Assembly: GCF_006345805.1 (NCBI RefSeq)
Contig: NC_042997.1
Span: 82,398,001-82,462,000 of the forward strand
DNA: 64,000 nucleotides
Direction: 5' to 3'
Origin: Octopus sinensis
Lineage: Eukaryota
The translations under genes and the position numbers were made by a program. Position 1 is the first letter of the stretch; every line of letters begins with the position of its first letter. The notes below the pieces were generated by a model, which worked only from the letters and a program-made list of their open reading frames with translations, ran no database searches and was not told where the DNA came from. Below are positions 1 through 64,000 of the stretch, piece by piece.

Positions 1-415
1 AACATGGCAGCCTCAACTTGACGGACAGATGCCTCATCAATGGCAGAAGGGGGGGGGGCGACCAGATCTGGGAGGTGTTTCCACAGAGTTCCAACCATGT
101 TTGAATTCACGATGCCACCGTTTTACAAGGTCATATGATGGGGCATCATCACCATTAGTTACTTTCATTTCATCAAAAGTCTCCCGTGGTGTGCGTCCTT
201 TCAAATACAAAAACTGGATCACTGCTCGACACTCAACAGGCTCCATTTCACACTTGACTCGGTTCAAACACCTGTAAATCAGAAACCACAATTAATTCAG
301 AGCTGTAATTTGCCACTTACTCTATAGAGATATAAATGATTGCACATGCAAAATTTCAGCTAGATCAAACAACTGCAAGTGGGTCAGAGGCATTACTTAT
401 TGAACGTCCCTCGTA
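1..415 (-). mobile_element. Mariner-like DNA transposon, 5' part (runs off window edge)
   Basis: ORF 37..291 encodes a mariner N-terminal HTH (CRAVIQFLYLKGRTPRETFDEMK...YDLVKRWHREFKHG...PRSGRP), continuing after a frameshift as SAIDEASVRQVEAAM; mariner-type TIR TA-CGAGGGACGTTCAATAAGT on the minus strand ending at 415. Confidence 0.85.
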
Positions 416-1383
416 TTTGCATGCGCCACTAGAGGATACATCACTATCACCATTTCACAGGTTCACACCATGACTCTAGATCAGAGCAACCTTACAGAGA
501 AGAGGTTTCCAGGTAGAAGATGAGGTATTTTCCTTTCTGTTTGCAGGTTTCTTTCAGAGCCAAAGTATTAGAGAACACCACATACTGAGAAGTAGTCAGA
601 AGAATGACTGCACACGTTCAAGTATCATGTTATGAGTTTGAAGACACATTAGGTATTGTTAGAGATGTCCAGAAAATACTAATGGAAGTTGTCTGCAACT
701 CAGTCATCTTTGTATAATGCATCACGGAATCTGGAAGCTTTTCAGCATATCATGACGGTGAAGGTGTAGCCAAAGTAGCTAATAATGTTGACTGTATATT
801 CGGTAGTAACATATTGAGATTGGGGGTATCCTTTAAAGGAAAGGATGGGAATGGAGGATCAGGAAAGATAGTAGTAACTACTGGGAGTCAACTGGAAAAA
901 CAAACCAACAAAGGGAATCAATCAGTCACTTGAATTGCAAGAGATAACTGAATCTCCCCCAACCTGCTTAAAAGAGAAGTATATACCATATAATATAAAC
1001 TTAGATATACTGTGTAAAAAAATGACAGGACGATTGTAACATGATGATTCAATTTAATATTTAGAACACCTATGTCCCTTTGTGTGTGCCTTAAAAAAGA
1101 ACATCACATGATTCAAGATTTAAAAAAAAGGTAAACAAGATGGCAAAGTAAAGTAACATGTTTAAAAATCTGTCTGCTTCATTTGTATATAACAACATAT
1201 CATTGGTCATAGTTGAAACATTTTTCATTTTAGGTTTGCTACATCAGGGTGACCTGTGGCTAAACAATTAAAGAAGAGCCTTGTAACTTGGAATTGACCT
1301 GCTCTCACTTTTCAGAAAGAAAATGAACATCCATCCATCCATACATACCACACATTATGTACATATCAGTTTCTATTTGCGAT

Positions 1384-1535
1384 TTACAAAAACAAGATTT
1401 CCCTGTTGCATTTTCTTTCTTCTTTATAATTATTTTCATTTTCATTCCTATTAGTTTTAACTGGTATTACTAAAGGCTTCCATGGTACTGGGTTGAAAAA
1501 AGTTGAAGGTGGACAAGCATTCTTGTTAGTGTATC
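1384..1535 (-). CDS. CCDC34: CCDC34 last coding exon (GYTNKNACPPSTFFNPVPWKPLVIPVK...LFL*)
   Basis: Polypyrimidine tract plus tttgcag acceptor; phase 1 joins exon 43365 (KLR g|ga = G); 152 nt = 2+150; FFNPVPWKP matches the conserved CCDC34 C-terminal FYNPIPWKP motif (recalled family knowledge). Confidence 0.85.
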
Positions 1536-1904
1536 CTGCAAAGAAATAGAAAAAACAAAAATGTTTCACTATTTTTGATATAAACCCAACATTAAGATAT
1601 TTCAACATTAAGTATTCAAACTTTGAAACTGCTTCAAGATTTCTTATTGTACACACTACAGATATGCTCAACAAGTTCTTTTGTATTTGCAATTTGCCTC
1701 TGGCCTTGAAAATCTTTTCACTCCTTATGGTTTAAAGTAAAGATGTCCTATTTCTTTTGATTAAAATAGCTAGCTGTTTTTCTTCTCCAACTAAAAGTGA
1801 AATTTCAGTTAAAAATTTATTTTTGCTTTCTGCACTTAGTACATGACCCATCTGACTCATTCAAATTCATGTCAATGACCCATTTAAGTGATTTTCCTTC
1901 ATTC

Positions 1905-1938
<34 letters not shown>

Positions 1939-2099
1939 CCAGTATGGAAAATGAATGTTAAATGATGATGATGATAGGTTAGCCAAAATGTCTATTCAGT
2001 TTTGTGTTGATACTAAACTCTAATAAGTCAGTTTGTCTCTTGTGCATGCACACTTGTTAGATACTGGACACTTCATTGTACTTCAATACAGCAAAAGAG

Positions 2100-2470
2100 A
2101 TGACTCCGAAAATGAAGAATCAAACAGACATTATCAACATCTTGTGCTTTTTTAGTGAAAGAAAGGCAAGAAAACAGCAGAAACCTGTATGAAGAAGATG
2201 CTATTATTGGATGTGTATGCCATTTAGGAAATATTTAGTTTAAGATGTACCTTGCTCTAGCCAACTAACTGAAATTAATAGCTACAAAATGAAGGAGTTA
2301 GGTGACACCAACCCCGTTATATAACCAAGATGATCACAGAAATTCTTTTAATATCCAGATCCAGAATTGAAAACCATCTGCTTCAACTTGGTTACATCAA
2401 CAGGCTCAATATTTGAGTTCCACAGCAATTGAATAAGGCTAACCTCAACTGATGTATTTCAATCTGCAAT
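2100..2470 (+). mobile_element. Degenerate mariner transposase fragment
   Basis: Broken frames give mariner-like pieces (HYQHLVLF..RKGKK; EILNISRSRIENHLLQLGYINRLNI*VP); multiple stops and frameshifts. Confidence 0.6.
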
Positions 2471-2654
2471 TCATTGCTGAAACGTGAAGAAAACAAGCCT
2501 TTTTTGATGACAGAGGAATAAAAAATAGACAGTCTATAACAACATAAAGTGCTGACCCACTAAGTAACAGGGGCATAAACATAATCAGAGGAACGTTGGT
2601 TGTCAAGTGGTGGTGGGGAACAAATATACACAAACATATCCAATGAGCATTTTT

Positions 2655-2790
2655 TTAGTTTCCATCTACTAAATTCACGTGCAAGGTATTGGTTGGCCCA
2701 GGGCTATAGTAGAAGACACTTGCCCAAGGTACCATGCAGTGGGGCTGAATCCATGATCGCAAAGCAAGCTACTTAATCAAGCAGCTATTC
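2655..2790 (-). mobile_element. tRNA-derived SINE family A, 5' fragment
   Basis: Homologous to the full copy at 54893-55293 (ggcccagggctatagtagaagacacttgcccaagg...cagtggg). Confidence 0.7.
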
Positions 2791-5777
2791 CTGTGTTTAC
2801 GTGTGTATTGTGTTGGTAATACTACAGAAATATTAATGTGGTGGCAGAACCAGGCAGTATGTTGTATCCTTGTTCAAGGCACATAATTTCACATAACTCA
2901 AATTTCAGGTCAGGTCAGATGTGGGCTCATGTGCTGTTATACATGGTTAGAATATAGCTTTTTGCCACACAACTACAGTTGAGTCTGATATCCTAATTTC
3001 GAACCTTATCTCCATTGTATTGTTTCTATTCCTGTTCTGTTACTTTTAAGAGCTATGACCCCGAAATATTGATGAATTGAAATAAATATAACTTTGAACA
3101 TAGCCAAAATGCTGAGAAACAATGCCAACTATTGTTGGATTTGAACAAAGGACACTTTCTATTACATTACATAATAAAAACAATGCTTGGATTATCTAGA
3201 AAAGGATATCATCTTACCAATCAACACAAAGCTAACATTGGCAATGATTTGATTACTAAATATTATTAAAGTGTTGATAAACTTCTTATTACAATACACA
3301 ATGATAAAAATTATCAGCAACTAGAAGTTATTTGCACTTAATGAGTCTATTTCTGAACCCAAACATTATACACTTTAACAGTAGTCTTCAGTTATTATTT
3401 TCTTTCTATTTACTACTTGTACATTTGACTTAACTTTTGTAGATTTTTTTCTTTCTTTTCAAAATATGCTCCAACAACAATATAGCAATACTTCAGGTAT
3501 CAGTAAACCTGCATGCTTTGACTTTGTCACATTATCTGAATCCTTGTCTATACATTTCCTTCCACTACTGTCACACTCCATCTTTTATTCACCTTCACCA
3601 GCATCACATACAAATGGAAAAGGGGTAATTAGAATGGTGATCTCCACCCCTTAGCAGTTTGGTCAACTTTGAGATGCCTCATCTCAAAAGGGTGCTTGTA
3701 GCTGGTCTCTTATTATCTCTTTTTGAAATTTGAACCCATTTAACTAACTTGAAGCAGACATTGAACTGGGATGTGAAGTAGCCATGAACTTCAAGAAAAC
3801 ATTCTTAAGTAGTTAGAGTATTTCACAAGCTCAATTTCAAAAACACCTTTGATTCAATCATCAGATGTGACATCATCCTCAACTGAGTGAAAGAGAGGGC
3901 TCTAGAGTTCTTCTGCTTTGCTTGGCAAACTTATTGGGAACACTCTCATCTCTCCTCTGATGACCAGTACATTTTTTTCCATTTTGTGAGTTCAGCAAGT
4001 GACTCATTAATCTTGCTCCAGTTGAAATGGACATAGATGACATCACTAGATGGGTGTCTGACTTGGATCTGAGTGTCTAGTAATTTGGTGATGCTTGTTT
4101 AGAGTGAAGTTGTTGACAGAGGAACTTGTTTAATGGTTCAAAATCTGAACTTTGAATTCTTAGCTGATCATCTTCGAAACTATGGTTTCCTTCTCTATCA
4201 GTATGGTTCTTTTTCAGTTCAATTTCTGATCTTCCTTTCAAACTACTTTTTTTCCTCTAAGACCTTGAAGCTTAAAGAATTCTTCAAAACATCAATGAAA
4301 TTGAAACCCATCGAAGTTTTTGTATATTTATAGATTATTCATCAATCACTATGTTAGTATGCTTTCTTAGGGCTAGTCCTTCATTTAGGCTCTCGCCATC
4401 CCTACAATTTTTTTATGATCTAATTTGTGAGAAATATAAAAGTTTGGTGGCTGTTAAACTCACTTCAGTTAGCCTGATCCAAACTATTCAGTGTCAGGGC
4501 TGACATAAATACTTCTACCTGCTTCATTTTTTTTTCTGTTCATGCTTCCTCCTACTCAGTGGGCAACATCCTTGCATTTTAAATATGGAAATGAATGACA
4601 ATAACAGAGGAAGGGGCTGCTGGGATTGTTAGTTCCAGACCAGGATAAACTGACTCAGAGAGCTTGAGGAAATTTACAATTGAAATATAAACTCAACTCT
4701 CATTTTGATCAATCTCATCAATATTCAAGGCCTTGCTTAATTTTGCAAGTGTTAAATTTCCTGGAAATTGGGTTGACACTTTAAGCCATAACAGCATTAT
4801 AGGCCACCCAATGCACTAGGGAGTGGGCCTACATACACAACCACAACCTACACAAAATAACATGCATTTTTTGGCCAATTACCTAGTGTGCACATTCCTT
4901 AATACAGTCTGTGAACAAAGAGAAATAATACATGGAGACCTGAAATTGGATAGTTCAAGGGGAGTTGATGTTTTTGAATGATATATACCAACAAGTTTTA
5001 ATGACTTGAAATTAACCTTTAAGTTGGAGATGAAAAACAAGCTTAGTATCGATTATTAATGAGGGAAATAATTGCAAAAAATTATGGATTAATTCTACAG
5101 AAAATTGTATTTCTATGCTTAGTGGGGAAACCTCTGTTAGTAAAGTGATTGCTATGGACATGTTTCGGTTTTACTAGACTTCAGACTATCACTTTCCGGG
5201 TTTGCGTGATCTATAAGATATTAAGTTACCATTTGTAGGTAACTGAAACCCTTTCCAAATTTACGCACCAGCTTGAGAGTTTATGTATGTGGTCGACCAA
5301 CCTACTACAAAACACAGGCACATCTGCCTCAAATCAAACCACATCCACTTCTAAAAGGGAAAGATAAATTAGTTAATGTGATCTTATTGGAATACATTTG
5401 ATTATTGGCTAACCTGAGGTTTAACAAAAACCCAATCATTAAACTATCCAAATAATTTACGGAAGTTATCTCCCTTATGAGGTTGCTTAGCAACTGCAAT
5501 TCATCAACTTGTACAGAGAATAACAACGTTACAAAACTCACGCTTTTCACAAGAGAAAATTTAGCACTACATTGCGTAAGTTTATTGTGTATTTTCGTTT
5601 AAGAATTTCAAAATACGACACACATGTAAGGGGCAAAAGAAAATTAAGTCTACATGATGAATATAAACGATAGCAAAATAGAAAGTCTATTTGGATTGTT
5701 GTTTAGTTCTTAAGTCAGCCTAGAACCTGGAGACCTTCGAAAGTTTTGTCGTCTACACACACACACACACACACACA

Positions 5778-5827
<50 letters not shown>

Positions 5828-6450
5828 ACACACACATATACGTATTGTGTGTGGGACTGCATGTCAGCTCATTTTCTATTTGTGGGACGATGGGTTGTCA
5901 TTTGAGGAAGACTTGCATGTTATATCTATTACATCAAGCGACCACATGTGACTTCCTTCATTGCTATTTTAACTCAAATTTTTGTTAAAAATCACTTTAC
6001 GCACGTTGTGATAACCAGAGCTGAGATTATACTTCGGTAGGGTGTTTGAGCATACTCTGATGAAACAACGATTCATCCATAGCCTTTCCATTAGTTTCTC
6101 AGTCTAACGATAAATCGCTCGATGAGCTAGAAATAGCAGCCACTATATTATACTGTAACATTCTTCGTTTTAGAACTGGGGGAGGAGGCACAGTGAGGAG
6201 TTTTTACTGCATTTTTGACTTTGAGAAAAAAATATTTTTTACAAATGTTCACTGTCTGTTTTACAAATGACCTTCCTTAAATGCAGTGAAAAAAATTATA
6301 ACATATTCAGAACACTATTTTAGAAAATTATTATCGTTCTCTTGGAGCATATAAAAGACAAATTTGGCTGGGGCAAAATGAGTAAGATAAGGTAAATCTG
6401 CCTCTTTAATTCTCCAGAATTACCTTTGAAAGTAGATTCATTCACATCAA

Positions 6451-6716
6451 CGATCTATTCAATATGACGGCCAGGTTTTTTAATTAATTTTTAAAACTAA
6501 ACACTTTGAAACTTCGGATACTAGTAGAATGCGTCATGTAGAACAGAGTTTACTCTTAACGTTTTTGACAAAATTTTGTTTTTATAAGTTATTTCGTGTT
6601 AAAGTTATCGTATTTGAGTAATTTTAACCAATCAATGACATGTATTCAGCTAAAGAAAATTACTGCTGCTGTTTGCGAACATTGAGAATACGATGATATA
6701 TATTATATATATATTA

Positions 6717-6747
<31 letters not shown>

Positions 6748-7829
6748 TACACACATTAATTATAGGCAGAAGTTATAGACTGACAATGGCCAAATTCGTG
6801 TTTGATAAGTGCCAATGATAGATATATACATATATGCCGATAATTTATATACATACATATATGTGTAAAAAAATCTCATCACGCAATCGAACCAATGAAA
6901 GATCCTCTACTTGGTCGTTCGACACGCTAAAAATAGCATCCAAAGTAACCTCCTACATAAATCACACGCCCATTGTACGTAATGTCCTAGATTATAAGAC
7001 GGTTTGCTGAAGGGTGGAATGTCTTTGATGATAGGTTTTGCTGTATCAGGGTTGATTTGAGGCTAAATGACAACAAAATTATGGTATATTAACACCCGCA
7101 CGATTTTCACTAAGAAAAAATACTTGGATTTTTTGCGTGGAATCAAGTACCCTGACCTCCTAATATGCTGCAAATCCCTTATTTTGGTTCGGAAAAAAAG
7201 GGTGGGATTGGGTGGGGGACCGCCGCCCCCTTTCATCCCGGAATCATTGGAAATTATTTTATTTTTTATTGAATGAATTCCTGTGACCTCCTAATATGCT
7301 ACAAAACCCTTTTTGGGGTCCGAAAAACGGGGTAGGGTGAGGTGGAATCCTCGTAAATTTCACCCCCACCCTCATTGATCTTTTTATCTGCACGATTTTC
7401 ACTAAGGACCATAATTTTGTTGTTATTTAGCCTCAAATCAATCCTGATACAGCAAAGCTATCATCAAAGACATTCTAGCCTGTCTTTTTAAGGATAATCT
7501 AGGACATTACATACAATGTGCATGTAGGTAGGGGGATACTTTGGCTGCTATTTTTAGCATGTCGAGCGACCAGGTAGAGGCTGTTTCATTGGTTCAATTG
7601 CAAGATGAAATTATTTTTACTCATATATGTATATATATATCATCAGCATATATGTATATATATATATATCATTGGCACTTATCAAACACAAATTTGGCCA
7701 TTGTCAGTCTATAACTTCTGCCTATTGTGTACACATTCTACCAGTATCCGAAGTTTCAAAGTGTTTAGTTAAAAAAAATTAATTAAAACATCCAGCCGTC
7801 ATATTGAATAGATATCTATTCTTAAACAT
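6451..7829. repeat. Large imperfect inverted repeat (arms ~6762-7085 / 7410-7725 plus outer 6451-6532 / 7733-7829)
   Basis: Reverse-complement matches read directly, e.g. gacggccagg..aaacactttgaaacttcggatact vs agtatccgaagtttcaaagtgttt..ccgtc; ggcagaagttatagactgacaatggcc vs ggccattgtcagtctataacttctgcc. Confidence 0.85.
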
Positions 7830-8474
7830 CAGAAAGATCAGAAATGCAATAAAACTTCAAAATATTTAGGTCAAATGAAAGAGAATCATGGGAAAATGGC
7901 ACAGGATATGAAAGTAACAAAACTTGACTAAATCAAAAAGCTCAACATAAAATATTCTCTATAGCGATCTGATTGCCAAATATTCCCACTACACAGCTAT
8001 GAGCATCTCACTTTTTTGTAGGCATATAGTTACAGTTTAGTCTCCCCACTTTTTTTTTATACTGCATATTTTTGCATGTACATAGGAACTGACTAACTTA
8101 TTTTCCATTTGAACATTTTCTTTTTTTGGAGTTTAAACTCTAGGATATAACTTTTAAAATTAGTTTGTAAAGTAAATAAAGCATAAAAAAACAGTTTGCC
8201 GTTTTTATGTAAATAATTGTCATAGGTTGAACAAACAAAGTTAAAATATTTTGTTTACAGTTCCCATTTTTCCATTAATTTTTTAACTGGCAATCCTTTT
8301 GTACTGGTAGACAACATCATTCACTCATATAACTTTCCTTTATGACATAGATAAAGAGGCTTGGCTGAAAAAGATGAATGACCTTGCCCCCTCATACTGA
8401 CACTTTATACCAATAAAGAAGGATTGCCTTTTAACTTTGTCTTGGTGCACCCCATATGTTACAGTCTGAAATCA

Positions 8475-8930
8475 TCATCATCATCTTCATAATGTAACAT
8501 CCGTTTTTCAAGCTGGCATGGGTTGGATGGTTTGACTGAAAACTAGTAAGCTGGAGAGCTGCACAGGTTCCAATCTTACTTGGCATGGTTTCTATGGCTG
8601 GATGTCCTTCCTAACACCAACCACTCCAAGAGTGTAGAGGGTGCTTTTTATGTACCACCAGCACAGGTGCCAGTTACGTACACCAGCATCAGCTACAACT
8701 ATGCTCTCACTTGGCTAGACAGGTTTCCTCAAGCAAGGTATATTGCCAAAGGTTTCTGTCTCTTGTCACTGCCTCTGTGAGGCCCAACATTCAAAGAGTG
8801 CTTTTTACATGCCACCAGCATGGATGCCAGTTATGCAACACTGGCAACAGCCATGACTATGATTTCACTTGGCTTGATGGGTTTTCTCAAGCATGGCATA
8901 TCGCCCACACCCCAAAAGTCCAGTTTATTT
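8475..8930 (-). mobile_element. RTE-clade LINE 3' UTR fragment with (GAT)n tail
   Basis: Matches 3' UTR of copies at 13448-14250 and 19333-20702; catcatcat tail at ~8475. Confidence 0.75.
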
Positions 8931-9479
8931 TGGTTCTTTGTGCCAAGAAATTTAAATCTAATGTAACTTCAGCTTTCTAGCTGTGACCCTAACTCTAATC
9001 CTGAACTCTTATCTCTAAACTTAAAACCAAACCTGACCATAAACTCTAACTACAAAACACTAATCTTTAAACCCAACCAAGACTCAAAATAATATAAGCA
9101 TACATATTATAAACTGTACTAAATTTTATTATGCATGAATCAGACTTTACCTTTTGTTTAGAAAATTTTATACTTCAGACTGTAAACTAAGGGATACACC
9201 TTTCTTGTGACAGTTGAAGACAATCACTAAATCAATACATTTCCCCCATTCCCTCAACATATGCAATATACACAATTGAGGAAGAAACAGTAGAAGTAGT
9301 GAGAGGTAACAATAACCCTTTCTTGAAATATCATACAAAAAGTACCAGAAGAATTTCACTAAATGTCATTGCAAACTGGATATAAGTAGAAAATTTCTTT
9401 TCTTAAGAATCTATCCTTATTAACAAGAGTGCCTAACCCTAGAGGCATGGCTTATTGTCTGATTTGAGCATACATTTTA

Positions 9480-9690
9480 GGATCATCAAACTGTCCTAAT
9501 ATAGGACCAAGGCCTGAAATGGGGTGGGGGTAGACAATTATACTGATCCCCAGTACTTGACTAGTACTTATTTCATTGACCCCAAAAAGATGAATAGCAA
9601 ACACAACCTTGGTAGAATTTGAACATAATGACGGCTGAAATGCAGTTAAGCATTTTGTCTGATGCGTTAACAATTCTACCAGCTTGCCAC
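9480..9690 (-). mobile_element. SINE family B copy
   Basis: Shared core ccccagtacttgactagtacttatttcattgaccccaaaagatgaa..caaa..gaccttgg..gaatttgaac, also at 11760-11970, 27500-27905, 51720-51990, 58770-59000, 61548-61760. Confidence 0.75.
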
Positions 9691-10184
9691 TTTACTATAT
9701 TTATTCATAATGACAAACCAAACTTAATTTAAGGTTTCGTCCTCACATAACTTTTTAATTTCAATTCAATAATTGGCTACAAATCCTATACTGAATGTAG
9801 AAGAACATTGGTGCTGAGCATTTCACCAATGGTAGGCCATTGGCCAGCACACACCTCTATAAAGCATACAATAATAAATAATAATTTCAGGAAGATAGTT
9901 TTCAAAAGGATTATAAATCATATAGAAAGTAAAGCTTTATTTTAAAACTAAAAGTACTATTTCTTTTTGGGGGATGAGGGCCAAAAAGAGGTGTAATGGA
10001 TTGAATGAACTCTACTATGTTACTGTTATGGATTTTATTGAGCTTAGGAAAAAAAAAAGATGAAGTTGAACTTGAAGGTATTTGAACTGAAAACTTGGAA
10101 GGACAAGATTAAGTATTGTAATATTTGAGTGTCTATTTACTGAGTTAACCATACATGTTTTCGAATAGAGCAAAGCTAATATAT

Positions 10185-11660
10185 ATATAGTTGAAATTTA
10201 TAGAAAAACAAAAGAAGACAGGTGTATAAACAACAAGCTGGTGTATTAGTTTGACACTTGGGAAAATGAAAAAGTCTTTAACATTTTGAGCCTATGTTCT
10301 TCAACAGAAAGGAACGAGAAAATAAGCTGAGAGAGAATGAAAAAAACATGCAGATTTAGCAGTCAAGCATGGCAACTGATTAGAAAAAAGATTGAAAGAA
10401 AGGGAGATAATAAAGTGTTGGTAATCCCAAATGAAGATGCGTGTGTGTGTATGTGTGAATAGGGGTTAGTGACTTAGATGTGTGGGTGTGTGTGCAAGTG
10501 TGTGCACCTGTAACGTATGGCTGCTCATATAGTGGTATGTGTGGTGATGCTATTGAAGGTCGTGTGTGAGTGTGTTGATGGTGGTGTGGGTGCTGGGAAG
10601 TGGTCAGTGCTAGTGAGTGGGGGGTAGGGTGAGTGGTATCAATGAAGAGAGGAAGTGGGTAGGAGTGAAGAGAGGAAGTAGGTGTCAGATGAAGTGAGGA
10701 GGCGAGTTAAGCCTATGTGAGACGAAGAAGCAAAGACAGAAGATTAATTCCTTTTCATGGTAAAGGCAGGAGTCTAGATGGGCTCTGTGCAAAGGCAGTC
10801 TGAACACAGGGATGTGATAGGGACGATATGGGCGCCTGTGAGGATGGTGGTGTTGGAGAGGTAGGGGCAAGTGCAGCAGCATGGGTGGGAGCAGGGGAAT
10901 GAGCCAGGCTGAGAGGTGGAGTTAGGGAAGAAACTGTGGACAAAGAGGTCATGCAGGTTGTGGGCTCGTTTGAAGGAGGGAAGGGGTACGTTGGGAAAGA
11001 TGTGCAAGGTGGAGGGGTCGGACTGAAGTTACCGGAAGGCTTGGAGAATAGTGCGTTGGAGGGGTGGTAGGTAAGTAGAAACAGGAGATGGACAACGGCA
11101 GGGTGAGTGCAGGGAGAAAGAGCAGAGGCATGGTCCATGGAATATGCCCTGGCAAGGGCAGTGTAGATAAAGGGAAACATAGAACAGTATATAAGAAGTG
11201 TTAAAGAGAAAAGCGATTAAAGGAAAAAAAATTGGATAAAGGGGTTAAGGGCCAGGTGGGAATGTGGTTCTACAAAGAGAAGAGAGGAGGGAGAAGCAGG
11301 TGTGTGTGTGTGTGTGCGTAGAGGAGTATATCCATGTATTGAGATAGACATAAAGCGTAGGGAGGTGTGTGTATATATTGTTTTTTTAAGAGGGGATGTA
11401 TGAGTAGATGTATACAAGTGTGAAAGTGTAAAAGCATTGGATAGTGAAGGTGTGGGTGGATGGTGTGTTTGTGTAATTATATTGTATGCAAAGAAGAAAG
11501 GAGGTGGCAGTGGGTATGTGTAGGAAGTGAAAGGGAAGGCAAGAGGAATGTAGAGGTTGTGGTCAAAATGTGTGTGAGGGTATAGGCGTCAGATTCTGTT
11601 GGAAGAGAAATGAGAGAAGAATGGGAGGAAAAAATGGAGAAATAAAACTTGCAACACAAA
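10185..11660 (-). mobile_element. Penelope-like retroelement, internally deleted 3' part with terminal repeat
   Basis: ORF 10774..11007 IFPNVPLPSFKRAHNLHDLFVHS...PGSFPCSHPCCCTCPYL is the linker/Cys region preceding GIY-YIG in PLEs; the end HEKELIFCL..HRLNS resembles a GIY-YIG C-terminus; terminus shared with 47620-48240 and 58590-58750. Confidence 0.75.
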
Positions 11661-11759
11661 ACTAGAATAAAAAAATTGTTTCTGTGAGAGAAAAATAACT
11701 GGTATCTATTTTACTAACACTGTTGACCATATTGAGATCATGCTCAGAAATATTAATTT

Positions 11760-11970
11760 CAAATTTTGGTACAAGGCCAGCAAGTTTGGGGTTAGGGTGT
11801 AAGTTGATTTCATTGACCCCAGTGCTCAACTGGTACTTACTTTTTCAACTCCAAAAGGATGAAAGGCAAAGTTGACTTTGGTGGAATTTACTCAGAACAT
11901 AGAGATGGACAAAATGATGCTAAGCATTCTGCATGGCATGCTAACAACCCAGCCAGCTCACTGCCTCATG
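11760..11970 (-). mobile_element. SINE family B copy
   Basis: Same core as 9480-9690 and 61548-61760. Confidence 0.75.
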
Positions 11971-12334
11971 CTCAGAAAATATTGAAACATAAAGATTTAT
12001 AAATAAAGCAATTCTGATACAAGTAAGCAAGAATCATCATCATTGTCATCAATCATACAGTCTACCTTATATCTGGCAGTGAATAATGAGTGACCCAAAC
12101 ACTTTAAAATATTTCTATTTCTTACAATAATAAACTATACAAAAACATAGAACCTATTTACAGCTATATGGATTAAGGCAACAAAGGTTACATCTTGGAC
12201 TTAACAAGGTTTTGGTTGTGTGTTAGATCAGACTTACCATTATTAATCTATAAAACAGTGGGTGTGTGTCAGAGAGAAAAAGATAAGCAAATTATAAAAG
12301 TGAGTATTCTCTTTTTAGCCTCAGAGACCATTAC

Positions 12335-12526
12335 ATGATGTTAGACACGAAGGTAGACATAGTCCTTCCAGAAGGATGTATAGACAGCAAATACATCATT
12401 GATAATCTTGGTGTTCCATTGACGAAAGCATTAACGGAAATTATACTGAAACAACCTTTGGACCCTATTGAATACTTAGCCAGATGGCTCTACAAGTACA
12501 AGGAAAACCAATCAGAACTTCAAAAG
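12335..12526 (+). CDS. Dpy-30 domain (DYDC-like)/ankyrin protein, coding exon 1
   Basis: YIIDNLGVPLTKALTEIILKQPLDPIEYLARWLYKY is a Dpy-30 dimerisation motif; acceptor ctctttttag at 12318 upstream of ATG; donor aag|gtaagc; 192 nt, phase 0. Confidence 0.88.
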
Positions 12527-12562
12527 GTAAGCCTGAGAAAAACTGAAATAATTTAAAGAATT

Positions 12563-12650
12563 ATATATATATATATAATATACACTCACTACACACACAC
12601 AAGTGCATACATACGTAAACACACACACACACTCACACACACACACACAC

Positions 12651-12701
<51 letters not shown>

Positions 12702-12757
12702 TAATATACACTCACTACACACACACAAGTGCATACATACGTAAACACACACACACA

Positions 12758-12800
<43 letters not shown>
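12563..12800. repeat. Tandem duplication (~125 bp unit) embedded in TA/CA microsatellite
   Basis: tatacactcactacacacacacaagtgcatacatacgtaaacacacacacactc occurs twice. Confidence 0.8.
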
Positions 12801-12830
<30 letters not shown>

Positions 12831-13023
12831 ATATAAATAAGAAAATGGTGAAGCAATTTAGTTGGTTCATCAGCTTTCGGATATTAGAATGTTGACTTAT
12901 TTATTTATTTAACAAAAGCGAGAACCTTAATAACATACATATATATATTATAATTCAATACATCTAAGATAAGAATACAATTATAAAAATCTTAATATAA
13001 AATATTGAAATCATTAAAATCAC

Positions 13024-13148
13024 TCTTACAGCTGTTTCAGCCTATGGAAAAAAGTAGTTTTACAGTGCCTATAGTTGTCAATTATATTGAGGTTGTAGGT
13101 ATTTAAAAATAGGGTACTTATATTTAACCATAGGCCTCATCAGAGATT
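13024..13148 (-). ncRNA. Type I hammerhead ribozyme motif (Penelope-type, palindromic helix III, long helix II loop)
   Basis: Minus strand: aatct-CUGAUGA-ggcctatgg...ccataggct-GAAAC-agct-GUA^-aga; 9-bp helix II (one G.U), stem I tct/aga. Confidence 0.75.
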
Positions 13149-13447
13149 ATAAAGAACTTTCAAAATATAAATACATGAAACAGGATACACGTACAATTTA
13201 ATATATATATAAACAAATATCTATATACACATACACACATATATATATACATAAATAAGCAAAGTATATACACCTTTACATGTGTATAAATACATAAATA
13301 AGCACAATTAAACAATAGGTCCAAGCAAATAGACCATTTGTCATATACATATATATACATATATACTGGAACATATACATACGTCCATGCTCATGACTAC
13401 ATAAACAATATATTTAATTATTACTAATATTATTATTATTATTATTA

Positions 13448-14250
13448 AATGTCAGTGTTCAAGATGTAATGTCAGTGTTCAGGTTGTAATGTCAGTGTTC
13501 ACACTCGACAGAGTGTAAGTACCTTGAGAGAAAAGCTGGACCTAAGAAGCATCAGATGTGGTGTGCAAGAGAGACGTTTGTGCTGGTATGGTCATGTGGC
13601 GAGAATGGATGAAGATAGTTGTGTGAAAAAGTGCCACACCCTAGTGGTTGAGGGAACCTGTGGAAGAGGCAGACCCAGGAAAACCTGGGACGAGGTGGTG
13701 AAGCACGACCTTCGAACTTTAGGTCTCACTGAGGAAATGACTAGAGACCGAGACCTCTGGAAGTATGCTGTGCATGAGAAGACCCAGCTGGACAAGTGAG
13801 ACCATAACCCGTGGCCTTCTACACGGGATGTAGCCAGTCCACTTACGCATACCTTCCCTTCTTGGGACACAAAACTTTACTTGTGAAGACCTGTTGAGGC
13901 AAGTGAGAATAAGAATCGAAATCGATCAATGGAAATTGCAGCTGAGTAACCAGTGCCGGTGGCACGTAAAAAGCACCATCCGTTCATGGCCATTGCCAGC
14001 CTCGCCTGGTCCCCGTGCCGGTGGCACATAAAAAGCACCATCCGATCGTGGCCGTTTGCCAGACTTGTCTGGCACCTGTGCCGGTGGCACGTAAAAAGCA
14101 CCCACTACACTCATGGAGTGGTTGGCGTTAGGAAGGGCATCCAGCTGTAGAAATATTGCCAGATCAGACAGGGCCTGGTGCAGTCTTCTGGCTTCCCAGA
14201 CCCCAGTTGAACCGTCCAACCCATGCTAGCATGGAAAGCGGATGATGATG
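13448..14250 (+). mobile_element. 5'-truncated RTE-clade LINE (ORF C-terminus, 3' UTR, (GAT)n tail)
   Basis: ORF 13524..13799 RRLCWYGHVARMDED...GRGRPRKTWDEVVKHDL typical of RTE; 3' UTR with 3 repeat units; gatgatgatg tail; sits in an ATT tract. Confidence 0.9.
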
Positions 14251-14480
14251 ATTATTATATTTATCAATAATAACAATATCATTAGATTTAGAGTAATCTT
14301 CACAACACTATACATATAGTAGATTCCAGTATATCATATATTACAATACAATATAAACAATTCATTACGGTAGATTTAATTTTGTAAATTTAAAAACCAC
14401 AATCAATACAAACAGATATATATATAAACATACAGTTATACCAGGGTTGTTACAATATTGTTCTTATATATATATGTTCT

Positions 14481-14526
<46 letters not shown>

Positions 14527-14663
14527 TGTATAAGCACAGCATGGTGCAAGCATAGTTGTGCAATTAACAACTTTGCTACTCATATACATGATTTCAACTA
14601 TATTCTATTTAGAAAGTGTTGATCAATGGGACTCTGTATGTGTGTGTGTGTATTATATATATT

Positions 14664-14698
<35 letters not shown>

Positions 14699-14759
14699 GC
14701 TTTAACAGGTAAATGGAGATCATTTAAATATTTGTATCATAATTGGTTTAACTAGGAAA

Positions 14760-15368
14760 TATCAAACACTGCAAATTTTATGTTTATGCCAATTTATTGT
14801 GGAGTGTTTAGCACTTATTTCAGTTCAATGTGACCGCCATTTGATCTCTTTACCAGTTCAATTCTTTTACAAAATGATGTGCATGTCTTAAGTATTTCTT
14901 CCCTTTCATTTCACTGAATGCTTGGTTGATTGAAGCCTTCAGTGAAGACACACAGTTACAGTTGTGTGAAATTGCATTGGATATTGTTTCAACTGTGCCT
15001 CATAGCCAAAAATCACACAGATTTAAATCTGATGAGCTAGAGGCTAGATATCATTATGGGTAATTCCTCTTCAAAATTCTTGCATTGTTTTTGAAGAATG
15101 AGTGGGTGCAGAGTACTGTACAAACATGACTCAACTTGCATAATAATGCTTCCTAATCTAAAGCAATAAATCTTTTAAGATTCTGAGATACTCTGCTATG
15201 TTTATTTTAAGAACCGCTTCAATAAAATGAGGAGGCATCAATTTCCCATCACTTGCAACAACTCTAAAGATCTTAATGGAAGCCAGATTCTTGCTATGCA
15301 TAGCTGAAGGAACTTGAGAAGGGTTGTACACTATCACTTGTGAGTTTTGATGGTTTGCATGGTTCTGG

Positions 15369-15413
<45 letters not shown>

Positions 15414-15928
15414 TACATACTCACTTCTTTTCATCCACAAAGATGCAGACGTCTCTGTCACGATGTTTCCAGATGACTAAGAAGTTTCGGACTTCTTTCA
15501 CTTTGAATGGCTTTGGAGTGAATAGTTAGGATGTTACGGTGTCTTCTCACATGTGATTTCATAAGGTCTCATCTCAGAGACTTAGAAATGGTCATTTTAC
15601 TGATTCCTTGATTTTGAGCCAACTTCACCATCGATTTTGATGGGTTTGACTCAATTGACCTTACAAATCCTGTTAAGATGTGAGGTGTGTGTTTAAGGTC
15701 GCTACAAAGACTGTGAGGCTTTCTCTGAACATCGTAACTTTTCTTCAAATTGGCTACAACTCTAAAAGCAGTAAATTTGGCATACTTTGTGGCTTTGTGT
15801 AAACAGCCAAACTGTTTACATATTCAACAAATACAACAGTTGCTCTATGAAGGAGTCCCTAATTTGCATACCGAAAGTGTGTAACACTCTATAAATACCA
15901 GTGGCCTGTCATCTTAGTCCACACAGTA
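14760..15928 (-). mobile_element. Tc1/mariner (maT/DD37D-like) transposon fossil split by a microsatellite
   Basis: ORF 15158..15424 KNLASIKIFRVVASDGKLMPPHFIEAVLKINIAEYLRILKDLLL resembles the transposase catalytic region; subfamily assignment is inference. Confidence 0.65.
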
Positions 15929-16050
15929 TCAAGGTATGATATAATAAATATGTAATCGTAAATATGAGGATAATAAATTAAAACAATTTATTACCAGTGG
16001 TTAGCATACATAAATAAAAGTCCTAAGACATACCATATTTTTAAGAATAT

Positions 16051-16339
16051 AAGAGTGTATAAAATATTTTTATACACAAAGAGGAGACCATTGACAAGAC
16101 TCCTTACATGCTATAAAGGCCAGTTAATACCCAAACTACGAAAGAGAGAATTCATGAGGTACATTGTAATAACACTAGAACAAACAAACAAAAGACATTT
16201 TTTTGTTCATTCTAGTGTTATAACAGTGTGCCTCACGAATTCTCTCTTTCGTAGTTTGGGTTTTAACTGGCCTTTTTAGCATGTAAGGAGTCCTGTCAAT
16301 GGTCTCCTCTTTGTGTATACAAATATTTTATACACTCTT
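16051..16339. repeat. Near-perfect ~290 bp palindrome (foldback/MITE-like)
   Basis: aagagtgtataaaatattt..caaagaggagaccattgaca..actagaa / ttctagtg..tgtcaatggtctcctctttg..tatacactctt; arms ~130 bp with few mismatches. Confidence 0.9.
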
Positions 16340-16440
16340 TATGTATATATATATATATACAATTGTAGTGTGGAAGGTGTTTGTAAGCCATTTAAGAAAC
16401 ACAAAAAAGCCGTTCGATTCACTTCAACATTTAAGTTTAA

Positions 16441-16491
16441 TTTGTCAAAATATTTTCGTCGCTTTAAGACCGCTACCTGTTCACTGACAAA
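16441..16491 (-). ncRNA. Hammerhead-like motif with G3-C8 core swap
   Basis: Minus strand: tttgtca-GUGAACA-g-gtagc ggtcttaaa gcgac-GAAA-a ta t-UU^-tgacaaa; perfect 7-bp stem I, palindromic AAUAUU helix III. Confidence 0.6.
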
Positions 16492-16604
16492 AATCCGTGC
16501 TGCATCTGAGACAGTAACAGTTAGTTCGTTATATATATGTACGTATGTATGTGTGTATGTATGTATGTATGTATACACGCATGTATGCATGCTGGCATGT
16601 ATGT

Positions 16605-16635
16605 ATGTATGTACGTACGTCTGTGTGTATGTATG

Positions 16636-16669
<34 letters not shown>

Positions 16670-16924
16670 TGTATGTGTATATGTATGTATGTATGTATGT
16701 ATGCATGCATGTATGTATGTATGTATGTATGTGTGTGTATATGCACGCACACACTATAAACTTAAAGCTATAAACCTGTAGTGATGGATAGATGTAGACT
16801 GACCACTCATCACACGTGCACATATGCATACATACGCACATGCGTATGTACGTGCATACACACATACATACATACATACATACATACATACATACATACA
16901 CACATACATACGTGTATATATATA

Positions 16925-16978
<54 letters not shown>

Positions 16979-17310
16979 CCTGAACTAACTAGATGTAAGA
17001 GAGAAAAGAAAAAAAAAGAAAAAAGATAAGTAATAATAAAACAAAAGTTTTGTGATATAGAGATAAGTGACTGATAATAGGTTTTAGAGTTTTGTTGTGG
17101 GGGTGAGGGTCATAAATCACTTCCTAGTTTCGGCGGGGAGGGGGGAAAGTTAAAATTTGATATTGTTGTGATGAATGGTCAGTCTACATCTATCCATCAC
17201 TACATGTTTATAGCTTTAAGTTTATAGTGTGTGTGTGCGTACATATACATACATTCATACATACATACATACACACAGGCGTACATACGTACATACATAC
17301 ATACATGTAT
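16605..17310. repeat. Inverted repeat (arms ~16605-16815 / 17168-17310) among TATG microsatellites
   Basis: actataaacttaaagctataaac..tagtgatggatagatgtagactgacca..catcac vs gtgatg..tggtcagtctacatctatccatcacta..gtttatagctttaagtttatagt. Confidence 0.85.
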
Positions 17311-17362
17311 CGTTTCAGCACACGATCTCAGATCAAATCACTTGCTATGCAAGTACATCTCC

Positions 17363-17397
<35 letters not shown>

Positions 17398-18071
17398 TCA
17401 ACTTGTGTGTCTGTGTGTGTATCTGTGTGTGTGTCTGTGTGTTTAACTTCCCAGCACATCTCCTCCTAGCCAACAAATCGTAGAACCACCAAAAATGGGT
17501 CACTTAAAGTTTAGGCGAATGAAACTTGAACTGCGCTATTTCTGTTCTGAAATTCATCTCGCAAGTGCAAAAATAGATAATGTGTTTGTTGAGGCCTTAT
17601 CCCATGCATTGAATAGTGAACTTTACTCAGTCAGCTGTTTGACATGAACTGTGTTCACCACGCGTGCAAGCATGCATAAATTGCATGAAAAATAAAAAAT
17701 CAAGTTATAAAAACGAATCGCCGTAAACATTGTAGAAATTCAGCAAAGAAATGAATTTTCGAGAGGGTTTTTTCGTATTAATCGTTTGGACTTTGTGAAC
17801 ACATACCAATTGTTTTTATAGCATTTTTAACGCTTTGAATTAAATGTGACCATTTTGCATTGAGTCTGCAGTTTGAATCACTAACCAAATTTTAGCAGGC
17901 CGGATTTTTTATCATCATGATACATCGCCAGCGACTCCCTGAAACTCTCCTCTGAAATCCCCGTTAAGAAATCTATATATATAAAACTCAACTTGTGTGT
18001 GTGTGTCTGTGTGTTTAACTTTTGGATCTATCAAGTTTCATTATTAAGGATGGAAAGTAGTATGTAGCAAA

Positions 18072-18460
18072 TCTATATATATAAAGCTGAAGTTGTCTGT
18101 GTGTGGCAGGTTTGGTAGCCTTCAACTAACACTATCTCCTTCGAGACTCTGCAGCGCAAGTTGACTAAAATTGAAAGTATGATAGAAGAAGGCTTGCTCT
18201 TCATTCTGTAGAAGATAAAATTCAAATTGGACCATGTTAACACCAAAAATTATTTACGTCAAAAAGGTGCTTTTTTTCTATGAAAATCCCTATTCTTTAC
18301 GATTTTTGACTGCTGTGTCACCATTTTTCGGTGTATTTCAACTGGAAAAATGTTCACTTGAAGAGAATAACAAGTTGCATAATGCAAAATTTTTACTTTT
18401 CAAAAATTCCAATTCTAAAGGGTCGAAACAAACCCAAGCAACACCGGGTGATACTGCTAG
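18072..18460 (+). mobile_element. Non-autonomous Helitron
   Basis: 5' a|TCTATATATATAAAG; 3' hairpin acccaagcaacaccgggt followed by ...CTAG|t; inserted between A and T. Confidence 0.8.
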
Positions 18461-19299
18461 TATATGTATATAAATGTATGTATATAAATATATGTATGTA
18501 TATATATAGTTTTATATATATATATATATGTATGTATGTATGTATGTGTATATATATATATATATATGAGCAAAACGCCCCCCACCCCACCCCCGTCCAA
18601 TGGACAGTGCTGAATCATATCTGCTGAATAAAAAGCAATCAGTGTTTTCTTTCCATTAAAAAATAATTAAGCATGCCTTTATTTCAATAAAATTTTGGGT
18701 TTTGTTAAACAAAGTTAAGGCCAAAAAATAACTTCTTGGAGAAACCAAATAGTCTTTCCATCCTTCATGCCAAGTTTGAAGAAAATATCTCTTTTGCATC
18801 TTACATTTTTAGTTTCTTAAATATACTGCATTTTGTGGCATTATTTCGAGCCAGCCGGCTTTTTTTGCACAAACTGCACATGCATTTTTCTTGCATATGT
18901 GTAGTATCAATCGCAACAGCTGATGTACTTGCGCATTCAAATGCATGTTCGCACGACTTTATCGATCACATTCTCACCTGGAATCGATTTTTGTAATTTT
19001 TTCAAGACTTATACACACCCTGGTACCATCGGTATCTACATATCAAATTTGAGCGCAATCGGTTAGAGGATGCCCAAGATCCTAGAACACACACACACAG
19101 ACAGACAGAATGGATTTTTATATAATACATAATATATATAGGAAATAATAAATCTCTGAACGAGGTATAGACAGTAACTGCATGACAATGTGAGGTATAT
19201 TTGCCATCTCAATATGGCTAACCACTAAAGGTGGATGTTACTGTAGCTTGTAGCCCCAGAACATCTCCTCCGGCTGGCTATAGGCACACTTTCTGTGCC

Positions 19300-19332
<33 letters not shown>

Positions 19333-19334
<2 letters not shown>

Positions 19335-20702
19335 TCATCATCATCATCATCATTTAGCGTCCGTTCTCCATGCTAGCATGGGTTGGATGGTTCAACTGGG
19401 GTCTGTGAAGCTGGAAGGCTTCATCAGGCCCAGTCAGATCTGGCAGTGTTTCTACGGCTGGATGCCCTTCCTAACGCCAACCACTCCGTGAGTGTAGTGG
19501 GTGCTTTTTACGTGCCACCCGCACAGGTGCCAGACAGAGCTGGCAAACGGCCACGAACGGATGGTGCTTTTACGTGTCACCGGCACGGGGGCCAGCCGAG
19601 GCTGGCATCGGACACGAACGGATGGTGCTTTTACATGCCACCGACATGGGGGCCAGACAGGGCTGGCAAACGGCCACGAACGGATGGTGCTTTTACGTGT
19701 CACCGGCACGGGGGCCAGGCGAGGCTGGCAACGGACACGAACGGATGGTGCTTTAACATGTCACCGACATGAGGGCCAGACAGGGCTGGCAAACGGCCAC
19801 GAACGGATGGTGCTTTTACATGTCACCGACATGGGGGCCAGACAGGGCTGGCAAACGGCCACGAACGGATGGTGCTTTTACGTGTCACCGGCACGGGGGC
19901 CAGACAGGGCTGGCAAACGGCCACGAATGGATGGTGCTTTTACATGTCACCGACATGGGGGCCAGACAGGGCTGGCAAACGGCCACGAACAGATGGTGCT
20001 TTTACGTGTCACCGGCACAGGGGCCAGACAGAGCTGGCAAACGGCCACACACGGATGGTGCTTTTACGTGTCACCTGCACGGGGGCAGGCCAGGCTGGCA
20101 ACGAACACAAACGGCTGGTGCTTTTACGTGCCACCGACACGGGGGCCAGACAGGGCTGGCAAACGGCTACGAACGGATGGTGCTTTTACGTGTCACCTGC
20201 ACGGGGGCCCTGATGTTGATCGACCTCAATTTGGTTTGATTTTGATTTTGACTGTTCTCACTGGTCTTGCCGGGTTTTCTCACGCACAGCATACTTCCAA
20301 AGGTCTCGGTCACTGGTCATTTCCTTGGTGAGACCTAAAGTTCGAAGGTCGTGCTTCACCGCCTCGACCCAGGTTTTCCTGGGTCTACCTCTTCCACAGG
20401 TCCCCTCAACTGCCAGGGTGTGGCACTTTCGCACACAACTATCTTCAGCCATTCTCATCACATGACCATACCAGCGCATACGTCTCTCTTGCACACAACA
20501 ACTGATGCTTCTTAGGTTCAACTTTTCTCTCAAGGTACTTACACTCTGTCGATTATGAACACTGACGTTACACATCCATCGGAGCATACTAGCTTCATTT
20601 CTTGCGAGCTTACGCAAATCCTCAGCAGTCACAGCCCAAGTTTCACTACCATGTAGCATGGCTGTACGTACACATGCATCATACAGTCTGCCTTTTACTT
20701 TG
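19333..20702 (-). mobile_element. 5'-truncated RTE-clade LINE with expanded 3' UTR array
   Basis: ORF 20258..20764 (KGRLYDACVRTAMLHGSETW...RRMRWYGHVMRM...GRGRPRKTW); (GAT)n tail abutting (TA)n at ~19333. Confidence 0.9.
19501..20210. repeat. Minisatellite array, ~60-62 bp unit, 11 full units plus 1 partial, in LINE 3' UTR
   Basis: gtgctttt motif recurs at about 19501, 19564, 19625, 19687, 19748, 19810, 19872, 19934, 19996, 20058, 20118, 20180. Confidence 0.92.
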
Positions 20703-20833
20703 TATATATATATACCAGAGTAAGCACATAAATGTGAAACAAGGCGGGAAAAAATAGTACTCAAATACTGGTGGTAGATTAATATGTTTTGTTACGAAAG
20801 CCTCAAAAGCATCACAAAAATATCACAAATATC

Positions 20834-20925
20834 TGCTACTCAGAGTTTCACATTCCCGTTTGTCGGGCAGTTGTGATCCACAACTGCTCAATGAACAGGA
20901 ATGTGAAACTCTGAATAGCAGTTTT
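20834..20925. ncRNA. Inverted pair of degenerate hammerhead-like motifs within a (TA)n-flanked element (~20703-20975)
   Basis: Plus: aactgc-tcaatga-acaggaatgt-GAAAC-tctga-ata^-gcagtt; minus: aactgc-ccgacaa-acgggaatgt-GAAAC-tctga-GUA^-gcag. Confidence 0.45.
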
Positions 20926-21194
20926 GGGGGATATTATTATGATGCTTTTGCAGCTTTAATAATAAAGTATATATATATATATATATTTATATATACACAT
21001 ACACACACATATTATGTGTCTACTTACTTTTCAGATGTATATTAGTAGACAGTACTTGTTGGGTTTTGCTTGAAAATTATGGTTTTCATTACAATAAATT
21101 CTTATTTCACTATTGTAACTAGAAAAAATTCATTTTTTTCACAAAAATAATACAGGTCTATAAAACGTATGCTGTCTATATTTCATTCATATAG

Positions 21195-21289
21195 GAAAAA
21201 GAATGGCAAGAGGAACTAAAAGTTGCCCTTGAAGAGCTGGCTAGGAGACTTGCATGTGAAGAAGAAGCAAGGCAACTTGCTCGACAAAG
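21195..21289 (+). CDS. Dpy-30/ankyrin protein, coding exon 2 ([31 protein letters not shown])
   Basis: tttcattcatatag acceptor, ag|gtacta donor; 95 nt converts phase 0 to phase 2, exactly as required to join exons 1 and 3; coiled-coil composition. Confidence 0.85.
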
Positions 21290-21384
21290 GTACTAAAGGA
21301 TATTTATATATTCCAAGCATACATTGTATATGTATGTACATATATGCATGGGCACACAAGTATGTGTGTATGTATGTGTGTATA

Positions 21385-21451
<67 letters not shown>

Positions 21452-21559
21452 GAGCTGAGTGGTTGATCTTAGGAAAGGGATCCAGCTGTAAAAATCCTGC
21501 CAAAACAGTCACAACAGAACATGCTTCAACACATATATATATGCATTCGGCAAGATTGA

Positions 21560-21900
21560 AAATTTGTTTGATCCATGACACGGCATGGACCCTAAGTAAG
21601 GCATGTGTAAAATTTGAATGAAATTGGTTGGGTAGTTCTTAAGTTTTAATGATGCACACATACAGACAGGCAGACAGACACACATTCTTAGTTTTATATA
21701 TATATATATATATACTAGGCAGAGATTCCCAGCGTTGCCTGTGTTACATGCAATTGAAGAATTAGAATTTTCTGTTATATTTTCTGTAATGAACTGGAAT
21801 ATCTGTTTCGAATTTCATCAAAATTGCAGATGAGGGCTATTTCCCTCTTTACATGCCCCCCCCCCCCCTCCCAATTGTAATTGTGCTACATGTATCCCAT
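21560..21900 (-). mobile_element. Adjacent Helitron-type termini (5' end of one at ~21712, 3' CTAG end of another at 21715)
   Basis: Minus strand atatataaaactaagaatgtgtgtctgtctg (5'-type); caggcaacgctggg..tgcCTAG|t (3' hairpin plus CTAG); same 5' family at ~23230-23365. Confidence 0.6.
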
Positions 21901-22638
21901 ACTACTGATTTTTATGCGCATATTCCAAAATTCCAGTCTTATTTAACCTGTTAAAAGATTTTGCTCCTGAAAAACGAAGGTCATGGAGCTCTAAAATGTG
22001 AGAGTTAAGGCCCCTGTTGGGGGTGGGCATCTTAATGTCAACCAGAGAAGTTGAATTGTTGAGAATCTTTTTAACTTGGGTCTTATATCTATTGTTTGAA
22101 TTTGTTTGAAATAGGAAATATATGTTCACTGGGTTTGTAAAAGAGAGCAAAGCTACAGGAAACCAAAAGACAAATGATCACAATAAGCAGTCAGCTACAG
22201 TACCCTAGTCGTTACCACTCCCAATGTAGGATTCCTCATCATCCAGGTGACAGGCACAGCCATAAGATGCATTACGAATCTATAGCAATTGGAAGGGCGT
22301 GACCTAACTGAAATCAACATTAACAACTGTGTGACGTGAGGGCTAAGGAGAAATAAAAGTTGGAGTTTGCAAATGACCACTATACTGATACGTAACTGGA
22401 CAGAATAAATTTACAATCTATAAATGTCTTTGAATAACCAGTCACTCATCTGGGAAGGCCTTGAAATCAATGTTACCATCTGGGGACTATGTGTAGGTAG
22501 GTGGGTGTGTATGTGTGTATGGGTGTATATATGTATGCATGTATATATGTGTACATATTACATGTACATCTATCAATCTATCTATCTATCTATATATATA
22601 TATATATATATACATCTATACATAGATGTATATATATA

Positions 22639-22704
<66 letters not shown>

Positions 22705-22720
22705 CTATACATAGATGTAT

Positions 22721-22786
22721 ATATATACATCTATATCTAAAGAAATACATCTATACATATACATGTATACATATACATCTATCTAT

Positions 22787-22868
<82 letters not shown>

Positions 22869-22934
22869 ATAGATAGATGTATATGTATACATGTATATGT
22901 ATAGATGTATTTCTTTAGATATAGATGTATATAT
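22721..22934. repeat. Palindrome centred on a (TA)n tract
   Basis: atacatctatatctaaagaaatacatctatac... / ...gtatagatgtatttctttagatatagatgtat. Confidence 0.85.
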
Positions 22935-23439
22935 AATTTAAAATAATAAGGGTGAAAAATTGAATATTAATTTGATTAATATGAATTGAAATCCCGTGGT
23001 GTAGCATATAAGACCATAGCGGATCTTCTAGCAAAATGTATTTCCACTGTTAATGGTTCATACCTCTTATATAATAGTTTCACTTTAATAATTTTAGTAT
23101 TAAAGTGAAAGCATGTGATATTACAATAGAGAGATGTTTTTGTTTCACTTTTAACATGTAATACTGAAATAGTGGAGAAGATATGATATTGCTGTGGGCT
23201 CACCCTAGGAAAAAAGTTAAAAATTTTTTTTGTCCATGACACTACATAGACCCTAAGTAAGGTATGTGTAAAATTTGAATGAAATTGGTTGTGTAGTTCA
23301 AGTTTTAGGGATTCACACAGACAGGCAGACAGACACACATTCTCAGTTTTATATATATATATATATTTACAAGTATGTCATATTTTCTCTTGTGTTTTTA
23401 TTTAATCCTGAAAAAAAAAATTTGTATATACATATGAAT

Positions 23440-23825
23440 GGGCTGGGCAAAATTCAGAGAGCTACTATATTGGTAACAATGGGCTTCTCCTTTAGAGTAA
23501 AACGCAGATTTTATGATGCCTGTGTACAAACAGCTAGGCTACATATGCTACATGAGAGTGAAACATGGGCTGTGACTGCAGAGGACATGCAAAAGCTTGA
23601 AAGAAATGAAGGCAGCATGCTCCACTGGATGTGTAATGTCTATGTATGTACGGCAGAGTGTAAATGTTTTAAGAGAAAAGTTGTGTATAAGAGGCATCAG
23701 ATGCAGTGAGCGTGAGAGAAGACTAAGCTGGTATGGTCATGTGGTGTGTATGGATGTAGAGAGCTGCACAAAGAAGAGCTGATCTTTAACTGTGGAGGGA
23801 ACTTGTGGAAGAAGTAACCTGAGAA
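23440..23825 (+). mobile_element. RTE-clade LINE ORF fragment
   Basis: RVKRRFYDACVQTARL..ESETWAVTAEDMQKLERNE; RRLSWYGHVV; frameshifted. Confidence 0.8.
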
Positions 23826-24352
23826 CCTATGCCACATAAACACAATACAGACTCATATACAAACATTTTGTTGTGTAATCCAATTTTGATTACACAACAA
23901 AATATGACATCAACATGGTTATTCCTGGAAGTTAAGATTTTTCGTGGGGGAGGGGGCATAGAGGAAACTGGAATTGAGATGTTGATATTTATTCTAAGTA
24001 TATTAACAATGTAACTGAAAAGGTGCCTAGAGAAAGTGGAAATTTATGTGTAGCCTTGATTCACATAGAACTTAGCACCCTATACCAATGCCTGGTAATA
24101 CATATACATACAGACATATATGAATAGCTACATGTATTTATATATAAAACTACAGAATAAATAAATAAATAAATATATATATATATATACAAAATGAGAA
24201 AATGGAGAAATATATCTAAATCAATCATCAACTATCAGATAATACCCAATCAATACTTTATTAAACCACTACACAATAGCAATGATATTAAACATTAATA
24301 TAGTACAAATATAACAAGACATAGAAATAGAAATAGAAATACATTTACATTG

Positions 24353-24467
24353 TAGCTGACAGTTGTTTCGGCCGTGAAGACAGGTATGTCTCATTTAACC
24401 TATTAGCCATATAAAGCAGGTATAAATGAGACATTAACAAGAATATTTCACGGCCTCTTCAGAGATT
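24353..24467 (-). ncRNA. Type I hammerhead ribozyme motif (left arm)
   Basis: aatct-CUGAAGA-ggccgtgaa...ttcacggcc-GAAAC-aact-GUC^-ag; perfect 9-bp helix II extended by a second stem atgtctcattta/taaatgagacat. Confidence 0.75.
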
Positions 24468-24863
24468 TTAATGCAAGTATGAGTACAAATCCTAAAAAAT
24501 TTACATATAAATATAAATGTGTGCATACACACTCATATTCTTACATATATATATATACACAATAATACAATATAAACAATATAGATCAATATACATCAAC
24601 AAACACAATAATGTTCCATATTGAACTCCACAGCTCCTCAACCAACATCAAGAAACCACAACAGATACACTCACACTCAAAGCAGGCATATATATTAAAC
24701 AGTCCAATATATTAAAATGTGTCATTTCACAAAAAGTCAATAAAATTAATATCACCACGACGGTTATTGTGTATATATATATATGTAAGAATATGAGTGT
24801 GTATGCACACATATTTATATTTATATGTAAATTTTTTAGGATTTGTACTCATACTTGCATTAA

Positions 24864-24978
24864 AATCTCTGAAGAGGCCGTGAAATATTCTTGTTAATGT
24901 CTCATTTATACCTGCTTTATATGGCTAATAGGTTAAATGAGACATACCTGTCTTCACGGCCGAAACAGCTGTTAGCTA
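24864..24978 (+). ncRNA. Type I hammerhead ribozyme motif (right arm)
   Basis: aatct-CUGAAGA(24869-75)-ggccgtgaa...ttcacggcc-GAAAC-agct-GUU^-ag; predicted cleavage after 24973. Confidence 0.75.
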
Positions 24979-25575
24979 CAATGTAAATGTATTTCTATTT
25001 CTATTTCTATGTCTTGTTATATTTGTACTATATTAATGTATAATATCATTGCTATTGTGTAGTGGTTTAATAAAGTATTGATTGGGTATTATCTGATAGT
25101 TGATGATTGATTTAGATATATTTCTCCATTTTCTCATTTTGTATTATTAATTTACGGTAAAAATAATTTAACCTTTGCCCACATAATACAGTAGATGAAT
25201 TAATTGCATCGTAATTTTTAACATTTATGTATTAGCTTTGTTGGGTACTTCTCTAGCAGTATATTGGATATATGTTATCCCATGGAGGGTTGAATTTACA
25301 ACCCCTATCTCATTTTATATATATATATATATATATATCCTAGTGAAATAAATAGGGTTTACAATCAAATGTGAGTATGAATGGATTCTGAAGTGAGGCA
25401 ATGCAGAAAAAAGGATATTCTATCCAGAAATGTAACAAAAAGTTTGCACTGATCCATGAGCATAGAGTGCTATTTTATCCATGTAACCAATTTCCATCAA
25501 CATACACATACACATTTGCATATATTTACATTTTGTTCATACATATACATAAACATACTCATATATTTACAACAG

Positions 25576-25739
25576 GGAAGAAGAAAGGTTAAGGCAAATT
25601 CAGTTACAAAAGGAGAAAGAAGAAGAAGAATTAAGAAAACAATTAGAAGAGATTGAACGACAAAAAGCTAGGAAGATTTTACAAGGAAAGAAAGATATCA
25701 GTGGACAAACAATTCTACATCATATGGCTGGCCATGCAG
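25576..25739 (+). CDS. Dpy-30/ankyrin protein, coding exon 3 (EEERLRQIQ...KKDISGQTILHHMAGHA)
   Basis: aacag acceptor, gcag|gtattt donor; 164 nt = 1+162+1; coiled coil then ankyrin-type GQTILH. Confidence 0.85.
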
Positions 25740-26087
25740 GTATTTTCTAAGATTTTGGTTTTTCCTTCTTCCCACAAGTTTTCCTCCTTCCCACAAGTAA
25801 AATTAAATTTTACCTTCTTTCAAATTTAGAGGTTTGAAAAGCACCTGTTCTTGTTGCTGTATGGGTTGTGTTATATTAAATGACTGCAACTGTATAAAAT
25901 TCGTGTTGTGTGAATTATTGCTATTATTGTATATAGTATCAATTTATAATAGTATGTGCTATGTCATTTTATTAGGTATTAACCAGTGATTTGGGATTTC
26001 ATAGTGTATTTGTTATGTGTGTGAATTGTATTATTTTATTGAATGGTGATAATTTAGAGCATGTTTTGCATATGGAAAATGTACTGA

Positions 26088-26799
26088 CTAGCAGTATAAC
26101 CCAGCCTTGCCCGGGATTAAGTTACGATTATTAAGCTAATCAAATTCTTTATTTCAAACCAAACTAAGTAATATAGACGTCAAATTTGGGCGAAATCCGT
26201 TGAAATTAGTTATATTATATATATTAAATATATATGGGCAACAGACATGAACACACATACACATACGTATGTACGTACACCTATTGCATGTTTTGTGCAC
26301 GCATACATGTTCATAAACAGAAATGAATGGAAAAAATGTTGTTAAATTTGTAGATTAACACTCGCACGATTTTCACTAAAGTATATATACTAATGATTAT
26401 AAAATATAGTGTGTTTCAAAAACAAAAAACAAAACATTTTACATTTTATTTTTTATGAACTTCATAACTTACTCTCTCTCCCTCTCTCATTTTGTCTTTC
26501 CCGTGAAACTCTCTGCCCCCTTCTTCCACTTTTCTTTATCTTTTTTTTTTTTTGTTGTTAGACGCCATCAAAAAAGGCAAGGCTGATATTTTTCGTGGCT
26601 AAAAGCTATGTCTGAAAATAGATATTTACGCTACCCATGGGTGCCTCGGGGGTGGGGGGTGGAAATAAGTTGACAAAACCCAGATAGGATGTTGACAAAT
26701 GTCCTCCTAAAATTTGAGCGACATGCGTGCTAATTTGTGGACATGCATAAATTACAATCATGTACACACACACACACATCCTGCCTTTTATAGATATGA
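26088..26799 (-). mobile_element. Non-autonomous Helitron
   Basis: Minus strand a|TCATATCTATAAAAGG...cccgggcaaggctggg hairpin...CTAG|t; A/T insertion site. Confidence 0.75.
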
Positions 26800-26809
26800 T
26801 TGTGTTTAG

Positions 26810-27190
26810 TATTGAATTCAAAGTATCTTGTGTAGGATGTTGGCTGAGGTTAGCAAGGCTACTTTTTGTATGGGTTACATGTTTTTGTTAATTCTTTTTG
26901 TCATACCAAGTGCTCCAGTTATTATTGGTACTGTTTTCATTTTTATACTCCAGAAGCAGTTTATTTCAGTTTTGAGATCCTGTGCATTAACAGTTTCTCC
27001 ACTGTCTTTCTGGATCAAGATATCCCTAAGAGTACAGGTCTTTTGTTCCAGATGTTTATAATGACATCTGGATGGTTTGCCTTGATCTCCTTTCAGTGTG
27101 AAAAGACATGTCCCAAATGACTGAAGCCAAGTTGTCATGTATTATGTTTGGTGCGTGTTTATCACATTTCTTATCTGTTTTCCCACTGAA
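26810..27190 (-). mobile_element. R4/Dong-type (RLE) LINE 3' fragment
   Basis: ORF 26875..27138 KTCTLRDILIQKD...LKTEINCFWSIKMKTVPIITGALGM resembles the RLE endonuclease C-terminus. Confidence 0.7.
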
Positions 27191-27499
27191 GTGGCACATA
27201 TAGCCCAGTGGAATAGTATATGACTTAATTATGTTTGTTTACTATTAGTAGTAGATTGACTGAACCATTTGAGCATAAATTCCAACATTTCTTCTGGCTC
27301 TTTACATTCCATGTTCAAATCACATTGAGGTCAAGTTTGCTTTTTATCCCTTCAGGGTTAATAAAATAAAGTACAAGTTGTTAAAATACAGTATTAGAGT
27401 CAATACCATTGACTAAATTCATCCCTTCAAAATTGTTAGCTTTGTGCTTAAATCAGAAAATAATAATAATAATGATACATAATGATAATTTTCTGCTAT

Positions 27500-27905
27500 A
27501 GACAAACAGCCTGAAATTTGCGGGGAAGGGGGTTAGTCGACTACATCATCCCCAGTGCTCAACTGGTGCTTACTTTATCAACACCTGAAAGGGATGAAAA
27601 GTAAAGTTGACTTTAGCAGAATTTGAACTCAGAATGTAAAGATGGATGAAATGCTACTAACCATTTTGTCTAGTGCTATCAAATTTGCCTGCTCACCATC
27701 TTAGATAATAATAACAATAATAATAATGTTTTCAGATTTTTGGCACAAGGCCAGTAATTTTAGCCCAGTGCTCAATTGGTACTTATTTTATTGGTCCCCA
27801 AAGGATAAAAGGTAAAGTTGACCTTGGTAGAATCTGAACTGAGAATATAAGATGGATGAAATGCATTTTTTTTTCCATTGTGCTAATGATTCTACCAGCT
27901 CACCT
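27500..27905 (-). mobile_element. Two tandem SINE family B copies
   Basis: Two occurrences of cccagtgctcaa(c/t)tggt..cttt..aaaggat(g/a)aaa..taaagttgac..agaat(t/c)tgaact. Confidence 0.75.
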
Positions 27906-28071
27906 CATTAATCACAACATATTTTACTTTACAAGAATAAATTCACTTTGCTACATAAATACACAACTTCAGGATGTCTTATCCAAACACATGTAAATAA
28001 TTTATAGCAATTGAAGAACATTATTTCATCAATAAAAACATTTTACTATTATGTTCCATCTATAATTGTAG

Positions 28072-28191
28072 GTGCTGACTTCTCTGAACTATATGATATG
28101 GTAGAACTATTGGCTGACAAAGACTTGAATTACAGAACACCAAGAGATGTGGCAATGGAAGAAAATATTGAGGAAAATATTATCGAAATTG
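28072..28191 (+). CDS. Dpy-30/ankyrin protein, coding exon 4 (GADFSELYDMVELLADKDLNYRTPRDVAMEENIEENIIEI)
   Basis: ttgtag acceptor, g|gtaact donor, 120 nt phase 1/1; ankyrin-like KDLNYRTPRDVA. Confidence 0.85.
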
Positions 28192-29252
28192 GTAACTATG
28201 TTTGATCAGTATTTTATATATTTAGCTGGAGTAACACAAATGATAGGATATCTGACTATATGACTTTCTCTGATTGATTCTGTCTTTGTTCTAGGATTAA
28301 ATCTTGTTGGTTTTGAATTTTCTTTCATCTTTCTAGGAGTGATGAATAATACCAGTCCTGTAATGAGGCCTATTTGATTCACTGTATCCTACCTTACTTC
28401 TGTAAATTTGTGATCTAACACCAATGTAAGAGTCATTCTTTATCATTGGCAACAGTAATCACAGTGTTATCATGATCATCTATATTATTTGTTTTTTGGT
28501 TATTTATGAAGAGAATGGATGACAAAATCAGTAAGACATTGAACAAAATAACTTATTGTATTCAGCTATTTATGTTCTATGTTCGGATCTTGCTGGAGGA
28601 GGAAGAGTCATTATTTAACATTCCTTTTTCCATGTGAACATGAGTTGGATGCTTTGACAGAAACCAGAGGACTGCACTGAGCTCCAATGTCAAGCTTTGG
28701 TGTGATTTCTACAGCTGAATAGCCTTCCTAAAGACAACCATTTTACAGAGTTTACTGGGTACTTTTATGTGGCACCAGCATTAGTGAGGTCACCAAGTAC
28801 TGAGTGGGTTATAATAATGGAGGTTAAAGTATCATAGAAGGACATGAACAGGTGTCTTAAAGAGGAGAATACATAACTTCCCTAGCTGGAAAGAAGTGAG
28901 AGATGATGAGGGCATACCTTCAAGGTACACAGTGAATATGAAAGAGAGAATAGGGATAGAGGAATAGAAAGGGTGGGTGGACTGTTAAGTTCACAAGAGT
29001 GTGAAAAGAGTGTGACAGATGATTAGAGATAGGGATTGAGGTGAATGCAGTGAATATCATATTGGGGATGGGAGAGTGAAGGAAATAAGTGTGGATCAGG
29101 GAGAAGAAGAAGGGACAGTAAGGACTCTGCCAAGTCACCACCTTAAATATTACTTTAATTAAATTAACTTTAATTAGAAAGTAGCTTCAATCATGAACTC
29201 TTATTATGAATCATTCAAGTACTAAGCTCATAAAATTCATCTTCTTTTGCAG

Positions 29253-29416
29253 ATTCATATGTGTCATCTTTGATGATAGAAGGAAATGTAGCCCCTTTGA
29301 AACAGCTGTTGTTTGATGGCTACCCTTACTTGCAACAAGCGATTGACATTCTGCCATCAATAAGTGAACTTCCAGAAGAGAGTCAAGCATTCATCAACTC
29401 CATAGCAGATACTCAA
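29253..29416 (+). CDS. Dpy-30/ankyrin protein, coding exon 5 (DSYVSSLMIEGNVAPLKQLLFDGYPYL...ADTQ)
   Basis: cttcttttgcag acceptor, caa|gtacgg donor, 164 nt phase 1 to 0. Confidence 0.85.
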
Positions 29417-29704
29417 GTACGGTTTACAAATATCCTTCAAACTTATAACTGATACACATTTCACACCTTCCAAATATTCCTCAGGCTCATGGCTGATACA
29501 CATTTCAAAATATTGATTTCTTATATGAATGTAAAGACAGATGTTACTGTTATTTAGTTTATCAAGCCTTCAAGGGATGAAAGGCAAAGTTGCTTTTGGT
29601 ATGATTTGAATACATAATGTAGAAAAATAATGTAAATCATATAGATCACTGCTCTAACCTTTCAGTTAACTCGATATCCCAAGATACCTTTATATTTTCA
29701 ATAT

Positions 29705-29937
29705 ATTGGATGAACTTATTGACATCCCTCTGTCTCTCTTTCGGAGAGGCACAAGCACCTACACACACATATACACACACGGCAGTAACTTCCACCTACC
29801 AAATTCAATCACAAAGCTCCGGTCAGCTTGGGGCTATAATGAAAGACACCTACCCAAAGTGCCACGCAGTGGGACTGAACCCGAAACCATATAGCTAGGA
29901 AGGAAGCTCCCTAACCACACAGCCATGCCCGCGCCTA
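29705..29937 (-). mobile_element. tRNA-derived SINE family A copy
   Basis: Head ggcgcgggcatggctgtgtggttag...gggttcagtcccactgcgtggcac with A/B-box-like motifs. Confidence 0.75.
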
Positions 29938-30545
29938 CATATGAAATGAATATGGTCAGGAGATTTGTACAGTGCTTTTTTCAAGGATTTTTCAAGTATA
30001 AATTTCTTGTAACTAGATAAAGACTAATGCTCATGATTACTTCATAACTTATTGATTTTGAAGGGATAAAAGGTAAAAGTTAACTCAGAACCCAGATGTA
30101 TCATTGTTCTGCCGTTTCAGCCATTTCCATCATCCTGGCCACTTATATATAATAATATTACAACTTGTAAATTTATAGAAGCAGAATTAATAAGGGAAAA
30201 TTCTATATGGATGTTCACCTTACTAGAAACAGCTGCCAAATCTTTCTGACATAACATCCTCTTGTCTTAAAATAAAGTCATATTGGATGATGTAGTACTA
30301 GATAAATCAGGAAAAAGATTTGATGGTCAAAACTGGAATACCTTTGATCATAAGTCCACTTGATCAAGGTTGACTTGGAGCTAAAATATAATAAATCTAT
30401 TCAATTATCAAAATCATCTAACCAAGAGAATTATGGCCAAAATAAACCCATAAATGTTAAATTGAAACTAAAAAAGTTAAGCTTAAGAAAATATAATCAA
30501 AGAAAATATATCTACTGAAATTTTTGTTTTACAATTTACTTTCAG

Positions 30546-30749
30546 GATAAATGTGAAAGCATTTTTAAAGCTATCCAAGAAGGTGATGAAGAAGGATTTC
30601 ATATTTTGCTTGATTCAATGCCTGAGTTGATATCATGTAAAAATGCTAGAGGTCAGTCTTTATTACATGCAGCTGTTTTACATGAGGAAACTGAAATGAT
30701 AAAACATATACTAGAAACTTCCCCTGAGAGTCACAAAGCAAAAGACAAT
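30546..30749 (+). CDS. Dpy-30/ankyrin protein, coding exon 6 (DKCESIFKAIQEGDEEG...KNARGQSLLHAAVLHEETEMIKHILE...KAKDN)
   Basis: tttcag acceptor, aat|gtaaga donor, 204 nt phase 0; clear ankyrin repeat GQSLLHAAV. Confidence 0.9.
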
Positions 30750-31798
30750 GTAAGAAATATTTTTGGCAATTCTTTTTCGGATGTTATTTTTTAAAATATA
30801 TTTCTGGTTTCAGTTCTCTGATATTTTACAGCTATGCTTTCTCACTCCCAAATTAAAATATTTTAAGAATTGTAAGCTAAAAGGTCAAGTCCATGGTAAA
30901 CAGAATGCAATAAAGTAAAATTTCTTTATTTTATTTGTGAACATTGTTGGTTAAGGTATGAATGTCAGAAGTTTTAGTTTCCAAAATTTGACAAAAATTT
31001 GATTTTTGATACTCATTATATGAATGAAATAGACAGAGCTGAGCTAACAAAGCAACTCTAGGTGGCTGCCCTACCTGCTAGAGAGAGCAGCCAAATTTCC
31101 TCTGAATCACATCACCTTACTGTCATTAAAAAAAAAAGCAAGAATATATTGAACAATGTAGTTCTAGATATAATATGTATGATTACTATATGTATATTAT
31201 ACAAGATGTGTACAAACTAATGAGAGAGCTTCATCTACTTGAAATAGTAGTAAAATCTACCTCAACTCACACCTTAATATCTTAAAAAGGTAAGGATACA
31301 TTAGTTAATGTAATCCAGGGTACATTATACATACAAAATATAAAAAAGAGAAAATACATAAGATGGCGCTGACTAGAATGTCTTTGATCATTGATCTGCT
31401 CAATTTGGGCCAATTTGAGACTAAACAACAACATTAGACTACTAAATAAAATAGTGTTTTGCTTGCTTTTAATTAAATAAGTAAAATCAATATGTTCATC
31501 ACATCATTATTCAGCATAACAATCACCAAATTACCATTTCCAACATCATCACTAACCTTTATAATCAGAGACTGAAAAACATTTGTCCTTATCTGTTGTT
31601 ATTTCCCAAACTGTATTTTATGTCAAATGACATTGATTCAGATGTTATTTTTGGGCTATGTCCCCGCTACTATCTACTATTGAGGTTGTTGTAGAATTTC
31701 ACTAATCTCAATTCATCTATTCTAGTTACATGTCTAAACCAATGCAACAACACTTTAACTGCATGTATTTATCCGATGTACTTACTTGAGGAAGAAAT

Positions 31799-31896
<98 letters not shown>

Positions 31897-32018
31897 ACAT
31901 ATATACATATACATATATATATATATATATTATGTGAAATAGAAAGATGAATAATCTTGTAGTAGATTAATCAAAAGTTTAACCGATACCTTAGTAGCAA
32001 AAATCACAGCAGTAAACA

Positions 32019-32143
32019 GCACGGTTGGAGGTACAACCATCTGGCGTTGCAACCGTGCGTTGGTGCGGATAATTGAAATTAAAACATTATTGGTGAATTG
32101 AAGAAATGGTTCAGCTCCATTTCTTCAATTCACCAATAATGTT
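32019..32143. repeat. Two adjacent hairpins: 9-bp stem (32019-32058) and perfect 27-bp stem with 7-nt loop (32083-32143)
   Basis: gcacggttg/caaccgtgc; aacattattggtgaattgaagaaatgg-ttcagct-ccatttcttcaattcaccaataatgtt. Confidence 0.9.
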
Positions 32144-32282
32144 ATATATATATATATATATAATATATATATATATACATACACACACAAACACATATAC
32201 GTACATACATACACACATACATAAACACATAAATACTTACTTATGTACACACATGTATATGGCTGTGTGTATGTGTATGTTT

Positions 32283-33270
32283 GTGAATGTGTGTGCGTGT
32301 GGACAATGCAGAATCTAGGGATTGACGAATGGTTAATAAGGGCTGTACAGGCCCTATACAGAGATGCCATCAGTAGGGTTAGGATTGGAAATGAGTATAG
32401 TGAAGAATTCCGGGTAGAAGTAGGGGTCCACCAAGAATCAGCCATCAGCCCCCTCTTATTCATCATAGTCCTCCAAGCAATAACAAAGGAATTCAAGACA
32501 GGTTGCTCCTGGGAACTCCTCTATGCTGATGATCTGGCCCTCATAGCAGAATCACTACCGGAACTAGAGAAGAAACTTCATGTCTGGAAGCAAAGTTTAG
32601 AATTGAAGGGCCTTAGAGTCAATGTTGCAAAGACCAAAGTTCTAGTAAGTAGGAAGGCGAACACATCATACACCATGATCCGTTGGATATATAATGTCAG
32701 TGTGCACACATAACAGAATGTAAGCACCCTGAGAGAAATGTTAGACATAAGAAGAATTGGATGTGGAGTGCAAGAGAGACGTTTGCGTTGGTATGATGAT
32801 GTACTGCAGATGGATGAGGAGAGCTGTGTGAAGAAGTGCCACTCTCAAACAGTGGAAGGAATCCGGAGTAGAGGGAGACCCAGGAAGACATGGGATGAAG
32901 TGGTGAAGCATGATCTTCAAATGTTGGGCCTCACAGAGGCAATGACAAACGACCAAGACCTCTGGAGGTATGCTGTGACTGAAAAGACCCGACAAATTAA
33001 GCGAGTACACAGCTGTAACCTACACCAGTGACGCAAAACCAGCCCACTTAAAAGTACCTTGGATTGTAGGGCGATATGCCATACTTGAGGAGACCTACTG
33101 AGTTAAGTACATTAACATCAGCAATATCAAAATCAAATCAAATAGAAATTGTAGTTGTAACCCCCGTGCTGGTAGCACATAAAAAGCACCATCTGAACGT
33201 GGCCGATGCCAGTGCTGCCTTGACTGGCTTCCGTGCCAGTGGCGCATAAAAAGCACCATCTGATCGTGGT
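32283..33270 (+). mobile_element. RTE-clade LINE fragment (RT domain to 3' UTR, internally deleted, tail missing)
   Basis: ORF 32243..32713 with VGVHQESAISPLLFIIVL and ELLYADDLALIA; ORF 32738..33031 is the C-terminus. Confidence 0.88.
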
Positions 33271-35690
33271 TGATGCCATCAAATGCTTTTGCTGCCCTTT
33301 GAATTCGCAGCTGTATTTCTGTATCAAGATTCACACCATTTTGAACAGAGCTTCCAAGGTAGATGAAGGAGTCGGCAACTTCAAGTAACTTACCTGTAAC
33401 AAAAACTTTAGTGGGGTTACAAACAGTACCATAGTTGATGCATTACAACTGGGTTTTTTTCAAGTTGATAGCCAATCCAAAATCATCACAAGCCAAGTCA
33501 AATGCAGATGCAAGAGATTGCAGACCTGTTTCGGAATGACTGACAAGATCGCAATTGTCAGCATATAAATGTTCCCTAATGAGTGATGTAAAAAACTTTG
33601 TTTTGAATTTCAGTCTGGTCAGACTAAAAATATTCCCTGTTATTCGATATTTTATGTAAATATCCTCCTTAGAGTTTTGAAAAGCATGTGACAGCACAAC
33701 AGCAAAGTATATTGCAAAAAGAGTGGGTGCATCAAGGTCTCCTTGCTTTACTCCATTTTCCACAGCAAAAGATTCAGAGAGCCTACCACCAAAATTAACT
33801 CTAGCTTTCATATCTTGATGCAAAGCCCTGACCATGTTTACAAATTTCTCTGGGCAACCTATTTTCCTTAGAATTAGCCACAGAGCATTTCGATTAACAG
33901 TATCGAATGCTTTGCTCAAATCAACAAGGCAATGGTATTGAACAAGATTCTGTTCAATGCACTTTTCTTGTAATTGTCTGACAGTAAAGATACAATTAGC
34001 TGTGCCCTTGGAGGAATGAAAACCACACTGAGACTCAGACACTATATTTGGAACTATGAGGGTATTTAAACATTCTAACAAAATGTGGGTAAGTACCTTT
34101 CCAACCACAAACAAAAGCGAAATCCCACGAAAATTACCACACAGATCTTTTGGCCTCGATTTATACAAGAAGACTGAAATGGCATCAATCCAGGCCTGAG
34201 GCACTTTCTCAGTTCTCCAACGGTGACAAATTAATATATTTAAGAGTTCAAACATTTTGTAACCCCCATATTTCAAGAATTCTGCACAGATTTCATCAGA
34301 CCCTGGAGACTCATTGTTATTCAGCTTATTCACAGCTAAATAAATGTCATTTAGAGTTGGTTCAAATGCCATCTCTTCTATAACTGGAAGGTGTTCAATT
34401 CTTTCTATCGTCCTCATGTCAACGGATGATGGTCTATTCAAAAGTACAGAAAAATGCTCCACCCAGCACTTATGAATAGAAGCGGTATCAGTCAGAAGAA
34501 AACATCCATTTGCTGTTCTCACTGGAGCTATTGAGGAAGATTTGGGGCCATATACCTCCTTAACATAAGAATACAAACCCTTGACATCATTTCTATCAGC
34601 TGCTTCTTGTGCCCCTTTTGCTCTATCATTCCACCATTCCTGTTTAATTTTCTTTAGCTCAGTCTGCACTTTTCTTTTCAACTTACTGTAAGTTTTGTTT
34701 GAGTTGGGTTTCAAGGACTGAGAAAGAAGTGTATTGCCTAAGTTTTGTTTTTATAAAAGTAGATCATGAATTTCTGCTGATCTATCTGAGAACCAGTCAC
34801 TGGACTTATGTGATTTAAATCCCACTGACGTACTTGCAGCCTGAATTACTTTCGGTTTGAAATCTTTCAACAGATTGTTTGGGTTAAGATTGATACTTTC
34901 TATAGCATCATAGAATCTTTGAAAGTTACTTGATAATTTAAAGTTTGCAACATTTAACTTTTTGGGTACCTTAGGACCAGACTGTCGATTTTTAGGCATT
35001 ATCGAAAAATTTATTTTTCTACGCACTAGATGATGGTCAGTCCAGCTCTCTGCTCCTCTCATGGCCTGGACACTAGAAATATCTTTCATATCACGTTTTC
35101 TAATCAGAATATGATCTATGAGATGCCAGTACTTAGATCTTGGGTGCATCCAGGTGGTTTTATATTTATTTTTCTGCTTAAACAGAGTGTTGGTGACAAC
35201 CAGATTATTCTCAGTATGAAATGTCAAAAGAGCTACTCAATTTTTATTACATTTTCCAATCTCATGTCAACCTAAAAGAAGCCATGAAACAGTCCTTTCC
35301 AACTCTTGCATTGAAATCTCCCAATATGACCAGCTTGTCAGAAATTGGTACTTTCCTCAATAATTGTGCTAGGTCATCATAAAACTGTCCTACAGTTTCA
35401 TCAGAATGGAACATTGTTGGTGCATAAATACTGACAACGATAAGAAACCTACCTTTTGTCAGTTTAATACAGCATGACATGATCCATTCAGATATACCAC
35501 TTGGAAGCCCTGCAATGGAGGATACTAATGTATTCTTGAGAGCAAACCCAGCACCAGATTCTCTACGCTGACCCTTAGGTAGGCCTCTCCAAAAGATAGC
35601 ATATCCATAAGTAGGTTTATTTACATGACCCTCACCAGAGAGACAAATTTCATTCACCGCAGGTAGTTCTCAGGATACAGCCATAAAGAA
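33271..35690 (-). mobile_element. RTE (BovB-like) LINE, APE endonuclease plus RT, frameshifted and truncated at both ends
   Basis: ORF 35262..35657 (VSIYAPT...LVILGDFNARVG), 34751..35227 (TTWMHPRSKYWHLIDHIL..DHHLV), 33443..34714 RT (FRGISLL, DLSKAFDTV, GVKQGD, YADN). Confidence 0.92.
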
Positions 35691-36441
35691 AGGATCAGAG
35701 TATACAAAGGAACCATGAGGAAATTTGAAACTATTATACATAACGATAGGAATGGGATTTGCCCACTCTATAGGAGCAAGTCATGTGTATACATACACAT
35801 ACTTTATTCAAATTATATTGAAAATAGAACGTATATGCAGAGTATTGTGTGTGCGTGCATGTAAAAGAGAGAAAATAAAAAATAAAAGCAATAATCTCCA
35901 TAGCTGGAACAATATTCCTAAATTATTTTATAATGTTTGCACAAATTAGAACAACTTATCACCATATCTACCTCCCCTCTCTCTCTCTTTTCCTCTTTCT
36001 TGCCTTCTTTCTCTCCCTCTCTCTTTTCCTCTTTCTCTTTCTCACACACATACACAATGATTTGAAGATATCCCTGGTCTAAACATCGCTTGGAATTCAA
36101 GCAATAAAATGGAAGTGTATATATGAATGGGAAGGAGAGACTAAGAACTAATGTTAAGATAATAAGCCTCCACCACCTCCAGCATCATTACTATCATAAT
36201 TATTGATTTGGATGGTTCCATTTAGCTCAAATTCAGTCATAAGTTGCATTATAAAAACAGCAAACAACAGCAATTAGCAAAGTAGCTGCATACAGCTTCT
36301 CATTCTGGACATACTGAGACTGCAGATAATAACAAATGCATGAGATGTTATTTCAGAACAAGTACTGCAGTAACTGATCTATCAACAAAGATGATTATTT
36401 TAAGATTATTGATACTTGTTTGTTGTATCTATTTTTTTTAG

Positions 36442-36534
36442 GTTCATCGCACACCAATACATTACAGTTTTGGGATATCAGAAAGCTTAATGAATCTTTT
36501 CCCTCAAGATGACTCAGATTTTGAAGTTGATGCG
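36442..36534 (+). CDS. Dpy-30/ankyrin protein, coding exon 7 (VHRTPIHYSFGISESLMNLFPQDDSDFEVDA)
   Basis: ttttttttag acceptor, gcg|gtaagt donor, 93 nt; KDN+VHRTPIHY completes an ankyrin repeat across the intron. Confidence 0.88.
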
Positions 36535-38104
36535 GTAAGTTATATATTAGTGTATCCAAAGAAATATGATAGAATTCTTGCAAAATAGAATAATCAATTC
36601 TGGAGTTATGGAAACAGTGATGTACCTGTTTAAATGCCTTTAAACTGCTTAGATGCAGTTATTTGTTATGTATTACTATGCTCTAAATTTATATTGCACT
36701 AGTGACAACTTTTATCTTTTTCCCCTTCAGGGTCAATAAAATGATGATAGTCATATACTGACAAGCATATGGTCTATCAAATTAACTATATCCATTCCTA
36801 AATGATTTCTGGCTATGTTTTAATGTCAGAATTAATTTATTGCTTTCTTGTAGTGACAGAATTGAGATCTCTTTTCAAAAAATTTATTAACAGAAATTGT
36901 AAGCTTTATATCATCTTTGAAAGAAAATCATATCATTAGTGTTATGGACTTAATATCCAAATCCACAAGAATCCCTTTGGCATTTCTAAACTATTTTCTC
37001 AAAGCTCAAAGCCTAAATCAGTCACAAGAGATTACCATTTCAATAATGTTTCACTTACTGTAGGAATACTGTAATAGATATTGAAACTAATATTTTAAAA
37101 TTCCAGATATTCTTATCACCAAAATTTGATGTTTGTTGACCTAACATTCGAGAATGCGTTGTCAACCATGAATTCTCCCTCTCTTCCACACACACACAAT
37201 AAAGACTTAGGAAATATTTTGATTTAGATATAACTTAGGCTTCAAAGAATAAACCAGACAGGCATGTGTGAACAGGTGACAGACTAAATGAAGAGTTGGA
37301 GATCATCCTCTACTATTCCATTAATTACTCTTATTTATTAATTTATGTGGTTTCAGCTGACTCAAGTTTGGACATTACTAAATCTATTTGATATATTTTT
37401 TAATATTTCTATAAAGGAAAATAATATTTGTTTTGGGTTCATTGCATTAAAGACTCATCTTCATGATGGATATAGAATAACAAATTAAATAACTTTGCTA
37501 ATTTACACTGATATTTCCAAATATAAATGGAATGTGAGCATGAACCATAAAGACTAAGAGACAGACCGGGAAAGACCCAAGGAAAGGGGCAGTGAAGAGC
37601 AATAATATAAAGTAGCTAGAAGAGAAGCTAGACATTAAATATTGATATACTTAACAAGGGAGGGTGCAGCCAAAAGTAAAAAGTTAACTAATGTTCTATA
37701 AAGGTATTCAACATACAAGAGAAGAATGAAATGCCATTGGAAAGGAGTGTGTAAGGAATGATAATGGCACACATGTTCTTACTGATGCCAAAAAGAAAGA
37801 CAGGGAATTACTATTACAAGAAGTTTAGTTGCAAGAAGAGAGTGCATGGGGGAAAGAGAATCTTTCCAAAGTAGACTCAATAGAAAGATTAGCCATTCAA
37901 ATTGACAGCAATATGTTGGCAAGTGCAGTTAAGGATTTGAAGGCAGGAAGGTTGTCCATCAGAGTAATTATGGAATGGAATAAGCTAAACAAAATCTCTC
38001 CTGAGTAAATAAAAAATAATGATAGGGATAATTATTTCTAATTTAGGTGCAAGGCCTGATTTTTTTGGGGTGGGGAAGAATCTGAATGTGCCAAAATTTG
38101 AAAC

Positions 38105-38153
<49 letters not shown>

Positions 38154-38157
38154 TTTA

Positions 38158-38217
<60 letters not shown>

Positions 38218-38218
38218 T

Positions 38219-39835
38219 CCATTTCTCTTCTCAGAGCTCTCAATATCACATTCTCCAGTTAATTCTGTAAGAACAGACAACAACCAGACCAGTAGTCAGT
38301 AGTCTCACAGGGTCTCTTTTCACAATACTCAACACCCAAATACAAATCTCAAGATTCTCAGTGTCCTCAATAAAGCAGTTTTCTGAGCATGTTCTACTTT
38401 CATGTCAATCCCAATTTCTCCAACAAATTTTTCAAACCTAGTAGTTAATGCTCCCAATGTCCCTGCAGCTACTGGGATGACACTTATTCTCTTCATTGCC
38501 CACATTCATACAATTTCATCTTTTAGTGCCTTGTATTTCTCAATCTTTTCCAGCTCTTTGTCACCCACTCACACATTGTCAGGTATGGCAGAATCTGTGA
38601 TCCTGGTTTCCTTCATCCCTTAATCCTCTACAACAATGTCTGGTCTCCAAGCATCAATCGCTGAATCATACTGAATTGTAAAATCCCATAAGATCTTCTG
38701 CTTGTTTTTCTCAGTGATGCCTTCTGGTTTATGCTTGTATCATTTCAATGTCCTTTCAAGACTTCTCACACAGTCTCCAGTGAGCAAACTTCACCATGTT
38801 ATCATGCCTCCGTTTGTATTCCTTTTGGACCAGTTTGCTAACTCACTCATGACATGTGAAATTGTTTTGTTTTTACTGCTATACATCCTACAAAAGGGTG
38901 ATTCACTACTCTTATCCATTTGGAACTTAGTGTAATTAGTTCTCAAAGCTTGTTCATGGGTACTGCATATCAATGCCTCAGTGCATCTTTTCAGACCACT
39001 ATTTCTTAGCCATCTCCAGATGTTGGTCTTGTCTTTCCCTTCAATTTCTCTGAGGTATTTCCTATGCATCATTTTCATTTTCCAGCTCTTCAATCTTTGT
39101 TCTCCATCTTGTTTCTTAAATTCTTTTGGGTAAGTTGCATTTTCACTCAGTGTCATGTTGCTCTTTCTAATAGCAACAAACAAAGGTTTGATATACCATC
39201 CCAGACTGTTTTCCTCATTGACAACACAGACCTAGAATCTAATAAGACCTCTTCCTCCCTTGTATCTAGGTAAACACAGTCTATCAGTATCGCTTTTAAG
39301 TTGCAGTTCCTTGTTCACTGTCATCACTTTCCAGGTTTTTCTATCCATTCTCTCAAGCTCAATCTTTGTCCACCTAACAACACCTGTGCTGTATCGCATC
39401 ACGGAGACAACCCATGTATTCATTGCCCTGATCTTGTTCTTTCCCTTGAGTTTACTTTCTATAATTAATTTGGGTATTCTGAGGTATTCTCGCCTAAAAC
39501 TTTCCTTCATCTCATTATCTCATTCTCCTTGATTTTGTCATACTCCAAAATACCCAGATACTTATATCCATCCACCTCAACACCATCAAATGACACTACT
39601 TTGCCTATTTTTATGATAAGCATGCCACACTTTATAATCCCAAATTTCATCCCAATATCTTTACTGAATATCTGCTGTGTTGAGACCAGACCATTTATTT
39701 CATGTTCGATCTTACCAAAAATTTTAAAGGCATCCATATAGAACAGATAATTTAACTTTTTCCAAGGTGTATCCTGATGTCACTTTCTATATTTGTGTGA
39801 GGGGTATCATACAAATCACAAACACGACAACAACA
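38219..39835 (-). mobile_element. R4/Dong-type RLE LINE, 5'-truncated, inserted in (TAA)n
   Basis: RT end (YMDA), CRMY Zn-knuckle region and KILWDFTIQYDSAIDAWRPDIVV RLE motif; flanked by (TAA)n at 38105-38218 and ~39836-39922. Confidence 0.88.
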
Positions 39836-39838
39836 ACA

Positions 39839-39923
<85 letters not shown>

Positions 39924-40092
39924 TTTTAGTCGTAGATGTAGTTTTCTCTACTTTGTTCGTTTCAATAGATCAGAGAATAAAGACAGTTCTTTAAGCCAGA
40001 ATATGAAGAAGACATTGTAAGTGAGAGGAGTCAACAATCTCAACAAATTACTTATTATGCAATAATATTTTTTCAATCTTATTTTTCAACAG

Positions 40093-40230
40093 TTGAACAA
40101 AGCACCAAAAGATTACTTAGAAGACCCAACAGATATCCTTGCTTTAAGGAAAGAAGATATGATTGCTCCTGATAATGTAGTAGAGAACTTAAATGCAGAG
40201 TTTGATGATGCAAAAAATGACAGTGACTGA
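40093..40230 (+). CDS. Dpy-30/ankyrin protein, last coding exon (LNKAPKDYL...KNDSD*)
   Basis: tttttcaacag acceptor, 138 nt phase 0, TGA stop. Confidence 0.82.
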   Translation: MNKAPKDYLEDPTDILALRKEDMIAPDNVVENLNAEFDDAKNDSD

Positions 40231-40273
40231 AGAATGTAGTTAACGGTTACTCATTAATATGAATGACTAAACA

Positions 40274-40279
40274 AATAAA
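40274..40279 (+). terminator. Candidate polyadenylation signal AATAAA of the nested gene
   Basis: 44 nt after the stop codon. Confidence 0.5.
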
Positions 40280-40386
40280 ATCATTCCAATGAAACATAAA
40301 TTATTTTATTAATTATTCTACTGGGTGATTCAAAAGTCTCTTTGTCATTACAACTAACATTAGTTCAGGTCACTTGAGCTTCATAT

Positions 40387-41054
40387 CCCTTTAGCATTTA
40401 AACTGGACATATCCAACCTAAATATTCTACCTGTTCTATATTCAAACCAGCTAAAACCAGACTCTCATACTTACCCTACAATGTCATTCTAAAAATGAAA
40501 AATCACATCATCAAAACCTTAAGGCTACAAGATAATACATGATTAATTCAAAACAATGTGAATAAATAAGTATTACCTTTGACCAAGTAATCTGAATGCT
40601 ATAGTTAATGTACATCTTATTTCTCCCTCACACAGCCTCCATCAATCACCTCACTGCATTCATTAATAGCCACCTCAACTGCAGTCTCCTCCACCAATGA
40701 CTGCCACAGCTTAGAGATTCCAGGATAGCTGGTCTACTGCCCTACCATCCAATACTGCCAACTGTCTGGATTGCCCCAGGCAGTTGAACTACCATTATAG
40801 TGCACCATTTTTGGACAATGAATATTCTCTCATCTATAACCCTTTAACATTTGAGCTATCAAGCTCAAACATTCTACCTGGTTTTATGTTTGAACTGGCC
40901 AGATTCAGCCTTTCACGCTTACTTTACAATATCATTCTAAAAATAAACAGTCACATCATTAAAATCTTGAAACAACAAGATCGTGCATGATCAATTTGAA
41001 ACAATATGTATCAGTAAGTATTACATTTTATAGAGTAATCTGAATGCTAAAGGG
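40387..41054. mobile_element. Two piggyBac-type MITE copies (40387-40604, 40840-41054); third at 44100-44318
   Basis: TIR ccctttagcatt / gaatgctaaaggg, about 215 bp; TTAA on both sides of the 44100 copy. Confidence 0.7.
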
Positions 41055-41829
41055 CTAAATAACATTTTCTAGAATATATAAACGAGATAAATAAGTCAAA
41101 ATATATTCACAACAAAAAAGCAAGAATACTGTTAAAATGCAGAAAAAGATTGTAGCAAAGTAAAAAATTTTTTAAATCGTGTCATTTAAATGCGAAAAGG
41201 ACTTCTGAATGACTCTGTATAATAACTAAAAATAACATGAAATTGTGAGATATTTTGTAAACTTAAGAATAGTACACTAAACTGATAAATTATTTGGTAT
41301 AGTTTTGCAACAGGAAAAAAAAAAATGTGTGTGTCTGTGTGTGTATAGCTGTCTGTGAATACTACATAAATCCTGAAGCAATTCATAAAAATTTATTATT
41401 TCAATGTTTTTAACCAGTTTCCATTTACACATACATGCACAAATCTCTTTCTTTCCGTCTTTCTCCCTTCTAAACACTATTTTTATTCACTAGCAAAAGT
41501 TTTAAAAGAGACAGTTTATTTCTTGGAGTTAAATGCCACTCCCAATGCCTATAATTTCTTTATTTTGTGTACATTAAAACAAGAAAAGTCATGTGCGTTG
41601 ATCTTTTATTATACAAATAAAATTTCAGACCTTTGATGAGTATACTTACTGAAATATTTCTTGGGTAGCAATTATTGTGATTTGTTTTGGTAAATATTAC
41701 AATAATGTTAAAGAGAAACAATAATTAAAAATAATAACCCAAAAAAACAAAATGAATAAAAAGCAAATAAAAATTATTGTGCTATATCCCAAATTTATCA
41801 AGTGCACATTGTTAATAACATGAGAAACA

Positions 41830-42630
41830 AACTTCTGCTTTGAGTACATAGACAGAAGATTTCCAGCTCTGAGCATGGAGAAGCTGAAGGCAAGTATATT
41901 TGACAGGCTACAGATCAGAGAACTCATGAAAGGCCCACATTTCCAAGATTCAATTTAGAATACTAAGGTAGATGCATGGTCTTCATTCACTTTGTAAGAA
42001 ATTTTCTTGGAAGCTATAAAGCAGATAACTACTTTGAACAAGTAGAGAACATGCTCTCTTCTTTCTATTGACTTGGCTGGATAGTAGGAGCATCAAAGTG
42101 CATTACCTCCACAACCACTTGGATTATTTCCCAGACAACCTTGGTGATCGAAGCGATGAACAAGGTAAATGATTCTACCAAGATTTAACAATTATGGAAG
42201 AAAAATGTCATGGACACCGGGAAACCCATGTGATGGTAGACTACTTCTGGACCTTTCAACATGATTGCTCTGGGGCAGCTCCCCACAGGAAGTTTCTGAG
42301 ATGCTACTTCTGTGAGATGTCTGAGTAAATGAACATGGTATCACTGGTAACTTTCTATGCTTGTTTTCATCCATTCTATGGATGTAATTTAATCATAAAC
42401 ATATTCTTTATATGAAGCCACTTTTTTTTTTATCCAAAAGGTGACAGTAAAGATTTGTAGTTATCAATCCTTGTGTCCAATTGGTTGTTTGTATTGCAAT
42501 TAGTGGGTATAATATATCTTGATAACCAGAGCTGATGAAGAAAAACTGATGGTACATTTAGAATCAGCAACCAAAATTTACCTAAAAACAAGTTGAATAT
42601 ATCAGGTGCCAAATTCTGTGTTCTCCTGCA
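41830..42630 (+). mobile_element. Fossil DNA transposase, Chapaev3/CMC-like
   Basis: Manual translation CFEYIDRRFPALSMEKLKASIFDRLQIRELM and FPDNLGDRSDEQGK*FYQDL..VMVDYFWT; superfamily name from recalled motifs (GIFDGPQIR, SDEQGERFHQD). Confidence 0.65.
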
Positions 42631-42889
42631 ATACTGACTTTTATGTTTTTATATTCAAACCAATATTTTACAATTCCTACATTTTCTGCAGATCATTGAC
42701 AACCTCTGTAAGTGAACTACTCAGTGTGTGTATGTGTGTTTGCGTGTGTGTGTGTGTGTGTGTGTATGTGTTTGTGTTTGTGTGTGTGTGCGTGCATGTG
42801 TGTGCGTGCATGTGTGTGCATTGGCATGGAATAAACAAAAATTAGTTCTGAGTTGTTCTTTTTAAGATCGACCTGTCTTTCACCCCATG

Positions 42890-43275
42890 TAAGATCAATC
42901 AAATAAGTACCAAACGATGTACTGGGTATGATATAATCAACTAAAACCTTTAAAAGCAGTGCCCCAGCATTGTCATAAGTCCATTAATTGAAATCATTTT
43001 ATTGTTGTTTGTTTCAGTCATTGGACTGTGGCTACGCTGGGGTACTGCTTTGAATGGTTTAGCTGAACAAATCCCCTGGCCCTGTACTTTTGGAGTCTGA
43101 TACTTATTCTATCAGTCTCTTGCTGAACTGCTAAGTTACAAGGATGTACAAAAACAACCACCAGCTGTTAAGCAGTAATGAGAGTGGGGGACAAACACAA
43201 ACACACACACACACACCTGTATCTGAGGCCATGTGGTTGCAAAACAAGCTTCTTAATCACTCAGCTATACCTGCA
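42890..43275 (-). mobile_element. tRNA-derived SINE family A, degenerate
   Basis: Shares gtttcagtcattggactgtggc..tacttattctatcagtctcttgc with 54893-55293. Confidence 0.7.
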
Positions 43276-43364
43276 CCTAACTGGTAAAAACAAATGATAA
43301 TAAAAAGACTACTAATCACAAGAATTTAATATTACAATTTAATACTGGTATAATTTAAACTCAC

Positions 43365-43915
43365 CTCTAAGTTTGCTTGTTTTATTATTAAGTCTGTTTT
43401 GTGACACATTATTACCAGACTTATTTATTTTTTCACACCATTCTTTATACGTTTCTCTAGCTTTCTCTTGACGTAGTTTGTGTAATGATTCTTCTTCTTT
43501 CTTCTTTTGGGTTTCAATCTTTTTTTTAGTTTTCTCAAGCATTTTCTTCTTATCAAGCCACTGTTTAAAGTTAACTTCAGACTTTTCAGCAATTTCTTGT
43601 TTTCTGACAGCTTCCTGTTTCTTCTTTTCAATATATTCTCGTCTTTCTTGACAAATGTGCAATCTTTCTGCTTTAGCTTTCTCTTCAAGCCACTTATACC
43701 GAGAAAGGTTAATTTGGATTTTTTTTTCTTCCAAAGCTTGTGCCTCTCTGATTTTGGCAATTTTCTTCATTTTCTTTTGTTCTTCTTGTTTGATAGTGAT
43801 GTCTCGTTCTTCTTTTATTTTCATAAGTAACCACTTTTCCCAAGGTGTCAGGGGACGTGGTAATTTTTCATTGCTTGATGAGGGACAAACTGATTGACTT
43901 CCACTTGGGACAAAA
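43365..43915 (-). CDS. CCDC34: CCDC34 coding exon 2 (coiled-coil; LTPWEKWLLMKIKEERD...KWL..FKQWL..YKEWCEK)
   Basis: tttgacag acceptor at 43916, g|gtgagt donor at 43364; 551 nt = 1+549+1; LTPWExW and periodic W-containing helices typical of CCDC34. Confidence 0.9.
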
Positions 43916-44854
43916 CTGTCAAAGAATAATTAAAGAAATAAACATAATCAAGTTTAGTGCATAATATTTTTTAATATCTATAATATCATTACAAACTGAT
44001 TTTGCTTCCTTTCTCTGAGCAATACTTCATTTTCAGTCCAGTATATATATTAGCATGGAATATTGAAGTAAGTTGTTTTACATCGTTATATTTTCTTAAC
44101 CCTTTAGCATTCAAACTGACAATATCTGACCAAAATATTCTGCCTGTTTTATACTGAAACTGGCCAGAGCTGGCCTTTCACCTCAACCCTACAATGTTAT
44201 TCTAAAACTATGTAAACACATCATCAAAATCTCAAAGCTATGAGATAATTCATGATTAATTCAAAGCAAAAAAAATAAACAAACACACATTTGACAGAAT
44301 AATCTGAATGCTAAATAGTTAATGCTGACTAAATTACGGTATGAGTACCATAGTTGTCAAACTATGGTGCACGTGTTTTTGTTTATGTTTGTGAAGAAGG
44401 TCATCACTTTCTGTAAAATTTTTATTATTCTTTTTATATATGTGAGGTATGGGGGAAGGGTATCTTTTCAAGTCGGCGTAAAAGCAAAAGAGACAGAGAG
44501 AATGCAATTGGATCGGGAAGGTTCTTTTGAAGTTGGTGGGCCATCTGTGTGTGTGTGTGTTTGTGTGTGTTTGTGTGTATGTGTGTGTGTCACTGAAGCC
44601 ATACATACATACATAACAACCTGCATGTGTGTCACTAAAGCCATTCATACATACATATATAACCTCTCTCTCTCTTTCACTTTTTCTCTGTCAATCACTC
44701 ACACATTCACTCACTACAAAAAGTGAATTTAAAAATTTCAGTTATCTCTCTCTCACATACACACACAGCAGCAACATTACTCTGTCTGTCTCTTCACACA
44801 CACTAACAACAGCACTTCACATACACGCCACACTTTCTGTCTCGCACACCCCAT

Positions 44855-44927
<73 letters not shown>

Positions 44928-45889
44928 GTGTGTGCATGCGCACATCAATTCTTCCGATTCACGCCAATTTCAAAAGGACTTCCCTCATACAATCGCACTT
45001 TCTCTGTCTCTTTCACTTTCACACTGACTTCAAAAGATCCCCGTTCCCCCAAACCTATATGTAAAAAAATAATTTTTTTTTACGGAAACCTACGATCATC
45101 TTCACAAATGTAGATAAACACACATAGTTTATAAGTGACAGTTATGTGACCAGTATCGTAAGATCGCCATCGCCATTAATGCTAAATAACTTCAGTGGGA
45201 ACTGAGATCTGTTTTACATTTTACTGAGCAGCAAGGGAATGATGTTCTTATCTAACAACTAAAATGAAAATCCTTATTCTTTGTTTGTTTGTTTTTTTTC
45301 CTATTTTCCGGTGGTAAAAAAGGGAAGATAAAATAAATATGAAACTACTGAAGCTATAAAATATGTAATTGTTATTAAGTATCCTATGCTCAAAAAAGAT
45401 AAATAGAACTAATTACTCAGTCATTTTGAACCCTGTAATATTTTTTTGTACTGCCTTCAGGAAAAGAGCACATAGTTTCTAACAGGTATTAACAACATAA
45501 GAGAAATGAAATAGCTAAAATCTAGAATAAAACCTGTGTAACTGACTCAGTACATTGATAGTTTATTTCCTGCTTTAGCTAAGAAAAGCAACAGATCTCT
45601 AAAATCTACAATAGTCTATGTCATTATAGCCATAACACTCAAATTATTCTGTCAAATGTAAATCACATTGTTTTGATGATGTGACTACTTTTAGAATGAC
45701 ATTTTTGGGTAGATATGAGAGGCTGCATGTGGGTGGTTTGTACATAGAGCAAGTAGAATACTTAGATTGGATATGGTCAGTTTAAATACTAAAGAGATAA
45801 ATTATTGGAAATTATTCCTTGAATTAGTAAAGTTGTTGATTTCAACTATAGAATGTACAGATTCAATGTTGGTTAACAGGAGAATATTT

Positions 45890-46175
45890 TTTTCATTGCT
45901 GGTGCCATGTAAAAAGCATCCAGTCCACACTGTAAAGTGGTTGGCACTTGGAAGGGCACCCAGTTGTAAAAACCATGCCAAAACTGATCTCACTTGTGCT
46001 CGTGCCACGTAAAATGCACTGTCCGCTCTGCGGAGTGGTTGGTGTTAGGAAGGGCATCCAGTCATAAAAACCATGCCAAAACACATAATAGCCTGGAGTA
46101 GTCTTCTACCAGGCTGGCTCTTGACAAACCGTCCAACCCATGCCAACATGGAAGGCAGATGTTGATGATGATGAC
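45890..46175 (+). mobile_element. RTE LINE 3' UTR fragment with (GAT)n tail
   Basis: gtggttggtgttaggaagggcatccag...ccgtccaacccatgccaacatggaa..gatgatgatg. Confidence 0.75.
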
Positions 46176-47065
46176 CATGATCATGATGAAGTTAGCATGT
46201 ATGTACATGCATACACACATGCACAAATTTTTAATCTTACCACACACTAACATCTGTCAACTGAGTTTTATTGAGCCATGTCTTTACAACATTTTAAAAA
46301 ACAAATAATATACACTGGGAAAGAAATAAAACTCTATCCATTAGTTGGACATGGAAAAATTTGTGCTTCTTTTTGTATCTACCCTATTTTGTTTAGTTCC
46401 CACATATTGTTTCATGAAAAACTACAATATTTCATCTCCAAATAGTAATTTTCCCCATGATAGCTGTAAGTAATAAAGTTGTCATATCATTAAAAATAGT
46501 CCACAGAATCAATGTTCCTAGCAATGTTGTTTAATTTCCTAATACAAAGTGTGATTTTTTTTTTCTGATAGAATATGAAAATACAGAAAATAAAAGGTGT
46601 CAGTCATCTCAACAGTATAACAAATGTTTCTTTTTCAATACAACTCCTATCTCTGTCTCTCTCATTTACTCTCCATGAATAGTACATATACTCTACAACT
46701 GAAACATTTTCCTTGGCTACTTACCCTCCAGTACAAATAGAACAAACCAACTGAATAGTTACCTCTATTGCAACAAAGCAAATTGATTTTTTTGAACAGA
46801 TGTTACATGAAATGATATGGTTATGAAATTTTTTGAAGTGAAAAAGTCAAAAAATTACTGTTGTGATTAGATTACTAAATTCTACTTAGCTTAAAACTCC
46901 TTAGAGTTAACAAACATTTGAGATATATTTGACCATATTCATTGCTGTTTACTGTTGTGAATAAAACCTCTATACTGATCAAATATGTTTGACACACATT
47001 TGGTCTGTTTACTCACAACACTGTTTTCACACACCTACTACAACATATTTAGAGAAAGCTCATAC

Positions 47066-47427
47066 CTGGATCTCTCTTCATCAACATTTGAAATACAAAT
47101 ATCATGGAAATCTTTCGATATATCTTCAATGAAAGAGTTTCTACTTTCTTCTTTTTCTTTCAACAACTCAGAGAACATTTGGTTTTCTCTCTGATTTCTA
47201 GGTTGCAACAACTCATGACTAAAACATACTGTGTTTTCTCTTCTATTGTGAAAGTTCTTCTCTGATATTTGGCCATCTTCAGATTCATAGCTGTCATGAT
47301 CCAATATTGATAGTAAAGAAGCTGTTGAGCCAATTGAATCTAGAGAATTGTTCCTTTCTCTTACATATTGTAATTTCATCCAATCTGGCTTGGTAACAGT
47401 AGTTGTTACAGGCTGAGGGCGTGCCAT
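47066..47427 (-). CDS. CCDC34: CCDC34 coding exon 1 (MARPQPV...SIGSTASLLSILDHDSYE...EERS)
   Basis: Acceptor ctctttcag just upstream of ATG (so an unlocated 5' UTR exon exists); donor ag|gtatga; 362 nt phase 2 joins exon 2; STASLLS resembles CCDC34 STRSLLS. Confidence 0.8.
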
Positions 47428-47619
47428 CTAAATCACTGAAAGAGAGGGAAAAAATCACAGTAATTATAAATCTTCTGAACCATTTTAATATGATTAAAAC
47501 CTAGCATATTTTCAATCTTCAAAATTAATAACAAAATGCAAAAGCATGATTAATGACAATAGGTTGGAGTATAAGTAAAAGTGAGATGAGTGGCAAAATA
47601 AACAGAGCCAGATAAATGC

Positions 47620-48240
47620 CTTCATATTTAGTTGGAATTTACAAAAAACAAAAGACGAAGACAGGTGTATTAGTTTAATGCTCAGGTAAGAAAGTCTTTC
47701 ATGTTTCGAGCCTACACTCTTCAACAGAAAGGAACACGAGAAAATAAACAGAGAGAGAATAAAAAAAGCTTTAGCGGCTAGCGGTCAATCATGGTGGCTG
47801 GTTGGACAAAGGTGGTCAGACAGGAGAGCTAGGAAGAAGGGGAGATAATAAAGTAGTGGTGATCCCAAAACAAAGGTGCGTATGTACGTGAGAGTGTGTA
47901 AGTGTATGCATGTGGATAGGGGCTGGTGACCTTGATGTGTGAATGAGTGCATAAGTGTGTGCATCTGTCATGTGTGGGTGTGTGGATGGTGGTGTGGATG
48001 CAGGGAAGTGGTCAGTGCTAGTGTGTGCAGGGTGGTGTGATGTGGTGCAGTGGTGTGGGTGCTGGGAAGTGGTCAGTGCTAGTGTGTGTGAGGTGGTGCG
48101 ATGTGGTGGTGGTGTGGTGATGTGTGGTGTGTTGTGTTGTGTTGTGGTGGTGTGGTGTGGTGGTGTGGTGATGTGTGGTGTGGCATAATGTGGTGTGGTA
48201 TAATGTGGTGTTGGCGTGGGGGGGATGCGGGGGGGTCCAT
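47620..48240 (-). mobile_element. Penelope-like element 3' terminal region
   Basis: Homologous to 10185-10700. Confidence 0.7.
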
Positions 48241-48976
48241 CTATGTTCTTTGAATTTTATCCCTCTGGTAATGATAAAATGAAAGTTAGGCATGTAAAGG
48301 AATAATTTCAATCAACTAAATGCCCCTCTTACAAATTGTGATATTCTGTGAAAGAAAGGAATTGTCCTTTTATTCCTCCACTTCCTCATCTCTATTTATT
48401 ATAATTAAAGCAGCAAGCAAGGCCACAGTCTAATGACTGAGACAAGTAAAAAATAAAAGATATGCACACACACATCAATATATATAATATGCTATGTGTT
48501 TTTCTACATATGTTTTTTTTTTGTGAATAACAGTTTAGCATTTGAAGCTGTTGATTTTGTTCCATTCTGCAAGATTTACTTTATAAATCATATGACACGA
48601 GCTGGAGTCATTCTGTTTATTTTTTGTATTAGTCTTATAATGCTTACTGAAACAGTTTGAAGTTTTCTAAATTATCCAACAGTGTTTCTATTTTCTTGCT
48701 GTAAAAATGTCTTTACTTAATTCTGTTTGTCTTCTGTATTTGGAAGTTCATTCTGCTTAATTAATCTTATCCTAAATATAATAAAATGCAATGCATTTCA
48801 CACTAGTCACACTGGTTGAGAGAAACTAAAACAACAAACGGTGTGGGAGTGAGTGATAGTCAGAAATGCTAAATGCAGGTGAACTGTAATGAGTTGTTTT
48901 GCTCTGAAGTCACTGATATTTTAATCAAAATGAAACTAAATTTTTATCACAAATTAGCTTTATTTTATCAATTTCA

Positions 48977-49024
<48 letters not shown>

Positions 49025-50689
49025 AATATATATGAAATTAAATGTTAAACTCATTTGTTTTCAAAATATTGTACATGTAACATTTATAAATTATACATAT
49101 ACTAGCACGCCCATGTTATCAAAAATGCTAACAGTTCTATTAATGATAGAAAATGGTGTATCAAAACAATGAGAGAAACCATTGATAAATGTGACCAATT
49201 GAGTAAACATATGTACATAACACAGAATCGAAGTATTTGAATAATCAGATACAGTTGTAATGTCTGGGATGAAAATATCATCCATGATGACAATGATGGT
49301 GACAACGACAACACTTGTACAGAGAAAAGTATGTTTGCTACAAAAGATAATATAGCAGCAGCTTTTGAATTTGACAAAATATCTAGAAAATAAGTTGACT
49401 ATGAGAATTGTATAAATCCAGTAAGTGTCTATTTGTTCTAGGAACTAATCCAATAGGAGATAAGTTGAAAATGAAACCTCTATGCTTTAAGAAAGATGAT
49501 GGGGGCTTCCATCTGCCTTCCAAGTAGTGTACATCTTCCAGCCTTTTTGATTGAAAGTGGTAAGGCTAAATGGAAGGACAAAGAACTAAGCCAAAACACA
49601 AACTTGTGCCCCAGGGTTTGGGACAGAAATATCAAGGAGTCACTCAAGATTATCAGAAATGATGTCAAACTGTGACTTATTGTTATTAATGTAGGGTTGA
49701 CAAGAGGCAACATGTGATCAGGAAGAATCAAGATGGACTTACAAATCTTAACAACCACTAAAAGCTGCAAGGCCATACCAGAGCTGTGAGAACAGGTCTG
49801 GTATGCAACAAGACCAGCATGTCCCAGTTTCCAGAGCACTATTGGTCACAGCTCTGGAAGTGGTGGAGGAAGTCACTTCATGCCATTGCCTTGTGATGAG
49901 ATACAGGAGAAACAAAAAAAAAAAAATCATTGCTGAAAAGATAAGAAGTGAAAAATAAAAACCCAAGAGTGAACCTAAGCAAAAGATGATAAGAAAAAAT
50001 CTGAGGAGGCTCCATCACCTCAGAAAAACATCATGAAGTTCACAGTAGCACAATACAACCTATACATATATATCAAAGCGTCTTTTGAATCTTTGGTGAA
50101 TACTTTTGAAAGAATCTTTTAAATTCATGAATGATAGGATATTAGTAAAATGCTTACCATAAGGTTATGTGAACATGAAAGAAAGCTAACTAGAGGATAC
50201 TGAGATATTTTTAGTCTACCTAATCCCAAAAATTCTTTTAGGTACCTTTGGTAGGGTTGAAGGGGTGCCCTGGAACATTCAAGCCAGTGGGTTCCCACTA
50301 TGTGTGGAGAAATAATTATAAACATTTTCCATGATTTTCAGATCTAAATTATATCTTGTTTTTATTGTTGCATTATTGTTGTTGTTGTTATGTATATCCT
50401 TTCTTATTAAATTTTTAATCCATCAGTGGTATGATCTCTTCATTCCTCCAGGGTCAATAAAGTACCACAAAAACCTATGTAATTTATGCACTTTTTTACG
50501 CAAAAATACAAATAAACTTTAGTGGATGCTTAAATTATATGAGTAGAAGATTTCCAGAATTTAAAAAAAAATTTTTTTGTTGAAAAAAGAAGTACCAAAC
50601 TTAAACATTTGTACTGGAAGTTGTCTCCTTTAATGTCAGAATAGGTTTTTACAGTAAAAAAAAAATAATGATTTAGATATAATGAAGTT

Positions 50690-51640
50690 GACTTTTATTT
50701 ATACTGTATGGTATAATGCTTACCTTTTCTGTATAAATTTACTAAAACCATTAAATGGTTAACTACTTTTTGAAGTCTAATGTTCATGCTGGTAAACATA
50801 GTCCGGGCTATATTTTACATTACTTGGAGTTTCTATCTATTACAATGGAGCACCATTGACATACCTAGTGATATGGATATTCCTGACTGAAAAAATGTAA
50901 TGATATGGATAATCTTGATTGTATGTTTTTATTTTTGTCTGTTTATTACTAGAAACAGTTTTAAGTCTGTCATACTGTTTATGCCAATTTCGAATATTCG
51001 TTTCATTAACATTAAAATGCCTTCCGGCAGCTCTATTGCCATGTTCAAATGCATATTCAACATATTTAATTTCTCCTTCGCAGTAAATTATTCATAAGTT
51101 GTACCCATACTAACAATAACAGCAATGACAAATTTTTAAGTTTGCTTGACATTTTATGTGTGAAAGGGATTAAAATTTCAATACTCTGTATCAAAGGTTC
51201 CGACAAGAATAGGTGGGAAAGAATTCTGTTTACAGAATCAGTTTGATTGGTCATCTTCCTCTGTAGGTTGAGTAAAGTGTCATCCAAGTTGATGTTTATT
51301 GGTAATTAAACTTAATTTGCAACAACTGTGCATATTTATCAGCTTTGTTTTTGTTGGCAATTCTCATTAACAACTTTTTCTGTAATTGTGATTTGAGAAG
51401 CAGTATGCTAATCTCTAGTGGGCAAGAAATGTAAAATAAAGTTTATTATAAACAACACAAAAAACTTTGTAATTTAAGAGCTTTCAATGTGATACCTGTT
51501 AAACAGAAATTATTTTTATTTAATGAAAATTTAATAAAATCTAATCATAAGTAAGTGAAATTATGCTAAATATATCTAAATTGAAAACCTTTTTCCCCTG
51601 TAAACTTTTGAGTGCAAATTTTACATGAGTAGGAGGTTTT
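50690..51640 (-). mobile_element. Pogo-like DNA transposon fossil with Brinker-type HTH
   Basis: 50940-51090 translates (1-nt frameshift) to FTAKEKL-YVEYAFEHGNRAAGRHFNVNETNIRNWHKQYDRL; outer limits uncertain. Confidence 0.6.
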
Positions 51641-52059
51641 TTTTAACAACTTTTATCCTAAAAATCACCTGTGTAAATTACATGGGTTTTTTATGGTAAA
51701 CTAAATTAGAGTTAATGGAATTGACTGATATTTCCCTTCAAAATTGTTGGCCTTGTGCCAAAATTAGAAATAATTATTACAATGATTAAGGTAGTGAGCT
51801 GGCAAAATCATTTGTGCATCAAATAAAATACTTAGCAGCACTTCTTCTGCCTCTTTACAGTTCAAATTCTGTCATGGTTGACTTTGCCATTCATCCTCTC
51901 AGGGTTGATAAAATAAGAATCAGTCAAGTACTGGAGCTCATGTAATCAACTTGCCCCTCTCCTCAAAATTGTTGGTGTTGTGCCAAAATTAGAAAGAGTC
52001 ATCGTTATCGTCATCAGCGTTGGCCTCGGCCACTGCGGTGTCGGCAGCATCATTATTAT

Positions 52060-52790
52060 TTCACTTTTCAGAGCTCTCAATATCACATTCTCCAGTTAAT
52101 TCTGTAAGAACAGACAACAACCAGACCAGTGGTCAGTAGTCTCACAGGGTCTCTTTTCACAATACTCAACACCCAAATACCAATCCCAAGATTCTCAGTG
52201 TCCTCAATAAAGCAGTTTTCTGAGCATGATCTACTTTCATGTCAATCCCAATTTCTTCAACAAATTTTTCAAACCTAGTAGTTAATGCTCCCAATGTCCC
52301 TGCAGCTACTGGGATGACACTTATTCTCTTCATTGCCCACATTCATACAATTTCATCTTTTAGTGCCTTGTATTTCTCAGTCTTTTCCAGCTCTTTGTCA
52401 CCCACTCACACATTGTCAGGTATGGCTGAATCTATGATTCAGATTGCCTTCATCCCTTTATCCACTACTGAAGATCTTAAAATCATTCATATAAAACAGG
52501 TGATTCAACTTTTCTCCACTTTCCAATGTGTACCCCAATGTTACTTTCTGTAATATCTGCATGAGGAGTATCATATAAATCACAAATGGCGACAGACTAT
52601 CTCCCTGAAATATGACTCTCCTGCCGTTAACCTTAGCCAAAAATTTTCCACATGATGTTATTCCAGTTCTTCATTGATCTGGTAAAATTCAAAATGTTAC
52701 CAGACACCTGTACCAATTCAAGACTTTCTAAAACCCCAAAATGGGGACCTTGTCATAAGTTTTCTTATAATCGATTGATTGATCAATTAT
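52060..52790 (-). mobile_element. Second R4/Dong-type LINE copy, internally deleted, next to (TAA)n
   Basis: 52060-52430 nearly identical to 38225-38600; IFQGDSLSP and FYMND RT motifs; (TTA)n at ~52790-52845. Confidence 0.85.
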
Positions 52791-52804
52791 TATTATTGAT
52801 GTTG

Positions 52805-52842
<38 letters not shown>

Positions 52843-53109
52843 TATTAATTTGCTTCAAGCCTATGGAAAATTTATAGAAATTTCTGACCTGGTAGGGCAT
52901 TGCCAGTTTGGACAAACTCTACAAGCATGGTAACAGTATCAGCTTGGCCTATTTAAGATACTCTCAAAGCATTAACTTTTTTTTTCTGCTTGAACTCTCA
53001 TTCAATGTCTCAGCATTTTTGGTTTGTAGAATTATGTCAAACAGCTATTGCCCCATAAAGAACAGATCTAACTATCAGCTGAGTTCATCATGAAGATTGC
53101 TCTGCTGCT

Positions 53110-53520
53110 ATCCTTTAGCTGGGAAGTGTAGGCAGTTTTCCACTGTTTGGTGGCTATGGTGTAAATGGTTGCATGGTAAACAAGATAGATGATCAGACAA
53201 AAGACAGGAAGTTTCCTCTTTAGCCAAGCCATCATCAAATTGTTTGTGTTTTATTTGGAGAAGCCATTGTGAGTCAAAAGGATGGTCTAGATGCAAAAGA
53301 AGATGTGAGTAGAGAGGAAGGTGTGAATGACAAGGAAGATGTGAGTAGAGAGTAAAGAGTGGGTAGAGAGGATGGAGAGGGAAATGAGAGTGGGTAGAGA
53401 GGTGCTGGTTTCCAGTAAATTGTTAAAAGGTGGATAAAAGTGGTAAGATAGGCCTGGATGACTAGGCCTGTGCCAATAAGATGCAGAACACACCTGGGAA
53501 ACGATATTTGCCCTTCACTG
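53110..53520 (-). mobile_element. Penelope-like element ORF fragment
   Basis: HKQFDDGLAKEETSCLLSDHLSCLP..; composition similar to the 10185-11660 family. Confidence 0.45.
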
Positions 53521-54120
53521 TCCTAGTAATAGAAGGTTTGTGGATTCCTTAATTGGTCTCTGGTAATTGTACCATATTTAGCAGTTTCATTTCTTAGCAT
53601 TTGTAAATTGTTTCCTATACTTGTTTTGTCGATAATTAATTTTGCATAAACTTTCACCACAACAAAATTAAAGCAAGTAGGTAAAAAATAAATTCCTCTC
53701 TTTTACCTGTTAACCTAAGTCAATCTTTTAAACAGTTGACGTCAACAGTCTCAACCAAATCTATTAAATATGCTTTGGTAACTACTATATGTAAATACCA
53801 TTTTTGTACTGATAACAAAAATATTTTCAAATAACAAAATAAACAAAAAAAATGTTTAAAATGGAATGTCTTACAAATGAGTAATCTTTCAGGACAACAA
53901 AATGTGGGTCAGTAAACAATTCCAGATCATGAAATGTTTAGGCTATTCAATTACTCCACATATTTTCTGAATAAACCAGTTTCCTCACAAAATATGTCAT
54001 GAAATTTAGCCACGAAAGAGTTACAGGTTATATTACATCAAGTGTGCCTCTTAACCTCAACAATAACAAAGCATTCTGACACTACACACATGTACACTCA
54101 CACACATACACACACATGTA

Positions 54121-54166
<46 letters not shown>

Positions 54167-54324
54167 GTCTGTGTGTGTATTATAATTTCACTTAGACATA
54201 GTGACTGATACTATCAACATGTAAAAACTGAATACATGTACATGCCTTATATAAAGTGTTAGATGAATACAGAGGGTAATATGAAAGCAATGAAATAACA
54301 AGGGAAGAAGAATTATGTAATGAA

Positions 54325-54457
54325 CTTCATTAGTTTACAGCTGTTTCAGCTATAAGAAGCAGTGCACTCAAATCTGAGTACTTGTGCATCACTTTATCCA
54401 TTTTTCAACTCTGAGTATACTACTTCTAACAGCAGAAACAGCTGTAAAATAATGAAG
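54325..54457. repeat. Small inverted repeat whose arms carry the GAAAC-AGCT-GUA hammerhead 3' half
   Basis: ttcattagtttacagctgtttcagc..agaagcagt / actacttcta..gcagaaacagctgtaaaataatgaa. Confidence 0.75.
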
Positions 54458-54803
54458 ATGATTATGTAATTCTCATTCCATTGTCATTCCATTATTTTCA
54501 TTATATATATCATCATCATTATCATCACCATCGTTTAAGATCCACCTTCCATGCTGGTATGGGCTGGATGGTTTGACAAGAGCCAGCTAGGTAGGAGACA
54601 ACCCCAGGCAACTGTGTCTGTTTTGGCATGGTTTTTACAGCTGGATGCCCTTCCAAATGCCAACCACTTCAGTGTGGACTGGATGCTTTATATATATATA
54701 TATATATATACATAATAACAATAGTAGGGAATATAATTCCAAACTTACAGGGAAAAATTCAATTTAGCAATTCTAAATCAAATTTCACAATATATAATAT
54801 ATG

Positions 54804-55384
54804 TATATAATTTAGAGAAAAACCTCAATTTACTACTATTTACTATTTATTGTTTATGTACTTTATTGATTTTTAGACTAAGGTTTTTATACTCTTACTC
54901 TCTTTTACTCTTTTATTTGTTTCAGTCATTTGACTGCGGCCATGCTAGAGCACTGCCTTTAGTCGAGCAAATCGACCCCAGGACTTATTCTTTGTAAGCC
55001 CAGTACTTATTCTATCGGTCTCTTTTGCCGAACCGCTAAGTGACGGGGACGTAAACACACCAGCATCGGTTGTCAAGCAATGCTAGGGGGACAAACACAC
55101 ACACACACATACACATATATACATATATACGACAGGCTTCTTTCAGTTTCCATCTATCAAATCCACTCACAAGGCATTGGTCGGCCCAGGGCTATAGCGG
55201 GAGACACTTGCCCAAGATGCCACGCAGTGGGACTGAACCCAGAACCATGTCGTTGGTTAGCAAGCTACTTACCACACAGTCACTCCTGCGCCTACTAAAT
55301 ATAGTATATTTATTTTTTCTATATAGTGTGAATAACGTCTTTCACTATTGAATTGCTTAATAGAGGTTTTTCTCTAAATTATAT
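54804..55384. mobile_element. MITE-like element with 22-bp TIRs interrupted by a SINE
   Basis: atataatttagagaaaaacctc / gaggtttttctctaaattatat. Confidence 0.7.
54893..55293 (-). mobile_element. Full-length tRNA-derived SINE family A
   Basis: Head aggcgcaggagtgactgtgtggtaag (A-box-like), ggttcagtccc (B-box-like); (GTAAAAGA)n-type tail. Confidence 0.88.
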
Positions 55385-55403
55385 ATATATATATATATAT
55401 ACA

Positions 55404-56024
55404 CAGGGTGTGAAGGGTAAATTGTTGCCATTTTATATTTTTTATTTTGCACATGCGCATTGTTTGATTTTGATTTTGTTGATTACACAGTATTGTAGGG
55501 TCAGTTGAGAAAAAGAGCACCATGACACAATTTACTCAGCCAGAAATTTGGAAATAACAAACTGTACTGCTTGCCAGAAGCTCCAATATGAATATTTCAG
55601 AGTGTCTGGGTGTTAATTTGAGGACAGTGCAATCTGAGGAGATGACTGTCACAATTTCTATGACTACACTGCCCCTAACATTTGGCCACCTAACTCCCCA
55701 GACTGCAATCCCCTTGATTATTATGTGTGGGGCGCAGTTGAGCAAGAGACCAACAAAACTCTTTGTAACACCAAAGATGAAGTGAAGGCAAGGATTATAA
55801 CAGCATTCACCAACTTAAACAAGGAGACTGTCCAGAAGAGTTGCAGGAGATTCTGAAGTCGTCTGGAAGCCATGGTTGAAGCCAATAGCGAGTTTATTGA
55901 ATAAATTTACTCTTCAGTATTTCAAGATATTTTTATGCAATTTTGGTAAATATATCTGTTAAAAGGAGATGTCAGTGTTATTTTCATTTTTGCAAAATTT
56001 AGATGACAGTTTATTCACCGCACC

Positions 56025-56027
<3 letters not shown>
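55404..56027 (+). mobile_element. Internally deleted Tc1/mariner (maT-like) element
   Basis: TIR cagggtg/caccctg in TA context; NISECLGVNLRTVQ (HTH) fused to IWPPNSPDCNPLDYYVWGAVE (catalytic end). Confidence 0.85.
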
Positions 56028-56074
<47 letters not shown>

Positions 56075-56080
<6 letters not shown>

Positions 56081-58330
56081 TCATTGTTTAACGTCAACTT
56101 TCCATACTGGCATGGGTTGGATGGTTTGACTGAGGACTAGCAAGCCAGAAGGCTGCACTGAGCTCCACATAATCTGGCAAGGTTTCCACAGCTGGATGCC
56201 CTTCCTAATGCCAACAACTCCGAGAGTGTAGTGGGTACTTTTTATGCCTCAGTCATGAGGGCCAGTCAGGCAGTACTGGCACCAACAAACTTCAGATGGT
56301 GCATTTTATGTGCCACCAGCATGGGACCAATCTGGCAACATGGGCATCGACCATGTTTGTATGGTGCATTTTACATGCCACCAGCACGGGAGCCAATCCA
56401 GTGGGACTGGCATCGACCACACTCAAATGGTGTTTTTTATGTGCCACTGGCAGAGGTGCCAGTCACATCGTAATGGCATCATCCATGACAATGATTTCAC
56501 ATGACTCAACGGGTCATCTCAAGTACAGTTTATTGCCCATTGATTGAAGAGTACTCTTAAATGGGCCAACTATGCAAAACTGGCATCAGCCATGGTTACG
56601 ATCTCACTTGACTCCATGGGTCTTCACAAGCACAGCATATCTCCAAAGGTATTGGTCACTTGTCATTGCTTCTGTGAGACCCAACATTTGAAGGTCGTGC
56701 CTCACCACATCATCCCACATCTTCTTGGGTCTAACCCTTCCACAGGTTCCATCCACTGTTAGAGTGTGACACGTTTCCACACAGCTGTCCTCATCCACAT
56801 GCAACACATGACCATACCAGCACAGTCATCTCTCTTGCATACCACATCTGATGCTTCTTATGTCCAACTTTTCTTTCAGGGTGCTTACACTCTGTCGTGT
56901 ATGCACACTGACATTACACATCCAGCGGAACATACCAGCTTCATTTTTTACAAGCTTACAGCAGTCACAGCCTATGTTTCATTGCTGTGTAGCATGGCTG
57001 TTCACACACATACATCATACAGTCTACCTTTTATTCTGAGCAAGAGGCGTTTTGCTATCAGGAGTGGTAGGAACTCTCTGAACTTTGTCCAGGCTATTCT
57101 GATTCTAGCAGCTACATTTTCAGAGCATCCATCCCCGCAACTGACTTGGTCACCTAGCTAATGGAAGCTATCAACTACTTCTACTTTTTCCCCCCTGGCA
57201 GGTGACAGAAGCTATTTTCTGCACATTTTCAGTGTTTATTGCCCCTGTGCATTTGCTACACACAAAACTATCTTCCCAGTTAGCACTCCTTTGATATTGC
57301 TGCACCTCTCATGTGTCCATAGCTTACACTGGGTACATCTTATGGAGTTTCTACCTACACCTTTTCTACAGATTGAGCAGAGCCATCAACTTGAAGGGGT
57401 TTGTGATTTGTCTGCCTTCCTTCTTACTAAGACTTTGGTTTTTCTTAGATTGACTCTAAGGCCCTTCGATTCTAGACCTTGCTTCCACACCCAAAACTTT
57501 TCCTCTAGCTCTGATAGTGACTCAGCTATTAGAGAAAGGTCATCAAAATAGAGGAGCTCCCAGGGGCATCCTGTCTTGAATTCCTCTGTTGTTGCCTGGA
57601 GAGCTAAGACAAATAAAAGGGGGCTGAGGACTGATCCTTGGTGGACTCCAACCCTTACCCAGAATTCTTTGCTATACTTGTTGCTAACCCTCACCTTACT
57701 GACAGCATCCCTGTACATGACTTATACAGCACTCACTAACCACTCATCTATCTCTAGTTTCTGCATTGACCACCATTTAAGGAATTGGGGGACCTTGTCA
57801 AAGGCTTTCTCCATGTGAACAATAGCCAAGTAGAGAGTTTTATCTTTGGCTACCAGAAATATAGCATCAGTGGTGCTTCTCCCTGGCACAAACCCAAACT
57901 GCATCTTGTCTAAACTAACTCTCTCCCTCTAATTAGTTTGGCTATGACCCTCTCAGTGACTTTCATCACCTGATCCAACAACTTGATACCTCTGTAATTA
58001 TTCATAACTAATGCATCACCTTTACTTTTGTAGCAGTTGACTATAGTGCTGCTACACCAGTCATTGGGTATGACTCCTTCATGTATCACCTGATTGACTA
58101 TACAAGTAACTAGACTATAGCCTACACCACCAGATATTTTAAGCATCTCTGCGGTAATTCTTGATGGGCCAGGGTCTTTCTGTCTTCATACTCTCAATTG
58201 CTTTATCTACCAAGGTACTGTCAATTCAGATAGCTGGTCCCACTGTTGGGTTGATGTTTGGCAGACTCTTTCTCCCATTCATTCTCTTCATTTAGCAACC
58301 ATCCAAAGTGGCATCTCTAAATCTCTCTCT
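56075..58330 (-). mobile_element. RTE-clade LINE, degenerate 3' ~2.2 kb
   Basis: NYRGIKLL, QFGFVPGRST, MEKAFDKV, GVHQGSVLSPLLF, LYFDDL motifs; 3' UTR repeat units; tail at (TA)n. Confidence 0.9.
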
Positions 58331-58510
58331 CTCTCTCTTTGCAACCTCATTAAATGCAAGTGAGCCATCATCCATGCGGACACATTTCTCTCCTATGACA
58401 TCGTGATTCTCTCTCACACATTGTCTAGCAACATGAAACACTCATGACACAGAACATTGGTAAATATATATACATACATTAGATGAATAGACATATACAC
58501 AGACAGACAG

Positions 58511-58558
<48 letters not shown>

Positions 58559-58589
58559 CATATATAGGGGGAGAGTTCACGAAAAAAAC

Positions 58590-58750
58590 AAAAGACAAAG
58601 ACAGGTGGTGTACAAAACAAACAGATGTATTAGTATAATGCTCAGGAATTGAAAAGGTCTTTTACGTTTCGAGCCTACGCTCTTCTACAGAAAGGGACAT
58701 AGAAAAAAACAAGGAGAGAAACAAAATGTGTGTAGTGGCTACCAATCTAG
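58590..58750 (-). mobile_element. Penelope-like terminal repeat fragment
   Basis: Homologous to 10190-10340 and 47620-47770. Confidence 0.7.
58659..58694 (-). ncRNA. Atypical hammerhead-like motif (core CUGUWGA plus extra A); relatives at 10276-10311 and 47696-47731
   Basis: cttt-CUGUAGA-a-gagc gtag gctc-GAAAC-GUA^-aaag; stems I and II intact, A6 replaced by U. Confidence 0.45.
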
Positions 58751-59883
58751 CATGTATACATATATACATTGGTTTCAAATTTTGGCACAAGGCCAGTAAT
58801 TTCGGATGAGGGATAAGTCTGTTACATCGACCCAAGGGCTAAACTGGTACTTATTTTATTGACCCCAGTGCTCAACTAGTACTTATTTTATTGACCCTGA
58901 AAGAAAGAAAAGTAACGTTAATCCAGAACATAAAGTCACAAGAAATGCTGCTAAGCATTTTCTATGGTGCAGCAACAATTCTGTCAACTTGCCGCCTTAA
59001 TGTATATACAAATATATACATAGGGATATTATATATAGATATAATATATTTATATATTATACATATATTATATATTCAGTATATACATGTGTGTGTGTTT
59101 ATATATAAGAAATAAAAAATGCAATTGAGCATAACAATCATTTATATTTACAATGTATCTATTTCAAACTGACTCCTACCATCTCCAACATTCATTCTTG
59201 ATTTGTAATTTTGCAAAGCTGTAACTCAGACTGATAAATATCCTCCCAAATGAATAAAGAATAAAACAAAATCTGGAATGGTATTAATCCCTTATTTTAC
59301 AAGGAATATAGCTTTGTTTCAAATGTTAACTGAAATAAATTTGCTATCTCCCACTAATTCTATGTTAATTATGTTAAAAAGTCTACTGACATCTTCTTTC
59401 TCCAGAAGGAATCATTGCTGAACAGAAGCGGCTTCCTGGCATGCATAGTTATAGTTACTAGTGGGACCTGTGGAAATTCCACAAAATGAAAAGGATTAAG
59501 AGTAGTTATTTAAGAAAGAAAGGATGATTTGCATCTTTATTTTGCTAAGTTATTTCATTTCCAGTCACAATAATATATTGTATGATTTTTCGAATTTCCC
59601 TCTGCTAAACACTTTGTATTTCTCTCTTTCTTTCTACCTCTTCAACAAACTTTTTAACCATGTAATTCACCTCTTCATCACATTTCCACCAACTATATGA
59701 GTGACAGCATAATGCATTGGCTGGCTATCTGCTCTCTCACTCATTCTTACATTCCCTCTTCCTCTCTTTCACTCCACTTCCTCCTCATCTCTAACAAACT
59801 AAAATGTGAACAAACAGGTAGAAGAATAATATAGATTTAGTTCATTAAAAACAAAATACCTTTCACTATCAACACCCACCACT

Positions 59884-59914
<31 letters not shown>

Positions 59915-61174
59915 CCATTATCACTATAGTTTTCAGTAACAAAGCTAATTTCATTTCAGTCCAGCTGTTTGTTTATATCTACTTTTTCTTGCTGTAGATG
60001 TATCTCAACTCTGATAATACAAATGCTATATGCCTCTCTTTCTCTCTCTCTCTTAATATAACTGTTTCCCCTGTCCATCTCTCTCTATCTGCTTTTCTTT
60101 GAACTCACCACCAGAAGATCGCTCTAAATATTGTATCCTAAACAATCTCTTTCTTTTTACTTTCCTTCCCCACTCTACAACACCTTAACAGTTCTCTCTC
60201 CCTCTTTTCCCTCACCATCTTTTTCTCACACTCTTTGCATCTCCCTTCAACTAACCACAAGACACATTTGGCCTTATTATACATCTTTCTCTACTTCTTT
60301 CTTTTCTACCCACACTTCTCTCCTTTCTCTAGCCTTTACTCCACCATTCACTCACTCCACCTCCACCTCTCTAACTAACTTAAAGTAAGCAGATTATTAT
60401 ATAGATTCTGAGACACATGATAATGGTGGATCCATTTCCATCCTTCAATATGTTCATGCACTCTCACACATCAGATGAACAAAGGCAACTAAGCCAAAAA
60501 TTAAAAGTTACTATCAACCTTTACCGCATGAAAAAAAAAAATCAATGCCCTGCTTAAAGGCTTGAAGTGATCCTTCAGTTAATATTTGTTTTGTATTTTT
60601 TAGAAATTTATTTTATTCACACAATGAGGAAAATTCATTTCATTCTAATTTAAATACAAAGTAGCAGGAAAAGAGATAAGTAAAGGAAAAGAAGGAACCA
60701 GGAAAAATGAAGCGGGGGGGGGGGAATAAAGCAGCAGAAGAGGGGGGAGGGGTCAACGGGCCACATACCCCAGAATAAGTGGTGTGCTCAGCTGCGCCCT
60801 ACAGTAATGACTGTGATGGTGTTGCCACAGAGTATGGCCAGCAACACTTGCTGCAGTAGCCACTTCACTTTGTGGGAATCACTTCTCTGACAGGCTGCTG
60901 TTATTTGTATTTTGTAGAGGAAATCAGTAGTATGGGGTCAGAGAACATCTCTATGGCAACTGATACAAAGTGATAGCAGTTGGTCAGACCCCCTGCATTT
61001 ATTGATTTTTTCCTTTAATATATAGGTCATCTATTTCTGAACGACTTATAAAATCAATGAAAGCATATATACTCTTATAAACAGTTACATTCAGTAAGCC
61101 TCAGTAATAACCAACATCTCTCTCTCTCTCTCTCCATCTATCTGTCTATCTATCTATCTATCTATTATATATAC

Positions 61175-61364
61175 AATTGTTAAAGAGGACAACAAACGTT
61201 AAGGCAAGGCAAACATCTCAAGTCATTCCGATGACAGAATATCCCATACTCTGGGATATCCCAAAAACAGTTGTAAGACTTAGGAACTTTTTTTTCAATA
61301 ATAATAATGTATATGACTTGAGATGTTTGCCTTGCCTTAACACTAGTTGCCCTCTTTAACAATT
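61175..61364. mobile_element. MITE-like element with ~55 bp TIRs
   Basis: aattgttaaagagg..ttaaggcaaggcaaacatctcaagtcat / atgacttgagatgtttgccttgccttaa..cctctttaacaatt. Confidence 0.8.
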
Positions 61365-61547
61365 ATATAGCTGCTATTTCAGAAATCTGCAATGGCTCCA
61401 TAACTACTGTCTCAGTTATAACCTTGGAACCCTTGTAATCCATTACAGGACTTGCCTAGTGTACCTAATTGTTTAGACCACCTGTGAAGTAAACACCCAT
61501 ATTTTGTATATATTATATATATGATGTTTAATATTAATAATGACTCA

Positions 61548-61760
61548 AGCTGGTGAGCTGGCAGAATTGTTAGTATGCTGGACAAAATGCTTAATGGCAT
61601 TTCATCCATCTTTACATTCTGAGTTCAAATTCTGCTGCAGTTGACTATGCCTTTCATTCTTTTGGGGTTGATAAAATATGTACTAGTTGAGCACTGGAAT
61701 TGATGTGATTGACTTAACCCCTCACTCAAAACCACTGGCCTTGTGCCCAAATTTCAAACC
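61548..61760 (+). mobile_element. SINE family B copy
   Basis: ggtgagctggcagaattgttag head, gagttcaaattc B-box-like motif, core gcctttcattctttggggttgataaaat. Confidence 0.8.
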
Positions 61761-61858
61761 AATAATGACTATTTACTTCAATGCATCAGTGTTAAAATGG
61801 ACTTTTCAAAGCATGTTTAATGTATTAACTACACTAAGAGATTAAATAACTATATACA

Positions 61859-61912
<54 letters not shown>

Positions 61913-62004
61913 TATATGGATAGAAAAGTTGAATGTTGTCCAGTATTATTTATAGCTTTATGTGATTTGAGATTCACTGTTTCAAATGTGTGTGTGTGTG
62001 TGTA

Positions 62005-62760
62005 TCATCACCATCATTGTCGTTTAACATTCACTTTCTATGCTGGCATAGGTTGGATGGTTTGACTGAGGACTGGCGTGCCAGAAGGCTGCACCAGGCT
62101 CAATCTGATCTGGCAAAGTTTCTACAGCTGGATGCCCTTCCTAATGCCAACCACTTCGAGAGTGTAGTGGGTGCTTTTACATGCCACCGGCACAAGGGCC
62201 AGTTAAGTGGTTCTGGCAACAACCATGCTCAAAAGGTGTTTTTTACATGCTACCTGCACAGGAGCCAGTCCAGTGGCACTGGCAATGACCACACTCAAAT
62301 GTTTTTCACATGCCACCAGCACATGTTCCAGTATGGTGACGCTGGCAACAATCATGCTCCAATGGCGCTTTTTATGTGCCACTGGTATGGGAGCCAATCT
62401 GTGGCCCTGGCAACGATCACGCTAGGATGTACTTTTAATGTTCTACTGGCACGAGTGCCAATCAGGCAGTACTGTCATTGGTCACATCAGCGATTTTGAT
62501 TTTGATTTTGATTTCACTTGCCTCAATAGGTTTTTGCAAAGTTTATTAAGGGGTATTCATAAGTGGGCTGGTTACACTCACTGGCATAGGCCACAGGCTA
62601 TGGTTTCACTTGGCTTGTCAGGTCTTCTCATGTACAGCATATCTCCAAAGGTCTCAGGCACTATTCATTGCCTCAGTAAGGCCCAATATTCGAAGGTCAA
62701 GCTTCATCACCTCATCCCAGGTTTTCCTGGGTCTACCGCTTCTACAGGTTCCCTCTACTG
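62005..62760 (-). mobile_element. RTE-clade LINE 3' end with ~5 degenerate UTR units
   Basis: Same 3' UTR and tail as other copies; 5'-truncated near the GRPRK region at ~62760. Confidence 0.85.
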
Positions 62761-64000
62761 CTAGGGTATGACTTTTCTTAAATTTGATGTTACCAAATTA
62801 ATATCCAATTTTTCACCTTCATTTTAATTTTAATTTTAAATTAATACGTTCTCAAACCAGCAAAAGCTACTGCAGTGAATTATTTCATGCAGTATTTTTT
62901 ATGGTATTTTAGTGTGCCAAAACGAGGACTTTTGAAAAATAACCACAAATGTAATAGGTAGAACTACATATATGTTCGACCTTGTGCGGACGTCTGGTGT
63001 GTAGTTCTGCAAATTACATTTGTATGGACGATCATACTGAAGATCTATGGACAAATTGCGTAAGTAAAATTACGTAATCTGTTGATAGTGAAACATTGTT
63101 TATGATTAATCTATATTTTTGTTACTTTTCATTTGTCTTGCTCGCTTACATTTCTGGTGTTTGCTAAATTTTCTGGAGAACATTTCTTAGTGGTAAGACC
63201 ATAGCGGATCTACTTCTAGCATTAGGGCTATCCACATAGTGGTCACCCCTCTCATATGTATGTAATACAATTTACTGAACCTCAGTTTTTTAATATGCTA
63301 GACCATTGGTGTTAAATTGATGTTACCAAATTAATATCCAATTTTTCACCCTCATTTTAATTTAATATTTTATATATATATACATACATACATACAAGAA
63401 CACACACACACATTATGAGAGTAACAGGTCCCTAAAAACCTTACCATAATACAAAATCCTGTAACACAAAATTAATCTCCCCATTGATTTTAATGTTATC
63501 AAATGACAAAGTGTACTGGTAAATTTTTAGTGGATTTTTGAAACAGATCTCATGAATAAAATGTATTTCTTGTAGCTTTTTTTTTTCCAGTATTTTTCAT
63601 TATTTATTCTATCTCACATTCTAAAATACATGTAATTCACATTTAAAGAAGTTTTTTTTAAAATCTGTGTTTCAAACTTCTTGGAATAGCTGTCACAATT
63701 AAAAATCAGTTTTTGTTTCCTTCCTGTATTTTTCATAATTTTATATCACATTTTCTGACACATTTGTAATTCATATTTTTAAAAACAGACTTTCTATAAA
63801 AAAAAAAGCCATGTTTTTCAAATTTTTAAACCCTTCTCCCTTTCCTATGCTGCAAAAATTAAATGAATTTAAGCTGGTCATCATTGTTGCAGCTTAAATC
63901 TTGTGACATTTACGATGCATGTGTAAAAACAAGCTTCATCTACTTCACACTACACTTGTGCAACCTTCCTAAGACATTTTTGGTGCATAGTGCCAGTTCC

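What the first reader, a model, noticed from the sequence alone, without database searches (positions are those of the whole stretch)
1384..47427. A complete 8-exon gene nested antisense inside the 41.8 kb last intron of CCDC34
Seen: CCDC34 exon 2 ends KLR g|GTGAGT (43365), and the phase-compatible exon that completes the family C-terminus (G-YTNKNACPPSTFFNPVPWKP) lies at 1535-1384. The whole Dpy-30/ankyrin gene (12335-40230) is therefore inside that intron on the opposite strand. Established: vertebrate CCDC34 and DYDC-type Dpy-30 proteins are both linked to cilia/sperm flagella. Inference: a nested, possibly co-regulated flagellar gene pair with ~28 kb of sense-antisense pre-mRNA overlap.
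Basis: partly seen in the sequence, partly recalled or inferred. Interest (0 to 1): 0.72.

Follow-up and report, generated by a model that had tools for sequence, protein, structure and literature searches.

The report
Octopus CCDC34 hosts antisense Dpy-30/ankyrin gene
The last intron of the octopus sperm-tail gene CCDC34 contains a whole second cilia-type gene on the other strand; public annotation already shows this ordinary layout, but the same nesting is also present in a scallop and an abalone, so it is very old.

Summary
The window is Octopus sinensis CM016859.1.

- **Host gene:** on the minus strand, three GT-AG coding exons (47427-47066, 43915-43365, 1535-1384) splice to a 354-aa protein with the same sequence as RefSeq CCDC34 isoform X1.
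- **Nested gene:** the 41,829-nt last intron holds, on the plus strand, eight GT-AG exons (12335-40230). They translate exactly to RefSeq LOC115218250 (389 aa): a Dpy-30 motif, a coiled coil and ankyrin repeats. Its closest solved relatives are the radial-spoke proteins DYDC1, DYDC2 and RSP2.
- **Already annotated:** both gene models and the nesting are in the public annotation, so the finding as stated is not new.
- **What I add:** the same gene sits on the opposite strand in the same phase-1 intron in O. bimaculoides, Argonauta, the scallop Ylistrum and the abalone Haliotis. A cuttlefish locus is compatible, and a horseshoe-crab locus hints at it. A shark CCDC34 has the same intron without a guest.
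- **Open:** co-regulation is untested. RefSeq also lists a 305-aa CCDC34 isoform that skips the far exon.

It is a new, anciently conserved member of a common kind, the antiparallel host/nested gene pair.

The parts
47066..47427 (-). CCDC34 coding exon 1 (362 nt; ATG at 47427). A good acceptor (ttccctctctttcag) lies 8 nt upstream of the ATG, so a non-coding 5' exon further upstream is likely.
   Evidence: the 5' exon is inferred from the sequence
43365..43915 (-). CCDC34 coding exon 2 (551 nt). It holds most of the PF13904 domain and ends KLR + G|GTGAGT, in phase 1.
1536..43364 (-). Last intron of CCDC34 (41,829 nt, phase 1, splitting a Gly codon). The same position and phase are seen in shark, scallop, abalone and horseshoe crab. 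It contains the whole guest CDS plus LINE fragments, a tandem array and microsatellites.
1384..1535 (-). CCDC34 terminal coding exon: (G)YTNKNACPPSTFFNPVPWKP...ILFL*, with the stop ending at 1384. It is the only copy of the family's C-terminal motif in the window.
12335..12526 (+). Guest gene (LOC115218250) coding exon 1: start codon and Dpy-30 motif (residues 18-56).
21195..21289 (+). Guest coding exon 2 (coiled coil).
25576..25739 (+). Guest coding exon 3 (coiled coil; start of the first ankyrin-like repeat).
28072..28191 (+). Guest coding exon 4 (120 nt; the same length in scallop and abalone).
29253..29416 (+). Guest coding exon 5.
30546..30749 (+). Guest coding exon 6 (core of the Ank_2 match, residues 252-322).
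36442..36534 (+). Guest coding exon 7.
40093..40230 (+). Guest coding exon 8 with stop TGA at 40228-40230. An AATAAA at 40274 lies 43 nt downstream, so the 3' UTR is probably short and ends about 3 kb before CCDC34 exon 2.
   Evidence: conservation with Argonauta stops at 40301
40475..40490 (-). Best candidate (unproven) for the alternative terminal exon of the 305-aa isoform X2 (...KLRE*): tttttcatttttag|AATGA, with its first exon base at 40488. It lies inside a SINE-like repeat, and the acceptor and stop are kept in O. bimaculoides. Other conserved candidates start at 40317 and 43108.
   Evidence: location inferred, no transcript data
33443..35657 (-). LINE-type retrotransposon fragment (endonuclease and reverse-transcriptase ORFs) inside guest intron 6. 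It is part of the repeat load that inflates the host intron.

Best explanation
This is a genuine antiparallel host/nested gene pair in Octopus sinensis, and it is already in the public annotation.

**Shown:**
- CCDC34 needs a small far exon (1535-1384) to complete its conserved C-terminus.
- The phase-1 intron before that exon is ancient; a shark has it at the same codon.
- In molluscs that intron contains, on the opposite strand, the entire coding sequence of a 389-aa protein. Its N-terminal half resembles the radial-spoke proteins DYDC1/2 and RSP2 (Dpy-30 motif plus coiled coil). Its C-terminal half is ankyrin repeats.
- The arrangement predates the split of cephalopods, bivalves and gastropods.
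- In O. sinensis the intron contains LINE fragments, a tandem array and microsatellites.

**Inferred:**
- Repeat insertions account for much of the growth of the intron to 41.8 kb; I did not measure what fraction of it is repeat.
- Full-length CCDC34 is made only when RNA polymerase reads about 42 kb through the guest gene in antisense and the 43365-to-1535 splice is made.
- Transcripts that instead splice to a nearer exon and end early give the annotated 305-aa isoform without the conserved tail.
- The pair has stayed together mainly because the guest cannot be moved out without two breaks inside one intron of a needed gene.
- Both genes are probably active in cells that build motile axonemes (spermatids, ciliated epithelia). 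There the guest protein would dock through its Dpy-30 domain in the radial-spoke head-neck region.
For: **Gene models.**
- Exact exon maps with GT-AG sites: both spliced products carry the RefSeq protein sequences.
- Pfam PF13904 covers the full model including the far exon.
- The motif occurs once in the window.
- The public annotation lists the same two CDS spans on opposite strands, and the window is 100% identical to that record.

**Same nesting elsewhere, verified by my own spliced mapping or tblastn.**
- O. bimaculoides: last intron 32,559 nt; guest 38331-17076.
- Argonauta hians: last intron 22,157 nt; guest 29094-20625.
- Scallop Ylistrum balloti: host exons at 21757-21272 and 6878-6798; guest 10001-16424.
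- Abalone Haliotis asinina: host exons at 36671-36519, 31294-30674 and 2137-2048; guest 10001-28691.
- The guest keeps its exon structure across these species. Exon lengths 120, 161-164, 201-204 and 93-96 nt recur.

**Age of the intron.** Shark CCDC34 has the same intron position and phase, 5.2 kb long, with no Dpy-30 sequence in the locus.

**Guest identity.** Dpy-30 E 4e-11 and Ank_2 at 32.7 bits against a cut-off of 27.3. Best solved relatives are DYDC1, DYDC2 and RSP2.

**Literature.**
- CCDC34 variants cause sperm-flagellum defects.
- DYDC1 is a head and head-neck component of radial spoke 1.
- Host/nested pairs are common, are often co-expressed in testis, and can drive premature polyadenylation of the host.

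**Short isoform.** Isoform X2 (305 aa) is listed for both Octopus species.
Against: - I saw no transcript evidence. The 43365-to-1535 junction rests on RefSeq models, on conservation of the exon and on the lack of any alternative. It does not rest on reads I examined.
- UTR extents are unknown, so strict nesting of the transcripts is not shown. A good acceptor 16 nt before the guest ATG allows an upstream 5' exon.
- Expression of either gene in octopus tissues was not available.
- A scan for RFX X-box motifs found nothing near either gene start.
- No conserved non-coding blocks are shared with Argonauta. There is therefore no positive sign of shared regulation.
- The guest has ankyrin repeats that DYDC1/2 lack, so a place in the radial spoke is inferred from homology of the N-terminal half only.
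- The structure model was too poor to help (mean pLDDT 61.7).
Confidence: 0.85

Rival explanations
1. The nesting is kept by selection for regulatory coupling. Antisense transcription of the guest (or a shared chromatin domain) sets when and in which isoform CCDC34 is made, so the two axoneme-related genes act as one conserved regulatory unit.
For: - The arrangement, the orientation and the host intron are the same in three mollusc classes, and there is a hint in Limulus.
- Across Metazoa overlapping pairs are rarely conserved. The few deep cases are all nested antiparallel.
- Both genes belong to cilia/flagella families.
- A truncated host isoform exists in two species. Its best candidate exons lie just before the guest's 3' end, as in the mammalian cases of premature host polyadenylation upstream of a nested gene.
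Against: - No expression data were available.
- No X-box motifs and no conserved non-coding elements were found.
- Physical entanglement alone predicts long persistence.
- The tick and plant-bug loci hold the guest family with no detectable CCDC34 piece, and vertebrates keep CCDC34 without a guest. Neither gene therefore needs the other in cis.
Confidence: 0.3
2. The far exon is rarely or never used in octopus. The working CCDC34 transcript would be the short form ending near 40.3-43.1 kb, and the two genes would in practice be tail-to-tail neighbours rather than host and guest.
For: - RefSeq lists the 305-aa isoform X2 in O. sinensis and O. bimaculoides.
- The Sepia pharaonis annotation stops its CCDC34 model (247 aa) right after exon 2.
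- Conserved acceptor-plus-stop candidates exist between exon 2 and the guest's stop codon.
Against: - The far exon encodes the most conserved part of the family's C-terminus. It is kept from shark to octopus, scallop, abalone and Limulus, with an intact acceptor and the same phase.
- It is needed for a full PF13904 match.
- Human frameshift variants in the C-terminal third of the protein (p.N244Kfs*3 and p.F267Kfs72, in a 373-aa protein) are reported in infertile men. This suggests, without proving, that the tail matters.
- An unused exon would not stay intact for this long.
Confidence: 0.07
3. The arrangement is an artefact: an assembly misjoin between 1.5 kb and 43 kb, or a chimeric gene model that borrows an exon from another gene.
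For: None found. The intron is repeat-rich, which in principle invites misassembly.
Against: - The order and orientation are the same in five independent assemblies from three mollusc classes.
- The exon is the family's own C-terminus, not part of another gene.
Confidence: 0.02

Closest known systems
Synapsin/TIMP nested pair (TIMP in an intron of synapsin, opposite strand, from cnidarians and Drosophila to human)
   Same: - A protein-coding guest lies wholly inside one intron of a protein-coding host on the opposite strand.
- The location of the nested gene relative to the host protein is kept over hundreds of millions of years.
- The guest is lost from the host in some lineages.
   Different: - The genes are different, and here both partners belong to cilia/flagella families, unlike synapsin and TIMP.
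- Conservation is shown here only within Mollusca, with a hint in a chelicerate, and it is absent from a shark. It is not shown metazoan-wide.
Mammalian host/nested gene pairs with host isoform effects (catalogue of Montibus et al. 2024, which cites Wood et al. 2008 and Cowley et al. 2012 for two imprinted loci)
   Same: - The guest sits in a long intron.
- The host has an alternative short isoform that ends before or at the guest.
- The genes are of the testis-linked kind that are often co-expressed.
   Different: - No expression or polyadenylation data exist here, and the short isoform's exon is only a candidate.
- Mammalian nested genes tend to be less conserved than their hosts, which those authors read as more recent origin. 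This guest is as old as its host's intron.
DYDC1 / DYDC2 / Chlamydomonas RSP2 (Dpy-30-domain proteins of the radial-spoke head-neck)
   Same: - Guest residues 17-157 align with almost the whole of DYDC1 (residues 2-144 of 175; E 2.4e-13).
- DYDC2 and RSP2 follow in the hit list. DPY30 itself does not appear at E up to 1, and NME5 only at E 0.17-0.9.
- The model predicts a Dpy-30 helix pair followed by a long helix (low confidence).
   Different: - The guest is 389 aa and carries a C-terminal ankyrin-repeat half that DYDC1/2 lack.
- In other protostomes the module is the tail of much longer ankyrin proteins. In insects these also have a phosphagen-kinase domain.
Vertebrate CCDC34 (human: 6 exons, 373 aa, testis-dominant; variants cause oligoasthenoteratozoospermia and flagellar defects)
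   Same: The PF13904 domain, the conserved LxPWEKWL and GY...NPxPW motifs, and the position and phase of the last intron.
   Different: - Octopus has only 3 coding exons, against 7 in the shark.
- Its last intron is 41.8 kb and holds a guest gene, against 5.2 kb and no guest in the shark.

Membership tests
CCDC34 (Pfam PF13904) | A match to the family model above the curated cut-off, over the full model | tested here: met
   89.6 bits against a cut-off of 35, E 2.5e-25. Residues 143-323 cover model positions 2-169 of 169.
CCDC34 (Pfam PF13904) | The conserved C-terminal motif GY...P...NPxPW, encoded by a separate last exon after a phase-1 intron in a Gly codon | tested here: met
   Invariant G305, Y306, P313, N319, P320 and W323 in alignments with Argonauta, shark, scallop and abalone. 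The same acceptor and phase are seen in eight loci.
CCDC34 (Pfam PF13904) | Orthology to named CCDC34 proteins | tested here: met
   Same sequence as XP_029643872.1 and 92% identical to O. bimaculoides CCDC34. A profile search returns vertebrate CCDC34 proteins.
Antiparallel host/nested gene pair | The guest coding sequence lies wholly inside one intron of the host, on the opposite strand | tested here: met
   Guest CDS 12335-40230 (+) lies inside host intron 1536-43364 (-). The public annotation agrees.
Antiparallel host/nested gene pair | The whole guest transcript (UTRs included) lies inside the host intron | tested here: inconclusive
   The 3' side looks likely: an AATAAA lies 43 nt after the stop, and conservation ends at 40301. 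The 5' end is unknown, and an acceptor 16 nt before the ATG allows an upstream exon.
Antiparallel host/nested gene pair | The host transcript is really spliced across the guest | not testable with these tools
   No read data were available. The splice is supported indirectly by RefSeq models in three Octopus species and by conservation of the far exon.
DYDC / RSP2 subfamily of Dpy-30-domain proteins | A Dpy-30 motif above the Pfam cut-off | tested here: met
   PF05186: 42.8 bits against a cut-off of 22, residues 18-56.
DYDC / RSP2 subfamily of Dpy-30-domain proteins | Closer to DYDC1/2 and RSP2 than to other Dpy-30 proteins, with similarity extending into the coiled coil | tested here: met
   DYDC1 2.4e-13 (query residues 17-157), DYDC2 3.1e-10, RSP2 7.8e-6, NME5 0.17. 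DPY30 is not listed at E up to 1.
DYDC / RSP2 subfamily of Dpy-30-domain proteins | The animal DYDC architecture: a short protein (about 160-180 aa) with no other domain | tested here: not met
   The guest is 389 aa with an Ank_2 match at 252-322. It is therefore DYDC-like in its N-terminal half and is not filed as a DYDC orthologue.
DYDC / RSP2 subfamily of Dpy-30-domain proteins | Physical presence in the radial spoke | not testable with these tools
   This needs axoneme proteomics or cryo-EM from a mollusc.
Ankyrin-repeat proteins | An ankyrin-repeat model above the curated cut-off | tested here: met
   Ank_2 scores 32.7 bits against 27.3. The single-repeat models fall just below their cut-offs.

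The most novel reading that the evidence does not exclude
The CCDC34 / Dpy-30-ankyrin nest may be a regulatory unit for motile-cilium genes that dates to the protostome ancestor; Limulus already has the CCDC34 terminal exon upstream of, and antisense to, its copy of the guest. In this reading, transcription of the radial-spoke-like guest decides whether the host reaches its far exon (full-length CCDC34) or ends early (the truncated isoform). Selection on that switch, and not mere entanglement, would have kept the two genes interlocked for more than half a billion years.
Probability: 0.12. Interest if true: 0.6.

Novelty: new member of a known kind. Interest (0 to 1): 0.3.

Why it matters
As reported, this is an ordinary gene-within-a-gene that the public annotation of three Octopus species already contains. 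About a sixth of human genes host another gene.

The age of the arrangement is worth recording. The same guest sits in the same host intron, in the same orientation, in cephalopods, a bivalve and a gastropod. A five-species comparison (human, mouse, zebrafish, fly, worm) found only three overlapping gene clusters conserved between ecdysozoans and vertebrates, all nested antiparallel, with synapsin/TIMP the classic case.

This pair is also unusual because both partners come from cilia/flagella families. That makes it a natural test of whether long-lived nests persist by entanglement or by shared regulation.

It also corrects public annotation:
- The O. bimaculoides guest is named "reticulocyte-binding protein homolog 2a".
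- The Sepia models of both genes are truncated.
- The Limulus CCDC34 terminal exon is not among the genes called in the fetched locus.

Tried and rejected
- **RFX X-box scan.** Strict consensus forms gave 0 hits (0.7 expected). A loose form gave 16 (20.5 expected), none near either gene start. This gives no support for shared ciliary regulation.
- **Conserved non-coding elements.** O. sinensis against Argonauta shows only exons and dispersed repeats.
- **Hidden upstream ankyrin exons.** Abalone, Aplysia, Pinctada and Limulus have long N-terminal extensions, so I searched for matching exons that would carry the octopus guest beyond the host. None were found in the window or in 8.6 kb beyond it.
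- **Locating the isoform X2 terminal exon.** There are 31 acceptor-plus-stop sites. The best candidates that keep the acceptor and stop in O. bimaculoides start at 40488, 40317 and 43108, between exon 2 and the guest's stop. None could be confirmed.
- **Third homologue search.** A CCDC34 profile, meant to reach other invertebrate phyla, returned only vertebrates and octopods.
- **Arthropod loci.** The Anopheles and one tick isoform were not on record. The tick and plant-bug loci I did fetch contain no detectable CCDC34 piece.
- **Limulus.** The upstream CCDC34 exons were not found within the fetched 68.6 kb, so nesting there remains unproven.
- **Sepia.** The terminal exon lies outside the fetched locus.
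- **CCDC34 against solved structures.** No relatives.
- **AlphaFold model of the guest.** Mean pLDDT 61.7 and pTM 0.38, too poor for a fold search, so none was run.
- **tRNA and Rfam scans of the window.** Nothing.
- **Literature.** No paper pairs CCDC34 with nested-gene or microsynteny terms, and none mentions the gene or protein accessions.

Full report
**What is in the window.** Window positions 1-57427 are 100% identical to the reverse complement of a public locus, Octopus sinensis chromosome record CM016859.1, 82389384-82455427. This is nuclear DNA of the East Asian common octopus.

**The host gene.** I read the claimed CCDC34 boundaries on the minus strand and spliced them.
- Coding exon 1 is 47427-47066 (362 nt).
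- Coding exon 2 is 43915-43365 (551 nt). It ends AAA CTT AGA G followed by GTGAGT.
- The terminal coding exon is 1535-1384. It follows ttctttgcag and ends with the stop at 1384.
- The product is 354 aa. It has the same sequence as XP_029643872.1, CCDC34 isoform X1 of O. sinensis, and is 92% identical to the O. bimaculoides protein.
- Pfam PF13904 matches residues 143-323 over model positions 2-169 of 169 (E 2.5e-25). Exon 2 ends in codon 305, so the last 18 or so matched residues come from the far exon.
- A pattern for the family's C-terminal motif occurs once in all six frames of the window, at that exon. No nearer exon can complete the domain.
- The intron is 41,829 nt.

**The guest gene.** An exact spliced mapping of the RefSeq protein XP_029643859.1 (LOC115218250, 389 aa) gives eight plus-strand exons, all with AG acceptors and GT donors. 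They are 12335-12526, 21195-21289, 25576-25739, 28072-28191, 29253-29416, 30546-30749, 36442-36534 and 40093-40230. Their translation equals the protein residue for residue. The public annotation lists the same two CDS spans, 46,044 and 27,896 nt, on opposite strands.

**What the guest is.**
- It has a Dpy-30 motif at residues 18-56 (E 4e-11) and an Ank_2 match at 252-322 (32.7 bits against a cut-off of 27.3).
- Against all solved structures, the best matches are DYDC1 (9fqr, E 2.4e-13, query 17-157 against chain 2-144), DYDC2 (8wzb, 8j07) and Chlamydomonas RSP2 (7jrj, 9e5c). All are chains of radial-spoke structures. NME5 is marginal and DPY30 itself is absent.
The ankyrin half is extra, so I do not file the protein as a DYDC orthologue.
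- A search of 1.8 billion representatives finds 1,673 matches. Among those I could name, the whole module recurs in molluscs and arthropods.
- In several species it forms the C-terminal part of much longer ankyrin proteins: abalone 1371 aa, Aplysia 816, pearl oyster 752, horseshoe crab 2078, tick 1657. In insects the long form also carries a phosphagen-kinase domain. The scallop has a short 433-aa form like the cephalopods.
- An AlphaFold model from four cephalopod sequences was all-helical but of low confidence (mean pLDDT 61.7). I did not use it further.

**Links to cilia.**
- Human CCDC34 is reported as testis-dominant. Its variants cause oligoasthenoteratozoospermia with flagellar defects, and IFT20 is named as a potential interactor.
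- DYDC1 is placed in the head and head-neck of radial spoke 1 in human and mouse sperm.
- CCDC34 itself has no solved relative.

**Is the layout real, and how old is it?** I fetched the loci of relatives and mapped the exons myself.

| Species | CCDC34 last intron | Guest CDS (opposite strand, inside that intron) |
|---|---|---|
| O. sinensis (window) | 41,829 nt | 12335-40230, 8 exons |
| O. bimaculoides | 32,559 nt | 38331-17076, 8 exons |
| Argonauta hians | 22,157 nt | 29094-20625, 8 exons |
| Scallop Ylistrum balloti | about 14.4 kb (main exon 21757-21272, terminal exon 6878-6798) | 10001-16424, 8 exons |
| Abalone Haliotis asinina | about 28.5 kb (exons 36671-36519, 31294-30674, 2137-2048) | 10001-28691, 19 exons |
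| Shark Chiloscyllium punctatum | 5,200 nt | none; no Dpy-30 sequence in the locus |

- The abalone host model (312 aa) has no Pfam hit on record in the collection, but its exons match CCDC34.
- In every mollusc the guest's 5' end faces the host's terminal exon.
- The guest's exon structure is kept. Exons of 120, 161-164, 201-204 and 93-96 nt recur, and the last eight abalone exons correspond to the eight octopus exons.
- The host intron sits at the same place and phase in all of them, inside the Gly codon of ...KL(R/T/K)G|Y..., and also in the shark.
- The intron is therefore older than the nest, or the guest was lost from it in vertebrates.

**Partial cases.**
- In the cuttlefish Sepia pharaonis, CCDC34 exons 1-2 lie tail-to-tail 1.2 kb from the guest's 3' end, as in octopus. 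The fetched locus ends 7 kb upstream of the guest's first exon, and the terminal exon is not in it.
- In Limulus, an exon not among the called genes encodes GYYDGTSPPRPTYCNPHPWQ. It has a cag acceptor and the same phase, and lies 9.7 kb upstream of the guest homologue on the opposite strand (E 6.5e-6). The other CCDC34 exons are not within the 68.6 kb fetched. They must lie beyond the guest's far end, be too diverged to detect, or be lost.
- A tick locus and a plant-bug locus show no CCDC34 piece.
- Taken together, the nest is shown for three mollusc classes, is possible in a chelicerate, and is absent in a shark.

**How it probably works.** The shown part is the geometry.
- To make the conserved C-terminus, transcription of CCDC34 must run about 42 kb through the guest in antisense and splice 43365 to 1535.
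- RefSeq also lists a 305-aa isoform X2 (...KLRE*) in both Octopus species. It uses another last exon.
- I could not place that exon. The best candidates that keep the acceptor and stop in O. bimaculoides start at 40488, 40317 and 43108, between exon 2 and the guest's stop. The best of them sits in a SINE-like repeat 258 nt from the guest's stop codon.
- This fits what is described for mammals, where a nested gene or an intronic LINE is associated with premature polyadenylation of the host upstream of the guest.
- The intron contains LINE endonuclease and reverse-transcriptase fragments (33443-35657 and 32243-32713), a 62-nt tandem array (19500-20209) and microsatellites. I infer that these insertions account for part of the size differences between species; I did not measure the repeat fraction.

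**Why the pair persists.** My preferred reading is physical entanglement. Separating the genes needs two breaks inside one intron of a needed gene. I rate regulatory coupling at about 0.3. I found no positive sign of it: no X-box motifs, no conserved non-coding blocks and no expression data. The guest family also occurs without a detectable CCDC34 in the tick and bug loci, and CCDC34 occurs without a guest in the shark.

**Comparison with what is known.**
- Host/nested pairs are common. About 17% of human genes host one, with little orientation bias, and co-expression is frequent in testis.
- Deep conservation is rare. A five-species study found only three overlapping clusters shared between ecdysozoans and vertebrates, all nested antiparallel, with synapsin/TIMP the classic case.
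- This pair belongs to that small class, at least at the level of Mollusca.
- I found no paper that mentions it.

**Verdict.** The case is a new, anciently conserved member of a known kind, and of modest interest.

Noticed in passing
window 10420-11640: A 1.2-kb tract rich in G, A and T and very poor in C on the plus strand. The 10-12 kb bin has GC skew +0.52 and GC 0.42. It ends about 0.7 kb upstream of the guest gene's start codon. Its nature (degenerate microsatellite, or a promoter-proximal element) is unknown.
   Followed up: partly
window 12300-12334: A strong acceptor (ttctctttttag) lies 16 nt before the guest's ATG, and a donor-like AAAAG|GTGAGT lies just before it. The guest may have a separate 5' UTR exon upstream. 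If that exon lay beyond 1384, the transcripts would be interleaved rather than nested.
   Followed up: partly
window 40488, 40936 and about 44240 (minus strand): Copies of a SINE-like repeat carry ...gatgatgtg...ttttag|AAT(G/A)A, i.e. a ready-made acceptor followed by a stop. One copy may have been exonised as the end of CCDC34 isoform X2.
   Followed up: partly
window 19500-20209; also 13949-14102 and 61990-62499: A 62-63-nt tandem array (11.5 copies, 86% matches) has related copies elsewhere in the window, and similar-looking sequence occurs in CCDC34 intron 1 (about 45.9-46.2 kb). It creates long spurious ORFs.
   Followed up: partly
window 33443-35657 (-), 32243-33031 (+), 57386-57718 (-): LINE-type retrotransposon fragments with RVT_1 and endonuclease matches. 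The largest lies in guest intron 6, in the sense orientation of CCDC34.
   Followed up: partly
L008 (Limulus polyphemus KI894285.1) 303-136, minus strand: A CCDC34 terminal exon that is not among the genes called in the fetched locus (GYYDGTSPPRPTYCNPHPWQ..., 56 codons to the stop). It lies 9.7 kb upstream of, and antisense to, the 2078-aa ankyrin/Dpy-30 gene. The rest of CCDC34 is not in the locus.
   Followed up: partly
L004 (Sepia pharaonis CAHIKZ030003900.1) 7047-7238 and 9953-10051: The public model of the cuttlefish guest (333 aa) omits its Dpy-30 first exon. Transcript-derived proteins of 412-415 aa include it. The neighbouring CCDC34 model (247 aa) stops right after exon 2.
   Followed up: partly
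P0008 (O. bimaculoides XP_014772839.1): RefSeq names the guest's orthologue 'reticulocyte-binding protein homolog 2a'. This is most likely a spurious name drawn from its E/K-rich coiled coil. The domains present are Dpy-30 and ankyrin.
   Followed up: yes
P0035, P0044; L010 1-15754: In insects the module is fused to, or lies directly after, a long ankyrin protein with a phosphagen (arginine/creatine-type) kinase domain. From my own knowledge, Dpy-30-domain nucleotide kinases are found in axonemes, so this would fit a flagellar role. That link was not tested.
   Followed up: no
L009 (Dermacentor albipictus CM090514.1) 35800-39511: The 90-kb tick homologue of the guest itself hosts a same-strand peptidase M13 gene. 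A 352-aa minus-strand gene without Pfam hits abuts its 3' end, and tblastn did not recognise that gene as CCDC34.
   Followed up: partly
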